Below are positions 1 to 64,000 of a stretch of DNA of 64,000 nt, in pieces. The notes under the pieces were generated by a model. The model was not told the DNA's origin. It ran no database searches and saw only the letters and a list, made by a program, of their open reading frames with translations. A program made the translations under genes and the position numbers. The stretch covers positions 38,433-102,432 of the forward strand of contig JBHOSQ010000004.1 in assembly GCA_042584585.1 (NCBI GenBank), written 5' to 3'. Each line of letters begins with the position of its first letter. The stretch's first letter is position 1. The DNA comes from an archaeon. Its GTDB lineage: Archaea > B1Sed10-29 > WALL01.

Positions 1-390
1 GAGGAACGGCTCGCCACCGCTAAGCCAAACGACGTCTTGCTTTCTCCCATCGAGATAATGATCGTAATCCTCCCTCATGCCTTTCTTGAGGGCACCGAAT
101 TGATCAAAAAGCATGAAAAGCGAGTTCTTCAGTTTTTCCGCGTGCCCCTTCATTGCTTCAGGGTCCTGTTCCCTCTTTCTCGCGGCAGCGTTCATCATGT
201 ATTCAGCAAAACAATGGCCGCAGCTCAAGTTACAAATGTCGTTCATGAGGACGTTGATTGGGGCTTTTTTCTTGAATGGTGTTCTGAAGTCCTCATCATT
301 AGAAAAAACTCGCCACAAGAATTGCGCGCTTCCACGCTTGTCCTTCTTCTTCAGCGTCTTGACAATGTCTGGCTCGTTGAACTTTTTCAC
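1..390 (-). CDS. Radical SAM protein, N-terminal part (runs off the window)
   Basis: Not in the ORF track. Manual translation from GTG at 390 gives VKKFNEPD...MNDICNLSCGHCFAEY...VVWLSGGEPFL, with CxxxCxxC and GGEP motifs. Confidence 0.9.
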   Translation of the reverse strand, partial: MKKFNEPDIVKTLKKKDKRGSAQFLWRVFSNDEDFRTPFKKKAPINVLMNDICNLSCGHCFAEYMMNAAARKREQDPEAMKGHAEKLKNSLFMLFDQFGALKKGMREDYDHYLDGRKQDVVWLSGGEPFL

Positions 391-426
391 GAGTAGATAA
401 TGGCGGAGAAAGTATAAAATCCTTGC

Positions 427-1692
427 CTAGAACTTACAGAACTTTTGCGCTTTCTTGAGCGTGTTTTTTTCGTTTACCGACAGGACTTTGTTGTCGCGCA
501 TCACTACCTCGCCGTTGATGATGCTGTGGATTACCGGAGTGCCCCCGAACAAGGACTCGCGCAGCAACGACTCGTCCGTGTTCGGGACTATGCGGTCCCT
601 CATCGACACCACGGTTATGTCCGCGAGCGAGCCCGGCGCGAGCGAGCCGGTCGCGTGGCCGTACAGCCGAGAGTTGAACGCCATCGAAAGCAATTGGTTT
701 ATCGACACCTGCTTGCCTTTTGACTGCTGCAGCGTCAGCGCGTTCATAAGCTCGCGCCGAACGTCATTGCTCATGTTTGCGATTGGGTCGTCCACGCCTA
801 TGCCCACCGCGACGCCTGCCTCCAGCATGTCCGCCACCGGCGCGACGCCGGAGCCTAGGTTAAGGTTCACCGTCGGGCAGTGCACCACGGTCGAGCGGCT
901 CTTGGACAAAAGGAGTATGTCGTTCTTGGAAACGTTCACTGCATGCACGGCAAGCGAGTGGTCGTTCAACAGGCCGAGGTCGTACAGGTAGCGCACGCTG
1001 GTCTTGCCGGTACGCTGCAGGACAAACCCTTTTTCGCCGGTGGATTCGGCGACGTGCATGTGTACGCCGGTGTGGTTCTCGGTCGCCAGGTCCTTCACTG
1101 TCTTGATTAGCTTTTCTGTGGACTCCACTTCGTTCGCGAGGCCGAACATCCCCGTCAGGAGCGGGTGCTCCTCGAGGCGCTTCACGAGCCACTCGTTCTC
1201 GGACAAGTGCTTGCACGTGAAGGTGGCGCCGCTTTTTATCTCGCGGTCCTTCAGCGCGAGGGCCATTGTGCCCCTGAGGCCCAAACGGTCCAGGGCCTTG
1301 AGCACTGGCTTTGACCACTTGGCGTTGATGTTGTTTATTGAGGTGGTGCCAGTGTGGATGAACTCGAGGCCGGAGACCAACGCACCCAAGTAGGCATGGT
1401 CAGGCGTCATCTTGTTCTCGATTGGGAACAAGACTTTTTCGAACATCTCGAAGAGCGGCATGCCGACGCCGAGGCCCTGGGCAAGGCCGAGGGCTGCGTG
1501 GGTGTGTGCGTTGATGAAGCCGGGCATCACGAGGCAGCCGGTCGCATCGATGCGGTCGTAGCGCTTGTGTGACTTTCGCATGCGCTCCTTTGTTCCCGTG
1601 CCGGTGATGACTGTGCCTTCGACTGCCAGTGAGTGTTCTTTGAATGAATAGTTCGGCTGCAGCACCTTGCCGTTTTCGATAAGAAGAGCCAC
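427..1692 (-). CDS. Amidohydrolase family metal-dependent deaminase (MTA/SAH/5'-deoxyadenosine deaminase-like)
   Basis: PGFINAHTH, HMHVAES, AVHAV, VHCPTVN and GIGVDD motifs. Start probably GTG at 1692 (ORF open to 1707). Confidence 0.85.
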   Translation of the reverse strand: MALLIENGKVLQPNYSFKEHSLAVEGTVITGTGTKERMRKSHKRYDRIDATGCLVMPGFINAHTHAALGLAQGLGVGMPLFEMFEKVLFPIENKMTPDHAYLGALVSGLEFIHTGTTSINNINAKWSKPVLKALDRLGLRGTMALALKDREIKSGATFTCKHLSENEWLVKRLEEHPLLTGMFGLANEVESTEKLIKTVKDLATENHTGVHMHVAESTGEKGFVLQRTGKTSVRYLYDLGLLNDHSLAVHAVNVSKNDILLLSKSRSTVVHCPTVNLNLGSGVAPVADMLEAGVAVGIGVDDPIANMSNDVRRELMNALTLQQSKGKQVSINQLLSMAFNSRLYGHATGSLAPGSLADITVVSMRDRIVPNTDESLLRESLFGGTPVIHSIINGEVVMRDNKVLSVNEKNTLKKAQKFCKF

Positions 1693-1755
1693 TAATAAAC
1701 ACCACAAATGACGAAGTTATCTTTATATCCGGCGTGTGTTTTTAAAGGTAGCACC

Positions 1756-2283
1756 ATGATTGAAATTCGCATTCACGGGCGTGGCGGGCAAGGCGCGGTA
1801 ACAGCGTCAGAGCTGCTTGCGGTCGCGGCGTTCAGAGACGGCAAGTACGCCCAGGCGTTCGGGAAGTTCGGGCCCGAGCGGCGCGGCGCGCCGATACAGT
1901 CCTTCGCAAGGATTAGCGGTGAGCCGATACGCATCAGGCAGGAGGTCTATGAGCCTGATTACGTCATCGTCCTGGACTCGAGCCTCATGAAGGTAGTGGA
2001 CGTGAAGCAAGGATTGAAAAAGGGTGGGACAGTCATAGTCAACACGAGTGAGGACATCCCGGGCATGTGGTGCGTCGATGCCACGCGGATTGCGCTTGAC
2101 GTAATCGGCAGGCCGATCGTCAACACGGCGATGCTCGGCGCGTTCAACAAGGCAAGTGAGTGTGTGGTGACGCTGGACTCGCTCGCCGAGGCAATCAAAG
2201 AGCGGTTCCCGGGAAAGATTGGGGACTTGAACGCAAAAGCGATAGTGAAGGCCAGTGAGGGCTGTGCCTGCTGCGAGGTGTGA
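1756..2283 (+). CDS. porC: Pyruvate/2-oxoacid:ferredoxin oxidoreductase gamma subunit
   Basis: EIRIHGRGGQG, FGPERRGAP, NTAMLGA. Confidence 0.92.
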   Translation: MIEIRIHGRGGQGAVTASELLAVAAFRDGKYAQAFGKFGPERRGAPIQSFARISGEPIRIRQEVYEPDYVIVLDSSLMKVVDVKQGLKKGGTVIVNTSEDIPGMWCVDATRIALDVIGRPIVNTAMLGAFNKASECVVTLDSLAEAIKERFPGKIGDLNAKAIVKASEGCACCEV

Positions 2284-2286
2284 GAG

Positions 2287-2538
2287 ATGATTGGCGGAGT
2301 AGTGGACAAGCCTGGCAGCCTTGATGCCAACAAAACGGGGGGGTGGAGGAGCTTCCGCCCGATTATTGACAGGGAAAAATGCATTGGGTGCGGAATCTGC
2401 AAAAAGTTCTGCCCCGACGTATGCATCGAGATAATCAAAGGAAAATCTGTGGTTGACTACGACTACTGCAAGGGCTGCTTGATTTGCAAGAACTTGTGCC
2501 CGGTCAAGGCGATTTCGTCTGAAGAGGAGGAGAAATAG
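2287..2538 (+). CDS. porD: Pyruvate/2-oxoacid:ferredoxin oxidoreductase delta subunit (2x[4Fe-4S])
   Basis: TGGWRSFRP, CIGCGICKKFCP, YCKGCLICKNLCP. Confidence 0.93.
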   Translation: MIGGVVDKPGSLDANKTGGWRSFRPIIDREKCIGCGICKKFCPDVCIEIIKGKSVVDYDYCKGCLICKNLCPVKAISSEEEEK

Positions 2539-3654
2539 ATGAAGAAAATCGCTGAGGGAAGCCACGCGGTTGCAGAGGTCATGCGGCTGCTGAACCCGGC
2601 CGTGATGGCGATGTACCCAATCACGCCGAGCACCCACATCCCAGAAAAGCTAAGTGACTTTGAGTCTGACGGGGAGCTGGACGGCACAATCATTCGCGTG
2701 GAGTCAGAGTTTTCCGCGATGTCCGCATTGATTGGCGCGAGCGCCACAGGCGTGAGGACATATACTGCAACGAGCAGCCAGGGGCTTGCTTTGATGCACG
2801 AGGTTTTGTTCGCCGCGAGCGGCATGCGGCTTCCGATAGTTATTACGGTGGTGAACCGCGCGCTGAGCGCGCCGTTGAACATCTTCAACGACTGGCAGGA
2901 CTCGATTAGCGAGAGGGACAGCGGGTGGATACAGCTGTACGGAGAGGACTCGCAGGAAGTCGTTGACTTAATGATTCAGGCGTACCGCATTGCGGAGGAC
3001 AAGCGCGTCTTGCTTCCGGTGATGGTGTGCATGGACGGGTTTTTCCTGAGCCACACTTACGACGTCATTGACGTTCCTGAAGACCTCAAGGGATTTGTGC
3101 CGGACTACAAAGCGAAGCACGCCTACCTCGACCCGAAGAAGCCATTGACGCAGGGGGCGTGGGCGATGCAGGAGCCGTACTTCGAGCTGCGAAAGGAGCT
3201 TGAAGTGGCTGTGGAGGCGTCGCTTCCCGTGATAAAAGAAGTTCATGACTCGTTTGCCAAGGCGTTCGGCCGGGGTTACGGCGACGGCGCGATTGACGTG
3301 TACGGCAAGGGCGACGTGGCGGTCGTGTCGATGGGGAGCATGTGCACGAACCTTAAGGTGCTTGCCGACAAGCTTGGGTTCCAAGTGGTGCGGGTGCGGT
3401 GCTACCGGCCGTTTCCCAAAGAAGAGTTGAAGAAGGCGCTGAAGGGGAAGAAGGCCGTCGCTGTGTTCGAGAAGGACGTCGCGTATGGGACGGGCCATGG
3501 CGCGCTTTACATGGACCTTGATGGGTTAGTGGACACGAAGATAGTCAACTTTATTGTCGGGCTTGGCGGGCTGGACGTGCCGGTCAGCGAGCTCGAGCGG
3601 ATGTACAAGCAGCTCCCAAAGATGAAGAGCGGCGAAACGGGGTGGCAGAGATGA
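2539..3654 (+). CDS. porA: Pyruvate/2-oxoacid:ferredoxin oxidoreductase alpha subunit
   Basis: YPITPST, VESEFSA, TATSSQGL, NRALSAP. Confidence 0.93.
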   Translation: MKKIAEGSHAVAEVMRLLNPAVMAMYPITPSTHIPEKLSDFESDGELDGTIIRVESEFSAMSALIGASATGVRTYTATSSQGLALMHEVLFAASGMRLPIVITVVNRALSAPLNIFNDWQDSISERDSGWIQLYGEDSQEVVDLMIQAYRIAEDKRVLLPVMVCMDGFFLSHTYDVIDVPEDLKGFVPDYKAKHAYLDPKKPLTQGAWAMQEPYFELRKELEVAVEASLPVIKEVHDSFAKAFGRGYGDGAIDVYGKGDVAVVSMGSMCTNLKVLADKLGFQVVRVRCYRPFPKEELKKALKGKKAVAVFEKDVAYGTGHGALYMDLDGLVDTKIVNFIVGLGGLDVPVSELERMYKQLPKMKSGETGWQR

Positions 3655-4538
3655 GCAGTGAAGCCATTTCTTCGGGCCACTCGGCGTGCGCCGGGTGCGG
3701 AGAGATCATTGGCGAGCGCATGGTGCTCGAGGCCCTAGGGAAAAACGTGATTGTTTGCCAGGCGACGGGGTGCATGGAAATCACTACGACGCCTTACCCA
3801 CGGACCGCATTCAAAATTCCGTGGATTCACGTGACTTTCGAGAACGCTGCGTCCGTCGCGAGCGGGATTGTTGAGGCCGACCGCAAGCTTGGCCGCGACA
3901 GCACTGTTGTCGCGATGGGCGGAGACGGCGGCATGATGGACATCGGGATTCGCGCGGTGAGCGGTGCATTGGAGCGCGGGCATGACTTGATGGTGGTCGT
4001 GACGGACAACGAGGCTTACATGAACACCGGGATTCAGCGGTCGAGCGGCACCCCGAAGTACGCCGCGACGACCACATCGCCCGCCGGCAAGGCCATCCCG
4101 GGGAAGCAGCAGTGGAAGAAGCACATTGCGAGGATTGCTGCGGCGCACGGGGCGCCGTATGTCGCGACTGCGAGCATCGGGTTTCCCGAGGACTTGGTCG
4201 CGAAGGTCAAGAAGGCACAGTCAACCAAAGGCCCAACGCTGTTGCACATTTACACTCCGTGCCCGGTCGGGTGGGGGCATGACTCGAGCCAGACTGTTTA
4301 CTACGCCAAGAAAATTGTGGAGACGGGTTTGTGGCCGCTGTACGAAATTGATGGCGGGCAGCTGAAGATAAACCAACGGCCCAGCTTCGCTCCGCTTGAG
4401 GACTATTTCACTGGGCAAAAGCGGTACAAGCACTTGAAGCCGGAGCACATCAAGGAAATCGGTGACCATGTCAAGGCTAGCTGGAAAGAACTGGAAAAGC
4501 AGGAAGCCGCTGGCGTTGACCTGATGGTTTTGCCTTAG
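3651..4538 (+). CDS. porB: Pyruvate/2-oxoacid:ferredoxin oxidoreductase beta subunit (TPP-binding)
   Basis: GHSACAGC, GGDGG, DNEAYMNTGIQRS, PCPVGW. Confidence 0.93.
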   Translation: MSSEAISSGHSACAGCGEIIGERMVLEALGKNVIVCQATGCMEITTTPYPRTAFKIPWIHVTFENAASVASGIVEADRKLGRDSTVVAMGGDGGMMDIGIRAVSGALERGHDLMVVVTDNEAYMNTGIQRSSGTPKYAATTTSPAGKAIPGKQQWKKHIARIAAAHGAPYVATASIGFPEDLVAKVKKAQSTKGPTLLHIYTPCPVGWGHDSSQTVYYAKKIVETGLWPLYEIDGGQLKINQRPSFAPLEDYFTGQKRYKHLKPEHIKEIGDHVKASWKELEKQEAAGVDLMVLP

Positions 4539-6106
4539 ACTTCTTTTTCTGTTTGGGCCTTGAGGTCACCGAGCTTCTGGATTATTTCTTTGGTCTTGGC
4601 GAGGTTTTGGAGTGAGACCGCGGTCTCGAGCGAGACAATGCCGATGTCAACCTTTGCCACGAGCAGGTTTAGCTTTGAAACGTCTTCGCCGGCTGCCTTG
4701 CCCGAGGTTAGTTTGGCCTTGGCGGAGTCGAGTATTTCACCCATTACGTCAGAGACTGCTTTGCCGAGCTTTTCCCACAGCAGCTTTTTCTCTTCGTCAG
4801 AAGATGCGTTGTTGAGGTCTTTCTCGAACGCGGTGAAGTATGATGACAGGCCTTTGTCGACCTTTTCTTCTTTCAGCGCGGCCCGGAGCTCGCGCATTTT
4901 GGACTTCACGTCCTTGGTTTGGGGCTCGGCCGCTTTTTTGCGGCGTGGCTTTTTGCCCTCGAGCTTTTCCAGCTCTTGCTCGAACTCTTCGCGGGAAAGC
5001 GTGGCGACGACTGCCTTGCGGACAAGCTCTTTCAGGCCTTTGTCGAACTCAATCAAGTCCTGTTGGGCCTCTTCGAGCTCGCGCTCCTGCCGCTGCAGCG
5101 ACTCAACGCGGTCCGCCATGACCCCCATGTTGTCGCTGAAGGTCTCCAGCTTTTCGCCAATGTTTTTTGTCTTCAGCTCTTTCGTGAGCGACGCCAGGTC
5201 CTGTCGGATGTCAGTGACTTCCTCAAGGTTTTCTGTGTTGCGCTCGCCCCACTCGACGAGCTTTTGCTGGAGCTTGACTACTGAACTGTTCAGGCTGCTG
5301 AGCTCCACCCGCTCTTTTCCGATGGTTGAGTAAAGGTCCTCGAATTCCTCGTTGTGCTTCAGGAGTGTTTGCTTGAGTTCCTCGAACTTGTCGATTGAGC
5401 CCGCGACCTGCCCGACCTGGTTCATGGTGCGCTCCATTTCTTTCTTGACTTTTTCGCCGGCCTGTGTCTGGGCCTCGACGGCCGAGACGCGCTTCAGCAA
5501 GCCGTTGAGTGCCGTGGCGTTTTCCATGCTTTCCTTGTGCCAGGCCTCAAGCTCGGTCTTGAGTGTCTTCATGAACTCCTCGCCTTCCATGCCCTCAGCG
5601 GACATGGAGCGGGGGGCTGCAGTGACTTTTTCCTTGAGTGCCGCGAGCTCGGCGTCGTGTTGCTGGTCCGCGGTGGTGGACGTACTGGACAATTCTTCCA
5701 GCTTGGTTTGAAGGGAGAGTATTTTTTCTTTTTCGGACTGGATTTTGGTGAGCTGCTCTTCGAGGGCAGCGCGTGCCTCGGGAGCTGCTTGAGCCAGCGG
5801 GAGTTTTGAAATGGTTTCCATTTGTGACTGGAGCCTGGCGAGCTCGGCTTTTACCTCGGCCGACATGCCTGGCTTCTTGGCGGAGAGTGTCTGGACTTTG
5901 GTGGCCATGTCCGTGATTTCTTTCTGCAGCTCGGGGGGCACGGTCGTTTTGTGGGAAAGCAGGTCAAGCCGCTTGCTTAACGCGGCTATCGAAATCTGGT
6001 TTTTCTTGCTTTCCTCGTGCCACTGCCCAAGCTCGTCCTTGATGGACTTGAGCGATAAGGCGAGCTTCTGCATTACTTGCGCTGTTGAAACGTCTGCAGG
6101 CATCAA
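4535..6106 (-). CDS. Long coiled-coil hypothetical protein
   Basis: 523-aa E/K/L-rich heptad pattern with no Walker motifs. TTTATAAA lies about 26 nt upstream. Confidence 0.75.
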   Translation of the reverse strand: MMPADVSTAQVMQKLALSLKSIKDELGQWHEESKKNQISIAALSKRLDLLSHKTTVPPELQKEITDMATKVQTLSAKKPGMSAEVKAELARLQSQMETISKLPLAQAAPEARAALEEQLTKIQSEKEKILSLQTKLEELSSTSTTADQQHDAELAALKEKVTAAPRSMSAEGMEGEEFMKTLKTELEAWHKESMENATALNGLLKRVSAVEAQTQAGEKVKKEMERTMNQVGQVAGSIDKFEELKQTLLKHNEEFEDLYSTIGKERVELSSLNSSVVKLQQKLVEWGERNTENLEEVTDIRQDLASLTKELKTKNIGEKLETFSDNMGVMADRVESLQRQERELEEAQQDLIEFDKGLKELVRKAVVATLSREEFEQELEKLEGKKPRRKKAAEPQTKDVKSKMRELRAALKEEKVDKGLSSYFTAFEKDLNNASSDEEKKLLWEKLGKAVSDVMGEILDSAKAKLTSGKAAGEDVSKLNLLVAKVDIGIVSLETAVSLQNLAKTKEIIQKLGDLKAQTEKEV

Positions 6107-6142
6107 ATCAGGGTAAGATAACCCGGGAGGGTTTATAAATAT

Positions 6143-6802
6143 TCACTTTCTAAGCCGGGAAAGCACCACAGCGATGCCCCTGGCCTCGCCCCCCGAAATG
6201 AAGGCGCGGGACACGACGTTTCGGAACATCTTGACCGCGTTCTCGGGGTTTCGGAGGCCGCTTGAGCCCGCGGCTTCCTTGAACAGGCGGACGAGGGTCT
6301 CCTTTTCCCGGGAATTTGACGTACGGCGCGTGCTGGTTTTGGAAGAAAAGAGTTCGTAGAATACGATTGCGGCGGCATGGGTGATGTTCATCACGGGATA
6401 GCCAGGGGTTTCTATGTGCACGACGGTGTCGCACGCGCGGAGCTCTTTGTTGGTGAGGCCACGGGACTCCCTGCCAAAGACAAGCGCGTAACGGCCCTTG
6501 GCGTGGGTGGAGGCAAGCTCGCGGGGAGTGAGGTAGGAGCGGGTTGTGTTGTTGTCGGTGCTGGGCTTTGCGGTCGTCGCGATTAGTTCGTCGAAGCCTT
6601 CCACGGCCTCGGCAAAGGTCTTGACGGTCTTTGCTTTCTTGACGATTTGGAAGGAGTGCATCGCGCGGGCTTTGGTCATCATGGTGACGTCGCACGGGTT
6701 CACTAGGATTAACTCGGACAAGCCGAAGTTGTTCATTGCTCTCGCGACAAAGCCGATAGTCCCTGGGTTTTCTGGTTCCACCAAAATAACTGTCCAGCTC
6801 AT
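6143..6802 (-). CDS. trmJ: TrmJ-family SPOUT tRNA 2'-O-methyltransferase
   Basis: VILVEPENPGTIGFVARAMNNFG, ALVFGRESRGLTNKEL, YPVMNITHAAAI. Confidence 0.88.
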   Translation of the reverse strand: MSWTVILVEPENPGTIGFVARAMNNFGLSELILVNPCDVTMMTKARAMHSFQIVKKAKTVKTFAEAVEGFDELIATTAKPSTDNNTTRSYLTPRELASTHAKGRYALVFGRESRGLTNKELRACDTVVHIETPGYPVMNITHAAAIVFYELFSSKTSTRRTSNSREKETLVRLFKEAAGSSGLRNPENAVKMFRNVVSRAFISGGEARGIAVVLSRLRK

Positions 6803-6819
6803 TTAGCTACCCCTTTTAA

Positions 6820-6849
6820 GGGGGGCTGCGCCAATTGGCGCTGCCCCCC
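6820..6849. repeat. REP-like palindrome copy 1 (GGGGGGCTGCGCCAATTGGCGCTGCCCCCC)
   Basis: 30-bp inverted repeat with one mismatch, between divergent genes. Shares the GCCAATTGGC core with other copies. Confidence 0.85.
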
Positions 6850-6906
6850 AAGTTCATGATGTTTGGGCTAGTAGTTTTTTATATCCATAGATTGTATTCC
6901 AGCTTA

Positions 6907-8235
6907 ATGAAAAGGATTGCGGTAATGCTCTTGCTGCTCTTGGCTGTGGCCGCGGCAGAAGAGGTGTCACTGAACAGGGCTGCAACGCTCGCGGTCGTCG
7001 AGTACCCGGATTTGCAGGTCGCGCCGCAGAGCACGCCCGAGCAGCTGGCGGTCACGGAAACCGGGAGCTACTGGATAGTCGAGTTCGACCAGGTTTGGGT
7101 GCCCGTGACAAGTGAGGGCGCAGTGCTAAAGGAACAGGAAGAAGAAATCATTGCCGCGTACAAAGTGCACTACGCGCTCCAGACCGTGTCGGGCCAGCGG
7201 GAGACAAACCAGTACCCCACGGCGGAAGAAGACACACTCACTTTGCTGCTCGGGGACGTAGAAAACAAGGAGACTTACTTGGTTTCGTACAAGGCACAGC
7301 TGCCCACCGAGCTTCAGGACGAGGCAGACTCATTGGTTACTGCGGCACAGGGCTTGAAGGCGGCAATACAGTCATCACGGTCCTCGATAGTCGCGCTGAA
7401 GGCGACCGAGACATCATTGTTCTCGAGCAGGGCGAGCTATTCTGACTTCGGGTCGTGGCGCACGGAGTTCGGGGCCATGCTTGATTCACTGGGCGCGGTG
7501 GCGGAAACAGGGTACGCGTACGACGACGGCAGGACGGAGTTCAACCTGGCGGCGACTGCGTTCGTCGAGTCAAGCAACAACACGGCACAAAAGCAGCTCG
7601 TGCAGGCGTTCACGGGCGGCATCGCGATATCAAACATTCCGGGGTCGCTTCCGGGCCTGGAGAGCACGGTGAGCCAGTGGAAATCCAATTGGCTTGACGT
7701 GCAGCTCACCGACGAAAAAATCGGGGAGAACGCGGGAAGCGTTTACATTTTGTACCACGAGTTTTACAGCGGCGAGACGGTAACTGTGCTGCGGCAGGAG
7801 GCGTACTCCAAGGTGCAGGCACTGGCCGTGACCGTGCCGCTCATCCTTGGCGACTTAACGCAGTGCGAAGACAAGCTGACGCCGCGGGAACAGACCCAGC
7901 TCAACGATCTGGACGAGGCGTACACAAAGGCAACCGACGCGTACAACGAGGGCCGCGGATGTGAGACCGCGCTGGACGACGAGTGCGCGCGGACCGCGTA
8001 CCAGAACGCGGTTAGTTACTCCGAGGACGCGGCCGCCTTAGAGGGTGAATTGGGGGGAGCCGACTGCCCGAGCGCAACGCCGACCCCACAGCCAAACATT
8101 CTCGGGGATTTCCTTGGGTCTGTGTGGGGGATTGCATTCATTGGCCTCGTGGTTTTGCTGGTGGGGCTTTACTGGTGGAACAACCGGAAAAAGGAGGAGA
8201 CTTATGATGAAGGCGAGTACGTTCCTGATTGGTAG
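6907..8235 (+). CDS. Secreted, C-terminally membrane-anchored acidic helical protein
   Basis: Signal peptide MKRIAVMLLLLLAVAAA, PTPQP linker, C-terminal TM helix followed by NRKK. Confidence 0.75.
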   Translation: MKRIAVMLLLLLAVAAAEEVSLNRAATLAVVEYPDLQVAPQSTPEQLAVTETGSYWIVEFDQVWVPVTSEGAVLKEQEEEIIAAYKVHYALQTVSGQRETNQYPTAEEDTLTLLLGDVENKETYLVSYKAQLPTELQDEADSLVTAAQGLKAAIQSSRSSIVALKATETSLFSSRASYSDFGSWRTEFGAMLDSLGAVAETGYAYDDGRTEFNLAATAFVESSNNTAQKQLVQAFTGGIAISNIPGSLPGLESTVSQWKSNWLDVQLTDEKIGENAGSVYILYHEFYSGETVTVLRQEAYSKVQALAVTVPLILGDLTQCEDKLTPREQTQLNDLDEAYTKATDAYNEGRGCETALDDECARTAYQNAVSYSEDAAALEGELGGADCPSATPTPQPNILGDFLGSVWGIAFIGLVVLLVGLYWWNNRKKEETYDEGEYVPDW

Positions 8236-8926
8236 CCTGCTTCTGATGGCGGTGGCCTGCGCGGCTTCGCTGGATGTGGACAACAGGCACGTTTTCGAGG
8301 GCGAGGAGTTCACGGTCAAGTACACTGCGAGCGCTCCGCTGTCGCAGCAGGAAGTGTCAATCGCGTTCGCCGACCAGGAAAAGTCCATCACTTTGCCAAG
8401 CATGGCCGTGGGGACTTTTTCGACTACAATTGAGTTCACTGCCCCGCAAAGGGGGACGTATGAAGTCGTGTCCGGGGAAGCGAGGGCTGTGGTGGAAGTC
8501 GAGCCTGCGATGGTCGTGCTCGAGGACGTTCGGGTCGAGCCGTCAAGCGTGTCGCCGGGCGACTCGGTGCAGCTGAGCTACACAATCCGTAACGACGGCG
8601 ACGTAAAGGCTTACCACGTGAAGCGAAAAATCACAATAGCGAGTGACGCGTTCAGCTACAATTCCGAGGAAGACGAGCTGTACGGCGAGATGGGTCCCGG
8701 GGCAAGCCTCCACGAGGTCAAGGAAATCATGGCACGGGAAAGCGCTTCCGGCGACGTGAACATACAGCTTACTGTCAGTTACGAGTTCGACAACGAGGTG
8801 CACCGCCGCGAGGAATGGGTGCGGCTCGGCGTGTCGGCAATGGACTTGTGGATGGTCGCGGCTGTGCTCGTGGTTATTGCTGCTGCGGGGCTATTTTTCT
8901 CAAAGACCCAGCGGGCCGGCGAGTAA
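8204..8926 (+). CDS. Secreted Ig-like/CARDB-type protein with C-terminal TM anchor
   Basis: Signal peptide, beta-rich VEPSSVSPGDSVQLSYTIRNDG motif, C-terminal hydrophobic helix. Confidence 0.7.
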   Translation: MMKASTFLIGSLLLMAVACAASLDVDNRHVFEGEEFTVKYTASAPLSQQEVSIAFADQEKSITLPSMAVGTFSTTIEFTAPQRGTYEVVSGEARAVVEVEPAMVVLEDVRVEPSSVSPGDSVQLSYTIRNDGDVKAYHVKRKITIASDAFSYNSEEDELYGEMGPGASLHEVKEIMARESASGDVNIQLTVSYEFDNEVHRREEWVRLGVSAMDLWMVAAVLVVIAAAGLFFSKTQRAGE

Positions 8927-9484
8927 GCCGTCGCATTTGCCTGTGGCAAGCTGGGACTGGCCGCCGGTTATGGTGTAGAGGCAGTTCATTGTCATGCCCG
9001 GAGAGATTTCGGGGTTGGCTGAGGCGGTTGCCTTGACAAACACTTGGCAGTAGATTCCCTGGTCCGTTATTTCATAGGAATAGGCCATGCCACGGTAAGA
9101 GCTGGTGTATTTCCCGGCCGCACACTCAAGGGTTTTTTGGACGCAGAACGTGTCGTCGCCGCAGTCCGCGGGGCCGCCGGTGAGCTGGAAGGCAAGGAAT
9201 GCCACTACAGACAGGGCGGCAAGCACCGCGACAATCATCAAAAAGAGTTGTGGGAAATTGATTTCTTGTTTGGGCTTGGCGTAAAGCCTTGCCTCGGCAC
9301 GGGACACAATCTTTTCCGAGTCGCCGAAGCTGTAGCCCTGTTCCTTCAGCATGGCCTTAATTGTCTCGCGCTTTTTGCCTGAGCCGAGGAGCCCGGCGGC
9401 GTTGTCGATGACTGCCTTGCTGATTTCTTTTTTTGACGCTTCCTCTATGTCTCCGAACTGCGTCAAGTCGACTACTTCGCCCAT
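8900..9484 (-). CDS. Single-pass membrane hypothetical protein with Cys-rich extracellular domain
   Basis: One TM helix followed by 6 Cys (DCGDDTFC...). TATA-like TTTATAAA upstream. Confidence 0.7.
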   Translation of the reverse strand: MGEVVDLTQFGDIEEASKKEISKAVIDNAAGLLGSGKKRETIKAMLKEQGYSFGDSEKIVSRAEARLYAKPKQEINFPQLFLMIVAVLAALSVVAFLAFQLTGGPADCGDDTFCVQKTLECAAGKYTSSYRGMAYSYEITDQGIYCQVFVKATASANPEISPGMTMNCLYTITGGQSQLATGKCDGLLAGPLGL

Positions 9485-9517
9485 CGGGAAGATGATAAGC
9501 GGGAATAGTTTATAAAA

Positions 9518-10615
9518 TCAGCGCTTGAGGTGCAGCTCAAGGACATCGCCATCGACCAGGATGTGGTCTGCGCCCACGGTCTGCCCGTCGAAGCGGGCGC
9601 TCTTGCCCCAGACCTTGGCGTACTGGAAGCGCGTCGCCCACTCGCGCCGGATTTTTCTGCAGGCGCCGATGACGCGGTGGTCTTTTCTCTTGAGGATAAG
9701 GGGCTCTTTCATGTCCGGGGCATCGCCTATCTTCTTCATGTAGACACGGATAAGCCCAAGTAAGTGGAGTATTTCTTCGCGGAGGGCGTCGAGGTTCTCC
9801 GCGGTTTCGGCCGATACGAGGAGCGCGCCGCTGGCTTCTTTCTTCAGCGCCGCGAGCTCTTTTTTGTTGAGAGAATCGATTTTGTTGATGACGACCAGTG
9901 CCGGGACGTACTTTCGGTTGCCGGTGATTGCGTCGATGAGCTGGTCGATGGTGACGTCCTGCCGCATGACCACGTCCGCGTTGTGGATGCCGTACTCGTG
10001 AAAGATTTCTTTGGCGAATTTTTCGGTGAGGTGCGTGAGCTTGCACGACGCAACGAAGTGCACTCCCCCACTGATTTTTTTCCTTATCGTGACGTCGGGG
10101 GGATGTTCGTTGAGGCGGAGGTTCGCGATGTAGAGCTCGTCAAAAATGACTTTTAGCTGGCCCGGCTTGTCAATCAAGGCTAAGACAAGGTCCGCGTTGC
10201 GGACCACGCTGAGTATTTCCCTGCCGCGGCCCTTGCCTTCGGAAGCACCGCTGATGATCCCGGGGACGTCGAGCAGCTGGATTTTTGCGCCCTTGTACTG
10301 CATGAGCCCCGGGATGACGTTGAGGGTCGTGAACTCGTACGAGCCGACCTTGGACTCGGCGTTGGTTAGTTGGTTGAGGAGGGTTGACTTACCCACGGAC
10401 GGGAAGCCAACGAACAGCACGGTGGCGTCGCCCGTTTTCCTGACGGCGTAGGATGGGCCAGAGTGCGCTGATTTCTTGATGGCGAGCTCCTGGCCTTCCT
10501 TGAGCTTCGCTATTTTTGCCTTGACCAGGCCGATGTGGTGCTGCGTGCGCTTGTTGTACTTAGTGTTCTTCAGCTCTTCCTCGAGCTCCGCGATTTTTTC
10601 TGCTATTACGGCCAT
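9518..10615 (-). CDS. drg: DRG/OBG-family GTPase with TGS domain
   Basis: VGFPSVGKST, YEFTTL, LDVPG, INKID, C-terminal VWGKSARFDGQTVG. Confidence 0.92.
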   Translation of the reverse strand: MAVIAEKIAELEEELKNTKYNKRTQHHIGLVKAKIAKLKEGQELAIKKSAHSGPSYAVRKTGDATVLFVGFPSVGKSTLLNQLTNAESKVGSYEFTTLNVIPGLMQYKGAKIQLLDVPGIISGASEGKGRGREILSVVRNADLVLALIDKPGQLKVIFDELYIANLRLNEHPPDVTIRKKISGGVHFVASCKLTHLTEKFAKEIFHEYGIHNADVVMRQDVTIDQLIDAITGNRKYVPALVVINKIDSLNKKELAALKKEASGALLVSAETAENLDALREEILHLLGLIRVYMKKIGDAPDMKEPLILKRKDHRVIGACRKIRREWATRFQYAKVWGKSARFDGQTVGADHILVDGDVLELHLKR

Positions 10616-11115
10616 GCCCTGAACACCACTAGCTCCTCGGTCAGTATGGACGTGGAGGAAACGGTTTCGTATTCGTAGCCCAGCTCTCCAAGCACGGACT
10701 TCGTTTTGTCTGTGCCTGTAATCGAGCTCTGGACAAAGAGTATTTGCCCGCCCGGGGTTAAATAATGTTTTGCCTCGGCGAGGAATCGGTCCAGCAGCTC
10801 GCGGCCAGTGGGCCCACCGTCCAGCGCAAGCACGCGGGGCTCCTCGTCCGGGAGGTACGGGGGGTTGAAGATGATTGTGTCGAACTTTCCGTCGATGTTT
10901 TCGAACAAGTCGGACTGGATTGCGTTGATTCCTGCGGCCTTGGCGGCGGCAACGGCGCCGGTGTCGATGTCACAAGCAAGGGCCTCAAGGCCCAGCGCAA
11001 TGGCAGCGCGAGCCTGAATCCCGTTTCCCGTGCCGATGTCGAGGACCCTTCCGCGTGCGTAGCGCTTTACGGCTTGCTCGAGGAGGAGCGAGTCCTCCCT
11101 TGGCTCATATACCAT
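10606..11115 (-). CDS. HemK2/PrmC-family methyltransferase
   Basis: VYEPREDSLLL, LDIGTGNG, FNPPYLP, DGGPTG. Confidence 0.88.
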   Translation of the reverse strand: MVYEPREDSLLLEQAVKRYARGRVLDIGTGNGIQARAAIALGLEALACDIDTGAVAAAKAAGINAIQSDLFENIDGKFDTIIFNPPYLPDEEPRVLALDGGPTGRELLDRFLAEAKHYLTPGGQILFVQSSITGTDKTKSVLGELGYEYETVSSTSILTEELVVFRAWP

Positions 11116-11119
11116 GGCC

Positions 11120-11854
11120 TTACATCAGGGGGATGCTGCTGAAGGCGTTCAGCCCGAACAGCGTCGCAAAGATTGCGGAGAAGATAACAAGCACCACCAG
11201 TGCGGCAATGATTATGGCGCCTGATGGCAGCACGACCGCAACCCCCGCCTTGAGCATGTCGATTTGGTGGGCTTCCGCGGTCACCAGTATCTTCAGCCAT
11301 ACTGTGTAAAGCGCGAGCAGGAGGAGGATAAGAATCTCGCCCCAGCTGATTATGACTGCGAGTATCGGAAGGACTGGCATAAAGACTGCCGCCAGGAAGT
11401 TAAGCACGCCCAGGATGATGGCCGCGAATATCATGAAGACGGTAAGCGGGTAGCACATCATTCCGAAGTGCATGCCGTATTCGGACTTGCCGCCGAGTAG
11501 CTTGGCCATGCCCCAGATCATGCCGTACCAAACGATTGATATGATGATGAACGCCAGGATTACCGGGAGGAAGAGTATGACGTAGGCCATTATCGCAATG
11601 ATGGATGCGACAGCCGCCTCGACAACGACCTCGAGTGTCTTGCCGGTGAGCCATGCCACGAGTGAGCCGACCAATTGGCCGACCGCGAGCAGTAGCACGT
11701 TGATTAAGCCCGCCAAAAAGGCAAACAGCACCATAAGCTTTACGCCGTCGCCGAGGCTCGCCTTTCGGACAAGCCGCCGGGCACCCATTTGGGGCCGGAA
11801 AACCAGCATCCTAAAGTCAGTGAATTTTTCGTTGAAGAAACTAACCACGCCCAT
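11120..11854 (-). CDS. Yip1-family multi-pass membrane protein
   Basis: About 5 TM helices with an AKLLGGK motif. Confidence 0.65.
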   Translation of the reverse strand: MGVVSFFNEKFTDFRMLVFRPQMGARRLVRKASLGDGVKLMVLFAFLAGLINVLLLAVGQLVGSLVAWLTGKTLEVVVEAAVASIIAIMAYVILFLPVILAFIIISIVWYGMIWGMAKLLGGKSEYGMHFGMMCYPLTVFMIFAAIILGVLNFLAAVFMPVLPILAVIISWGEILILLLLALYTVWLKILVTAEAHQIDMLKAGVAVVLPSGAIIIAALVVLVIFSAIFATLFGLNAFSSIPLM

Positions 11855-11869
11855 ACGCATCTCCTGTGT

Positions 11870-12472
11870 TTACTTTTGTGCAATGGCGTTTAAAACCCTT
11901 TCGTGGTCAGAGCCCTCTCGGAGTATTTCGGGCGTGTCTCGGAGGTCGACGACGGTCGAGGACTCGCCAACTATCTCCCCGGCATCGATGTAAAGCTCGA
12001 CCAGGTCACCGAAGTAAGAAAAGGACTGCTCGGCCGTGGCCGCGGGCTCTTCGCCGGCCGGGTTCACGGAAGTTGCGGTGATTGGCTTGTTGAATGACTC
12101 GACTATTTCGGCCGCGAGGGGGTTCAGCGGAAGGCGGAACCCGATGCCGCTCGGCGAAAGGTTCCTTGCGAAGCCGCGGCCCTCGAGAATCACCGTGACT
12201 TTTCCGGGCAAAAGCTTTTTCAGGAGGGTTTCCTGCTCGGGGCTGACTTCAGAATATGCCTTTAGCATTCGGAAGCTTGAGACCATGACGCTGATTGGCT
12301 GTTCTGGGTCGCGCTTCTTCAGGGTGAAGATTTGCCGGACGCAGTCGTGGCGCGTGGCATCGGCGCCCAGGCCGTAGAGCGTGTCGGTGGGATAGACCGC
12401 CATCATCCCCTCCTCTAGCACAGAGACTGCCCTCTCGACTATTCCGGGTGAGTTTGCCTTGAGTATTGCCAT
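11870..12472 (-). CDS. sua5: L-threonylcarbamoyladenylate synthase (Sua5/YrdC)
   Basis: YPTDTLYGLGADA, LPGKVTVIL, PITATSVN, SSTVVD. Confidence 0.9.
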   Translation of the reverse strand: MAILKANSPGIVERAVSVLEEGMMAVYPTDTLYGLGADATRHDCVRQIFTLKKRDPEQPISVMVSSFRMLKAYSEVSPEQETLLKKLLPGKVTVILEGRGFARNLSPSGIGFRLPLNPLAAEIVESFNKPITATSVNPAGEEPAATAEQSFSYFGDLVELYIDAGEIVGESSTVVDLRDTPEILREGSDHERVLNAIAQK

Positions 12473-12483
12473 TGTCTCCCCTT

Positions 12484-13137
12484 TTACTGCCTACCGGGCC
12501 TGCCGGTGAAATAAATGCCGATTGCGACAGAAATGATTGCGAACGTGATCAAGCCGAGGCTCTGGAGCAAGAGTATCACGCCCTGGTTTATGTCCGTGAA
12601 GTCCAGTGAGATTACCTGGGGCGCTATTGAGATGAGGACGTATAGGATGACGGCGACGCCGAAGAAGAGGAAGAACATCGAGGCGATGAGCCGCCACTGG
12701 CTCGGGCCCCCAAGCATGGAATCGATGTCGACGCGGTTCAGCTTCTGTGACTCGGCGAGCTTCAGGTTTTCTTCCCGCAGCTTCTTCACCGTCAAGGCCA
12801 TGTCAGTGCTTTTTTGGTTGACGGTCTTGGCGAACTCGCCGAACTTTTGTTCTGACTCGGTGAGCACATCCTTCTTGAGCACTTCCGTCTTTTTCTCGAG
12901 TGCCTTCGCGACCATTCCGTCGATTAGTGCCTGGCTTTTTTGTAGGCGCTCGGAGATGAAGGAGTTCATCTCGCGCTTGAACTTTGAGTAAACGTCCTTG
13001 TCGGCGACTTCCATTATTTTTTTTATTTGGTCGTCCGATAGCCCCAGCTGCCGCAGGTTGTCGACAATTTTGTCGTCGGTGAGGCCCTCGGCACGCATAT
13101 CCGCAACTATCTGCAGGATTTTGGGCTTTTCTGCCAT
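12484..13137 (-). CDS. Hypothetical protein: N-terminal helical domain, coiled coil and 2 C-terminal TM helices
   Basis: Coherent ORF with a TATA-like element about 27 nt upstream. Confidence 0.7.
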   Translation of the reverse strand: MAEKPKILQIVADMRAEGLTDDKIVDNLRQLGLSDDQIKKIMEVADKDVYSKFKREMNSFISERLQKSQALIDGMVAKALEKKTEVLKKDVLTESEQKFGEFAKTVNQKSTDMALTVKKLREENLKLAESQKLNRVDIDSMLGGPSQWRLIASMFFLFFGVAVILYVLISIAPQVISLDFTDINQGVILLLQSLGLITFAIISVAIGIYFTGRPGRQ

Positions 13138-13179
13138 AACGCCAACCATTATAAGGTGAGGGTATTTAAAGTTATCTCG

Positions 13180-13644
13180 ATGGCTCTTGAGCTGCCCTCA
13201 CTGCCGAAATCCGTTGTTTTCAACTCTTCGGTAATCGCCGCGATAGCGATGTCCGCGCTAATCGCAATCATTTTTTTGTGGCAGTTCACGCCGATGCTGA
13301 TGGGCACGTTGGTGGCTCCGGAAGATTCCAAAAAAGAATTGAGTGTTGACTTTTATTATCTTCGCCAGGCCACGCCAGGCCTGCCATGGCAAGTCAACGG
13401 GACTGCGACAAACCCAGGCAACGAGACACTCACCAACATAAACCTCCGCATTTTTTCCGACAGCAACATTGATGGCGCAGACTACGACATAGCCTCCCTT
13501 GCGGGCGGGGCCACGGCCAACTTCACAATCGACGCAAAAATCAGGGCGTCCGCGTTCGAGGGGAAGTTCACCGCGCAAGCAATCGTTTCGGTCGAGGGCC
13601 AGGCCCCCACCGAGTATGCGATACCAGTAAGCATATCACGCTGA
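13180..13644 (+). CDS. Membrane-anchored Ig-like (CARDB/NEW3-type) protein
   Basis: N-terminal TM helix, beta-rich ATNPGNETLTNI motif. Confidence 0.65.
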   Translation: MALELPSLPKSVVFNSSVIAAIAMSALIAIIFLWQFTPMLMGTLVAPEDSKKELSVDFYYLRQATPGLPWQVNGTATNPGNETLTNINLRIFSDSNIDGADYDIASLAGGATANFTIDAKIRASAFEGKFTAQAIVSVEGQAPTEYAIPVSISR

Positions 13645-13698
13645 TTGCCGAAGATACATACGGTAATTATTTAAAGCGACCCGTTCTAAACCCTCTCC

Positions 13699-14379
13699 AT
13701 GGATTCTCTCAAGCAGCAGATAGCTGGCGAGATAGCCCTCTCCAAGAACCCGGGAGCGACGATAAAGAAGTGGCGCGAAATCTTCGGAGTCACCCAGACT
13801 GAATTGGCCGACTACCTGAAGATAACGCCGTCCACAATAAGTGACTACGAGAGCAACCGCCGCAAGAGCCCGGGAATCGGCGTAATCAGCAGGTTCGTCG
13901 ACGCGCTAGTCGACATAGACGCCAACAAGGGAGGGTGGATCCACAAGAAGCTAGCGGGTGAAGAAAAGCCGGACGTCTTCAGCGTCGCGGACTTCAGCAA
14001 GCCCATCCCAGCGAAGGCGTTTGCCAACGCAATCGGCGGAAAAGTCGTGACCAACAAGCGAAGGCTCTCCGAAATACAGCTGTCGGGATTCTCAATCGTG
14101 GACTCGCTTCGCGCGATTCTCGAGCTTCCGGTCGACAACTTCGCCAATATCTATGGGAGGAGCAGCAACCGCGCGGTGATTTTCACGCGCGTTGACGTCG
14201 GTCGATCACCGATGGTAGCAATCAGGGTGACAAACCCCAAGCCGAGTGTTGTTGTCTACCACGGCCTCGACAAAATGGATGACCCGATTGCCAAGAAAAT
14301 CAGCGAGGTTGAAAGGATTCCAATCATTCTCACGACAATGGACATTGAAACGATAAAAGAACGTCTAGGAAGGTTTTGA
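13699..14379 (+). CDS. XRE-type HTH transcriptional regulator (conserved archaeal family)
   Basis: [30 protein letters not shown]...ISDYES; [10 protein letters not shown]. Lies upstream of hmgS. Confidence 0.85.
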
Positions 14380-14381
14380 AA

Positions 14382-15410
14382 ATGGCAGGCATAGTCGGAT
14401 ACGGCGCGTACATCCCGCGCTACAGGATAAAAGTCGAGGAGATTGCGAGTGTCTGGGGCAAAGACGCTGAAGCAATCAAGCGAGGGCTCGGCGTGAAGGA
14501 AAAAAGCGTGCCTGGCCTGGACGAAGACACAATCACTATTTCGACGCATGCCGCGCGCAACGCCATTGAGTATTCAGGCATTGACCCCAAAGAAATCGGC
14601 GCGGTGTATGTCGGAAGTGAGTCACACCCTTACGCTGTAAAGCCTTCCGCGACAACGGTGGCGGAGGCAATCAACGCGACACCGGAACTGACTGCGGCGG
14701 ACTACGAGTTCGCGTGCAAGGCAGGGACAGCCGCAATCCAGACGTGCATGGCAATGGTCGACTCGGGGATGGTGAAGTACGGCCTCGCGATTGGCGCTGA
14801 CACGAGCCAGGGCCGGCCGGGCGACGCGCTCGAGTACACGGCTGCGGCAGGCGGCGCGGCATTCATAATCGGAAAAAAGGACACGATTGCGGACATCGAG
14901 GCGACTTATTCGTTTACTACTGACACGCCCGACTTTTGGAGGCGCGAGGGGCAGGAATACCCCCAGCACGGCGCGAGGTTCACTGGCGTGCCGGCGTACT
15001 TCAGGCACGTACAGGGAGCGACCGACGGATTGCTCAAGAAGACCGGGCACGCCTTAGATGATTTCGACTACGTCGTCTTCCACCAGCCCAACGCCAAGTT
15101 CCCGCTGAGGATGGGGAAGAAGATGGGCATCCCGATGGAGAAGATGGAGACTGGCTTGGTCGGCAAGCGCATCGGAAACACTTATTCCGGCGCAACCCCC
15201 CTGGGGCTTGCGGCGGTCCTTGACGAGGCAAAGGCGGGGGACTTGATTCTGGCCACGAGCTTCGGGTCGGGGGCGGGCAGCGACTCGTTCGCGATAAAGG
15301 TAACGGACAAAATCCACAAGAACACTAGGCCTGTGGACATGTACGCGTCAAGGGTGCATTACCTGAGCTACGGCGAGTACGTGAAGCACAGAAAGAAAAT
15401 CAAGATGTGA
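14382..15410 (+). CDS. hmgS: Hydroxymethylglutaryl-CoA synthase
   Basis: [39 protein letters not shown]. Confidence 0.95.
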
Positions 15411-15415
15411 TTGGC

Positions 15416-16582
15416 ATGGAAAAAGTCGCGATAATCGGAACCGGGATGACCAAGTTCGGCGAGCACTGGGACAAGGGCTTGCGAGACTTGATAGCCGAGG
15501 CGGGCGCGAAAGCGGTCACCGACGCAGGCATCGAGGGCAAGGACATCCAGGCAATTTACGGGGGCAACATGAGTGCCGGCAGGTTCATCGGCCAGGAGCA
15601 CGTTGGCGCACTCATCGCGGACGCGATTGGCTTGTGCCCGATTCCATCGACCCGTGTCGAGGCGGCGTGTGCGTCTGGCGGGCTCGCGCTTCGTGATGCG
15701 TACCTTGCGGTCGCGGGCGGAGCTTACGACGTTGTCGTCGCGGGCGGCGTCGAGAAAATGACGGATGTTTATACTGAGCAGGTCTCGCTGACGCTGGGCG
15801 GTGCGGGTGACCAGGAGTGGGAAGTTTTCCACGGCGCCACGTTCCCGTCACTTTACGGGATAATGGCGAGGCGGCACATGCATGACTACGGGACGACCGA
15901 AGAGCAGATGGCCGCGGTCGCGGTCAAGAACCATTCCAACGGCGCGAAAAACCCACTCGCGCAGTTCCCGTTCGAGATTACCGTCGACCAGGTGATGAAG
16001 TCGGGGAAGGTGGCGGAGCCATTGAAGCTGCTGGACTGCTCTCCGATTACTGACGGCGCGGCCGCGGTGATAATCGCGAACGAAAAGTTCGCGAGGAAGG
16101 TGTGCGAGACTCCGGTGTGGATAACCGGAAGCGGGCACGCCACTGACACTCTGGCCCTAGATGACCGCAGGAGCATTACTGAATTGGACGCTGCGAAGCT
16201 CGCCGCACGGGTTGCGATGAAGCAGGCTAACGTCACGCCGAAGGACATTGACCTTGCGGAGGTCCACGACTGCTTCACGATTGCGGAGATTTGTGCGGTA
16301 GAGGACATCGGCTTCGTCAAGAAGGGCGAGGGCGGCAAGGCAGAGGAAGACGGAATTTTCGACCTTAACTCCGACATCTCAATTAACACTAGCGGTGGTT
16401 TGAAGTCTTGTGGCCACCCCGTTGGGGCGACAGGCATCAAGCAGGCCGTCGAAGTGACGTGGCAGCTGCGCGGTGACGCCGGGAAGCGCCAGGTCGACAA
16501 GGCAGAAACGGCCTTGACACACAACATTGGCGGGTCGGGGGCGACTGCTGTCGTACATGTTTACTCAAGGGAGGTGCAATAG
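15416..16582 (+). CDS. Acetoacetyl-CoA thiolase (archaeal type)
   Basis: [31 protein letters not shown]. Confidence 0.93.
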
Positions 16583-17002
16583 ATGCCGCACAGAAAGAGC
16601 CTTGCATCGATGTGGCGGAGGGCGCCGCAGCGCTACCGAATGGAAAGCACGATGTGCAGTAGCTGCAACACGTATTTCTTCCCGCCCAGGAACTTTTGCC
16701 CGACTTGCAGGCGCAAGAGCAAGATAGAGCCGTACGTCCCGTCCGGAAAGGGCAAGGTTTACTCGTACTCCATTGTGCACGTGGCTCAGGAGGGCTTCGA
16801 ACTGGAAGTGCCTTACGTCCTCGCGATTGTCGAGCTGAAGGAAGGGGCAAAGGTGACGGCACAGGTGTGTGACGTAAACTTTGATGAGCTGAAGATCGGG
16901 ATGCCGGTCGAGACTACCTTCAGGAGAATCAGCGAGGGTGGAGAAAAAGGCATAATCCATTATGCCTACAAGTTTATTCCTACAAGCGAACAGAGTAAGT
17001 GA
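16583..17002 (+). CDS. DUF35 Zn-ribbon/OB-fold scaffold of the thiolase-HMGCS complex
   Basis: CSSC...FPPRNFCPTC, GKVYSYS, downstream of the thiolase. Confidence 0.9.
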   Translation: MPHRKSLASMWRRAPQRYRMESTMCSSCNTYFFPPRNFCPTCRRKSKIEPYVPSGKGKVYSYSIVHVAQEGFELEVPYVLAIVELKEGAKVTAQVCDVNFDELKIGMPVETTFRRISEGGEKGIIHYAYKFIPTSEQSK

Positions 17003-17687
17003 CCGAGTAGCGGTTTTTTCCGGTCTCCTTGTTCACGCCACGTAGGGTGTACGATTCCTTGACTACCGGGCGGTATGTCGCCTGCAGGTGCTGTAGCGAG
17101 ATTTTCGCGGCGCGCTTTGAGCCGAAGTAGATGTCGATGCCGTTCTTGACCAGTTCGTACCTGAAGATTTCTGCCTTGCGGTCTTTTTTCACGAGCGCGT
17201 GCGCCTCGTTCCGCAGGAAAATCAGCGCGGTCTTCAGGCGGTTCAGGTCCACCACCTTTTCCTTGGGCCGGAGCTGGATTATTGCCTCGTAATAGTCCCC
17301 GCTCTTGCGCGAGCAGACTTCGCATATTTGCTTGGCGTACTTCACGGTGAATGGCTTTGTTATCGTGACTTCTTCGCCGCCGAGCGTGCCCTTGACCGTA
17401 ACGTCGTACACTTCTGCCGTCTGGGACTGTTCTGCGCGCTCGACTGATATTTCTGCGTCGTCGAGCAAGGTCTTGACGTGCGAGCGGACTATCTCTTTCA
17501 TGGACGCTGAGCCGCCGCTTTCCCACTCGCCCCTTGACTTTACGCGGAGGCAGCGCTGGCACCGCTTGATTGCCATGCCCTCTATTTCGACAAGGCCAGG
17601 GTGGTCGGCAAGAAAACAGTCGATGCAAAATCCCTTGTAGAACGACTTGCTGGTCTCGCCGCACTTGGGGCAGAACCTATCCTTCAC
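16980..17687 (-). CDS. nmd3: NMD3-family ribosome biogenesis protein
   Basis: Four CxxC pairs and YYEAIIQLR. GTG start overlaps the upstream stop. Confidence 0.85.
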   Translation of the reverse strand: MKDRFCPKCGETSKSFYKGFCIDCFLADHPGLVEIEGMAIKRCQRCLRVKSRGEWESGGSASMKEIVRSHVKTLLDDAEISVERAEQSQTAEVYDVTVKGTLGGEEVTITKPFTVKYAKQICEVCSRKSGDYYEAIIQLRPKEKVVDLNRLKTALIFLRNEAHALVKKDRKAEIFRYELVKNGIDIYFGSKRAAKISLQHLQATYRPVVKESYTLRGVNKETGKNRYSVTYSVRL

Positions 17688-18967
17688 AAGTAGTCCTCCA
17701 GCTTGTACTTCTCGCCGAGTCTCGGCGCGAAGGCGTAGCAACCGAGCTCGTCCTCGGCCCACTGCCTAAGGGCATCGCACTGCTCTTCTTCGCCGTGATT
17801 AACGAACACTGCGGACGGGTCCATGGACTTCAACATTTTGTGCAGGCCACTCACTCCGGAGTGCGCGGAAAAGTCAAAGTGCCTCACGTCAAGGTTCGGG
17901 ACGTTGGTGACCCTGTCGTCGGCCTCGAGCCTGTGCTCGTTCAACAGCTTGTTGCCTGGCGTGCCAGGCACCTGGAACCCGGTGAAGAAGACAGCGGACT
18001 TGCTGAGGTCTTTTATGTCCTGGACGTAGCGCACCGCCGGGCCACCCGAAAGCATGCCCGCGGTCGAGACGACGACGGACGGCTCGTTGAACACTGTGTT
18101 TCGCTGGGGCGGCGCGACAATCCAATTCGCCCACTTCATTGCCTCGTAAAACTCTTCGTAGTCCCTGATTAGCTCAGGGAAGTCAAGATAAATTTCGGTG
18201 ACCGCGCGTGACATGCCGTCCATGTAGACGGGGACCTCGAGCCGGTGCGCGTAAAGCATGGTGATTATTTCCTGGGTGCGGCCGACCGCAAAGCACGGCA
18301 GGAGCACTGAGCCGCCGGCTTCGGTGACCTCGCGAATGGAGGCGATGAATTCTTTCTCGAGCTGCTTGCGTGGGGGGTGGTCACTCATTCCGTACGTCGC
18401 CTCGACGATGACGGCGTCCGCCTTCTTCGGGTACTGGGCGGGCGAGTGGAGGTGGGTTTCTTCGGACTTGACGTCGCCGGAATAGACAATGGTTTTTCCT
18501 TCCGCCTCGGCCTCGACTATGGAGGCGCCGAGTATGTGGCCCGCGTCGTGCATCTTGACGGACAGGTCGGAAGTCACGGTGTAGTCCTTGCCGTAGCTGA
18601 GCCCGTCCGTGTTGCGGAGCATCCGCTTGAGCTGGGCCTTGGTGAAGCATTGGGTCCGGTTGAGCCTCGCGATTTTTAGGGAGTCGTTGAGCAGCAGCTG
18701 GGTGATTGGCACGGTTGCCGTGTGCGTGAGGACGCGGGGCTCCCCGGCCTGGAAGAGGTACGGGACTCCACCGCTGTGGTCGAGGTGCGCGTGCGAAAGC
18801 ACTACCGCGTCGAGGAAGCCATGGACCGGCAGCGGGAACTGCGGCTGGCTGTTCCTGTCCTCTGCCATTTTCATTCCGTAGTCAAAAACTACTTTGCTTT
18901 TCTTTGTTTCGAGGAGTGCCGCACTCCTCCCGACTTCGCGCGCGGCGCCCAAAAAAGACAGTTGCAT
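17684..18967 (-). CDS. Beta-CASP metallo-beta-lactamase ribonuclease (aCPSF family, no KH domains)
   Basis: FLGAAREVGRS, SHAHLDHSG, AGHILG, FAVGRTQE, FSAH, NHGE. Confidence 0.9.
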   Translation of the reverse strand: MQLSFLGAAREVGRSAALLETKKSKVVFDYGMKMAEDRNSQPQFPLPVHGFLDAVVLSHAHLDHSGGVPYLFQAGEPRVLTHTATVPITQLLLNDSLKIARLNRTQCFTKAQLKRMLRNTDGLSYGKDYTVTSDLSVKMHDAGHILGASIVEAEAEGKTIVYSGDVKSEETHLHSPAQYPKKADAVIVEATYGMSDHPPRKQLEKEFIASIREVTEAGGSVLLPCFAVGRTQEIITMLYAHRLEVPVYMDGMSRAVTEIYLDFPELIRDYEEFYEAMKWANWIVAPPQRNTVFNEPSVVVSTAGMLSGGPAVRYVQDIKDLSKSAVFFTGFQVPGTPGNKLLNEHRLEADDRVTNVPNLDVRHFDFSAHSGVSGLHKMLKSMDPSAVFVNHGEEEQCDALRQWAEDELGCYAFAPRLGEKYKLEDYL

Positions 18968-19006
18968 CGCGCTAGTTAAACCCAAGAAGCTTTATAAAGA
19001 TACGGT

Positions 19007-19651
19007 GTGTCTTACGGAACAATGCTCTCAATGCGCGATGGGTTCAGGCTCTTGGACAAGTACGGAATTCCCACCGCACGGTTTGCGGTCGCAAAAAACG
19101 CTGACTCTGCGGCAAAGGCTGCGAAAAAAATCGGGTACCCTGTTGCCATCAAGGTCGACTCGCCGGACATAGTGCACAAGACTGACAGGGGCGTTGTTGC
19201 CTCCGGCATCACGAACGAAAAAGAGCTGCGCGCGGCCGTCAAGAGAGTGATGAAGCGCGCGGGAAAGGCCAAAGCCAAATCAATAATCGTCCAGGAGCAT
19301 TGCTCGGGAAAAGAAGTGATTATCGGCGGGGCCACGGACCCCCAGTTCGGGGACGTTGTGCTGTTCGGGCTCGGCGGGATTTTTGTCGAGGTGCTCAAGG
19401 ACTTTTCAATCAGGGTCACACCAATCACCAAGATGGATGCGGAGGCAATGGTGGAAGAGCTCCGTGGCTATCCATTGCTCGCGGGCGTGAGAGGTGAAGA
19501 GCCCGTGGACATTCCGACCATCGTCTCAACGATTGTCAAGGTATCGAGGATGCTCGAGAACGAGCCGAAGATAAAGGAGCTGGACATCAACCCCTTGTTC
19601 GTTGACGCCAAAGGCGTAAGGGCCGCGGACGTGAGGGTGATTACTTGCTAA
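19007..19651 (+). CDS. acdB: Acetate--CoA ligase (ADP-forming) beta/ATP-grasp subunit
   Basis: GYPVAIKVDSPDIVHKTD, FGLGGIFVEVLKD, ELDINP. Confidence 0.9.
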   Translation: MSYGTMLSMRDGFRLLDKYGIPTARFAVAKNADSAAKAAKKIGYPVAIKVDSPDIVHKTDRGVVASGITNEKELRAAVKRVMKRAGKAKAKSIIVQEHCSGKEVIIGGATDPQFGDVVLFGLGGIFVEVLKDFSIRVTPITKMDAEAMVEELRGYPLLAGVRGEEPVDIPTIVSTIVKVSRMLENEPKIKELDINPLFVDAKGVRAADVRVITC

Positions 19652-21018
19652 AGCATGTGTTCAACCCGGGCAGCATCGCAATGGTCGGAGCCTCGGCCAC
19701 GCCAGGCAAAATCGGGCATGTGATTCTCCAGGGAATAATCAAGGGCTTCGATGGCCCGATTTATCCGGTCAACCCGCACGAAAAAGAAATTCTTGGGCTG
19801 CAGTGCCACCCGAACGTAAGCGCAATCCCGAAAAAGGTTGGGCTCGCCGTAATCGCGGTGCCGGCAAAGCTTGTCCCCCAGGTCATGGCGGACTGCGGCA
19901 AGAAGGGCGTCAAGGCAGCGATAATAATCTCGGGCGGGTTCAGTGAGGTCGGCAAATCCGAGCTCGAGGAAAAAGTGCGGCGCATCGCGGACAAGCACGG
20001 GATATCTGTCATCGGGCCGAACTGCCTCGGCGTTTTCGACTCCGTGACCAAGGTGGACACATTGTTCAACCCGCGCTACAAAATGGAGAGGCCGAGGCCG
20101 GGCGGGATTTCATTCATCACGCAGTCGGGCGCGGTCGGCGCGGTGGTTATGGACTGGGCCGGCGCGGAAGGGTTCGGCGTGAGCAAGTTCATTTCGTACG
20201 GCAACGCACTCAACATTGATGAGGTCGACTTGCTGGACTACCTCGGCAAGGACGATGCCACAAAAGTAATCTGCATGTACCTCGAAGGCACCAAGCGGGG
20301 GAAGGAGTTCATCAAGGCCGCGAAGCGCGTCAGCGCCAAAAAGCCGATTGTTGGGATAAAGGCGGGAAAGACCGAGGCGGGCGCCAAGGCAGTGGCGTCA
20401 CACACCGGCTCGCTCGCCGGCTCCGCCAAGGTGTGGAAGGCCGCGTTCAGCCAGGCGGGAGTTGTCGAGGCGGAAGGAATCGCCGAGATGTTCAACTACG
20501 CGCGTGTGTTCGCGGAACAGCCCCTCCCGAAGGGGGACCGCGTCGGCATCATCACGAACGGCGGTGGGTTTGGCGTGCTTGCGACGGACGCGTGCATAAG
20601 CAACGGGCTCAGGGTGGACCCGCTGTCGAAGGCTACTGCGCAAGCCATTCGGAAGCGCGTGCCGGATTACGCGGTGGTGAAGAACCCGGTGGACTTGGTT
20701 GGTGACGCCGACTTCCACAGGTACGAGGCGGCGCTCGACGCCATGATGAATGACAAGAGCATCGACTCGATACTCTGCATTATTCTGTTCCAGACCGCGG
20801 ACATAAACTCAAACGTGATAAGCGTAATCGCGGAAGCAAGCGACAAACAAAAAAAGCCGGTAATTTGTTGTGCCGCGGGTGGCGCGTACTCGCAGCTGCA
20901 CAGCCAATTGCTTGAGGAGGCGGGCGTCCCGACGTTCAGCAGCCTGCGTGCCGCGGCCGACACTTTGGCTGCAATAACTTATTACGACGAGTTCAAGGAG
21001 TCTATTCTTCGAAAATGA
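19645..21018 (+). CDS. acdA: Acetate--CoA ligase (ADP-forming) alpha subunit
   Basis: IGPNCLG, TQSGA, ASHTGSLAG (phospho-His), NPVDLVGDA. Confidence 0.92.
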   Translation: MLKHVFNPGSIAMVGASATPGKIGHVILQGIIKGFDGPIYPVNPHEKEILGLQCHPNVSAIPKKVGLAVIAVPAKLVPQVMADCGKKGVKAAIIISGGFSEVGKSELEEKVRRIADKHGISVIGPNCLGVFDSVTKVDTLFNPRYKMERPRPGGISFITQSGAVGAVVMDWAGAEGFGVSKFISYGNALNIDEVDLLDYLGKDDATKVICMYLEGTKRGKEFIKAAKRVSAKKPIVGIKAGKTEAGAKAVASHTGSLAGSAKVWKAAFSQAGVVEAEGIAEMFNYARVFAEQPLPKGDRVGIITNGGGFGVLATDACISNGLRVDPLSKATAQAIRKRVPDYAVVKNPVDLVGDADFHRYEAALDAMMNDKSIDSILCIILFQTADINSNVISVIAEASDKQKKPVICCAAGGAYSQLHSQLLEEAGVPTFSSLRAAADTLAAITYYDEFKESILRK

Positions 21019-22180
21019 GGCGGCGGGCCTCGGTTTCTTTTCCCTCGACCAGCAGCGGCAGCAGCTCATTGGCTTTCGGTCCGGAGTATCCCGCCTGCTC
21101 AAGGTTCTTGTCGAGTATTGACAGGCCGATTTCGTCAATGCTTTTTTTTGCCTGTGCCTGGCGGAGCAGCTCTATTTTTTTCCTGAACTGTTCTGCCTCG
21201 GCTGTGCTGTCAACGCTTATTATCAAGTCGCCGAAGCCACGCGTGATGTCACGGGTGTTGATGGAAGAGCCCGGTGGCAAAGAGCCGGTGATTTTCAGCT
21301 TGATGAGCGGCTTTGGGTTGTGCGGTTCCACGTTTTCAAGCAGCTGCCTGGCCTTGGAAATTGTGTCCGATGCTGTGCCGCTTGCTTCGACGTCGAAGCA
21401 GTGCAGCGGGCGCGGGGTCTCAAGCTTTTCTGAAGAAAGGGCTTTTGTTGCGGTGTCGTAGAACCAGACGTGCTTCGGCTGCTCTGCCTCGGCCTTGCGC
21501 ATTTGGGTGATTATGGTGCTGCCGGGGTGGAGTAGGATTTTGCCGTCTTTTTCCTTGACGTCGCTCGTGTGCACGTGGCCGTTTACGTATAGGTCGAATC
21601 CGGGAGGGAGATTATCCATTGACAAAAACGCTGCGTCCTCGTAGATGTATTCCCTGAAGCTCTGGTGCAGCATAAGGATGTTCACTGCGCCTGCAATTGG
21701 TGTAAAGCTGCACTCCTGGAGCGCGGAGGGCGCGTACTGTTCCGGCACGCCACCCATGCCATGGATGGCCACCGCTTCGTTGCCTTTCGAAAGGATTACT
21801 GCGTCGTTGTGGACGTGGATGCAGACACCAGCCCCGTCCATGAGCTCGATTGGGTTGGTGAGCCCGCGGGCGCGCCTCTCGTGCGTTCCGTGGATTGCTA
21901 CGATTGGTGTGCCAACGCCGACGGCGAGGTCTTTTCCCGAGCGAAACGCGGTGACTGCCGCGCCACTGTGCGACGCGCGGGCGATTCCCAGCACGCGCAT
22001 GGCCTGGTCCATGACTTCCGGCTTGGGGACGCGGGAGTCGAAGACGTCTCCAGGCAGAAGGATTACGTCAGCGTCGAGGCACTTGGCAAGGGCTTCCCGG
22101 CCCTGGACAAAGCTGTCATCCTCGCGCTCGGTGCCCCATGCATACCCGAAGTGCAGGTCGCTGGCGATAGCTATCTTCAT
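21002..22180 (-). CDS. mre11: Mre11/SbcD-family DNA repair exonuclease
   Basis: SDLHFG, PGDVFD, IHGTHE, MLHQ, NGHVH, PGST metallophosphoesterase motifs. Confidence 0.85.
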   Translation of the reverse strand: MKIAIASDLHFGYAWGTEREDDSFVQGREALAKCLDADVILLPGDVFDSRVPKPEVMDQAMRVLGIARASHSGAAVTAFRSGKDLAVGVGTPIVAIHGTHERRARGLTNPIELMDGAGVCIHVHNDAVILSKGNEAVAIHGMGGVPEQYAPSALQECSFTPIAGAVNILMLHQSFREYIYEDAAFLSMDNLPPGFDLYVNGHVHTSDVKEKDGKILLHPGSTIITQMRKAEAEQPKHVWFYDTATKALSSEKLETPRPLHCFDVEASGTASDTISKARQLLENVEPHNPKPLIKLKITGSLPPGSSINTRDITRGFGDLIISVDSTAEAEQFRKKIELLRQAQAKKSIDEIGLSILDKNLEQAGYSGPKANELLPLLVEGKETEARRLIFEE

Positions 22181-22206
22181 TGGTAGTGTTAAGGCAAGAA
22201 AGAGTA

Positions 22207-23178
22207 TTAAAGGGTTTTGATGAATTTCCGTGTCTTGGAAACGCATATGGCAAGCGCTTCGTCAAGGGCTTCTGGGTTTACTCCGTTTGCGCCGGCCGCC
22301 CCTGCATGCCCCCCGGCGTCGCCGCCGATTAGCTCGGCGATTGCGGGAAGGATGTCCCGCCCCAAGTGAAGGCCTTTTCCGACTAGGTCATTTGTCGCCC
22401 TTGCGCTTATGCGGGCCTCGCCGTCCTTGGCCGCGGCGACGAACGATACGTCCGCGCCGATGCGGATTAACGAGCGTGCCACACTGCCCTCGAACGAGCT
22501 GACTTTGCTGGTGACGATTAAATGGCTGTCCTCACGCGTGACTTCCAGGCGCTGCGCGCCCTTGAGCCGCGCTATTTTTTCCGGCTGCTCGCGCGGGGCC
22601 GCGATGAGCTTCAGCACTTCCTGGAACGATGTTTTGGTTTCGGTGAGCGACTCGGAAAGCACGTGAAAGGCTCGGGGTGTCGCTGCGATGAAGTTCGCGG
22701 AGTCGGTGACTATGCCTGCGCACACGGCGAGGGCTATCTCTTTGGTGATGGGCTCGCCCATCCCATGGAGGAGCGAGTAAACGATTTGTGTGCCAGAGAC
22801 CGCGGACTCGTCGACTATGCACTCGTCGAATTCTTTCATGACCTCTGGTTTTGGGGAGTGGTGGTCTATCAGCAGCTTTTTGCCGTTCGCTGCCTTCACT
22901 GAGTCTAGGTCGAAGAGGGTGGGGGAGTTGGTGTCAAGGACAATTATGCAGTCCACAGAAAAATCTGGGTCCTTGACCTCCAGTCCAAAACGGCCCGCAA
23001 ACTCTGCGATTTGCCCGTTGACTGCGCCGGCGGCAGAAATAGTTGTTTGTTTGCCTTTGCTCTTCAGCGCGAGGGCGAGCGCGACTGCTGACGCGATGCT
23101 GTCTATATCAGGGGAGCGATGCGCCAGCAAGAGAAAGGAGTTGGATTCCTCGATGATGGCGGCTGCTTTTTCACTCAT
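22207..23178 (-). CDS. DHH/DHHA1 phosphoesterase
   Basis: HRSPDID, LDT, IDHH, GIVTDS, AGGHAGAAG. Confidence 0.88.
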   Translation of the reverse strand: MSEKAAAIIEESNSFLLLAHRSPDIDSIASAVALALALKSKGKQTTISAAGAVNGQIAEFAGRFGLEVKDPDFSVDCIIVLDTNSPTLFDLDSVKAANGKKLLIDHHSPKPEVMKEFDECIVDESAVSGTQIVYSLLHGMGEPITKEIALAVCAGIVTDSANFIAATPRAFHVLSESLTETKTSFQEVLKLIAAPREQPEKIARLKGAQRLEVTREDSHLIVTSKVSSFEGSVARSLIRIGADVSFVAAAKDGEARISARATNDLVGKGLHLGRDILPAIAELIGGDAGGHAGAAGANGVNPEALDEALAICVSKTRKFIKTL

Positions 23179-23494
23179 CCTTTTCAGACTCGCGAAGCTT
23201 CTTCTGTAGCTCCTCGAGGCGCTTCTTGATCTTTTCTTCTTGTGGGCCGAGCTTCTCGAGGCCTTCTTCTGCCTCTTTTTTCTGGTCATCGAGGCGCTTT
23301 TTGACGTCATCCTTGGTGCTCTCGATGAGCACGGCGCCGGTGGCAAAGTAGACCTTGCCCTTGGCTGCGTCAAGCTCTTTGAGAGTGTTCTGGATTTCTG
23401 CGTTCCTTGCCTCGAGGGACTGTTTCTGCATCACTACCATTTGGTACTGCTGGCTGTAAGCCCGGAATTCCTGCATTTCTTCTTCGGTTGGCAT
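23171..23494 (-). CDS. pfdB: Prefoldin beta subunit
   Basis: Coiled coils flanking the VYFATGAVLIE hairpin; superoperon position. Confidence 0.85.
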   Translation of the reverse strand: MPTEEEMQEFRAYSQQYQMVVMQKQSLEARNAEIQNTLKELDAAKGKVYFATGAVLIESTKDDVKKRLDDQKKEAEEGLEKLGPQEEKIKKRLEELQKKLRESEKDE

Positions 23495-23501
23495 TCTTTG
23501 T

Positions 23502-23723
23502 TCACCTCATTATTGACAGGCACGCGTCCAACAGCCGAAGGCTGCTGTTCGCAGACGCGCGTAGCGCGACTTTGTCGCTGCCGTGAATGTCTATTCTGAT
23601 TTTTCCGTTGGTTGCCTCGGAGGAAAACGTCCCCCGCTTTGGCTTGGAGTCTGCGGTGAGTGCTTTTGCGATGGCGTCAGCCTTTTTTTGGTCGGCGACG
23701 TCCACCTCGATTTCTAGGTTCAT
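23502..23723 (-). CDS. pcc1: KEOPS complex subunit Pcc1
   Basis: 73 aa with ALRASANSSLRLL; superoperon position. Confidence 0.85.
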   Translation of the reverse strand: MNLEIEVDVADQKKADAIAKALTADSKPKRGTFSSEATNGKIRIDIHGSDKVALRASANSSLRLLDACLSIMR

Positions 23724-24177
23724 GCTTTTCTGTCCTTATTGAAAGCCGCGGCCCGACTTCTTCCCCGTTTTGGAGGAAGGTGACCGCGTCTTTTTTTGCG
23801 GTGAGCATTGTGTCGCTTTCCTCGGCCTCGACGCCGAGTAATTTGGCGAACCCGATTTCGTCGTCAAGCCGTAGCGCGTCCGGCTTTTTGCATCGGCCGA
23901 AGTCCCGCGCGAGCTTCACGGACTTCAAGGGGATTTGTTTCCCCCATTCCCAGCCGGCGTCGTCTACGCTTAGGAAGCGTATGGACGCTGGGTTGCCGTG
24001 CATCTCCGTGATGACTGCCACGATGGGAAAGCCCATTTGGCGGGCTTTTTCAGCGACTTCGTCGACTGATTGCTTGCCCCTCGCCATGGCGTCTGAGCCG
24101 GGAACCATTCGCACGAGTTCTTTCACGAGCGAACGGACCCTTGCGCAGGGCTTGCGTGAAGTCGTGAACAGTGGCAT
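23677..24177 (-). CDS. Brix/Imp4-domain ribosome biogenesis protein
   Basis: TTSRKP, RGK, HGNP and VGPRL motifs. Confidence 0.8.
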   Translation of the reverse strand: MPLFTTSRKPCARVRSLVKELVRMVPGSDAMARGKQSVDEVAEKARQMGFPIVAVITEMHGNPASIRFLSVDDAGWEWGKQIPLKSVKLARDFGRCKKPDALRLDDEIGFAKLLGVEAEESDTMLTAKKDAVTFLQNGEEVGPRLSIRTEKHEPRNRGGRRRPKKG

Positions 24178-24306
24178 TTAATCTGCCTGCACTTGCTTCG
24201 CGAGTGGGGGGCGCTCCTTGGTTATAATCTTGTGGCCGCAGTAGGGGCACGTGACAAACTTTTCGATGTCGTCAATCTTTTTTCCGCAGTTCTGGCAGTT
24301 GTACAC
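24178..24306 (-). CDS. rpoP: RNA polymerase subunit P (Rpo12)
   Basis: Not in the ORF track. Manual translation gives VYNCQNCGKKIDDIEKFVTCPYCGHKIITKERPPLAKQVQAD*. Confidence 0.92.
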   Translation of the reverse strand: MYNCQNCGKKIDDIEKFVTCPYCGHKIITKERPPLAKQVQAD

Positions 24307-24828
24307 TTACTTCGCCTCCTCTTCTTCGACTGGAGCATCTTCTTTCCCAGAAGAACTAGAGGGGTCGCCAGTTGGCGACCCCTCTGTTGGAGTGTCCTGC
24401 TCTTCGGCTGGAGATTCTTCTGCTGCTTCAGCCTTTGGCGCCTTTGCCTTCTTTGCTTTCTTCGGCTTCTTCGATGCGGGCTTTGCCTTGGCTTTTTCCT
24501 TTTCTTCGTCTGCCTTGTCCTCTACATCGATTGCGGCGATGAGTTCTTCCTTGGTCGCGCCCTGGACCGCCCTCAGGCTGATTTTGCCGAGCCCGGTCTG
24601 TGGGACGTAAGCGCCGCCTGCCAGTTTAGTCTTGCACTTCGTGCACTGCCAGATGCCGTTGGAAACCCGCTTGAGCGAAAGCTTCCCGCACTGGGGGCAG
24701 TCGTGCTTGGCTTTGGACTTTACCTCTACCTTGCGCACGTTTTCACGGATTTTTCTTCCGTATCGTGAGCCGAACCTTCCGGCGACCCCGACTTTCTTCG
24801 TTTTCTTAGACTTTTTCTTTTGAACCAC
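24307..24828 (-). CDS. rpl37ae: 50S ribosomal protein L37Ae (eL43) with long low-complexity C-terminal extension
   Basis: GRFGSRYG, CPQC, GIWQCTKC, AGGAY, then a K/A/E-rich tail. Confidence 0.92.
   Translation of the reverse strand: MVQKKKSKKTKKVGVAGRFGSRYGRKIRENVRKVEVKSKAKHDCPQCGKLSLKRVSNGIWQCTKCKTKLAGGAYVPQTGLGKISLRAVQGATKEELIAAIDVEDKADEEKEKAKAKPASKKPKKAKKAKAPKAEAAEESPAEEQDTPTEGSPTGDPSSSSGKEDAPVEEEEAK
24358..24385. repeat. REP-like palindrome copy 2, inside the rpl37ae coding sequence
   Basis: AGAGGGGTCGCCA-GT-TGGCGACCCCTCT, near-identical to the copy at 47583. Confidence 0.85.
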
Positions 24829-24838
24829 TTAAACCGCC

Positions 24839-25621
24839 TCACAACAGTTTTCTTAGTTCTTTCCCTTTCTTGAAGGAGAGGTCAATCAAGTCGTCGACTT
24901 CCTTCAGTGTGAAGGCACCTGTGCCACCCTTTTGCATGGCGCAGATGGTCTTGTCGAGGGTTGAAACCGTGAGCCTGGCGTCAAGCGCCATCTCTTCCGC
25001 AAGAGTTGGGTCAAGCATAATCGAGTCGCCGATTTTCACGGACGTGCACTCGATTGGCTTCTTGGTGACGGGCAGCTTGCCCGCGGTTTCCTCGCGGATT
25101 ACTTTGCCGTCCTCGTACTTCGGCATCTTCGCGTCAAGCAGCGCGGAAATCGCTGCCAGCGAGAACGCGTCGAACAGGTTGCCGTCGTAGTCAAGCGCGT
25201 GAAGGTCAACGATGACCATCCACACTGCCTCTTCCGGCGTGATACAAAGCTTCTCGAAGTCAATTGTCCCCGACTCGCGGATTCCGCGGTCGACAACCCT
25301 TGCGAGCTCGACTGCGTTCGGCCGCGGGGGGCCTGACTCGAAGAGTGGCGACGCCATGGGCGTCAATTCCACGCTGGTCATCAGTGTTCCGGCAGCGGGC
25401 TTGTCAGGGTACGGAGTGCCCATTACCAGGCTTACGCCTGCAAGCACCTTGGTGTCCCCGATTGTGACTAGCGCCGAGCCCGGTGAGTTGGGCACGTAGT
25501 TCTTCTCGAGCTTGATTTTGCGGTACTCGTCGTTCTTGCGCTTGTCTTCACGCACGCCCTTCTTCGCGAGGGAGCGGGTGTAGTCTGTCTTGACTTCCCA
25601 TGACACGTCTATGATACTCAT
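24839..25621 (-). CDS. rrp42: Exosome complex component Rrp42
   Basis: [38 protein letters not shown]. Confidence 0.93.
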
Positions 25622-26349
25622 TTCGAGCCACCTCCTTCTTTGAAGGACGCTGTTAACGCTTTCTTCTGAAGCACGTAAATTTCCTTGGCTGCCTTGATTG
25701 ACATTTCGGCTGCCTTGTGGAATTCTTCCTTGGTCAAGTCGCCGTCCATCTGCAGCAGCACGATTTCGTCTGTGCGCGGCAGGATGGCGATTGGCACGTC
25801 GGCCTGGCCGAAGTTGTCCTCTTTTTTGCCGAGGTCGAGCACGACAGTGTTGTCGATTTTTCCTGCGGCACACGAGACCACGAGGTCACGCATGGGCAGC
25901 CCGGCGTCGGCAAGCGCGACGCTTGCCGCGGTCAATGCCGCACAGCGCGTTCCCGCGTCTGCCTGGAGCACTTCCACGAACACGTTAATCATTGTGTTGG
26001 GGAAGTTTTCGACTAGCACAACTTTTTCGAGTGCTTCGGCCGAAATCTTGCTGATTTCAGTGGACCTCCGGTCCGGGCCTGGGCGCTTCCGGTCGTCGAC
26101 CGAGAAGGGCGCCATGTTGTAGCGGTATGTGAGGTACGCTTTGTAGGGGTTTGACTTGTGCCTCGGGAGGCACTCGCGCGGGCCGTAGACGCCTGCCATT
26201 ACCTTGTTTCCACCCCATTCGAGATATGCGGAGCCGTCTGCTTCCTTGAGCACTCCCGCCTTTATCACTATCTTCCTTAGTTCGTCTGTCTTTCTTCCGT
26301 CCAGACGCTTTCCGTTTTTGATAAGCTTCAAATCACTTTTCATTCCCAT
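25618..26349 (-). CDS. rrp41: Exosome complex exonuclease Rrp41
   Basis: [32 protein letters not shown]. Confidence 0.95.
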
Positions 26350-26965
26350 CTTTTCCACCTGTCTCCAATAATTTCTTTATTCGGTCTGTAAGACCTTTAG
26401 TGTGAGCCTCGCGCTCAATCAAGCGGATGGCTTGTTCGGCACGGTTGATGTTTTCGTCAGTGCCTTTGATGTAGATTCGCCCGTTGCGGCCGACGAAAAT
26501 GGTGCAGTCGCTTCCGTTGGCGAGAATGTCAATCATCGACGCCTTCTTTCCCACTATGCGTGGGATTTTTACGGGGGAAACCTCAATCATTTTTCCGCCG
26601 TACAATGGCTTCGCGAAGTCCAAGTCAACTTTGTTGATTTCGTTGACGTGCTGGATTTCCATCATGAGCAAGTCGCCGGCATGGTACTTGGTGTCGCGGA
26701 AAAAAACCAGGTAGCCGGTGTACGCCGAGTTAATGTTCACGAAGCATCCCCTGCCCCTGATTTGCTCGACTACGCCAATGACTTGGTCTCCCTCGCGTGG
26801 AATGTACTTGCCGCTAAGTGGCACTACTTTTGCAAAGTCCCCACTCTCTTGCACGAACCCCAGGACCGAGGCATAAATGTCGTTTCCACGCCGGAATGCG
26901 CCGTGTCCTGCTTTTAGTCCTTTCCCGTCAGCGATTTTCTCGCCGGGAATTACAACTTCCCGCAT
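26333..26965 (-). CDS. rrp4: Exosome RNA-binding cap Rrp4
   Basis: [19 protein letters not shown]-like [18 protein letters not shown]. Confidence 0.92.
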
Positions 26966-26991
26966 TTCTATCTCTTCCTTTCCAACAAAAC

Positions 26992-27687
26992 CTAGATTGT
27001 TTCTAACAGCTTGGTTTCGACCGCGCCGTGGGTTGATGAATTAAGTTTATCATAAACGTCTGATTGGGCTCCCGCAGCCATTTCGACGACTGTGACGAGA
27101 GAGCCATCGTTCTTCCACTCCTCTTTAATCTTTTTGAGGTCGTGCAGGAGTCCGTACACCTTTCCGGTGTACTGCGGTGGCACGCGTATTTCGACGCGGA
27201 CCGACGCGAACTTGATTGGGAGCACTGGCCTGAGCTTGTCGATGACTTCGTCGACCTGCCTCGACGCGCTCTTGAACGGGTCAATGTGCACGTTTACTTC
27301 TTCCATCGCCGCCTCAATCCTCGCGGGCGGGTGGGGCAGTTTGTTCCGTGGGTCAATCGCGTTCTGGGCGATTGTGTTCACGATTTTCTTTTTCTTTGCC
27401 TTGACGATTTCCTTGCGCTGTTCCGTCGTTATTTGGATTTCGCCTTTCTTGATTATTCTTTTCGCGACTTCGTTGAATTCGGTGGTGCCGAACGATTCCT
27501 TCAGGGCTTCTTCGCTGGCCTTTTCCGCTTTGGACGCGTCTTTGTAGACCTCATCGGAAGCAATCCAATCAGCTACGGGAATTTCTTTTTCCTTGGCCTC
27601 GGCTGCCTTCTCGGGGTCCACCAGTATCTCGAAGTGGTGCCCGTGGCTTGTGAGCCTTGCGATGACAGCGTCGTCAAGCGAAATCAT
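26992..27687 (-). CDS. Ribosome maturation factor SBDS/SDO1
   Basis: FEILVDP, GEIQITTEQR, PHPPARIE. Confidence 0.93.
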   Translation of the reverse strand: MISLDDAVIARLTSHGHHFEILVDPEKAAEAKEKEIPVADWIASDEVYKDASKAEKASEEALKESFGTTEFNEVAKRIIKKGEIQITTEQRKEIVKAKKKKIVNTIAQNAIDPRNKLPHPPARIEAAMEEVNVHIDPFKSASRQVDEVIDKLRPVLPIKFASVRVEIRVPPQYTGKVYGLLHDLKKIKEEWKNDGSLVTVVEMAAGAQSDVYDKLNSSTHGAVETKLLETI

Positions 27688-28403
27688 TTTGCTTTCCCCT
27701 TAAGGGCCTTCTTCACGTCTTCCTGCGTCATCTTGGTGTACTTGCGGTCCGACGTGGACACGTACGAAATCGAAACGGTCTCGGCCGACGCGGTTTTGTC
27801 GCCGACTTTTTTCAGTACCTTGAGCGCGAGCACCACGGCTTCATCGCGTGTTGCCTTTTGGTCGTACTCTTTTTCGAACACTGCCTCGACGTCCTTCTTG
27901 CCGGAGCCGATTGCCACGGCATAAACTTCGCTGAACGCGCCGCTTGGGTCTGTCTCGAAAAGCTTTGCCCCCGAGTCGTCGATACCCATTATCAGTAGTG
28001 ATGTGCCGAACGGCCTGGTGCCGCCGTACTGCGTGTACATTTGCTTTAGGTCGCACACGCCTTTCGTGATTGCCTCGACACGCACCGGCTCGTTGTACGC
28101 GACTTTTTCGCGCTGCGCCTCGACACGCGCGTAATGGATTATGCGCCTTGCGTCCGCGACTAGCCCGGAAGTGGCTGCGCCGATGTGGTCATCTATCTTG
28201 AATATTTTTTCGATTGACTCGCTTTTGACCAAACGGGTCTTAAGGCTCTTGTCCGTCGCCAGCAACACGCCGTCGCCGTAAACAATGCCAACCGCAGTCG
28301 TGCCGCGCTTGACTGCCTCTCGGGCGTACTCTACCTGGAACAAACGTCCATCAGGTGAGAATACAGTAATCGCTCTATCGTATGCTGAAGAAGCCGGATA
28401 CAT
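27684..28403 (-). CDS. psmA: Proteasome alpha subunit
   Basis: YDRAITVFSPDGRLFQVEYA; GAGGTG SD upstream. Confidence 0.96.
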   Translation of the reverse strand: MYPASSAYDRAITVFSPDGRLFQVEYAREAVKRGTTAVGIVYGDGVLLATDKSLKTRLVKSESIEKIFKIDDHIGAATSGLVADARRIIHYARVEAQREKVAYNEPVRVEAITKGVCDLKQMYTQYGGTRPFGTSLLIMGIDDSGAKLFETDPSGAFSEVYAVAIGSGKKDVEAVFEKEYDQKATRDEAVVLALKVLKKVGDKTASAETVSISYVSTSDRKYTKMTQEDVKKALKGKAK

Positions 28404-28464
28404 TAGCAAAACACCTCATTTTTCTCGTTTCTCTTGATTCGGCGTATATTACAATTCAAGCCCT

Positions 28465-28788
28465 TTAAAAACCTTTGGCTTTGCGGATTGTCTTTAGGGT
28501 GCCAGACACGCTTAAAACCGTGATTCTCGCCTTTTCGCCGCCCACGCGGTCAACGAAAGCCAAAGCGACCAAAACGTTGTCAAGCCAGTCGTGGGTGCAC
28601 CTGCAAATGCCTTTTCCGCGGGAATACTCGATTATCGAGAAATTGGCTTTTGCGTAGCCGTCCTCGCCGAACAAAGAAAGCACAGAATTGCTGACTGCCT
28701 GGGAAACGTCCTTCTCGACAGTGGGGCCATAGACCTTGAACTCGATGTACCTGCGCTTCTCTCGCAGCGTCGGGGGAAACGGCTTCAT
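28465..28788 (-). CDS. rnp2: RNase P protein component 2 (Pop5/Rpp14)
   Basis: PPTLREKRRYI...VSGTLK. Confidence 0.9.
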   Translation of the reverse strand: MKPFPPTLREKRRYIEFKVYGPTVEKDVSQAVSNSVLSLFGEDGYAKANFSIIEYSRGKGICRCTHDWLDNVLVALAFVDRVGGEKARITVLSVSGTLKTIRKAKGF

Positions 28789-29243
28789 TTAGTGGCCTCC
28801 ATCACGTATTCGGGTGCCTTGCTGATGGCCCACTTTGCCTGCTGCCGAGTGAGCCCCAGAAAAACGCCGAAAGCGATTAATTGCTCGGGGCTGCGGAGCT
28901 CGTGGTCGTTTTCCGCGCCCGTCGAGAGAATGACGCGGTTCTTTTTCTTGAGGCAGATTTGGATTAGCTTTCTGTAGGCCACGATGAGGCGGATTCGCTT
29001 GAACTTGCCTGCAACGAGGAACTGGCGGAAAGTGATTGCGACTGCGATGTCGTTGTCTTTCGCGACTTGGAGGGTCGCGGTGTCAATCGTCATTTTGCCG
29101 CTGTCCAGTGGGTCCAGCAGGACTTGGGTGCGGGAGCGGGCGATTTTTTTGTTGTCTTCCTCGCTGCCGCCTTTCTTGAATTTCACGGGCTTCGCTGGCG
29201 AAAACCCTTCTGCCTTCTTGCTGGCGAACAAGTCGTAATACAC
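28785..29243 (-). CDS. rnp3: RNase P protein component 3 (Rpp30), short form
   Basis: AKDNDIAVAI, ILSTGA...ELRSP; next to pop5. GTG start inferred. Confidence 0.75.
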   Translation of the reverse strand: MYYDLFASKKAEGFSPAKPVKFKKGGSEEDNKKIARSRTQVLLDPLDSGKMTIDTATLQVAKDNDIAVAITFRQFLVAGKFKRIRLIVAYRKLIQICLKKKNRVILSTGAENDHELRSPEQLIAFGVFLGLTRQQAKWAISKAPEYVMEATK

Positions 29244-29283
29244 GCGTTTTAATGGGCAAAGGGGGCAATATAAAGGGATACGC

Positions 29284-29290
29284 TTATAAA
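29284..29290 (+). promoter_or_regulatory. TATA box of the rpl15e operon
   Basis: TTATAAA about 20-25 nt before the structured leader. Confidence 0.6.
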
Positions 29291-29309
29291 GCCCCGCACG
29301 CAAAACATG

Positions 29310-29369
29310 GGTTACTCGCTTAGAGTGCCGTGAATGTGGGCGCGATGCCTGAACGCGGAGGAAGTGACC
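29310..29369 (+). ncRNA. Structured 5' leader of rpl15e (candidate eL15 autoregulatory r-leader)
   Basis: Closing stem GGTTACT/AGTGACC, inner hairpins CGCT-TAG-AGTG and GGC-GCGAT-GCC, adjacent to the GGAGG SD-like site. Confidence 0.55.
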
Positions 29370-29373
29370 AATC

Positions 29374-29949
29374 ATGGGTGCTTACAAGTACATTCAAAAG
29401 ACTATGCAAAAGGAATACGCCAGTCGCGACGAGAACTACAAGCAGAGGCTCATCGCTATGAGGCGCGAGCCAACTGTGACTAGGCTCGAAAAGCCCACTA
29501 ACATCGCCCGCGCCAGGACCCTTGGGTACAAGGCCAAGCAGGGATTCGTCGTTGCACGCGTCAGGGTCACCCGCGGAAGCGGAATGCAGACCCGCCCCAA
29601 CAAGGGCCGAAGGCCCAAACGCATGGGTGTCAACAAGCTGACGCGCGGCAAGAACAAGCAGTCGATTGCCGAAGAAAAGGCGCAAAGAAAATTCGAGAAC
29701 CTCGAGGTGCTGAACTCGTACTGGATTGCAGAGGACGGGCAGCACAAATGGTTCGAGGTCATCATGGTCGACCCGGAACACCCGAGCATCGCGAACGACG
29801 CGAACGTCTCGTGGGTGACGAGCCAAAGGAACCGCGTTTACCGCGGGAAGACTTCCGCCGGCCGCAAGGGCCGTGGCATAACAAAGAAGGGCACTGGCAC
29901 CGAGAAGACGAGGCCCGGCATAAGAAGCAAAAAAAGGAAGGGGAAGTGA
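29374..29949 (+). CDS. rpl15e: 50S ribosomal protein L15e
   Basis: [27 protein letters not shown]. Confidence 0.96.
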
Positions 29950-29954
29950 TTTAG

Positions 29955-30497
29955 ATGGCAAAAAAAAGCAAGCGCCCGGCACGCTGCTACAAGAAACCGC
30001 CGAAGCACGCCTACACCCGCACCGCCAAGCGCGTGGTGAAGAAAGCGTTCGTGCGCGGTGTCCCCAACATCGTTATCTTCCACTTTGACATGGGCAAGTC
30101 CGGAAAGGCTTACAAATACATCGTGAAGCTCGTTTCGAAGAACCCTGTGCAGGTTCGGCATAACGCGCTCGAGGCAACGAGAATTGTGGTCAACAGGACC
30201 ATCCAAAAAACGATTGGCGTCGAGAACTACCACTTCCAGATAAGGATCTACCCCCACCACGTCATGAGGGAAAACGCGATTATTTCGGGTGCGGGCGCAG
30301 ACCGTCTGCAGACCGGGATGAGGCACGCGTTCGGCAGGCCCATCGGCAAGGCCGCGAGGGTCAAGCGCAACCAAGCGATGATGACCATCAAGGTCAACAC
30401 CAAAGCCAACGCGGAAAAAGCCAGGGCGGCGTTCAAGAAAATCACCGCCAAGCTGCCGACCCCGTGCGCCATCGTCGTGGAAGAGCTCAAGAAATGA
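29955..30497 (+). CDS. rpl10e: 50S ribosomal protein L16/L10e
   Basis: RPARCY, YPHHVMREN, GADRLQTGMRHAFG. Confidence 0.96.
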   Translation: MAKKSKRPARCYKKPPKHAYTRTAKRVVKKAFVRGVPNIVIFHFDMGKSGKAYKYIVKLVSKNPVQVRHNALEATRIVVNRTIQKTIGVENYHFQIRIYPHHVMRENAIISGAGADRLQTGMRHAFGRPIGKAARVKRNQAMMTIKVNTKANAEKARAAFKKITAKLPTPCAIVVEELKK

Positions 30498-31381
30498 TTC
30501 CTGAAAGAGTCGTCAGGGAGCTGAAGCAAAACAAAAACACCCGAGTTCTCGTCCAGCTTCCTGAAGGCCTCAAGACCAAGGCAACCGAAATCTGTGGAGA
30601 GCTACGGCAAGCAGGATTCGAGCCCATTGTCTCCGGCGACCCGTGCTTCGGCGCGTGCGACCTAAAAACACTCAAGAACGCGACCACGCTGCACGTCGCG
30701 CACTCCGAATTCGTGAAGCAGGAAAATATTGTTTATTGGGAGTACGAGTACGGCCAGTCACTAATCCCGGCAGTCGAAAAGGCGTTGCCGCTGTTGGACA
30801 ACAGCGTCGGGTTATTCACAACGGTGCAGCACCTGCAGCAGATTCCTGCCGCGAAGGAAGCGCTGGAAAAAGCTGGGAAGCAAGTATTCACCGCACCTGG
30901 CAAGACCACGAAGGAATACCAAATCCTTGGCTGTGACGCCGCGGGCGCCGTTTCGATTAAAGACAAAGTCGACTCGTTTTTGTATATCGGCGGAGGCAGG
31001 TTCCACCCCATCGCGATCGCGTACTACACAAAGAAGCCCGTGGTTGCCATCGACCCGTTCTCGCTCGAGGCACAGGAAATCGATTCCGCTGCCTGGGAAA
31101 AGGAGCGCGCACTGCGGCAGACCAAAGCAATGAACGCGGACAGCTATGGCATCGTCGTTTCGTCCAAGCCGGGCCAGAAGAACTGGAACATTGCGGAGAC
31201 AATAAAGAAAAAGCTTGAGTCCGCCGACAAAAAAACACTCGTCATTTACTTGGAAAACATTACTCCGGACACACTGCTGCCGTTCAATGTGGACGCGTTC
31301 GTGATTACGGCGTGCCCCCGCATCGTCGTCGACGACTGGAAGAACTACACGAAAGCAGTCCTCCTCCCGGAGGAGGCCTGA
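30494..31381 (+). CDS. dph2: Diphthamide biosynthesis enzyme Dph2
   Basis: QLPEGLK, PCFGACD, QILGC, TACPRI. Confidence 0.92.
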   Translation: MIPERVVRELKQNKNTRVLVQLPEGLKTKATEICGELRQAGFEPIVSGDPCFGACDLKTLKNATTLHVAHSEFVKQENIVYWEYEYGQSLIPAVEKALPLLDNSVGLFTTVQHLQQIPAAKEALEKAGKQVFTAPGKTTKEYQILGCDAAGAVSIKDKVDSFLYIGGGRFHPIAIAYYTKKPVVAIDPFSLEAQEIDSAAWEKERALRQTKAMNADSYGIVVSSKPGQKNWNIAETIKKKLESADKKTLVIYLENITPDTLLPFNVDAFVITACPRIVVDDWKNYTKAVLLPEEA

Positions 31382-32235
31382 TGCTCGGCTGGTTCGGGTT
31401 CGCCGTCGCCGCGATGGTGTTTTACGCGGCACAAAACTTTCTTCTCAAGGCCACAGTCGAAAAAAAATGCAACCCCGCCAGCATCATGGCCGTGTTCATG
31501 GCGACCGCGGCAGTGATTGCGGTGACAGCCGCGCTAATTACCGGTGACACGCTCGTCAACGACTGGAATTTGTTTGTTGTGTTTGCAGTCATCAACGGCT
31601 CGCTGTTTTTGGCGGGCTCAATAGCCAGGCTCGAGTCACTGAAGTACATCCCGCTCGTGATGGTGTACCCCATAAAAAAGATGGACGTCGCGTTGGCTTC
31701 GCTGGTCGGAATAGCATTCTTTGGCGAGACACTCACCGCCGCACAGGCGCTAGGCGTCGTGCTGGCAATCGCAGTTGTGTGGCTTCTCGCGCGCGACAAA
31801 AAAGCGGACAAGCCCAAGGACTTCACTAAGGGCGTTGCATTGATTCTTCTTGCGGTGCTGCTCTTCACCGGCACCGACGTCGTGCTGAAGCCCGCCGCGA
31901 CAGCTGGAAGCGTCTACGTGTTCGTCGCATTGTCTTACGGCCTGATGCTTTTGCCATCGCTTCTTTTGCGGAAGCGGGTGGGCAAAGGCCGTAACGCCTC
32001 GCTCGAGACCACGGCCAAGTGGGGGATTGCCATCGGCGTGATTAATTTCTTTGCCATTACATCGCTCTTGAGCGCGCTGAAGACCGGTGCGCTGTCCACA
32101 GTGTTCCCCATAACCGCCCTCGCCGTGCCGCTCGCGGGCGCACTGGGAGTAATCTTCTACAAGGAACAGCTCACCCCCAACCGGATTATTGCAGTCTTGC
32201 TGGCGGTGGCCGTGCTCGTGCTCATGAGCATGTAG
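31381..32235 (+). CDS. EamA/DMT-family transporter
   Basis: About 10 TM helices in two repeats; FFGETLT and FYKEQLT motifs. Confidence 0.85.
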   Translation: MLGWFGFAVAAMVFYAAQNFLLKATVEKKCNPASIMAVFMATAAVIAVTAALITGDTLVNDWNLFVVFAVINGSLFLAGSIARLESLKYIPLVMVYPIKKMDVALASLVGIAFFGETLTAAQALGVVLAIAVVWLLARDKKADKPKDFTKGVALILLAVLLFTGTDVVLKPAATAGSVYVFVALSYGLMLLPSLLLRKRVGKGRNASLETTAKWGIAIGVINFFAITSLLSALKTGALSTVFPITALAVPLAGALGVIFYKEQLTPNRIIAVLLAVAVLVLMSM

Positions 32236-32266
32236 TAATTTAAAGCGCCGCCGCGTTTTTGTTTTC

Positions 32267-32740
32267 GTGAAAAAAGAGCTTGTTGCAGTCCTCGTGCTTG
32301 TTGCGATTGCATGGTTCAGCCTCAGCCAACTCGACCACCACGTGGAGCCTTGGCTCAACACGGTGGTGCTGGACGGAGAAGTCGAGGCGGCGCACTGGGT
32401 GAAGGGCAACCCCGGCCTTTACCTCGCCGGAATCTTTGGCGGCGAATTGGTGATGGGAATTGCCGCGAGCCCGTCACTCGTCGGAGGGGACTGGGCCGCG
32501 AACGCCAACGCCCCGCAGCAGATGAGCGACATGGACGAGTTCTACAAGACTGATTCCGCGGACCGCGCCGAAGAGATATGGAAAAAATACGGTGCGGACT
32601 ACGCGTGGTTCCCCGCAAGAAAAGTGTACGCGGGATACGGCTGGATAGACACCAACGAAGACAAAATGAGCGACCCGCGGTTCGAAATTGTTTACACAAA
32701 CCCGGAGGTGAGGGTATACAAGTTAAGCGGGAATGGCTAG
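32267..32740 (+). CDS. Membrane-anchored extracytoplasmic domain resembling the C-terminal domain of GT-C/STT3-like proteins
   Basis: N-terminal TM, EAAHWVK, KKYGADY, FEIVYTNPEVRVYK. Confidence 0.6.
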   Translation: MKKELVAVLVLVAIAWFSLSQLDHHVEPWLNTVVLDGEVEAAHWVKGNPGLYLAGIFGGELVMGIAASPSLVGGDWAANANAPQQMSDMDEFYKTDSADRAEEIWKKYGADYAWFPARKVYAGYGWIDTNEDKMSDPRFEIVYTNPEVRVYKLSGNG

Positions 32741-33672
32741 GCCTCGCCGCCGCAATGCTGTTCGGCGCATTGTACCGCGCCAAGCTGCTCGAGGGCTTAG
32801 TGCACCCCACGTACGGAAACACTATGTACCACACGGGGATCATCCGCATAATCACCGAAAGCGGGTTCATGCCACTCTATGACTTGTCCTACGGCGGGCT
32901 CACCAAGAGCTTTTACGTGCCCGCGTACCGCTTGTTCACTGCGTCGCTTTCCGCGCTTTCGGGCACCGATCCCGTGGTCACCGCGGGGCTCATGGTCATC
33001 GCGCTCGGCGTTGTCTCCGTCGCCGCGATTTACTTGCTGGGGAAGGAATTCGGCGGGCCGTGGGCAGGAGTGTGCTGCGCCGCCCTGTTCGTGCTGTCGC
33101 CCGAGCTGACGATATACACGATTCGCCCGTTTCCTGAAGTGCTTGGGGTGCCAATGCTTTTGCTGGCGCTTTACTTCGTGAGGAAAGGCGACACGCGGTT
33201 CGCGGTTCTCGCGTCTGTATTGACGGCGCTCACCCACCAGACAAGCGCGGTAGTGCTCGGGTCAATACTTCTCGTTCACGCAGTGGTCGCAAAGGACAAG
33301 CGGTCCGCTTCCGCGCTCATGGCAATGTTTTTGGCGTACTTCGTGTGGCAGCTGCACGCCTTGGGCAGCCTCGACATAGCAAACATGCGCCAGATAGCAC
33401 TGAAAGAAAGCGGGGCAATCACCATGATGCACATCGAGCGCATCGGACTGTTCGCGCTTTTGGCCGCGCCGTTCGGCGCAATACGGGCGCTCAAGAATAA
33501 GTACTGGCTGCTGGTGGCAATCACTGCGGCAACTTTCCTGCTTTCCAAAAACGAGTTGCTCGGCATCGGGATATTTACTGACCGGCTGTTCACTTTCTTT
33601 GCGCTGGCGGTCGTCATACTCGGCGGCATCGGGCTCGCCGAAATCGGGCGGGCATGGGGGAAAGCAAAATGA
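32716..33672 (+). CDS. Multi-pass GT-C (PMT/ArnT-like) glycosyltransferase membrane domain
   Basis: YGNTMYH loop, YVPAY, IYLLGKE...AG, HQT, about 10 TM helices. Start uncertain (ATA 32716 or ATG 32755). Confidence 0.6.
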   Translation: MQVKREWLGLAAAMLFGALYRAKLLEGLVHPTYGNTMYHTGIIRIITESGFMPLYDLSYGGLTKSFYVPAYRLFTASLSALSGTDPVVTAGLMVIALGVVSVAAIYLLGKEFGGPWAGVCCAALFVLSPELTIYTIRPFPEVLGVPMLLLALYFVRKGDTRFAVLASVLTALTHQTSAVVLGSILLVHAVVAKDKRSASALMAMFLAYFVWQLHALGSLDIANMRQIALKESGAITMMHIERIGLFALLAAPFGAIRALKNKYWLLVAITAATFLLSKNELLGIGIFTDRLFTFFALAVVILGGIGLAEIGRAWGKAK

Positions 33673-33926
33673 ACATTAGTGTTTTGGATTTCGTTTTGTT
33701 CGCCGCCGCGTTTGCAGTGCTGTTCATCGCGCCGGGGTACGCGTTCCTGAGAAAGAAAAAGTACGAGCTGCCGGAAATGCTGGCCCGGTCGTTTGTCCTA
33801 AGCGCCGGGATTGTGCTGGTGGAGAGCCTTTTGCTTGCGACGGTGGTCGGGCTGAGCGCGCTTTCGCTGGGCGTTGTGGTTGCTGCCACGGCAGTTACTC
33901 TATTTTTCCGGTCTGCCAGTCCTTGA
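33669..33926 (+). CDS. Small 3-TM membrane protein
   Basis: FIAPGYAFL, LARSFVLS; overlaps the upstream stop (ATGA). Confidence 0.6.
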   Translation: MNISVLDFVLFAAAFAVLFIAPGYAFLRKKKYELPEMLARSFVLSAGIVLVESLLLATVVGLSALSLGVVVAATAVTLFFRSASP

Positions 33927-34599
33927 TGAGCCGTTTCGCGGCACGGTCGAGGTCGAGCTCTGCGCCTTTGCGCAGCATCATCCACTTTCCCGCGAGCTCC
34001 TCAAGCTGCTCGTATGCGTCATCAAATGGTTCAGCCCCATAGGCTTTCGCGATTCTTTGTGAACCAACTTTTTTGATGAGCTTTATCGCGACTCCGATGG
34101 GGTCCTTTAGCTTGGTCACGTCGTACGCGCCTTTGATGGCCAACTTTGCCTCTCCTTCTTCGCGCGGGATTATTCCGGGCGAATCAAAGAGCAAAAGGCG
34201 TTTTGTTACGCGGATCCACTGTTTTCCTCGTGTGAAGCCGGGTTTGTTTGACGTGCGTGCGCCGCCCCCGAGTGAGTTTATGACAGTGCTCTTTCCAGTG
34301 TTTGCGTAGCCAACGAGGCCTGCCCTGACTTCTTCTTTCCCGGGACAGCACGCGTGAATCATTGACCTCAGAGCGCGAGTCCCCTTCCGCTTCTTCGCAC
34401 TCATCAAAACAACACGGCCTTTCGGCACGTCCATGGTTTTGACCAAGTCAATCTTGTTAACGATGATGATAAGGACTTTTCCTTTTCTCCGGACAAGGCT
34501 CTCAAGTTTTATTGAGCGCGTGCCATGCACGTCCCGAGCGTCCACTACCTCGATTACAACATCGCATTCGTCAATTACTTCGCGGACATGCGGGTCCAT
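33895..34599 (-). CDS. Circularly permuted GTPase, YlqF/RbgA family
   Basis: VVDARD, NKID, GYANTGKST, GFTRGKQ, DSPG in G4-G5-G1-G2-G3 order. Confidence 0.9.
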   Translation of the reverse strand: MDPHVREVIDECDVVIEVVDARDVHGTRSIKLESLVRRKGKVLIIIVNKIDLVKTMDVPKGRVVLMSAKKRKGTRALRSMIHACCPGKEEVRAGLVGYANTGKSTVINSLGGGARTSNKPGFTRGKQWIRVTKRLLLFDSPGIIPREEGEAKLAIKGAYDVTKLKDPIGVAIKLIKKVGSQRIAKAYGAEPFDDAYEQLEELAGKWMMLRKGAELDLDRAAKRLIKDWQTGKIE

Positions 34600-34654
34600 A
34601 GGTTAGTTCAAAGCGGTATGGAATAAAAAAGAGTGCCTCTCTGAGCGAAAACTC

Positions 34655-34680
34655 GGGGTACCGCCAATTGGCTGTACCCC
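34655..34680. repeat. REP-like palindrome copy 3
   Basis: GGGGTACCGCCAATTGGCTGTACCCC, one mismatch, between co-directional genes. Confidence 0.8.
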
Positions 34681-34689
34681 TTAGTGACG

Positions 34690-35430
34690 CTAAATGCCCA
34701 GCAGCGGCTGGAACACGGGATACGGCTTTTGCTCTGTCGGGAGCTCCCGGCTGCCGGAGACAAGTGCGGGATAGTCCTTCATTAGCTCGTCTGTGTTGCC
34801 TTTGACGTAGTTGACTTTTTGGCCGATGCTCCACTCGTCAAGCAATTCTGATTTCTCGCCGAGGACATCAATGGTGCAGCCGCGCTTCATCATCATCCAC
34901 CCGGCGCGCTCCGCGTTCTTTCCATCGTTCAGCAGGAGCAGCCGCCCCGATGTCCCGAGCGGCAACCCACCGGGCCCAGGAATTGTTTCGGTGAATATGT
35001 AAGTGACGTCTTCGAAGACCTCGACAAACACTGCTTGGTCTGGCGAGGACAGGTTGACTTTGTTTCCTTTTGCCTCCACGACTGCGCTGCCGAGCTCGAT
35101 GGCGATTTCCTGGCTTGTCTTTGGAAAGCCCTTGAACGGCCTGTTAATGCGCAGCGCGAAAGTCCCTTCGTGCACGAGTGGCACGACAACTTTTTTCATT
35201 GCTTCGAGTGTTGACTCGCACGTGTGGACTGGGGAATAGGAAACGATTCCGAATATCTTTCCCAGCGTTTCTCCGCTGTCTGCCTCGACGAGTATTCTGC
35301 CGCGGCGGCGCGTTATCTTCGCGCCTGGAATCCCTGCGCCGATGTTCGCAAGCAAGCGCTGTTCGAACTGCCGCTTGACCGGCTCGGACTTCAGGAACAG
35401 CTCGCCGTAGCGAACAAGAAAAAGTGTCAT
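34690..35430 (-). CDS. ThiI-derived THUMP-domain protein with degenerate PP-loop
   Basis: LVRYGELFLKS, VNLSSPD, GPGGLPLGTSG, WMMMKRGC. SGGxDS is replaced by NDGKNA. Confidence 0.8.
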   Translation of the reverse strand: MTLFLVRYGELFLKSEPVKRQFEQRLLANIGAGIPGAKITRRRGRILVEADSGETLGKIFGIVSYSPVHTCESTLEAMKKVVVPLVHEGTFALRINRPFKGFPKTSQEIAIELGSAVVEAKGNKVNLSSPDQAVFVEVFEDVTYIFTETIPGPGGLPLGTSGRLLLLNDGKNAERAGWMMMKRGCTIDVLGEKSELLDEWSIGQKVNYVKGNTDELMKDYPALVSGSRELPTEQKPYPVFQPLLGI

Positions 35431-37259
35431 AAGGCATCCTTAAGTCCTTTCTTAAGGGCTTTCTTTAAGCCATCCTTAACTTCTTTCGCTATCAGCTGGC
35501 CATCTGCTTTTCCGCGGAGCTGTTTCATTGTTTCGCCCATTACCTTCTGGAACGCACGCTCGTCCTCGAGCACGCTTTTGTTCTCCGCGATTATTTTTTT
35601 GACGGCTTTCTTGACTTGCTTCTCGTTCATCTTTGCAAAGTTGTCCGCGACTATTTCGCTTACCTTGCGCGTCGGGTTGAACGCAATTGCCCGAAGGACT
35701 TCGGGAATGCTTTCCTTCGCGAGCATCTTTTTGTCGTAAAGCGAAAACAAGCTGATTACCTTGGCGTCTGGAATCATGTCGACGTCAATCCCCTCACGGC
35801 GCAACTCGGTAAGAGTGTCCTCAAGCACGTGCGCGAGCAGCTCGGGGCGCCGGGTCTTTATCTTGTCGAACAAAACAAGGTTGTTCGACGACGCCAGTTT
35901 TTCCGCGAGGTCGGTGCTCATCAGTTTCTTCAGCCGGGCAAGCGTTTCTTTCGGAAGCTCGGGAAGCACAATCGCGTTAACGCGCTCGCCAGTGACAACG
36001 ACCGGGGGAATGTCCGTCTCCGGGTACAAGCGGGCGGCACTGGGCATGGGCCGCAGGAACTGGGAATTGCCGTCAGGCAAGGCTTTCCGGACCTCGGACG
36101 GCACGCCTACAAGCAATTGCTTCGCCCGCGCCTCGACCCGCGCAATGGCGCGGGAAGCACGCTTTTTTTCCGCGGCGACCAAGACAACAGCGTCCGTGCC
36201 AAGCTTTTTCTTGACCGCGTCCATCTCGGTGATTTGGTACTTGCGCATGTCCTCGTCGCTGTGGATTATTCCGCCGACGCCAGCCTGCTTCGCATAATCG
36301 GAGAGCTCGGTGCCGATGCGGCGGCCGGGCTGCGTCTCTTTTCCGAACAAGCCATTGAATCCCGGCAGCGGCAGGGCGATGACTGTTCGGCCCTTGATGA
36401 ACTTGCAGCTTGTGTTTTTGAACAAGTCTGTGACGTCAATGTGCCTGCCGACTTTTGCGTTCCGCTTTTTCAGCTCGCTGGCTATGCTGATGAGTGTTTT
36501 TTGCCTCTGCACTTCGCGGCGCGCGATTTCGGGGAACATCTTCAGGTCCTGCGCGCCCTTGATCTCAACCCTCACTCCTCCGGTGATGCTGATGTTGATG
36601 TCCTGGCGGATTGTTCCGATGCCGCGCTTCACTTTTCTCGTCGCGCGGAGCAACGAGCCGATTGCCAAAGCGGTCTCGTGCAAGTGTTCGGGGCTTTTGA
36701 TGTCCGGGTCGGTCCCGAGCTCTATGAGCGGGATTCCGAGGCGGTCGAGGCGGTAAGTGATTTCACCGGGCTTGCGCTCGAGAGTGGTGGCCGCGTCTTC
36801 CTCGAGCTGGACGTTAGTGATTCTTACCTTGCCTTCACTGGTCTCGAGGTATCCGCCCCGGCCGACGAGTGCGGTGCGCTGAAAGCCACTGGTGTTGCTG
36901 CCGTCGACGACTGCCTTGCGCATGACCTGGATTTCGTCGACGAAGTCGCTGTTGAATAGCTTGCATACCTGGAGCGTCGTGTCCAATGCCTCTTCGTTGA
37001 GCGGGTGCGGCGGCTCTTCGTCGAACTCGACGAGGCAGCTCGTTGCGGGATTCGCTTTGTAGACGTAAGTGGTGTCTTTGGCCTGCTCGTGGCGCGCCGC
37101 GAGGTCGATTTGCCCCAGTTCGCCGGCGACGGCACGGAGCTTGCGGCGGACTGTGAGTGGGAAGTCTTCGCTGCGGTGGGTTGGGCAGTCGCAGAACAGC
37201 TTGCGCTGCGTGTCCAATTGCTGGTGGATTTCTAGGCCTGCCTTGAACCCGTCGGTCAC
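35427..37259 (-). CDS. gatE: Glu-tRNA(Gln) amidotransferase subunit E
   Basis: GLEIHQQL, DGSNTSGFQRT, RGIGTIRQD, RLYPETD. Confidence 0.96.
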   Translation of the reverse strand: MTDGFKAGLEIHQQLDTQRKLFCDCPTHRSEDFPLTVRRKLRAVAGELGQIDLAARHEQAKDTTYVYKANPATSCLVEFDEEPPHPLNEEALDTTLQVCKLFNSDFVDEIQVMRKAVVDGSNTSGFQRTALVGRGGYLETSEGKVRITNVQLEEDAATTLERKPGEITYRLDRLGIPLIELGTDPDIKSPEHLHETALAIGSLLRATRKVKRGIGTIRQDINISITGGVRVEIKGAQDLKMFPEIARREVQRQKTLISIASELKKRNAKVGRHIDVTDLFKNTSCKFIKGRTVIALPLPGFNGLFGKETQPGRRIGTELSDYAKQAGVGGIIHSDEDMRKYQITEMDAVKKKLGTDAVVLVAAEKKRASRAIARVEARAKQLLVGVPSEVRKALPDGNSQFLRPMPSAARLYPETDIPPVVVTGERVNAIVLPELPKETLARLKKLMSTDLAEKLASSNNLVLFDKIKTRRPELLAHVLEDTLTELRREGIDVDMIPDAKVISLFSLYDKKMLAKESIPEVLRAIAFNPTRKVSEIVADNFAKMNEKQVKKAVKKIIAENKSVLEDERAFQKVMGETMKQLRGKADGQLIAKEVKDGLKKALKKGLKDAL

Positions 37260-37822
37260 TTGGCTTCCTCCTGGGTGTCCTCGAGAATCTCGTCGCCGCC
37301 TTGAATCTCTTCCATTATCTCGTCGATTCTTTCGTGGAGGCCTTCGATTGACCCGTTGTTGTCAAGCATGTAGTCGGCCATCATGAAGACGGTCTCCATG
37401 CCCTTGTTCTTGAGGTCACGCTCGTCCCTGCCGAAAAAGCCTTCCTTGTCCTGGGGGTCGCTGTCGTCGCGGCGTGTGTAGCGGACCTCACGTGGGGCTG
37501 AGGTCATCAACAGGAAAAAGTGGGATGTCTTTCCGCGGAAAAACTCGACTTCATCGGGGCTCCGGAAGCCCGTTATGACCACGTCTTCGGCGTCGATGAG
37601 CGGGAACAACAGCTTGGCCATTACGCCCATGCCCCCTTCCTTGCGGAGCTCGTCTCCCAGCTTGCTCGCGTTGTCTTTGGTCGGCTCGAGGCCGCGCTTC
37701 TCAAGCTCCTTGAGGAAGACGTCGTGGTAAAAGTCAAACTGCTTGAACCCGTACTCTTTCATCAAGTAGTGTGCGACAGTGTCCTTGCCGCTCCTAGCCG
37801 GTCCGGTTAAGCCGATAATCAT
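37256..37822 (-). CDS. P-loop nucleotide kinase (dephospho-CoA kinase-like/NMP kinase family)
   Basis: IIGLTGPARSGKDT, GFRSPDEV, RYTRR, ADYMLDNNGS. Confidence 0.8.
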   Translation of the reverse strand: MIIGLTGPARSGKDTVAHYLMKEYGFKQFDFYHDVFLKELEKRGLEPTKDNASKLGDELRKEGGMGVMAKLLFPLIDAEDVVITGFRSPDEVEFFRGKTSHFFLLMTSAPREVRYTRRDDSDPQDKEGFFGRDERDLKNKGMETVFMMADYMLDNNGSIEGLHERIDEIMEEIQGGDEILEDTQEEAK

Positions 37823-37832
37823 TGAAATCACT

Positions 37833-39164
37833 TCAGTAAAGGAACATGTCTGGCTCGATATTGTGGTTGAGCTCGCCGCGGAGGTTCTCAGCCATCAATT
37901 CGCGGACCTTGTCGCCCTTCGCGTGTGCAAGCACCCAGCCAAGCTTGACATACGCGGTTTCTGCGGTCATGTCCTGGGCGGGAATGGCGCCGGCGTCGTG
38001 GTACAAAATGCGCAGGTTGGAGTACACGTTGGGGTTCACCGTGCCGTAGACGCACTGTGTCGCAACGACAACCGGGACACCGCTTTTCACTGCGGACTTT
38101 ATGCGCGGGATCCAGCTCTTGCGCGCCTTTGTCGGCACATGGCCGAGCGCAGTGCCCTCGATAACCAGGCCTTTGGCGCCGTTGTCGACGTAAAAGTCAA
38201 TCACTTTGGGGTCCGCCCCGGGATAGGCCTTCAGCAAAGCCACGTGGCGCTCGAACTTGGTGTCGACCTCGACTTTTCCTGTGCCGCGCTTCCAGTACTT
38301 TGCCTTCGGCTCAATTTTGCCGTTGGGATAAACGCGCGCAATCGGGTAGTCGTTGATTGGTCGGAACGCGTTCCGCATCGTGGAATGCATTTTGCGGGCC
38401 TTGGTCCCGCGGATTAGGTCGCAGTAGTCGTCCGAACTGTTGCCGTGCATGCAAATCGCGACCTCCGCCATGTTGGACAACGCCGCGTAAGTGGAACAAG
38501 TGAGGTTCAGCACCGCGTCGGCAGAGCCACGGTCACTCGACCGCTGTGCGCCCGTGAGGATTACGGGCTTCGGAGTGTTGAGCATGAACGACAATGCCGC
38601 GGCGGTGTAGTGCATGGTGTCAGTGCCGTGCGTGATTACGACGCCTTCCGCCTTCTCAAGCGCCTTTGCGGTTGCCTTTGCCAGTTCAGCCCAGTCGAGC
38701 GGGTCAAAGTCCTCGCTCATCTTGTCAATGACTTTTTTTGTCCTGATGCACGCGATGTCTCCCAGTTCCGGAACAAGGGCGAGCAGGTCGTCGCCGGTCA
38801 TGTCGGTGTAGACCGCGCCTGTTGAGTAGTCGACCCGTGAAGTGATTGTGCCGCCTGCGCCGAGCAGCGAGACTTTTTCTTTGCCCTTGCACGACTGCTT
38901 CACTTTTGCGTGGCCGCCGGTCTCGTACTTGTATTCTTTGGCGATGCGCTTCGGCTCGGGGGAATTGGACTTGGCTAGGCTTTGCCCGGAGTACTTGATC
39001 CCGATGTTGTACCCGTTGTCGAGCTTGAGCACTACGTGGTCGGGCGAAGCAGTTATCTCTGGCGATGGCATCAAGAGCCCTTCTTCGCCGCCAACAGCAA
39101 TCCTGTCGCCGACTGACGCCTTCGCCGCCTTCAGCGCTTCCTTGATTTCTTTTGAGTAAGACAT
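37833..39164 (-). CDS. gatD: Glu-tRNA(Gln) amidotransferase subunit D
   Basis: KLDNGYNIG, GGTITSRVDY, HGTDTM, GAQRSSDR. Confidence 0.95.
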   Translation of the reverse strand: MSYSKEIKEALKAAKASVGDRIAVGGEEGLLMPSPEITASPDHVVLKLDNGYNIGIKYSGQSLAKSNSPEPKRIAKEYKYETGGHAKVKQSCKGKEKVSLLGAGGTITSRVDYSTGAVYTDMTGDDLLALVPELGDIACIRTKKVIDKMSEDFDPLDWAELAKATAKALEKAEGVVITHGTDTMHYTAAALSFMLNTPKPVILTGAQRSSDRGSADAVLNLTCSTYAALSNMAEVAICMHGNSSDDYCDLIRGTKARKMHSTMRNAFRPINDYPIARVYPNGKIEPKAKYWKRGTGKVEVDTKFERHVALLKAYPGADPKVIDFYVDNGAKGLVIEGTALGHVPTKARKSWIPRIKSAVKSGVPVVVATQCVYGTVNPNVYSNLRILYHDAGAIPAQDMTAETAYVKLGWVLAHAKGDKVRELMAENLRGELNHNIEPDMFLY

Positions 39165-39168
39165 TCAA

Positions 39169-39789
39169 TCACCCGGACGTTATTTTTTCGCCTTCTTCGT
39201 TTTTAATGATGGGCACAGCCACGATGTCTAGGGGCTGAAATCCCATTTCGGCACGCTTTTTGTTGATTAGCTCGGCGTTTGGCTTGGTTTCCTCGCTTAC
39301 CACGATGGTCTTGAACCTTGGGTCCAGCGCGAACCCGTAGGCGTCGCCTATTTTCCTGATTGTTGCCTCCCACCCCATTTCCGAGAGGAAGTGCTGGAGC
39401 CCGGCCTTTCGCTCGGCGAACGGTGGCACCCCGTGTTTCTTTCGAGAAGCGAACTTGTCGCTCGTCAAGCCGATTTCGACGGCTCCGCCGAGGGCAAACG
39501 CCATTGTAAGGAAGTGCTCGTGGCCCAGGTGGAGCTTGCTGAAGGTCCCGCCCAAACAAATCGTGGCTGGGGCTTTCGCAGAAGAACTGGGGGGGCCCAC
39601 AGGTGGACGTTGACTTGGGTCAACGTCAGGGGCAACCGGCCCCCCGGTTGACACTTGAGCTGGTTCCCCCAGTTGATCAGTTGACTCTGCGGTTTGAGCC
39701 GTTGTTTTCCCCATTGCCGCTGCTTTCTCTCGCTCCCGCTTTCGCCTCAATGCGCCCAATGGCTCCGGGGGGAGCACGACGGAAGTCAT
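39169..39789 (-). CDS. coaD: Phosphopantetheine adenylyltransferase with low-complexity N-terminal extension
   Basis: GGTFSKLHLGH (HxGH), GLTSD, IVVSEET, IN..R. Start overlaps the pyrH stop (ATGA). Confidence 0.82.
   Translation of the reverse strand: MTSVVLPPEPLGALRRKREREKAAAMGKTTAQTAESTDQLGEPAQVSTGGPVAPDVDPSQRPPVGPPSSSAKAPATICLGGTFSKLHLGHEHFLTMAFALGGAVEIGLTSDKFASRKKHGVPPFAERKAGLQHFLSEMGWEATIRKIGDAYGFALDPRFKTIVVSEETKPNAELINKKRAEMGFQPLDIVAVPIIKNEEGEKITSG
39585..39674. repeat. Compound (doublet-like) palindromic element, copy 4, inside the PPAT N-terminal extension
   Basis: Bounded by the AACTGGGGG/CCCCCAGTT inverted repeat. Internal stems GGGGGGCC/GGCCCCCC and GACGTTGAC/GTCAACGTC. Confidence 0.65.
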
Positions 39790-40454
39790 CCGACTACAGT
39801 CCCCCGCGTCTTGCCCTTTAGTGTTGAGTTAATCTCGTCGGGAATGCCTTTGATTATGTAAGTCTTTATTTTCGAGCGCGCGATTAGCTTCGCGGCCAGC
39901 AAGTCGAACACAAAATGCGTGCGTGCGCCGCGGGCGTCCTGCTCCGCCGACAATGCGATGAGCTTGTTGTACTTCATTTTCCTGAATTTTTTCGCTGACT
40001 TGAATTTGCGCGGGTCCTTGGTGTAGACCCCGTCCACGTTCGTCGCGTTGACCAGTTTTTTTGCGCCGATTGCTTCGGCGAGGAGTGCGGCGACGGTGTT
40101 TGTTGTGTGGCCGGGAACGGTCCCGCCCATCACGGTGATGCCTTTGCGCTTTGCCTCGCGGCGGGCCGCGCCAATTGTTGTCGGCGCCGGGCCCTTGAGC
40201 CCGAGTGCCTTGCGTAGGAGGAGCGCGTTTTTTCGCGTTTGCTTGATTGCGACTGCGTCGAGGTCGTACTCACTGACTCGCTTTTTTCGCGCTGCGAGCA
40301 ATGCTTTTTCGCCCCGCTTGCCCATCCCGACGACAACGCCAACCGCCGTGCGCCTTTTTAAGCGCAGGATAACAGAACTAACTTCCTTGACGTACCCCGT
40401 GTCTGCTTTGCCTGGAAACACCAGTGAACCGCCAATTTTTAGGACTATGGGCAA
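39786..40454 (-). CDS. pyrH: Uridylate kinase
   Basis: VLKIGGS, GGTVPGHTT, ATNVDGVYTKDP. Confidence 0.9.
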   Translation of the reverse strand: MPIVLKIGGSLVFPGKADTGYVKEVSSVILRLKRRTAVGVVVGMGKRGEKALLAARKKRVSEYDLDAVAIKQTRKNALLLRKALGLKGPAPTTIGAARREAKRKGITVMGGTVPGHTTNTVAALLAEAIGAKKLVNATNVDGVYTKDPRKFKSAKKFRKMKYNKLIALSAEQDARGARTHFVFDLLAAKLIARSKIKTYIIKGIPDEINSTLKGKTRGTVVG

Positions 40455-40509
40455 ACTAACACACCTCAGGGATTAAATACGCGGGACTATTATAAAAACG
40501 TGACTCGAA

Positions 40510-41700
40510 ATGGCACATTCGAAAGAGAGGTACCTCTTCCGCAAGAAATTGAAGGAACTGTCCGAAATGAAGGGGCAGGGGACAGAACTGATTAGTATCT
40601 ACATTCCACCGGGCTACCAAGTCAGTGAGGTCACGAACAAGCTCCGCGAGGAAGCGGGGCAGGCCATGAACATCAAGAGCAAGCAGACCAAGAAAAATGT
40701 CACCGCCGCGATTGAGAGGCTGCTGCACGCGCTGAAGGGGTACAAGAAGCCGCCGGAAAACGGGCTCGCGGTATTTTCCGGCAACATCGACGACAAAGTC
40801 GAGTTGTTTTCCATTGAGCCGCCGGAGCCAGTCAACATACAGACGTACAGGTGTGACTCCACTTTTTTCCTTGAGCCGCTTTGGGACATGCTCGAGGCAA
40901 AGGAGGTGTATGGCCTTGTCATTGTGGACCGGCGGGAGGCGACACTCGCACTGCTGAAGGGAAAGCGCATCGAATTAATCAAGAACATGGGCTCACAGGT
41001 TCCCGGAAAGCACCGCGCCGGCGGGCAAAGCAGCGTGCGTTTTGAAAGGCTTATTGAAATCGCTGCGCACGAGTGGTTCAAAAAGGTCGGGGACATGGCG
41101 AACGAGAACTTCGAGCGCGAGAACGTCAAGGGCGTGCTGGTCGGCGGGCCCGGCCCAACGAAGCATGAGTTCCTGAACCACGACTACCTCAGCAACAAGA
41201 CCAAGAAAAAGATTGTTGGCATCGTCGACACGGGCTACACGGATGAGTTCGGGATTCGCGAGTTGATGCAGAAGTCCGGCGACATCATGCACGACCTCGA
41301 GATAGTCAAAGAAAAGCAATTGCTGGAAAAGTTTTTGGGTGAAGCTGCGCTCGGCGGGCTCGCAACGTACGGCGAAGCGGAAGTCCGAGAGGCGCTTACC
41401 ATGGGCAAAGTCGATATCTTGCTGCTCAGCGAGGAGTTGATGTGGAAGCGCATCGGGTTCAAGTGCCCGCAGTGCGGCGAGATAAAGCACTTGACGGTGA
41501 AGGAGCACATGCCGGTCGTGAAGTGCGACAAGGACCACATGGACATGAAGCCCCACATCGAAAAAGACTTCGTGGAAGAGCTCGCGGAACTGGCGGAGCA
41601 GATGGCCACGAAAATCGAGATGATTTCCACGGACACGCCCGAGGGCGAGCAGTTCAAGGACGGGTTCGGCGGAATCGGTGCGCTGTTGCGGTTCAAATGA
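40510..41700 (+). CDS. prf1: Peptide chain release factor aRF1
   Basis: NIKS, YRCD, GGQS, GFGGIGALLRF. Confidence 0.96.
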   Translation: MAHSKERYLFRKKLKELSEMKGQGTELISIYIPPGYQVSEVTNKLREEAGQAMNIKSKQTKKNVTAAIERLLHALKGYKKPPENGLAVFSGNIDDKVELFSIEPPEPVNIQTYRCDSTFFLEPLWDMLEAKEVYGLVIVDRREATLALLKGKRIELIKNMGSQVPGKHRAGGQSSVRFERLIEIAAHEWFKKVGDMANENFERENVKGVLVGGPGPTKHEFLNHDYLSNKTKKKIVGIVDTGYTDEFGIRELMQKSGDIMHDLEIVKEKQLLEKFLGEAALGGLATYGEAEVREALTMGKVDILLLSEELMWKRIGFKCPQCGEIKHLTVKEHMPVVKCDKDHMDMKPHIEKDFVEELAELAEQMATKIEMISTDTPEGEQFKDGFGGIGALLRFK

Positions 41701-42770
41701 GGATAAAAGACACTCCTCAGGACTTTGTCGTGGAAGAAATAACTTCCAGCGGCGAGGTTCTGGAGGTTGGGAAAGAATACCCTTTTTCTGGGGGCGACGG
41801 GGAGAACTTGGTTTTTGTTTTGGAGAAGACCAATTGGGGCACAATGGGCGCGATGAAAGAATTGGGAAAGCGGCTGCATTGCTCGGAAAAGCGGCTTGGA
41901 TTCGCCGGAACCAAGGACCGGCGCGCCGTCACGGCACAGAGGTGCTCGGCGTGGAACGTGAAAAAAGAAGAGCTCGATAAAATAAGCATAAAAGACATTG
42001 CACTGAAGCCACTTCATTACGGCGAGCGCGTCGGGCTCGGTGACCTGCAGGGCAACCGGTTCACCATCACTGTGCGGGACTTTTCTGGCAAGGGAAAAAT
42101 GCCTGATAAGATTCCTAATTCGTTCGGCCCACAGCGGTTCGGTGGGCAAAGGCAAATCACTCACTTGGTTGGGAAAGCCATCGTCAACGGGCAGTTCCAC
42201 GACGCCGTCGACACTTATTTGTTTGGGACAATGGACGGCGACCCAAACCAGGAAGTGCGCGAAAAGTGCAAAGGCGATTACGCGCTAGCGATAAAGGAGT
42301 TTCCAATGCACTTAACGTACGAGCGGTCCATACTGGGTCACCTTGCGAAGAGTTCGAGCGACTATGTTGGTGCATTGCGCGCGCTGCCACGGAAATTGCT
42401 GGTCATGTTTGTGCACGCTTACCAGTCGGAGCTGTTCAACAAGGTTTTGAATAAACGGGGGCTGGAAAAGATGGATGGCGACTTGCTTGAGGGCGGCGTG
42501 CCGACTGGCCCGTTGTTCGGCACGAACTGTCCGCTCGCTTCGGGAGAGGCAGGCGAAATCGAGCGCGGGGTGCTGGAAAGCGAGTGGCTGGAGCTTAAGG
42601 ATTTCGAGGTCCACGGCATGCCTGACTTGACGAGCGAGGGAATGCGGCGGAAGCTGTGGGTGGAAGTAACTGATTTTGAAGTGCTCGAAAAAGGCAGTGA
42701 CTGGATAAAGGTTAGGTTTTCGCTGCCGAAGGGGAGTTACGCGACAACGGCATTGGACTACTTGGAGTAG
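41697..42770 (+). CDS. truD: tRNA pseudouridine(13) synthase TruD
   Basis: DFVVEE, AGTKDRRAVT, GNRFTI, FGPQRFG, LPKGSYAT. Confidence 0.94.
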   Translation: MRIKDTPQDFVVEEITSSGEVLEVGKEYPFSGGDGENLVFVLEKTNWGTMGAMKELGKRLHCSEKRLGFAGTKDRRAVTAQRCSAWNVKKEELDKISIKDIALKPLHYGERVGLGDLQGNRFTITVRDFSGKGKMPDKIPNSFGPQRFGGQRQITHLVGKAIVNGQFHDAVDTYLFGTMDGDPNQEVREKCKGDYALAIKEFPMHLTYERSILGHLAKSSSDYVGALRALPRKLLVMFVHAYQSELFNKVLNKRGLEKMDGDLLEGGVPTGPLFGTNCPLASGEAGEIERGVLESEWLELKDFEVHGMPDLTSEGMRRKLWVEVTDFEVLEKGSDWIKVRFSLPKGSYATTALDYLE

Positions 42771-42777
42771 ATGCCTC

Positions 42778-42801
42778 TGGGGGCGTCATTTGACGCCCCC
42801 A
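42778..42801. repeat. REP-like palindrome copy 5
   Basis: TGGGGGCGTCA-TT-TGACGCCCCCA followed by AGT, between convergent genes. Confidence 0.7.
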
Positions 42802-42836
42802 AGTCTACCGCGCCAGCTCAGGTTTGGGCTGTGATA

Positions 42837-43748
42837 CTACTGCTCTGGGATATCTGAAGTAGTGTCGTTTAAATCGGTTACGTTGCCAGTGACATTGCCC
42901 GTGACGTTTCCAACCATCACTTCTGGCGAGTCGAATGTGAGGTAAGGCACACCGATTTCCAGTAACTCCAGCATGGCGTCGATTGCTTTTTTGGCTTCGC
43001 CGCGCGCTGGCTGGATTTCAATTGTCGAGTTGCTGACGTAGACCTGCGTGGTGGGGTAGCTGGGGTGCCGCAGGATTATTGATGCCCGCTCGTCCATTTC
43101 CTGGAGGCACGCTTCCACGTTGAGGTTGGTCGCGTTCTCGTCGGTGCACGAGAGCCACTGGCCGTCTGTCTCGACGCCGTAGGTGTTTATGAGGATGCCT
43201 TCGGACGTTAACTTGGTTATCATGGGCACGAACGAGTTGATTGCTTCTCCGTTTCCTTCGTCTGGGTACGGCCGGACTTCAAAAAAGAAGTTGATTTTCC
43301 CGGAGTACGCCAGCTCAAGGGCTTTGTAGGTGGCGTCCCAGTAGTAGGAATAAAACAGAACGTCGTTGTACTCGTCGCCGAGGGCATTGTAGCCGACGAA
43401 TAAGCTTTGCGTTGTGTTGGATGTACGGTGGCCGTTCTCGTCGACGACGTATGCCTTGATTTGCTTTACGCCGATTTCGTCGTACGGCGAGACAAAGTAT
43501 TTGAAGAAGTACGTTGTGCCTTCCACGTGGTCGAACGTGGCGTTGCGGTCCGGCATAGCCACATATACTTCTGTGAGAGCTAGGGTGGAATCTATTTGAA
43601 TGGTCGCGTAGCCTGGTTGGGCTGGCTGGGGATAGGCGGACACGCTGAGCTCGGCGCGGGGGCTTTGGCTCGTGCCGAGGTACGCCGTGGCTGCGATTGA
43701 CGCGACGACTATGAGGGCGAGGAATATCCACTGCTTTTCTGCTTTCAT
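42837..43748 (-). CDS. Membrane-anchored extracellular protein (probable glycoprotein)
   Basis: N-terminal TM, many NxS/T sequons, C-terminal GNVTx3 repeat. Confidence 0.7.
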   Translation of the reverse strand: MKAEKQWIFLALIVVASIAATAYLGTSQSPRAELSVSAYPQPAQPGYATIQIDSTLALTEVYVAMPDRNATFDHVEGTTYFFKYFVSPYDEIGVKQIKAYVVDENGHRTSNTTQSLFVGYNALGDEYNDVLFYSYYWDATYKALELAYSGKINFFFEVRPYPDEGNGEAINSFVPMITKLTSEGILINTYGVETDGQWLSCTDENATNLNVEACLQEMDERASIILRHPSYPTTQVYVSNSTIEIQPARGEAKKAIDAMLELLEIGVPYLTFDSPEVMVGNVTGNVTGNVTDLNDTTSDIPEQ

Positions 43749-43812
43749 GCTGTTCACTATGCTCGTTCTAAAATAAAAAGGAAAGGGGACTAATGTCCCC
43801 TTCTCCGGGTTC

Positions 43813-46329
43813 TTAAAGGGCTTTGATAGCCGCAATGAGGCTGTCGACTTCTGCAGCCGTGTCCGAAGCAGTGTAACCTGCAACGTACAAGGTGCTTCCG
43901 TCCAGCTCAGTCATCTTAGCGCCAGCCGAAGTCAAAGCCTCTGTCTTGCCGACAGCGAGGTTGTTGACATAGTGGCCGCCGATAACGATGGCGTTGCCGG
44001 TCGGGTTGGTCGAGTCACTCACAACAAGGCTACCAGAGACAGTACCGAAGGTAACTCCGGTCGCAACAGCGTCCACGTCACATGTGAGGTCGCTCACAAT
44101 TACGTCCGAGGTGACGTCATATGGGAACGTCTTGTCGGTCGTAACGGTGAAAGCATTCTCAGAAACGCTTTCTGTCTCGGAGACACCAGGTACCAAAGTA
44201 ACCCTAAGCTTCGCGTCTTCCTTGAAGGCCTTGACTTCCAAAGTGTTGGCGTCAGTTGCCTCTAGGTTAGCGTAGCCAAGCTCGTGGTAGGTGTACCTGT
44301 CCTCAGATGCCTTCTCTTGGTTCTGGTCCACGTAGGTTGTAGCCACAGCAGCGTCGGTTGCCTTGATTCCTTCGTAGTTGGCAGACTTCGCGTAGGTGTA
44401 GGTGTGTCCTGGTCTTCCGGTGGCCAGTTTGAAGTTTGCCGACAACGCCGTGTTGTTCTCGTAGGCATAGCCGTGCGACATTCCTGTGGTGGTGCCTGAG
44501 CCGTTGGTCCAGTTCCAGACTGGGTTGGTCCAGGTCAAGTTGTAGTAGTCACTTGACACGTTGTTGTCTGCGCCGCTGATGACGTAAACCACGTCGTCAG
44601 TGCCGTACGACATAAAGTCGCCGGACGTCAAGGCAAATTGCACGGTCTGCGAACCCTGGTTGGTGCTAACGGAGATTCCGGTAGCAGCAGACAGGATGAT
44701 GTTCGAGGTCGCTGCACTTGCATTGTTGAAACCAAGGTACCATGGTCCATAAGTCGCGTTGGGCCAGTTAGCTACCATCTGCAGGTCACCAACTTGGTTT
44801 GCCTGTGTCACGTTGCGGTGTCCCGTGAACGAATACTCGATAGCCGAGGCCGCTCCAGGTGTCTTTAGCTTCACGTAACTGTTGTCCAGGTCGCCGGACT
44901 TGTAGTAAACCGACTCCAGCCTGAGAGGTTGCTCATTCAGGAAGAAGAAGTCGCCCGCCTTCAGTGGAAGGTAACCTGGTTCAATTGCAGTGATGTTGCT
45001 AAAGTTCGAGTTCTGGACAATAGCGCCATCCGTGGTGTTCGCTAGGAACGCGTTGGTTCTGTAGTCAGTGTCGTCCCACATCTCGAAGGTGTACTGGTTC
45101 TCATAGGTGTCGCTGTACGTAACTTCGTCAATGACATACCGCTCGCTGGACTCAGTTCCGTGGAGGGTAAATGTGTCCACTTCGATTTCACCGCGGTCCG
45201 CGTTGGTGCCCGCATAGTTAATCGTAAAGTAGTCCTTGGGGCCAGTTATGGCTGTCATCTGGTCGTTCTTGGCGTAGTTCTTGTTCAGGTAGACGTCAAT
45301 CTTGTCGGTGTTGGGTGCGACGTTCGTGATGTCGACCTTCCAAATGTCGCTGCCGGGGAACTTGTCGTTGTCAACAAGCTTCAGCAATTCGCCGCCTACG
45401 CGGAGTGTTGCCGAACCACCCTGGCCAGGCGTGTAAGACTTCTGCACTGACTGCAGGTACGTGTAGAACCCGCTTGTCGTTGCGTCTTGGTTGTTGCCTG
45501 TGTCGAGCTGCGTCGTGACCGCGCTGGTCAAGTCGCCGCCAGTTACAGTAACAGTTGCGTAACCAGTGTTGGGGGTCGTGGTTTCGTCCAGGCTTGCGCT
45601 GTCTAGCGTCACCGTATAGGTGTTGTCGCTGATAACAACGTCACTGCTCTGGCCGATTCCCAGGCTGACCTTCTCGCCCTTAACAAGATGAACTTCGTTT
45701 GCGGTTATCTTGTTGATGACGTAGTTGCTGCCGAGGAACTTGATCTCAACAGTCTGGTTCAGCTTGCTGTCAGAGTACGGGAAGTTCTTGATGAAATCAA
45801 GCGTGTACTTGATTCTCTTGCTTCCTGTGCCCTCCAGGTAGACTCCGTGGAAGTCCTTGTCCTCTTCGTACTTGAGATTCACGGCGTTGCTGACGGAAAC
45901 ACTTTCCTTGTAGTCGTATTCTGCGTTCTGGAAAGTAAACGTTCCTTTGTGCATTCCGTGTGCTTCTCCAAGGGTCAAGGTGTTCACCGTTTCGGTGATG
46001 GTTCCACCAGCTTCTGTCTTGTCCATGTACGTTCCTTCTGTCGGAACCGCAGACGATCCACTAATCTTCAGTTTGACGGTGCCCATTGCATCGGGGGTGA
46101 CAGAGCCACCTGCCTCGATGTACGCCTTGTTACCGATAACTGCCGCGAGCTTAGCCGCCGCAATACCGTCGGAAATCATGGCGTCGCCACCGACAACGAT
46201 CTGAACATTCGTGTTGCCGCTTGCGTCCCAATAAAAGTCCTTTGTTGGCAGCGCAGCTAGAGCCGCGCCGACAAGCAAAGCAGTACCTGCCGCCACAGCA
46301 GCTGCTTTCTTTATATTTAGAGACTTCAT
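43813..46329 (-). CDS. S-layer protein (Methanococcales/DPANN type)
   Basis: Signal peptide; N-domain IVVGGDA..SDGIAA; C-domain AIVIGGHYVN..LYVAGYTASDT; many sequons; strong codon bias. Confidence 0.85.
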   Translation of the reverse strand: MKSLNIKKAAAVAAGTALLVGAALAALPTKDFYWDASGNTNVQIVVGGDAMISDGIAAAKLAAVIGNKAYIEAGGSVTPDAMGTVKLKISGSSAVPTEGTYMDKTEAGGTITETVNTLTLGEAHGMHKGTFTFQNAEYDYKESVSVSNAVNLKYEEDKDFHGVYLEGTGSKRIKYTLDFIKNFPYSDSKLNQTVEIKFLGSNYVINKITANEVHLVKGEKVSLGIGQSSDVVISDNTYTVTLDSASLDETTTPNTGYATVTVTGGDLTSAVTTQLDTGNNQDATTSGFYTYLQSVQKSYTPGQGGSATLRVGGELLKLVDNDKFPGSDIWKVDITNVAPNTDKIDVYLNKNYAKNDQMTAITGPKDYFTINYAGTNADRGEIEVDTFTLHGTESSERYVIDEVTYSDTYENQYTFEMWDDTDYRTNAFLANTTDGAIVQNSNFSNITAIEPGYLPLKAGDFFFLNEQPLRLESVYYKSGDLDNSYVKLKTPGAASAIEYSFTGHRNVTQANQVGDLQMVANWPNATYGPWYLGFNNASAATSNIILSAATGISVSTNQGSQTVQFALTSGDFMSYGTDDVVYVISGADNNVSSDYYNLTWTNPVWNWTNGSGTTTGMSHGYAYENNTALSANFKLATGRPGHTYTYAKSANYEGIKATDAAVATTYVDQNQEKASEDRYTYHELGYANLEATDANTLEVKAFKEDAKLRVTLVPGVSETESVSENAFTVTTDKTFPYDVTSDVIVSDLTCDVDAVATGVTFGTVSGSLVVSDSTNPTGNAIVIGGHYVNNLAVGKTEALTSAGAKMTELDGSTLYVAGYTASDTAAEVDSLIAAIKAL

Positions 46330-46344
46330 TCTTTTTTTCACCTC

Positions 46345-46425
46345 ATGCATCTGTAAAAAGATTTACATCAAGGGAAGAGCAAGAGCCCTACCCTTGGTGA
46401 GCATAAATCACACTTCATTTATAAA
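46345..46425 (-). promoter_or_regulatory. S-layer promoter (TTTATAAA at 46418-46425) and structured 5' UTR
   Basis: TATA box, two hairpins, then a GAGGTG SD before the ATG. Confidence 0.6.
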
Positions 46426-46567
46426 GATTTCGCCTATTTATCGTCATTTTACGAATATTTAGACCTAAACAAAGTGATGTTGGGTTGATGGATTTAGGGT
46501 TATAAAAGGCTATTTAAAGGTCTTTGGAATCTCCTTTAAACGCCCTTGAACTCCTCTTTAAAGACCC

Positions 46568-47203
46568 TCATTTAATGAAAACTTCCTTGCTGTTCTCGCG
46601 GTATTTCCGCAAAGCAAGGTCTTTCTGGACCAATGTGCTGGCATAGCTGTGGAGCACCGAAGCCACGTCCATGAGGATGCCCTGGGCCTCACTGGGGTCG
46701 ACAACGTACTCTTCCATTGGCTCCAGCTCAATCGAGGACGGCCCGTACGTCAAAACGAAGTAAACCATGTCCTCAAGCCGCTTAGAAGCAATATCCACCT
46801 CAAACAGGTTGGTGTATACCCCTTCTTCCTTGACCACCTCGTCCTTCTGGACATTGGTGACTGTCACGATATTGTCCTTGGCCATTTGGCCCATTAAGTG
46901 CGTCGTGGCGTCCTCCAAAGCCTTTTTGTCCTTTGACTGGCCCTCGATTATCGCGTGCGCCCTGAAAACTTGTGCTGCTGTCGGCTTTTCGCCCATAATT
47001 CCTCGCCTCACTGAATCTACTGCCCGGTACTTCGTGGGATAGCCACCCAATTTTTCGACTGTCTTTAGCTTAATCAGCTTCGCCAAGTCGCCCTCTACTT
47101 CGTGGAGCGGCAGGCCGAGCTCTTCGCGCAGCTCTTTCGCTGTCTTTCCGTCTTCGACTAAAGCCTTTGCAATCTTGGCCTGGTTGCGGCTAAACCCGGG
47201 CAT
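46568..47203 (-). CDS. N-terminal winged-HTH fused to a conserved uncharacterised archaeal domain
   Basis: KTAKELREELG...LAKLIKLKTV wHTH; YGPSSIEL.P C-terminal motif. Confidence 0.65.
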   Translation of the reverse strand: MPGFSRNQAKIAKALVEDGKTAKELREELGLPLHEVEGDLAKLIKLKTVEKLGGYPTKYRAVDSVRRGIMGEKPTAAQVFRAHAIIEGQSKDKKALEDATTHLMGQMAKDNIVTVTNVQKDEVVKEEGVYTNLFEVDIASKRLEDMVYFVLTYGPSSIELEPMEEYVVDPSEAQGILMDVASVLHSYASTLVQKDLALRKYRENSKEVFIK

Positions 47204-47239
47204 AGGGCTTTTTATAATTGGGTTTGTTTAAAAACGATT

Positions 47240-47536
47240 ATGGTAAATCCCGCGAACTTCACGGCTCCCGCCATCAGTTTCTACGAGCCCAGTGGCCTAA
47301 TCGTGATGATCATCGGGGTAGTTCTCATAGTAGCCGCGTTCTACGTGTTCTTTAAAATAATCAAGAACGTCATCGCCAACGCCATAATCGGTGGAATCGG
47401 CTTAATCGTGCTGCACTTCGTCGCACCACACGTCGGCGTCAACATCCCCATCGACTTGATAAACATCATCATCGCCATCATCGGAGGGCTGCCGGGCCTC
47501 GCCATCATACTCGTTTTCAGCCTCTTTGGGCTCTAA
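47240..47536 (+). CDS. BofA-like small membrane protein
   Basis: 3 TM helices; NAIIG, IPID, IGGLPG. Confidence 0.7.
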   Translation: MVNPANFTAPAISFYEPSGLIVMIIGVVLIVAAFYVFFKIIKNVIANAIIGGIGLIVLHFVAPHVGVNIPIDLINIIIAIIGGLPGLAIILVFSLFGL

Positions 47537-47582
47537 ACAACCAAAACCCATAGCCGCAAGGCTAGCCACAACACTATGCTTA

Positions 47583-47608
47583 GGGGGGTCGCCAATTGGC
47601 GACCCCCC
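47583..47608. repeat. REP-like palindrome copy 6 (perfect, 26 bp)
   Basis: GGGGGGTCGCCAATTGGCGACCCCCC, between convergent genes. Confidence 0.88.
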
Positions 47609-47639
47609 ATATGGTAAAGCTAGGGCTGGTTCAAGAAAA

Positions 47640-48644
47640 CTACTTAAAAACGCCCGCAATCTTCGTGCCGCACGCGTGGCATTTCTTCTTGTGCACGTGG
47701 TCTTCCAGCAGCGAAAACCCGTGCCGCTTAATCAAAAGCTCTCCACAGTTCGGGCACACCGTGTTCTCGAACGGGTCGCCAGGATACGTGTTCCCGCAGT
47801 AAACATAGTTCACCCCGACATCAAGCGCGATTGCGTGTGCGCGGGCCAATTTGTCCCGCGTCGTCGGCAACACGTTCCGCATCTTGTGCTGCGGGAAAAA
47901 CGCGCTGAAGTGAAGGGGCATGTTCGGGTCAAGGTCATGCACGAACTCCGAGATTTGCAGGATGGACGCCTCGTCGTCGTTGTACCCCGGAATGATTAGG
48001 TTGGTCACCTCGACCCAGACCTTTTTCTTTTTCAGGAGCTTGATTGACTCAAGCACGTGCTCCAACTCAATGCCGCCGCACACTTTTTTGTAAAACTCTT
48101 CGTCGCCTTTTATGTCGACGTTCGCGGCATTCAGTTGCTTGTAGTCCTTAATCATTTCCTTGGTCATGTAGCCGTTCGTGACGAACACGTTCTTGATTTT
48201 CTTTTCTTTTGCGAGCACGCTCGTGTCCTTCGCGTACTCGTAAAAAATGGTTGGCTCTGTATATGTATAACTAATGCTGGGCGTCTCGTACTCGCCCGCG
48301 AGGCGCACGACCTCGGCCGGCGGAATCTCGCGCTGGGGGCCCGCCTCCCACGCCGCTTGGCTGATTTGCCAGTTCTGGCAGTGCGCACAATGGAAGTTGC
48401 ACCCCACCGTCGCGATGCTCAGGGACTGAGTGCCGGGCAGGAAGTGGAACAACGGCTTTTTCTCGATTGGGTCGACGTTGATTGAGCACGGCTTGGCGTA
48501 CGTCATTGCGTACAATGTGCCGCGGATGTTCTCGCGGATTTGGCAATTGCCCCTCCCGCTCTCGGGAATGTGACACCGCCGGTTGCACAATTGGCAGTCA
48601 ACCGCCTTTTCCGCGGCTTTTTTGTACAAGTAAGCCTCTTTCAC
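47640..48644 (-). CDS. AmmeMemoRadiSam-system radical SAM enzyme (PFL-activase-like)
   Basis: DPIEKKPLFHF, GCNFHCAHCQNW, YTYTEPT, C-terminal CPNC..CHAC. Confidence 0.9.
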   Translation of the reverse strand: MKEAYLYKKAAEKAVDCQLCNRRCHIPESGRGNCQIRENIRGTLYAMTYAKPCSINVDPIEKKPLFHFLPGTQSLSIATVGCNFHCAHCQNWQISQAAWEAGPQREIPPAEVVRLAGEYETPSISYTYTEPTIFYEYAKDTSVLAKEKKIKNVFVTNGYMTKEMIKDYKQLNAANVDIKGDEEFYKKVCGGIELEHVLESIKLLKKKKVWVEVTNLIIPGYNDDEASILQISEFVHDLDPNMPLHFSAFFPQHKMRNVLPTTRDKLARAHAIALDVGVNYVYCGNTYPGDPFENTVCPNCGELLIKRHGFSLLEDHVHKKKCHACGTKIAGVFK

Positions 48645-48782
48645 GACACAAAAAAAGGCGGCAATATTTAAATATGGTGCTGTTCAGGAAGATAACCATG
48701 GCAAACCAAGGCGATTTACTTCACCGCTGATTTCTCTAGGCCTGCCAATACCAATAAAAACCAACGAAGAGTAGTGAGAGCC

Positions 48783-50036
48783 ATGTACCAGACCGTTAGG
48801 GGCATGCGCGACCTCGGGCCAGAAGAAATGAAGAAGAGGCAGTTTTTCTGGGACAAGGTCAGGAAGGCGTACGAGAGCTATGGGTTTTCGCGACTCGAGA
48901 CGCCCGCCGTCGAAAGCTTTGATTTATTGTCGGCCAAGGGCGGGGGCGGCCAGGAAATCAAAAAAGAAATTTATTACTTCAAGGACCAGGGCGACAGGGA
49001 ATTGGGGCTGCGGTTCGACATGACCGTGCCCACCGCGCGCTACGTCGCGAGCGACGCGTCGCTCGCAAAGCCATTCAAACGGTATTGTTACGGGCAAGTG
49101 TGGAGGTACGACCGGCCGCAGGCCGGAAGGTACCGCGAGTTCACGCAATGCGACATCGATGTCTTCGGGGTCGCGACGCCTGCCGCGGACTTTGAAATCT
49201 TTGCCGCGACCGTCGACGCGTTTTTGGCGTTGGGATTCAAGAAGTTCGTGATTCGTGTGAACAACAAGAAACTGTTGGCGGGATTGATGGACGCGGTTGG
49301 AATCAAGGACGACAAAAAATTGGATGCCTGGCGCGCGATTGACAAGCAAGACAAAATCGGGTGGGACGGCGTAGAAGAAGAGCTGGACAAGAAAAAAGTG
49401 CCGAACCCCAAGAAAATTATTGATTTGATTAAGGGCAACAAAATCACAAAGGAAATGACTGCCTCGGAAATCGGCGCAAAAGGCAAAGAGGAGATGGACG
49501 CTTTCCTCGCGTTGGCAAAGGCCGCGGGCATGGAGAAATACGTTAAGGTGGACTTGTCGCTTGTGCGGGGACTGGAGTACTACACAGGGATTACTTACGA
49601 GGTCATGGCCGGGGGCAAGTGGTCGTGCGGCGGCGGGGGACGGTACGACAACCTCATTAAATTGCTTGGCGGGCAGGACACGGCGGCCGTGGGAATTTCT
49701 TATGGCGTGGACCGCGTGATTCAATTAATGGACGAGGCGGGGCTCTTTCCCCCCTTGGGGGGCACCAAGTGCTTCGTGGCGGCGGTTAACGACTCGGTCC
49801 GGCAAAAGGCCGTGGAAATAGCCACAGAACTGCGCAAAAGCGGGGTTTCGGCGGAGACTGACTTGGCCGGAAAAAGCCTCGGCAAGCAGTTCGCGTACTG
49901 CAACTCCAAGGGCATCCCTTACTGCGTGATTGCCGGGCCCAAGGAGCTTGAGAGCGGGGAGGCAGTGCTGCGGGACATGGAGAGCGGGAACGAGGAGACG
50001 GTCAAGCTAGGCGAGCTCGCTGGCAAGCTGAAGTGA
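48783..50036 (+). CDS. hisS: Histidine--tRNA ligase
   Basis: LRFDMTVP, RYDRPQAGRYREFTQ, RGLEYYTG, GGGRYD. Confidence 0.96.
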   Translation: MYQTVRGMRDLGPEEMKKRQFFWDKVRKAYESYGFSRLETPAVESFDLLSAKGGGGQEIKKEIYYFKDQGDRELGLRFDMTVPTARYVASDASLAKPFKRYCYGQVWRYDRPQAGRYREFTQCDIDVFGVATPAADFEIFAATVDAFLALGFKKFVIRVNNKKLLAGLMDAVGIKDDKKLDAWRAIDKQDKIGWDGVEEELDKKKVPNPKKIIDLIKGNKITKEMTASEIGAKGKEEMDAFLALAKAAGMEKYVKVDLSLVRGLEYYTGITYEVMAGGKWSCGGGGRYDNLIKLLGGQDTAAVGISYGVDRVIQLMDEAGLFPPLGGTKCFVAAVNDSVRQKAVEIATELRKSGVSAETDLAGKSLGKQFAYCNSKGIPYCVIAGPKELESGEAVLRDMESGNEETVKLGELAGKLK

Positions 50037-50069
50037 CTTTTATATAGTTTCAGGGCTAAAGACAACACC

Positions 50070-50936
50070 ATGACTACGAAGCTAGCCGATAACCTCGGGG
50101 ACGGCGAGCTCAAGCAGCTGATTCTGGCGATTGCCGATGTTACAAAGGAGATTAGCGCCGGCTTTGCCGACAATGACTGCGGCTCCGCGGGCACTGAAAA
50201 CGCTTACGGCGAAGAGCAGCAGAAAATGGATGTCTGGGCAGACGGAAAAGTGATTGAGGCGCTTAAGGCCAGTGGCCTCGTTGCGTGTATTGGGAGTGAG
50301 GAGCAGCCCGAAGAAGTCAAGACCGGCCAAGGCAATTATGCCGTGGCGGTTGACCCGTTGGACGGGTCCAATAACCTGGGGACCGGGTTGGTGGTCGGCA
50401 GCATTTTCGGGGTGTTTGAGGGAGACACTGTTGTGAAAAAAGGCCGGGAACTGAAGGCCGCGCTTTACGCGGTGTACGGCCCCGTGACCACGCTGGTCGT
50501 GGCGGCGGGAAACGGTGTGGACGAATACGTGCTCAAGAACGGTGACTACTTGCTGAAGAGCTCTGGCTTGAAAATGCCGGAGGGGAAAGTTGTTGTGCCT
50601 GGCGCGTCGCGGGACAAGTGGACTCCTGAATACAAGACACTCATAGACTCTTTGTGCGAAAGTGGTGTGCGCATCCGGAACCAGGGCTCGATGGCCGCGG
50701 ACTTTCATCTCGCGCTGAAAAAAGGCGGGATGTATACTTATCCCGGCTTGGTTGACGCGCCGGACGGGAAAATAAGATTAATTTTCGAGTGCAATCCATT
50801 GGCGTTTATCGCGGAACAGGCCGGCGGCATGGCAACGGACGGAAAGCAAAACATTCTCGACGTCGAGCCGCGGGAACTGCAGCAGCGGACGCCGATTTTC
50901 TTGGGGAGCAAAAACCTTGTTGAAAAGGTGCTGTGA
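50070..50936 (+). CDS. fbp: Fructose-1,6-bisphosphatase class I
   Basis: GEEQQKMDV, SEE, DPLDGS, GKIRLIFECNP. Confidence 0.92.
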   Translation: MTTKLADNLGDGELKQLILAIADVTKEISAGFADNDCGSAGTENAYGEEQQKMDVWADGKVIEALKASGLVACIGSEEQPEEVKTGQGNYAVAVDPLDGSNNLGTGLVVGSIFGVFEGDTVVKKGRELKAALYAVYGPVTTLVVAAGNGVDEYVLKNGDYLLKSSGLKMPEGKVVVPGASRDKWTPEYKTLIDSLCESGVRIRNQGSMAADFHLALKKGGMYTYPGLVDAPDGKIRLIFECNPLAFIAEQAGGMATDGKQNILDVEPRELQQRTPIFLGSKNLVEKVL

Positions 50937-52043
50937 ATGATTGAGGGAAAGGATTTGTTTGGCGCAGTGCGCGACAAGGGCTGCATTGTGATGGCGGCCA
51001 ACACGCGGATTACCCTGGTTACGGAAGGGATTTTTCGCGCGGCGAAGGACGCGGACTCTGTTGTGATGGTTGAGCTCGCGAAGAGCGAGAGTAATCTAAG
51101 CGGCGGGTACACCGGGTTGACCCCGACGGAATTGGCGAAGCGGTCGAAAGAGGCCGCCGAGGTAGTGGGGTTCGACGCGTGGTCGCTTCATGCTGATCAC
51201 CTTACTGTGAAGACGGGGAGCGCCGAGGAATTGGTGGACACAAAAAAATTGATTAAGGCGCAGATTGGCGCGGGGTTCAACAGCTTTGCGATTGACGCGT
51301 CGTTTTTGTTTGACGGGAACGCGTCGGCGCCGGCGGAGCAGTTGGCGAGGAACGTCGAGGTGACGACTGAGCTGGCGAATTACATTAAGGACAATTACAA
51401 TGGCGACTCGTTTGGTTTGGAAGTGGAGGTCGGCGAGATTGGGAAGAAAAGTGACGCGGGGCTGGTCGTCACTACGCCGGAGGAGGCGGTCGCGTTCATT
51501 TCGGCGCTGAACAAGAACGACATTTTCCCGGACGCGTTGGCGATTGCGAACGGCTCGACGCACGGAAATATTTATGGCGCCGACGGGAACCTGGTGGAGC
51601 AGGTCTCGATTGACATTCCGCAGACGGTTGCGGTGGCGAAGGCGCTTGCGGGGATGGGTTCTGGCACGCGGATTGCGCAGCACGGGATTACTGGGACTCC
51701 GAGGGAACTGATTTTCGAGAAGTTTCCTCACGGTGATATTATCAAGGGGAATGTTGGCACGTTTTGGCAGAACGTTTGTTTTGACGCGTTCGAGGAATTG
51801 GAGCCGGATTTGTACGGCAAGATTTTGGGTTGGACGCTTGATGCTTACCGGGACAAGATGCCTGGCAAGAAGGACAACGAGGTGTTCGGCAAGATGGGCA
51901 AGAAGGCGGTCGTCCAGTTTTTTGACGAGATTTACGGTATTGGGGACAAGGCGAAGGAAAGGATTGACTCTGTTTCTTACAACGAGGCGCTTGGGTTCTT
52001 CAAGGCGTTCAAGAGCGAGGGAAGCGCTTCTTTCCTCAAATAA
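50937..52043 (+). CDS. fba: Fructose-bisphosphate aldolase class II
   Basis: LHADH, LEVEVGEIG, NGSTHG, AQHGITG, KGNVGT. Confidence 0.9.
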   Translation: MIEGKDLFGAVRDKGCIVMAANTRITLVTEGIFRAAKDADSVVMVELAKSESNLSGGYTGLTPTELAKRSKEAAEVVGFDAWSLHADHLTVKTGSAEELVDTKKLIKAQIGAGFNSFAIDASFLFDGNASAPAEQLARNVEVTTELANYIKDNYNGDSFGLEVEVGEIGKKSDAGLVVTTPEEAVAFISALNKNDIFPDALAIANGSTHGNIYGADGNLVEQVSIDIPQTVAVAKALAGMGSGTRIAQHGITGTPRELIFEKFPHGDIIKGNVGTFWQNVCFDAFEELEPDLYGKILGWTLDAYRDKMPGKKDNEVFGKMGKKAVVQFFDEIYGIGDKAKERIDSVSYNEALGFFKAFKSEGSASFLK

Positions 52044-52102
52044 TATAAGCGCTGGCGCGAATAACTAATTGTGACGAAGACAAAGGAGCGGGGTGGCAGA
52101 TA

Positions 52103-53194
52103 GTGGCAGAACTAGTGCACACAGTCATGCTTCATGAGCCCAAGGGGGAGCTCAGCGCCCACGTGGAGCGGGTGTCCAGGGGTGGGAAGCTGTTTTACAC
52201 TGTCCAGGGGATGAAGGGCAAGCGCGTGTTTTATCACTTAATGCCCAAAGTTGTGGAACCACACTTGGGAAAATTCAAATTGCTTCCCGACCCTGAGCCC
52301 ACCGAAGGGCCAGAGGAAGCCAGGCACGCATGGATAAAGCTCCCGGGAGAAGAGGGCTACAAAATAAAAAAGAACGAGGACGGCACCAACAAAGTCGTTG
52401 TCGAGATAACCCAAGAAGACTATGCGAAGATAATAAATTCGAACAAGGTATACGACGTGAACCGTCTCGTTGCCAAATTCTTGTGGAGGAAGCGTGAGTT
52501 TTGGGAAAAGCACGGAATCGAGAAGCTACCATCAGACGTAAAGAATAGTATACAAAACATCGCCGAGCGGCTGCTTTTTGTCTTTGACTATCCCCGCTCG
52601 AACAGGTACAGGGAAGAGGGGGCTGAAGTGGTCCGAACAGTTGCTAAACACGTTGACCTGATGGACCCGCCACAAAGAAAAATGCTTGCGGACTTGCTGA
52701 ACCACGACAAGAGGTTCAAGGCAATCAGGCAAAAGCACCGTATGCGCGAATTCACTCTGGACGACATTGAAAAACTGCTCGAAAAAAAAGATAAGCCGAA
52801 AAGTGAGAGGCAAAGCCCCGCACAAACCGAAAGCCCGCATGTGAAACTGGCGGGGGACATAAAAAGCTTTTTCAAGAGACAGGAACAAGGCGTTAGGAGC
52901 GGAAACCACGAAACACTGCTTTCCATCGTTTTGAAGCTGCATAAGGAAAGGAGTGGGAAGTCATCCAAAGAAGTATTCTGGAGAGGTAAGGACGTCATAG
53001 TCCCAATCCTGGCGCGCAAAAGAGTGGAAAAAAGTGTGGCCCAAATGAAAGACGAGGACGTTCCCACTTTTGTGGATTTCCTGAACAACGACGAAACCAT
53101 GAAGTTGCTTCGCGACGAACACAACGTCCCAGAGTTCACCAACGAAGAGATCTCCCGCATGAAGCGGATATGGGCGGAGAGGAGGAAAAAATGA
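52103..53194 (+). CDS. Hypothetical protein with internally duplicated helical module
   Basis: 363-aa ORF, more A-rich than its neighbours, overlapping the next start (ATGA). Confidence 0.7.
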   Translation: MAELVHTVMLHEPKGELSAHVERVSRGGKLFYTVQGMKGKRVFYHLMPKVVEPHLGKFKLLPDPEPTEGPEEARHAWIKLPGEEGYKIKKNEDGTNKVVVEITQEDYAKIINSNKVYDVNRLVAKFLWRKREFWEKHGIEKLPSDVKNSIQNIAERLLFVFDYPRSNRYREEGAEVVRTVAKHVDLMDPPQRKMLADLLNHDKRFKAIRQKHRMREFTLDDIEKLLEKKDKPKSERQSPAQTESPHVKLAGDIKSFFKRQEQGVRSGNHETLLSIVLKLHKERSGKSSKEVFWRGKDVIVPILARKRVEKSVAQMKDEDVPTFVDFLNNDETMKLLRDEHNVPEFTNEEISRMKRIWAERRKK

Positions 53195-53610
53195 GCACGA
53201 GATACCGCCAAGGCTACATGCTCGAGAAGATGATTGTGGATAGGCTGAACAAGAGCTGCGAGTGGCTGTGCCAGCGTGGCCCCTCAAGCAAAGGGATTGA
53301 CGTGCTCGCCTGCTCGAAGAAGCATTACAAGACCGTGTTCCTCGAGTGCAAGAACACGGACCAATTAACGTTTTCTATTGCGCGCGAGCAAGTCACGGAC
53401 CTGGTGCGCAAGGGATTCATCGGCGGCGCCGAAGTATACGTCGCAATCCACTGGCGCAAGCTGAGGCATGACACGGACAAGCGGAAGAAAAAGTTGTGCC
53501 TTTACCCGGTTGAGTTTTTGTCGAAGAAGTTCGACGGGAATGAGCAAAAGACCGTCACGTTCAAGCCGAACGACTACCACTTGTCGTTCGAAGAAGTGTT
53601 CAGCGTTTAG
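53191..53610 (+). CDS. Hjc-like PD-(D/E)xK nuclease (Holliday junction resolvase family)
   Basis: YRQGYMLE, RGPSS, IDVLA, FLECK. Confidence 0.8.
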   Translation: MSTRYRQGYMLEKMIVDRLNKSCEWLCQRGPSSKGIDVLACSKKHYKTVFLECKNTDQLTFSIAREQVTDLVRKGFIGGAEVYVAIHWRKLRHDTDKRKKKLCLYPVEFLSKKFDGNEQKTVTFKPNDYHLSFEEVFSV

Positions 53611-54818
53611 TAGTCGCCCAATTTTTTCTGCCTTGCAATCACGTCGAGCTGTGCCTCACCGTACACCCCGTCGTACCCGCCCTTTACCTCGACAGCACCG
53701 GCGCGGTTCTTGAGGATTGCGGCAGCGATTTTTTCGTGGGTGCGCTTCTTCAATTCTTCCTCAGGCATTTCGGTAAGTACATTCATCTCGCTCGTGCCGG
53801 AGACCAAGCTATCGTAGTACTGCCAAACCGCTTTCGTCGCGATTCCGTGGTCGGACACGGCAGCGATTATTTCCGACAGAGGAAGGAAAGTCTTGAAGCC
53901 GGGGCGATTCTTTGGGGAGTAGCCCTCTGGCCTGTCGGCCAATTCTTCGACGCGGTGCAGCACGCCTATGGTGAGGGGCTTGTTGCACTTGGGGCAAACA
54001 TTGTTGTGCTTCTTTGCCTCGTCGGGGGTTAGCACAACATTGCAGTTGCGGTGGCCGTCCAAATGGTACTTGCCGTAGTTCGGGTCCACTTCCACGGTGG
54101 ACGCGATCTTGTTTTTGCGGATTGCGTTTATGATTGAAGAGTAGTCTTGGGCACAATCAAGCTGCGTTGCCTCGCGGCCGATGCGCCACGGCCAGAACGA
54201 GTGCAGGTCCGAGAACGAAACGATGGAAAAGTCGTCAAGCTGTGAGAGGCGCCAGTTCATTTCCGGGTCGCTGGACAATCCGGTCTCGATGGCGTGGATG
54301 TGCTTGATTTGGTCCGAGTAGCATTCCTTGATTGAGTCGAAGCCGCTGTTCGAGCCGAACAGGGAGAACCACGGCGTCCAGATGTGCGCGGGAATGACTT
54401 CGCACATCGGGTCGATGGACATTACCAGCTCGACTATGTCGGGCGCTGGCATCCCGAAGATGGGGCGGCCGTCGTAGTCGAGGCGCCCGCGCTTCAATAA
54501 TTCGCCGTTGATTTGGTCGACTACTTCAAAAGAGGGCGCAAGGATTACTTGGTGGATTTTTCTTGTCTTGCCGCCTTGTGAGTAAATGGAAGAGATTTCG
54601 GTCTGGAGGACGAAGGGGAACCCGGTTTTTGTCTTGAGGACGCCTTCGCCGGATAAATTGTCTTTGAGGCTCTGCAGCCAAATCGGGTGCGTGAAGTCGC
54701 CGGTGCCGAGTAGGTCGATGCCCTTGATGCGCGCGTACTTCTCGAGGTTTTCGACGCTCAGGGCTTTCGATGTCCCGCGGGAGTGCGGGCCGTGGATGTG
54801 TAGGTCTGCGTAGAACAC
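53607..54818 (-). CDS. Endonuclease Q family (PHP domain plus Zn finger)
   Basis: ADLHIH, GTGDFTHP, PAHIWTPW, ETGLSSD, GKYHLDGHRNC, CPKC. Confidence 0.88.
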   Translation of the reverse strand: MFYADLHIHGPHSRGTSKALSVENLEKYARIKGIDLLGTGDFTHPIWLQSLKDNLSGEGVLKTKTGFPFVLQTEISSIYSQGGKTRKIHQVILAPSFEVVDQINGELLKRGRLDYDGRPIFGMPAPDIVELVMSIDPMCEVIPAHIWTPWFSLFGSNSGFDSIKECYSDQIKHIHAIETGLSSDPEMNWRLSQLDDFSIVSFSDLHSFWPWRIGREATQLDCAQDYSSIINAIRKNKIASTVEVDPNYGKYHLDGHRNCNVVLTPDEAKKHNNVCPKCNKPLTIGVLHRVEELADRPEGYSPKNRPGFKTFLPLSEIIAAVSDHGIATKAVWQYYDSLVSGTSEMNVLTEMPEEELKKRTHEKIAAAILKNRAGAVEVKGGYDGVYGEAQLDVIARQKKLGDY

Positions 54819-54871
54819 GATAAGGGTTTGCGGCAAGCAGCTATAAAAACTCTCGGGGGAATAACACCCGA

Positions 54872-55396
54872 GTGGAATTAAGGAGTGCATTCAGCAAAAA
54901 GCGGCGCAACGAGCTTGTCGAAGAAGCGGCTGAGTTCCTTAGCCTGAGCTACCCGTTCATCGCCGAGAACGCTTTGGGGGACCAGCTCAACGCCATTGCC
55001 ACGGGGCACTTGATGAACCTGGCAAAGCGCGAGGAACTGGTAGAGGAAATGCCGGCGAACGTTGTTAAGGAAATGGACCGGCTTTTTTTCTTGATGTCGC
55101 TGCGTGCGCTCAACATGTTCACCATGGAGTGCCAGGGCCTTGCAATTATGAAGGCAATGCGCGGAGAAACAAGCAGCCCGCCCATCGAGTCAGTGCCCGA
55201 GCTGAGGCCGTTGCTTGAGGAAAGGATTAAAATAATTTCCGAGGAAGAAGAGCTCCAGAAAAAAGTCTTGCTTGCGTCGGTCAATGGCAAGCCTGGCAAG
55301 AAGTTGGCTGTGGAGCTTGAGAAAAAACAGGCAGAGCTTCACAAAGCCACGATACAAGTCCAGAAGGCTTCGGGAATAGCCCAGGTAATTACCTGA
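54872..55396 (+). CDS. Hypothetical helical protein
   Basis: 174-aa ORF filling the gap; CTATAAAA about 25 nt upstream. Confidence 0.6.
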   Translation: MELRSAFSKKRRNELVEEAAEFLSLSYPFIAENALGDQLNAIATGHLMNLAKREELVEEMPANVVKEMDRLFFLMSLRALNMFTMECQGLAIMKAMRGETSSPPIESVPELRPLLEERIKIISEEEELQKKVLLASVNGKPGKKLAVELEKKQAELHKATIQVQKASGIAQVIT

Positions 55397-56159
55397 TGTA
55401 AGTAGGCCCTTCCGACGGAAGCGCGTTGAACGCCGCCTTTTGCTGCTGTTCCGCTTTTCTGGCTTTCTCAATCATCTTTTCCGTGTCTTTCGCGCGCTTC
55501 TCGAGGCGCGAGAGGTTCACGTCTACCTTGAGCAGTTTCTGAAGCACTTCGAGCACTGCTTTTGCCGAACGGGCGTCAATGATTTGGCCGTGGGTCTCGC
55601 CCATGAGGCAGACCCCTTCCATTCCGCGGAGCTTGCCCATGCCGAGCAGAAGCCCTGCGGCGCCGACTATGCCGCCGCCCGTCTTTTCGAATGTTACCCC
55701 TGCCGTGCGCAGCTTTTTCTGGAGCTTCTTGCTGGTCACTGCGCCGAAGACTTTTGGCTTGCGCGGTAAGTGGCCGGTCGCGAACCCGCCGAGTGTGTAG
55801 ACCAGGTCAGAGCCGTACATCTCCGCGATGTCAAGTGTTTTGCCGGTTATTTCGTAGTGGCTTACGGGCGTTGAGCCCTGGTGGTCGCCAACGATGAACA
55901 GCAGGTCTTTCTGTGCCTTTTTTTCTGCCTGCCAGTAATAGAAGTCGTTTTGCATCATGCGGACGGTGCCGTCGTCCTGGATTAGTACTTGCGGGGGGAA
56001 GTGGGGCGAGTGCATGGTCGCGAGCTTTTCTGCTTTTAGCTCTTTTATCATGTGGTCGGCCGCGAGCTTTCCCACGAGGCCAAGGCCGGGCAGCCCCTCA
56101 ATGAGCACCGGCTTTTCCAGCCGCGCTTCATTCTCGATGATGACTTCGGTAGAGTTCAT
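55389..56159 (-). CDS. PAC2-family proteasome assembly chaperone
   Basis: IEGLPGLGLVGKLA, FPPQV, YTLGG, CLMGET. Confidence 0.9.
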   Translation of the reverse strand: MNSTEVIIENEARLEKPVLIEGLPGLGLVGKLAADHMIKELKAEKLATMHSPHFPPQVLIQDDGTVRMMQNDFYYWQAEKKAQKDLLFIVGDHQGSTPVSHYEITGKTLDIAEMYGSDLVYTLGGFATGHLPRKPKVFGAVTSKKLQKKLRTAGVTFEKTGGGIVGAAGLLLGMGKLRGMEGVCLMGETHGQIIDARSAKAVLEVLQKLLKVDVNLSRLEKRAKDTEKMIEKARKAEQQQKAAFNALPSEGPTYIR

Positions 56160-56293
56160 TTGGATTCCTCCTTTGCCTTGCGCCGGTAGTCACCGTACTT
56201 GTCTTCGGGAGAATACTTCGGCGGGTATGCGGTCACGCTGTTTTCCTCGGAAAGGGTGTATTCGCCGTTGGGGCGCTTCCGTAGCTTCTTCAT
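56156..56293 (-). CDS. nop10: H/ACA RNP protein Nop10
   Basis: Not in the ORF track. Translates as MKKLRKRPNGEYTLSEENSVTAYPPKYSPEDKYGDYRRKAKEESK*; conserved position after aIF2a. Confidence 0.88.
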   Translation of the reverse strand: MKKLRKRPNGEYTLSEENSVTAYPPKYSPEDKYGDYRRKAKEESK

Positions 56294-57051
56294 TTCTGCG
56301 CACGCTCTATGGACAGCTCGCCGTGCTTCTTGAATGCTTTTTCAATCGGTTCCATGGCGTCGCGCAGGATTCTTTCCGCGTCGGGGTAGTCACCCGCGGT
56401 GACGGAAAGCAAGTACTCCGGCGCGCTGACGTAAGTGACTGTCACGCCGCCCTTCTGCAGGGCCGTGAGCGCTGAGCGGACTGACTTGACGCCGTCCGGC
56501 GCGTAGCTCACGAGTGTGAGCTTGCGCGTGATTGTGACTTCCGGGGCCGTGACGTTTTCTTCCGCGAGCTGGACCAAGTGGTCGACCCATTTCTTGGGGA
56601 GCTTCAGGGACTTAACGGCGTCGGCGCCGTTTGCGCTTATGGCCTCGAACCCGGAGTAAAGGTCTCCGAACTCCACCTTGAGCGGCTCGGCGATTTTTGT
56701 GTAGGACTCCACAGGGTCTTCCTTGAGCTCGTTGGCCGCGCGCTCGAACAGTTTGTCCGCTCGCTTGGCGCGCTTGTACTGGCTCATCCTGCGCTTTTCC
56801 TGGTTGTCACTGACCTTTCTAAGTGAGACGTCAATCATGTTTTTCTCGCGGTCCACGTTCGTCACGAGGCCGACACGGATTTGGCCTTCGCCGATGTGGC
56901 TGCGAATGTTCTTAATCCACCCCGAAGCGATTTGGGAGATGTGGATGAACCCTTCTTTCTTGTACTCCAGCAGGTCGACAAAGGCGCCGTATCCCTTCAA
57001 GCTTTTTACGCGGCACACGACGAGTTCTTGTGGCTCGGGGTATTCACTCAT
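56290..57051 (-). CDS. eif2a: Translation initiation factor 2 alpha subunit
   Basis: S1 domain YGAFVDLLEY..GFIHIS..GWIKNIR; APEY. Confidence 0.94.
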   Translation of the reverse strand: MSEYPEPQELVVCRVKSLKGYGAFVDLLEYKKEGFIHISQIASGWIKNIRSHIGEGQIRVGLVTNVDREKNMIDVSLRKVSDNQEKRRMSQYKRAKRADKLFERAANELKEDPVESYTKIAEPLKVEFGDLYSGFEAISANGADAVKSLKLPKKWVDHLVQLAEENVTAPEVTITRKLTLVSYAPDGVKSVRSALTALQKGGVTVTYVSAPEYLLSVTAGDYPDAERILRDAMEPIEKAFKKHGELSIERAQK

Positions 57052-57053
57052 TT

Positions 57054-57230
57054 TTACTGTACCTTCACGGCTTTTGCTTCTTTGGTCAGCTCCGCCTTGC
57101 CGCCCTTGGGCTCAGCGAGAATGGTCCTGCACTTGCCGCACTCGATTCGCTTGGTCGCGTGGCTGAAAATAAGCTGTTCGTTGTCGCACGACGCGCACTG
57201 GACCTTGATGAAATTTGACTTTGGCTCCAT
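57054..57230 (-). CDS. rps27e: 30S ribosomal protein S27e
   Basis: FIKVQCASCDNEQLIFSHA...CGKC...PKGGKA. Confidence 0.93.
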   Translation of the reverse strand: MEPKSNFIKVQCASCDNEQLIFSHATKRIECGKCRTILAEPKGGKAELTKEAKAVKVQ

Positions 57231-57235
57231 TGGAA

Positions 57236-57517
57236 TCACTTCGTTAGCTCCAGGACTTTCTTTGTCCTCGTGCCGATTGTTTTTGGCCGCTTCTTTTTGC
57301 ACACCGTGCACGTGAGCATCACTGTCGGGTTCTTGGCCTGCTTGTACACCGTGACCTTGCCGGCTATCTTGCTGGTGTAGCCCTTCCCCTTCTCGACGTG
57401 CCTCTTTTGCCCCACCGCGTCCTTTCGCGTTTTGCCTTTCTTGTAGAGCTTTACCTTGTGCTCCGTGTTCTTCTTGCAGTGAGGACAATACGTCTTCATC
57501 TTGTCTGGCATCTTCAT
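57236..57517 (-). CDS. rpl44e: 50S ribosomal protein L44e
   Basis: TYCPHCKKNTEH...LTCTVCKK. Confidence 0.92.
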   Translation of the reverse strand: MKMPDKMKTYCPHCKKNTEHKVKLYKKGKTRKDAVGQKRHVEKGKGYTSKIAGKVTVYKQAKNPTVMLTCTVCKKKRPKTIGTRTKKVLELTK

Positions 57518-57530
57518 TCTGAAACACCTC

Positions 57531-58088
57531 TTACATGACTTCTACCAAATCCTGCTTGGACAGAAGTCCGGCCTCGCCACGCGGAAGCTTCACAATATCG
57601 CCCGACTTGTATGGCCCATACTCTTTCGTGTCAGAGCCAACAAAAACCGGTATTTCCTTGCGTACCCTGGCGAGAACTAGATTGTTCCCGTTTTCCTTTA
57701 TAAGCGTATCCTCTTTTGCCGCCTTAAAGGAGTAATCCCCCAACATGACCTTGTCAAAGAACTTTTTGTTGCCGCGAATGGCCTCAACAAGGACCTTAAA
57801 CACGGCTTTTTCCTCAAGGGTCAAGTGCTCCTCGTTGTACTCCCGGGTGCGGACGGAACGGAGCGCCTTCATCACGAGCTTCTGCTCGCGCTTGTCAAAA
57901 ACGTCCCGCGCCAGTTTCATCGAGTTTTCCAGCTCGCGGAAGCCGTTGCCGCTGTCCTTGCACTCCTTCGTGCACTTTTTGACGTAGTCCGCGAGGTCGG
58001 TATAGAACTTTGCGTCTATCTCCGACATGCGAGTGGAATTCTTTTCCTTGCGCTGGATTTCCCTTAAGTATTCAAAAGTTATCCCCAT
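57531..58088 (-). CDS. gins: GINS subunit (Gins51 type)
   Basis: LREIQRKE, FY, REQKL, C-terminal FVGSDTKEYGPYKSGDIVKLP. Confidence 0.85.
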   Translation of the reverse strand: MGITFEYLREIQRKEKNSTRMSEIDAKFYTDLADYVKKCTKECKDSGNGFRELENSMKLARDVFDKREQKLVMKALRSVRTREYNEEHLTLEEKAVFKVLVEAIRGNKKFFDKVMLGDYSFKAAKEDTLIKENGNNLVLARVRKEIPVFVGSDTKEYGPYKSGDIVKLPRGEAGLLSKQDLVEVM

Positions 58089-59194
58089 ATGCTCACTAAG
58101 CCCTTTGCCGCACAATAAAACGCCGCGTACTCCGGCAGCGACAACTGTTTTTCTTCTTCTAGTTCAAAAACCTTGTCCTTCAGGACAACGTCGGTCGTGG
58201 CACGCGCGATGCAGCGCACTTCATCGTCTCCCAACACCACGGGGTCACTGTAATAATTGAACTTGTCCAGGTTCGGCACCTCGCACGCAACGAACCCAGT
58301 GCCGCCGTGAATGCTGTTCGGCAACCGCATCAGGCGCGACACGTCCATGGTCACTCCCTTGTCGACCTCGGCGTTCATTTCAATCGCCAAAAGGCCGAAC
58401 GCGCGGCGCCATGTCTTGGGGTCAAGGTTGACTTGGTCCCAGTCGCCGACCGCGATGCCGCCGAGCACCAACTCTTTTTTGGACAAGATTTTTTTGGCGG
58501 TCGCTGGGGACATGCCCAAGCGCCGTGCGACTGACTTTTCGTTGCCAGTGTTGATTTCGTCTGTGATTGCCCTGGAAATTCTTCCGGGCCAGCCCCAAGC
58601 GTCAGTGCGCGGGCCCACCAAGTGCTTGCCCTGGCGCCGGATGTGCAGCGCGGGCTTGAGCCCGCTCGCGGTGATGAAGTCAAGTATTTCCTTGCGTGCG
58701 TTTTGCGACAGGCTGTGCACGTCCTCGCGGCGGATGTGTATGTGGTAGCCGCGGTTGCCGGAAAAAATGATGTGCAGGTCGTCTTTGGCGAAGCCGAAAT
58801 CAGGCACAAGGAATTCTTCTATTAGCTTGATGCATTCCTCTTTCACGCGGTTCATGCACTTGTCGCACACCAAGTCCTTGGCGTGCTTGCAGTCCATTTC
58901 GTATTCGTCCGCGTCCAGGTCGAAGACCAAATCGGCGCCGAGCCAGTTTTTCTTTGCCATTGGCCGGCCTTCCGGGAATTCGTAGTAGCCGGCGGAGTAG
59001 GATATGTAGAGCGGGGTGTCGGCACGCAAGTACGCGTTGAGCTGCTGCTCCGCTGGGAACGAAAGGTGCCGCCAATCAATTTTTTTGTCGTTGCCCGCGC
59101 CGAACTCGCGCCGCTCGATGCTGGGCGGGGCCGGCACGGTATGCGAATCGTAGTATCTCCGCAAGGAGTCCCTGATGAACTCAATCTTTTCCAT
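58079..59194 (-). CDS. priS: DNA primase small subunit
   Basis: REFG, DLVFDLD, FSGNRGYH, RLMRLPNSIHG. Confidence 0.94.
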   Translation of the reverse strand: MEKIEFIRDSLRRYYDSHTVPAPPSIERREFGAGNDKKIDWRHLSFPAEQQLNAYLRADTPLYISYSAGYYEFPEGRPMAKKNWLGADLVFDLDADEYEMDCKHAKDLVCDKCMNRVKEECIKLIEEFLVPDFGFAKDDLHIIFSGNRGYHIHIRREDVHSLSQNARKEILDFITASGLKPALHIRRQGKHLVGPRTDAWGWPGRISRAITDEINTGNEKSVARRLGMSPATAKKILSKKELVLGGIAVGDWDQVNLDPKTWRRAFGLLAIEMNAEVDKGVTMDVSRLMRLPNSIHGGTGFVACEVPNLDKFNYYSDPVVLGDDEVRCIARATTDVVLKDKVFELEEEKQLSLPEYAAFYCAAKGLVSIWG

Positions 59195-60212
59195 GCTCTT
59201 TTCCCTGCTCTTTTCCCTGCTCTCTTCCCTGTGCCTCTTTTTTCTTGGAGTAGTACTTCAGTGGGTGGCGCACGCGCTGGCACAGCACGTCCTTGTTGCG
59301 GCAGAGGCCGTAGAAAACCATTTTTTCGCAGCTCGGCGGCGAGTACTTTGTTCCGCTCCCGCGCTTGCCTAATGAATACTCTATATAGTAACGCGTTTTC
59401 TTTTCGTTGAAGTTGGGGGTGTTGCGAAATATTTCTGTGACTTGCTCGACTGGCATTCCGATGTTGACGAGGAAAGTCGCGATGACGAACCTGGGCTGGT
59501 GGGCCATTGGCTGGCCGGACTCGGCTTCTTGGATGAGCACTTTGATGCAGGGCGGGAAAACGCCTGCCTCGACTTTGCCGAAGTTTTCTTGGGTGGTGAA
59601 CGCTTTGTCGCGGTTGACTTCTTTTGACACTTCGGCCGCGAAGGTGTCGAATGCTTCGGGCACGTCCATTGGCTGCATCAAGTCTTTCTCGATTTGCTCG
59701 CGGAGCTTTTCGGGCAAGAGGTTTGCGATGGACTCTTGGTCGACCTTTACTTCTCCGTTTTTGATTGGTGCGTTGACGAGCTTGTACGCTTCGTCGCGGG
59801 GGAGGTACTTGAGGTAGTCAGTGAAGGGAATGGCTGCGTCGTTGGTGTTGAACCCGAAGTCTTTGGCCAGCGCCTGGAGATTCGTTGGGGACTCGCGCAT
59901 TAGGAATCGGCTGAATGCCTTGGCTTCGGCGCGGGCGTACCTTCCAATCAAAAACTTGTCCTTGGTTTTGCCGACGATTATTTTGGCGAGGGGATAGGAA
60001 AGGATTTCGCCTATCATGATTCGCTCGCTGCTGGTGGTTGTCTCGACTGTGGTGCGGCCGGTCTCGATGCCTTCGATGGCGCGCTGTTTTGCCCGCTCCA
60101 GGAGCCGGGACTCGACGCTAGTGAAGTCGAAGTTTATCCACTTTGCCAGCCCCTTCGTGGCGCTGGAAAAGGGGTACTTTACCGAGAACTGAAGCTCTCC
60201 TCGCGTGAACAC
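59181..60212 (-). CDS. priL: DNA primase large subunit
   Basis: KYPF, FPPCI, H..RF, Y.PPSC, GLC, HPLKYY (Fe-S domain). Confidence 0.92.
   Translation of the reverse strand: MFTRGELQFSVKYPFSSATKGLAKWINFDFTSVESRLLERAKQRAIEGIETGRTTVETTTSSERIMIGEILSYPLAKIIVGKTKDKFLIGRYARAEAKAFSRFLMRESPTNLQALAKDFGFNTNDAAIPFTDYLKYLPRDEAYKLVNAPIKNGEVKVDQESIANLLPEKLREQIEKDLMQPMDVPEAFDTFAAEVSKEVNRDKAFTTQENFGKVEAGVFPPCIKVLIQEAESGQPMAHQPRFVIATFLVNIGMPVEQVTEIFRNTPNFNEKKTRYYIEYSLGKRGSGTKYSPPSCEKMVFYGLCRNKDVLCQRVRHPLKYYSKKKEAQGREQGKEQGKEHGKD
59185..59232. repeat. Four 12-bp tandem repeats (TCTTTTCCCTGC) at the priL/priS junction
   Basis: Directly visible; encodes QGREQGKEQGKEHGK. Confidence 0.85.
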
Positions 60213-60301
60213 CGGAGGCTATTATGCGTGGCTTTCATTAAAAAGGGCGTGCCTGGGGGTTGCCGAGGGCTTTTATTTAGGAAAAAACAAAGAATTAGTG
60301 A

Positions 60302-60991
60302 ATGGGAAAGCACATCGCGCAGAAGTATAGGCCTGAAGGATCGCCCATTGCATTGGGGCCCAAGGAGAGAAAAGTATTCAAGACACTGTTTGAGTTCAAT
60401 GGGATCCACGTAGCGGGCAAGGAAACGAGAAAAGCGGTGGGCGCTAAAACACGTATTGGGGAGATACTGCGGCAGCTCGAGAAAAAACAGGTCATAAAAA
60501 AAGGGATTACCTTGGGGTCTGCCCAGGAAGACTTGCTTAGGTCAGTTCAAGTAATCGGTGGAAAGCAGTTCATTAGCCAAGAGGTGAGGGACACCCACGG
60601 CAGAACCATCCAACGAATCGTGCGGGAGCTTGCGGAGAAAGGGATTGTGCTTGACGTGGACGAGATAAGGCTCTCCCCCGGCTTTGCTGAAGTTTATACT
60701 CTCGAAGGACAGAAGAAAGTCCGCCTCTGGAAGAAAGAAGTGGAATTGCTGGATGCGCTGGAGTACAAGAACGGGGTACACATCATCGGCTCGAAGGCCA
60801 GGCGAATCGGTGGGCGGAATACCTCTCGGCTAATGCGGCGGCTTCAGGCAAAAGGCATAATCCAAGACTATATCTCGGAAAGTAAACGCGGCCGCAAAAA
60901 GAAACCGTGGATGTCACGCAGCGAGGAAAAAGAAGCCGAGGTGCAAGGCGCATTGACAAAGCTACGCAAAAGGATAACCAAGAAAGGCTAG
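60302..60991 (+). CDS. Basic hypothetical protein with three tandem winged-helix-like repeats
   Basis: Repeats end in LRQLEKKQVI, VRELAEKGIV and MRRLQAKGII. Confidence 0.65.
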   Translation: MGKHIAQKYRPEGSPIALGPKERKVFKTLFEFNGIHVAGKETRKAVGAKTRIGEILRQLEKKQVIKKGITLGSAQEDLLRSVQVIGGKQFISQEVRDTHGRTIQRIVRELAEKGIVLDVDEIRLSPGFAEVYTLEGQKKVRLWKKEVELLDALEYKNGVHIIGSKARRIGGRNTSRLMRRLQAKGIIQDYISESKRGRKKKPWMSRSEEKEAEVQGALTKLRKRITKKG

Positions 60992-61555
60992 CTATTTTTT
61001 CTTCCTCTTGGCTTTGCGCTTCGCAGCTTTTTTCTTTGCCTTGGGCAGGTGCTCTGCCTTCCACACTCCCCAAATAAGCCCAAGGACCGTGCACAAAGTG
61101 ATTATCGAGGTAGTGGCGGTCACCGCATTCCCATTGGCCGTCGCAGTCAAGAAAAACGGAATTGCGTAAGTGCCTTTGCTGCCCGCAAGGATTGCCAATA
61201 GGAACATCGAGATGACGAAGCCGATTGAAAGGCCCCAAAACCCGTGCCACAAAATAGTGACTGCCTCACGCGCCTCATAGCTCTTGACCGTCCGGCGGTA
61301 ATACTTGCTTATGTCGCTCTCGAAATCGTCGGCCAACTGGATTGCGGCGAAGATTAAGCCCACAGTGATTGGCGCGAGCCACGACGCGTGCACCACTCCC
61401 TCCGCAGACTTCTCCAGGTCAAACGTGGCCTTCCAGCCCACCTGCAGGTCAAACCCAAGCGCAGGCGCGACGATTTGCAGGAGCAGCAGCACAGCCGCCA
61501 CAACAATGAAGCCCGTCATGAAGGCCTTTGTAATGTTCCACAATTTCTGTTTCAT
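60992..61555 (-). CDS. 4-TM membrane hypothetical protein
   Basis: Hydrophobic helices and a Lys-rich tail; overlaps the sppA stop. Confidence 0.7.
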   Translation of the reverse strand: MKQKLWNITKAFMTGFIVVAAVLLLLQIVAPALGFDLQVGWKATFDLEKSAEGVVHASWLAPITVGLIFAAIQLADDFESDISKYYRRTVKSYEAREAVTILWHGFWGLSIGFVISMFLLAILAGSKGTYAIPFFLTATANGNAVTATTSIITLCTVLGLIWGVWKAEHLPKAKKKAAKRKAKRKKK

Positions 61556-62442
61556 TTCAATGCCACCTTGGTGTCAGTAGACTGCAACAAGCCATCGCCG
61601 AACGCGCGGCCCATGCTGCCGAACAAGTCAGTGAACGAAAACTCGTCGTAAAAGAAAACTTTTTCATCCGGCTCGCCCTCGATGCCGCCGAGGGCAGCGG
61701 CGCGGCCCAGTGCGAAGTCGCGTGAGCCAGTGTAATCCAATAAGCCGTAGGTAAGTGCCTGCCGCCCGGACATCAAGCGCCCGTCCGCGATGGAATCGAA
61801 GTCAGTGGGATTCATCCCCGGCCGATTGGCCAAGAGGTCGGCGCGGAACTGCGCGTGCGCCTCCTCAACGATTGTGAGCAGCATCGCCTCTTCCTCGGGA
61901 GTGAACTCGTCGAACGGGCTGGCCATGGTCTTGTAGTCGCCCGAAGCCACGAGGGAAACGTTGACGCCAATCTTTTCCAGCAATCCCAAGTAGTTGTGCA
62001 CCTCGCTGATTGCGCCGATGCTCCCGGTCAAGGAGTCATCGTCCGCAATTACTTCGTCCGCCGCGCTCGCGACGTAATAAGCGCCGGACGCACCGACTTC
62101 GTTGATGTACGCGACCACCGGCTTTTCAGTGTTGCGCACGGCGCGCATCAGTTCCTTGGACGCGACGATGGAGCCGCCGCCAGAATTGATGTCAAGGAGG
62201 ATTGCCGCGACTTCGGGGTCGGCGTCCGCTTCTTCCAGGAAGGCAATGGTCTCGCGCACCCCAACAGAAGAAGACAGGTAACTGTCTTCGCCGTCAATCA
62301 ACAGTTCTCCGCGGACGTGCACCACGCCGACCTGTGGGTACAATGGAATGGGAAAGAAAAACACCACCAGCAACAGGAGCAATGCAACCGCCGCAATAGC
62401 CGGAACTAGGTATGGATGGCGTTGCTTCTTCCTCGCGCGCAT
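61552..62442 (-). CDS. sppA: Signal peptide peptidase SppA (S49)
   Basis: INSGGG, KPVVA, GASGAYYVASAAD, TGSIG, ADGR. Confidence 0.93.
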   Translation of the reverse strand: MRARKKQRHPYLVPAIAAVALLLLLVVFFFPIPLYPQVGVVHVRGELLIDGEDSYLSSSVGVRETIAFLEEADADPEVAAILLDINSGGGSIVASKELMRAVRNTEKPVVAYINEVGASGAYYVASAADEVIADDDSLTGSIGAISEVHNYLGLLEKIGVNVSLVASGDYKTMASPFDEFTPEEEAMLLTIVEEAHAQFRADLLANRPGMNPTDFDSIADGRLMSGRQALTYGLLDYTGSRDFALGRAAALGGIEGEPDEKVFFYDEFSFTDLFGSMGRAFGDGLLQSTDTKVALK

Positions 62443-62477
62443 GCTGGGAAGAAGGTGGTTCTAGAATAAAAGGGTTT

Positions 62478-64000
<1,523 letters not shown>

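Follow-up and report, generated by a model that had tools for sequence, protein, structure and literature searches.

Dispersed hairpins of a very small archaeon as probable gene-less insertion modules of a single Iainarchaeum-like genus

What are the GC-clamped palindromes scattered over this 64-kb stretch of archaeal DNA (hereafter the window), and what could have dispersed them? The window is part of the 1.017-Mb assembly of G000, which together with G001 and G002 represents one Iainarchaeum-like genus (g1) of DPANN, very small archaea. The preliminary description had read six related hairpins as an archaeal REP/MITE-like system. Inspection of the sequence found all six in place, and their folding as single-stranded DNA yielded energies of -9.6 to -20.4 kcal/mol, with 0 or 1 of 200 shuffles per site folding equally well (z of -5.56, -6.85, -3.85, -3.45, -3.78, and -6.09 for sites 6820, 24358, 34655, 39585, 42778, and 47583, respectively). 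The GCCA(A/G)TTGGC core recurs in four hairpins (6830-6839, 24366-24375, 34665-34674, 47593-47602), the stems vary while staying paired (single internal mismatches in 6820 and 34655), and five of the six sites carry an NAGT foot, 47583 being the exception. Divergent (6820), tandem (34655), convergent (42778, 47583), and intragenic (24358, 39585, both with open frames) contexts were likewise as described. The six do not, however, form a single related family, as had been assumed: the hairpin at 39606 belongs to a different one, and that at 42778 is part of a two-hairpin unit.

Table 1. Hairpin modules in the window and their surroundings
Position	Strand	Feature	Surroundings
6820..6849	.	Solo G-clamped hairpin GGGGGGCTGCGCCAATTGGCGCTGCCCCCC, foot AAGTTC	SpoU-methylase start (minus, 6802) on one side, TTTTTTATAT box on the other
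24358..24385	.	Hairpin AGAGGGGTCGCCAGTTGGCGACCCCTCT	Within ORF 24307..24828 (minus)
34655..34680	.	Solo hairpin GGGGTACCGCCAATTGGCTGTACCCC, one mismatch	Between THUMP-gene stop (34690, minus) and promoter box of next minus-strand gene
39589..39645	.	Composite: outer G-clamp GGGGGGCC...GGCCCCCC (39590-39597 / 38-45) around family-B hairpin	Disordered N-terminal extension of cytidylyltransferase-like ORF 39169..39789 (minus)
39606..39627		Family-B hairpin GACGTTGAC-TTGG-GTCAACGTC	Inside the G-clamp composite
42771..42832	+	Full two-hairpin unit: ATGCCTCT, hairpin 1 (42779-42800), AAGTCTACCGCGC, hairpin 2 (42814-42831)	Fills the gap between TruD stop (42768-42770) and the convergent ORF's stop (42837-42839)
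47583..47608	.	Solo hairpin GGGGGGTCGCCAATTGGCGACCCCCC, without NAGT foot	Between convergent BofA-like (plus) and radical-SAM (minus) genes

Across the G000 assembly we counted 25 G4-clamped perfect hairpins (stem of at least 8, loop of at most 6) versus 0-4 (mean 0.7) in 20 dinucleotide-preserving shuffles of the 1.017 Mb, which bears out the enrichment over shuffled sequence. Of these 25 hairpins, 13 have AGT, on one strand or the other, no more than 2 nt from the clamp, compared with 7.4% of 20,000 random positions. The palindromes sort into three module types, which we think are probably gene-less, genus-restricted, very small insertion elements. In type A, GCCTMT and WAGTCY border the two sides of a hairpin with a G/C clamp, whose centre is often of the CCAATTGG type. 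Type B is the hairpin GACGTTGAC-YCAA-GTCAACGTC (general form GACGTTGAC-N4-GTCAACGTC), present in G000 at 20 sites (18 perfect stems). Type C is a unit of ~60 nt that joins an A-like variable hairpin 1 by an AAGYCTA-ACGTGCC linker to a conserved hairpin 2 (AGCTKAGTTTMAGCT); it has about 24 copies, one of which includes window site 42778 as its hairpin 1. Hairpin 1 folds in all 36 units analysed despite 34 distinct sequences (mean -17.6 versus -7.9 kcal/mol for shuffled sequence), while hairpin 2 covaries between T-A and G-C (16 versus 15 copies) and has CAGCT/AGCTG changed to CGGCT/AGCCG with pairing kept. Rfam 15 gave no match in the window at gathering score, and a search of 20 loci at E<=1 returned nothing beyond tRNAs and chance matches below threshold.

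All module types are restricted to the single Iainarchaeum-like genus. The unit core occurs in three of 41 genomes, all of genus g1 (G000, n = 21; G002, n = 19; G001, n = 2), and a search of about 185,000 species genomes added one with the exact core. The A-type pattern matched 51 times in G000, 82 times in G002, and never in G001; five of the other 38 genomes had one or two matches each, all non-palindromic. Family B, with its 20 sites in G000 versus one in G002, represents a species-specific burst.

The sister species differ in their copy sets, and comparison of orthologous loci revealed presence and absence of modules together with target duplications, in line with the earlier idea of a mobile repeat. 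G000 is empty at loci where G002 carries a composite insert of ~170 nt behind a tRNA, with the tRNA 3' end repeated after it (L008), a unit at the T-loop of tRNA-Arg with 16 nt of duplicated 3' end (L071), or solo modules (L074, L069). It is also empty at L092, where a unit at a tRNA forms a gene-less insert of 65 nt flanked by a perfect duplication of 14-15 nt, and at L094, where a 730-nt insert has a unit at one end. The hairpin at 34655 is lacking in G001, and the same junction in G002 holds a 1.06-kb inserted gene with a ~30-nt imperfect duplication; the G002 ortholog of site 42771 holds an element that is rearranged but starts identically, bordered by 18 nt imperfectly duplicated from the 3' end of TruD; and the 47583 junction in G002 contains a G6-clamped hairpin whose inner stem is different, together with a full unit that has a decayed duplication of ~87 nt on its flanks. 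The composite at 39589 is specific to G000, with unrelated sequence at that place in G002 and G001.

Target duplications ranged from about 10 to 87 nt (10, 13, 13, 14, 29; 18; 16; 14-15; about 87). Direct repeats of at least 10 nt flank 5 of 25 units versus 37 of 2000 random positions; the 20 units lacking such a repeat count against insertion, as does the scarcity of duplicated tRNA 3' ends (3/45 versus 19/881 controls). Older hairpins were themselves targets, since at L076 and L082 half of one is kept downstream of the new module. Modules are shown to enter tRNA ends (at the T-loop/T-stem junction), stop-codon ends, disordered coding tails, and older copies. As the target stretch is duplicated on insertion, the interrupted gene end remains intact. 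The wide spread of duplication lengths leaves room for repair of breaks by the host with no dedicated enzyme involved.

The tRNA loci raise the alternative that the hairpins are scars of tyrosine-integrase elements, larger elements that entered tRNA genes or gene ends, restored their target, lost their interior, and left att-proximal hairpins behind. The tRNA 3' ends are indeed restored with the older copy pushed outward (L008, L071), the displaced copy at L071 resembles the G000 sequence more than the working tRNA does, and Phage_integrase genes (PF00589) occur in G001, adjoining tRNA-Ser, and in G002. Such scars would nevertheless have to account for dozens of different targets, each with its own duplication, and for the L092 insert, which is only 65 nt long and gene-less with a perfect duplication. 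No tyrosine recombinase was found in G000, the integrase genes of G002, G001, and G005 have no hairpin closer than about 1.5 kb, and G005 has an integrase and none of the modules. We therefore regard this origin as quite unlikely.

Some copies persist at orthologous sites, where double changes keep the pairing, including non-synonymous ones in a coding tail. G002 has the 6820 hairpin at the orthologous position, with a G-C pair replaced in compensatory fashion by A-T; G001 lacks it. That at 24358 encodes GSPTGDP in the C-terminal tail, rich in K, E, and A, of ribosomal protein L37ae; it is retained in G002 with GGGTC/GACCC changed to GAGTC/GACTC, and the tail in G001 is short and without hairpin. 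Because orthologously fixed copies with conserved structure would also be compatible with a motif that is purely functional, we considered an RNA 3'-end, terminator, or processing hairpin, or a protein operator, spread without dedicated mobility. Its case is strengthened by position, with 16 of 27 G-clamp hairpins at most 60 nt from where an ORF of at least 80 aa terminates, five near tRNAs, and 12 of the 20 family-B sites no farther than 120 nt from a tRNA whose orientation their loop shares; T-G pairs in a hairpin-2 variant moreover fit RNA on one particular strand. Filled and empty sites with target duplications, nested copies, in-frame intragenic copies, and the lack of an Rfam match make it unlikely as a full explanation. 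Archaeal termination depends on oligo-T, and a T4 run lies within 12 nt of only 6 of the 27 G-clamp hairpins versus 8% of random positions, which speaks against a terminator role, while the variability of the stems argues against a single sequence-specific DNA-binding protein.

If the modules are insertion elements, an enzyme should move them, and the window has no gene for one. Six MAG-like genomes of the family were searched for Y1_Tnp, reverse transcriptase (RVT_1), and Cas1, and G000 also for DDE_Tnp_1 and tyrosine recombinases. The Y1/HUH transposase suggested in the preliminary description did not appear: PF01797, which covers RAYTs as well, was found in none of the six genomes including G000, an absence that falls short of proof because the assemblies are 84-98% complete, whereas the control was positive in 6 of 14 known genomes. 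RVT_1 and Cas1 (PF01867) were equally absent from the six 84-98% complete genomes, DDE_Tnp_1 from G000, and a parent insertion sequence from the genomes searched. A single TnpB-type match (PF07282) in G000, the C-terminal zinc ribbon of a 283-aa protein, was rejected at 21.7 bits in six-frame translation and 18.9 bits as an ORF (cut-off 26.3). Derivation from IS200/IS605 (PATE-type MITE) was dismissed on this sub-threshold match and the missing Y1 gene; a classical DDE-type MITE on the missing DDE_Tnp_1 in G000, the absence by eye of terminal inverted repeats, and duplications of about 10-87 nt; and a casposon-derived identity on the lack of Cas1 in all six genomes and of an inverted repeat joining the ends of the L092 insert (by eye).

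These searches bear directly on the proposal that a Y1 HUH nuclease encoded elsewhere cuts and moves the hairpins as single strands, in the manner of REP/RAYT or IS200/IS605. GC-rich hairpins whose short conserved foot is enriched have a REP-like architecture, and the modules cluster and nest like bacterial REPs in BIMEs (PMC2817692). Against it stand the failure to detect PF01797 and the 10-87-nt target duplications; the part of PMC6006769 used here records only IS200-type Y1 proteins in Archaea. The palindromes do have a foot, AGTC-like (WAGTC) rather than of the GTAG or CGTC type named for REPs in the title of PMC3733652. HUH single-strand transposition is not known to make target duplications. 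This mechanism thus appears very improbable here. What stands of the archaeal REP/MITE-like system is its dispersed, lineage-specific, and MITE-like character, the foot motif, and the insertions; the HUH mechanism is not supported.

Non-autonomous hairpin insertion modules moved by a putative trans-acting enzyme are the reading that we favour, with somewhat better than even confidence. The enzyme would recognise the folded hairpin and its AGTC foot and nick both strands with a stagger that is roughly 13-18 nt and at times far larger; the duplication would then arise by fill-in repair. Such nicking and fill-in would resemble the behaviour of a casposase-like integrase and not that of an HUH transposase. 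After insertion, selection on structure may retain the hairpin, which could serve as an RNA 3'-end or as an insulating hairpin between tightly packed genes. More speculatively, and only as a tentative idea, the modules might belong to a new archaeal DNA-insertion system, in which a new integrase or nuclease would read hairpin and foot and insert bare modules and hairpin-led cassettes at tRNA T-arms, gene ends, and older hairpins, the staggered nicks restoring the gene. One lead to such an enzyme is a Cas4-like PD-(D/E)XK nuclease, confined within the family to the two element-rich genomes, with cassettes accumulating next to it. If true, the system would be, in DPANN archaea with reduced genomes, a counterpart in function to integrons and casposons.

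The cassettes invite comparison with integrons, in which the two-hairpin unit would be an attC-type folded recombination site bounding gene cassettes. In both, a folded-DNA site keeps its structure while its sequence varies, and same-strand unit arrays with about 0.4-5 kb spacing bound small ORFan genes in an ORFan and defence island (C6). Integron sites carry RYYYAAC and GTTRRRY motifs, which GCCTAAC and its complement fit. In folding, however, the unit forms two separate hairpins in place of one R''/R' bulged hairpin, and its GTTAGGC stretch is unpaired; no integron-type integrase lies beside the C6 arrays, and PF00589 was not found in G000; and most unit copies are solitary at gene ends. 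The units also have target duplications, which integron insertion is not known to make. An integron-like identity is accordingly highly improbable.

Among other known systems, REP/BIME and REPIN elements with their RAYTs share short GC-rich hairpins in tens of copies, a conserved short flanking motif, a mostly extragenic position at gene ends, clustered or mosaic arrangement, lineage specificity, and persistence over speciation; the archaeal modules differ in their target duplications, the lack of a Y1/HUH gene in six genomes, a second conserved hairpin, cargo-bearing forms, and in-frame intragenic copies. MITEs and non-autonomous prokaryotic transposons are likewise tiny, gene-less, and multi-copy, with target duplications, presence/absence between close relatives, and species-specific bursts, but the modules have neither terminal inverted repeats nor a fixed duplication length nor a parent IS in the genomes searched. 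For casposase, integration at the TpsiC-loop of a tRNA target duplicates 15 bp, and outliers span 3 to 1802 bp, according to the portion of PMC5137440 considered here. The modules resemble this in their target at the tRNA TpsiC-loop or 3' end, in duplications of about 14-16 nt at tRNAs with far longer outliers elsewhere, and in seemingly directional integration at tRNA 3' ends, where seven 3'-end copies compared by eye all have the same orientation; they differ from casposons in being 40-120 nt rather than several kilobases long, without Cas1 (0/6 genomes), terminal inverted repeats, or polymerase cargo. The MITE-like C/D-box sRNA copies of Pyrobaculum calidifontis, as far as the portion of PMC6009581 used here describes them, differ from the two-hairpin unit, which lacks C/D boxes and has no match in Rfam, and share with it the multiplication of a small structured archaeal element within one species or genus.

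The palindromes are real, enriched over chance, genus-restricted and structurally constrained, and they arrive by insertion with target duplication. All six hairpins of the preliminary description are present in the window and fold as single-stranded DNA at -9.6 to -20.4 kcal/mol (z-scores of -3.45 to -6.85 against 200 dinucleotide shuffles). Four of the six carry the GCCA(A/G)TTGGC centre, and the variety of contexts claimed for them is borne out with gene calls that are longest-ORF approximations. The window is archaeal, as it encodes exosome subunits, the RNase P proteins Pop5 and p30, aRF1, L37ae, GINS and both primase subunits. The assembly containing it (G000) has a size of 1.017 Mb on 32 contigs, a G+C content of approximately 55% and a completeness of 84%. 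Counting only perfectly paired hairpins with a G4 clamp (stems of 8 or more, loops of 6 or fewer), we obtained 25 in this assembly vs 0-4 (mean 0.7) in 20 dinucleotide-preserving shuffles of all contigs. The NAGT foot likewise held up: 13 of the 25 have an AGT that starts, on one strand, 0-2 nt from the clamp, compared to 7.4% of 20,000 random positions. Among the solo hairpins, 6820, 24358 and 34655 have a WAGT foot in common and 47583 is without it; the clamp occurs in all four. Avoidance of CAATTG as a restriction site gave no signal (238 observed vs about 190 expected from base composition), and Rfam returned no family in the window and none in 20 element-bearing loci at E<=1.

Hairpins of the window and their orthologous sites in the sister genomes G002 and G001
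Window position	Context or type	G002	G001
6820	between divergent genes	same hairpin, G-C to A-T double change	none
24358	inside open reading frame	kept, GGGTC/GACCC to GAGTC/GACTC	none
34655	between tandem genes	1.06-kb gene at same junction, flanked by ~30-nt imperfect duplication	minimal junction
39585	inside open reading frame		
39589-39645	only in G000	absent	absent
39606-39627	family B hairpin, enclosed by outer G-clamp		
42778	between convergent genes		
42771-42832	window copy of two-hairpin unit	element with same ATGCCTCT start, directly 3' of TruD stop	
47583	between convergent genes	G6-clamped hairpin with another inner stem, plus full unit	

The view that these hairpins form one related family stood in part: the solo hairpins share the G clamp and, 47583 excepted, the foot, but there are three related modules rather than a single family. 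The assembly scan yielded 96 perfect hairpins with a stem of at least 9 and, besides the G/C-clamped solo hairpins (A-type), a second abundant palindrome with a YCAA loop, GACGTTGAC-N4-GTCAACGTC (family B). The third module is a unit of about 60 nt with the order GYCTCT, hairpin 1, AAGYCTA, ACGTGCC and hairpin 2 (AGCTKAGTTTMAGCT), and many G-clamped hairpins are its hairpin 1. G000 has 25 unit matches, of which C3:22708 is probably false. Hairpin 1 has three flank classes and many sequences; folded copy by copy, since MAFFT and RNAalifold gave no structural alignment of it, it forms in all 36 aligned units from G000 and a sister genome (34 distinct sequences, mean -17.6 vs -7.9 kcal/mol for shuffles). 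Hairpin 2 is conserved yet covarying, with one pair divided between T-A (16 copies) and G-C (15 copies), and CAGCT/AGCTG changed to CGGCT/AGCCG in other copies. Many solo hairpins elsewhere in the genome have a GCCTMT left flank, e.g. GGCCTATG-hairpin-TAGTCCTT, and the link of solo CCAATTGG-type palindromes to the two-hairpin unit is a newly drawn connection. Per megabase-sized genome, the genus carries approximately 24 two-hairpin units, 20 family B hairpins and some 20 solo G-clamp hairpins. A further palindrome type, GTCTTCGRC-N3-GYCGAAGAC, has at least five copies in G000 (C3:50577, C4:12405, C7:58457, C8:33085 and C8:33163), and a different repeated module, TGGCTACCCTGGGAAGCC-N-CACCCCCTCAGTAA, is found alongside hairpins that follow tRNA genes in G000 and G002 (G000:C2:121705-121740; loci L004, L006, L007 and L008).

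Beyond G000, an exact match to the unit core is present in a single species genome among approximately 185,000, a Candidatus Iainarchaeum archaeon MAG (DPANN) with 14 copies. With up to two mismatches it was found in 3 of 41 related genomes, all of genus g1 (G000, n = 21; G002, n = 19; G001, n = 2), and in none of the 38 others, three further genera of the same family included; these are incomplete, MAG-like assemblies and kin genomes are not independent. Viral contigs gave no match to the core. The A-type pattern GGGG..CARYTG..CCCC has 51 matches in G000, 82 in G002 and none in G001, with overlapping registers counted, and outside the genus 5 of 38 genomes have one or two non-palindromic hits each; within the genus, which has three species, the solo palindromes are confined to two. 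For family B, G000 has 20 sites, 18 of them perfectly paired in the stem, and G002 has one. This is a burst in the G000 lineage; G001 and the related genome G005 have one non-palindromic hit with two mismatches each, and the other 36 genomes none. Twelve of the 20 sites lie within 120 nt of a tRNA gene; tRNA genes with such margins make up about 1.4% of the assembly. At distances up to about 35 nt the YCAA loop is oriented as the tRNA.

Around the window, synteny extends to G002 with 73-83% and to G001 with 65-73% nucleotide identity, and copies differ between the three genomes at orthologous sites, as the presence/absence comparison suggested in the preliminary description revealed. In the element at the G002 TruD site, the first hairpin is decayed, hairpin 2 is degenerate and an additional G-clamp hairpin is nested. 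On either side of the element lies a copy of 18 nt of the TruD 3' end, the duplication being imperfect and its second copy now ending the convergent gene. The G002 unit at the 47583 site is flanked by a decayed copy of about 87 nt of a radical-SAM gene 3' end. The G002 gene at the 34655 site is a 328-aa ORFan without Pfam family, seen in G002 only, between the THUMP and GTPase genes (C19 ~44230-45260; L057:482-1468, minus strand), and it has no hairpin unit beside it. In the reverse comparison we considered 18 A-type G002 sites among the matches listed, a non-random set in which both flanks of 10 map within 1.5 kb in G000. At these ten, G000 is empty at three (L069, L071, L074), has the same hairpin at two (L072, L073), has a hairpin with a different inner stem at three (L068, L076, L082) and is related in a complex way at two (L083, L084); of the remaining eight, seven were unclassified and L070 lies against a G000 hairpin located at the end of a contig. 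The copy sets have turned over since the split of G000 and G002. Immediately downstream of the newer module at L076 and L082, the older hairpin is still represented by its 3' half, and hence new modules insert into old ones. Three head-to-tail starts of the same module (GGCCTA-GGGGGG...) are seen at L073 (G002:C3 ~70560-70660), only the last being a complete hairpin, as if successive insertions had each split the previous hairpin near its loop.

Base-level alignment shows that the unit at L071 was inserted at the T-loop region of tRNA-Arg and that a 16-nt copy of the tRNA 3' end was pushed outward. A composite insert of about 170 nt at L008 has a tRNA in front of it and a copy of that tRNA's 3' end after it; in the G000 counterpart the tRNA runs straight into the promoter of its neighbour. 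The insert at L092, on a metagenome contig about 80% identical to G000, comprises 65 nt and includes a unit; it interrupts a tRNA where T-loop and T-stem join and is accompanied by a perfect duplication of 14-15 nt, the G000 site being empty. At L094 an insert of 730 nt, with a unit at one of its ends, stands in place of 8 nt in G000. Genome-wide, abutting direct repeats flank 5 of the 25 G000 units (10, 13, 13, 14 and 29 nt) and none were found at 20, compared to repeats of at least 10 nt at 37 of 2000 random positions with the same geometry; tRNA-end duplication is weak (3/45 vs 2.2% in controls). Apart from the insert, tRNA-Arg(GCG) of G002 (L071, G002:C2 ~5100-5170) differs from G000:C3:19394-19468 by an insertion of about 31 nt in the anticodon-side half, which may be an intron, and by paired changes in the acceptor and T stems. 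A tRNA-like 3' end (GGGTTCAAATCCCTACGACCCCACC) is located outside the window on the minus strand of G000:C4 ~11780-11870, a contig on which a default ARAGORN run called no tRNA.

Hairpins 6820 and 24358 keep their pairing in G002 through double substitutions while neighbouring intergenic sequence is barely alignable, although such cases are few. Hairpin 24358 is translated as GSPTGDP in G000 and ESPTGDS in G002 within the long K/E/A-rich tail of L37ae, and neither compensating change is synonymous, suggesting that the constraint acts at the level of nucleic-acid structure rather than the peptide. This C-terminal tail of L37ae (24307-24828, minus strand) has about 85 aa in G000, is longer in G002 and short in G001. 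One G002 hairpin at L073 and its counterpart in G000 share 25 identical nt between flanks of 78-86% identity. Of 27 G-clamp hairpins, 16 are no more than 60 nt away from the 3' end of an ORF with 80 aa or more. Archaeal termination is held to rely on oligo-T; a T4 run is present within 12 nt of only 6 of 27 G-clamp hairpins (8% at random positions), so that they are not typical oligo-T terminators, in line with the earlier remark that they are not simply terminators. A rule for unit orientation relative to protein-gene ends is at most tentative: ORFs of at least 200 aa end 0-5 nt from the hairpin-2 side in six units and from the hairpin-1 side in one (another at 8 nt), small ORFs being unreliable here. 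The elements remodel tRNA flanks and set overlapping gene ends apart; they are also found in frame within coding tails and at the head of small gene cassettes.

Searches of six genomes of the family recovered neither RVT_1 (reverse transcriptase) nor Cas1 in any of them. DDE_Tnp_1 was above the cut-off in G004 only, which is without elements, and Phage_integrase was found in G001, G002 and G005 and not in G000. Hairpin modules were not found within about 1.5 kb of the tyrosine-integrase loci of G002, G005 and G001, G005 has the integrase and no elements, and blastn of the whole G002 integrase locus showed no similarity to G000. A partial tyrosine-integrase gene lies at a contig end of G001 adjoining a tRNA-Ser(GCT) region (L090, G001:C33:1-1847); G000 has the tRNA and neighbours and no match to the integrase part. 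A weak TnpB-like hit covered the zinc ribbon only and was rejected. A Cas4-like PD-(D/E)XK nuclease (C6:22920-24068) adjoining the unit array on contig C6, present within the family only in G000 and G002 (81% identity) and with 35% identical homologues in four distant genomes, is a lead only as candidate enzyme. The array lies in a low-GC (50%) island (G000:C6:1-24000; L015, L016) with eight same-strand two-hairpin units and 29 of 33 ORFs without Pfam family, which also encodes a Fic protein, a type IIG restriction-methylase fusion and this nuclease. Short copies of the first ~30 codons of the nuclease gene are seen at C6:7360-7434 and 10227-10313, and small N-terminal nuclease fragments in G019 and G031. 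The idea that the gene is a general cassette-stacking site was dropped, as 20 kb upstream of the 35% identical homologue in G035 contained no gene-start copies.

DPANN genomes are tiny, tightly packed and thought to be poor in mobile elements. New here are the occurrence of the solo palindromes in just two of the species, the family B burst, the nesting into older hairpins, the in-frame coding copies and the compensatory changes at orthologous sites. Discovery of an enzyme would add a new pathway by which archaea insert DNA and capture genes; if none exists, the elements would show host repair alone spreading structured DNA. The family is also a natural setting in which to ask whether strong archaeal hairpins act as insulators or mark RNA 3' ends.

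For Iainarchaeota and the remaining DPANN archaea, the searchable literature yielded no published account of repeats of this kind, and the accessible text of the archaeal-integron preprint (10.1101/2022.02.06.479319) has no occurrence of "Iainarchaeota". The proposed REP/RAYT system is not supported, on two grounds: no Y1 gene (Y1_Tnp, PF01797, IS200 and RAYT) was found in the six genomes of the family searched, and target duplications are present. Y1 proteins in Archaea are of the IS200 type only in the part of PMC6006769 available, and PMC3733652 does not mention archaea outside its reference list. MITE-like copies of C/D-box sRNAs in Pyrobaculum calidifontis are described in the available part of PMC6009581. 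A trans-acting enzyme would recognise the hairpin and its foot and make staggered nicks. As Cas1 was not found in the six genomes, the comparison that follows means "works like" and not membership: the nearest behavioural analogue may be the casposase, whose duplications, according to the accessible portion of PMC5137440, measure 15 bp at a tRNA TpsiC-loop target and from 3 to 1802 bp when off target.
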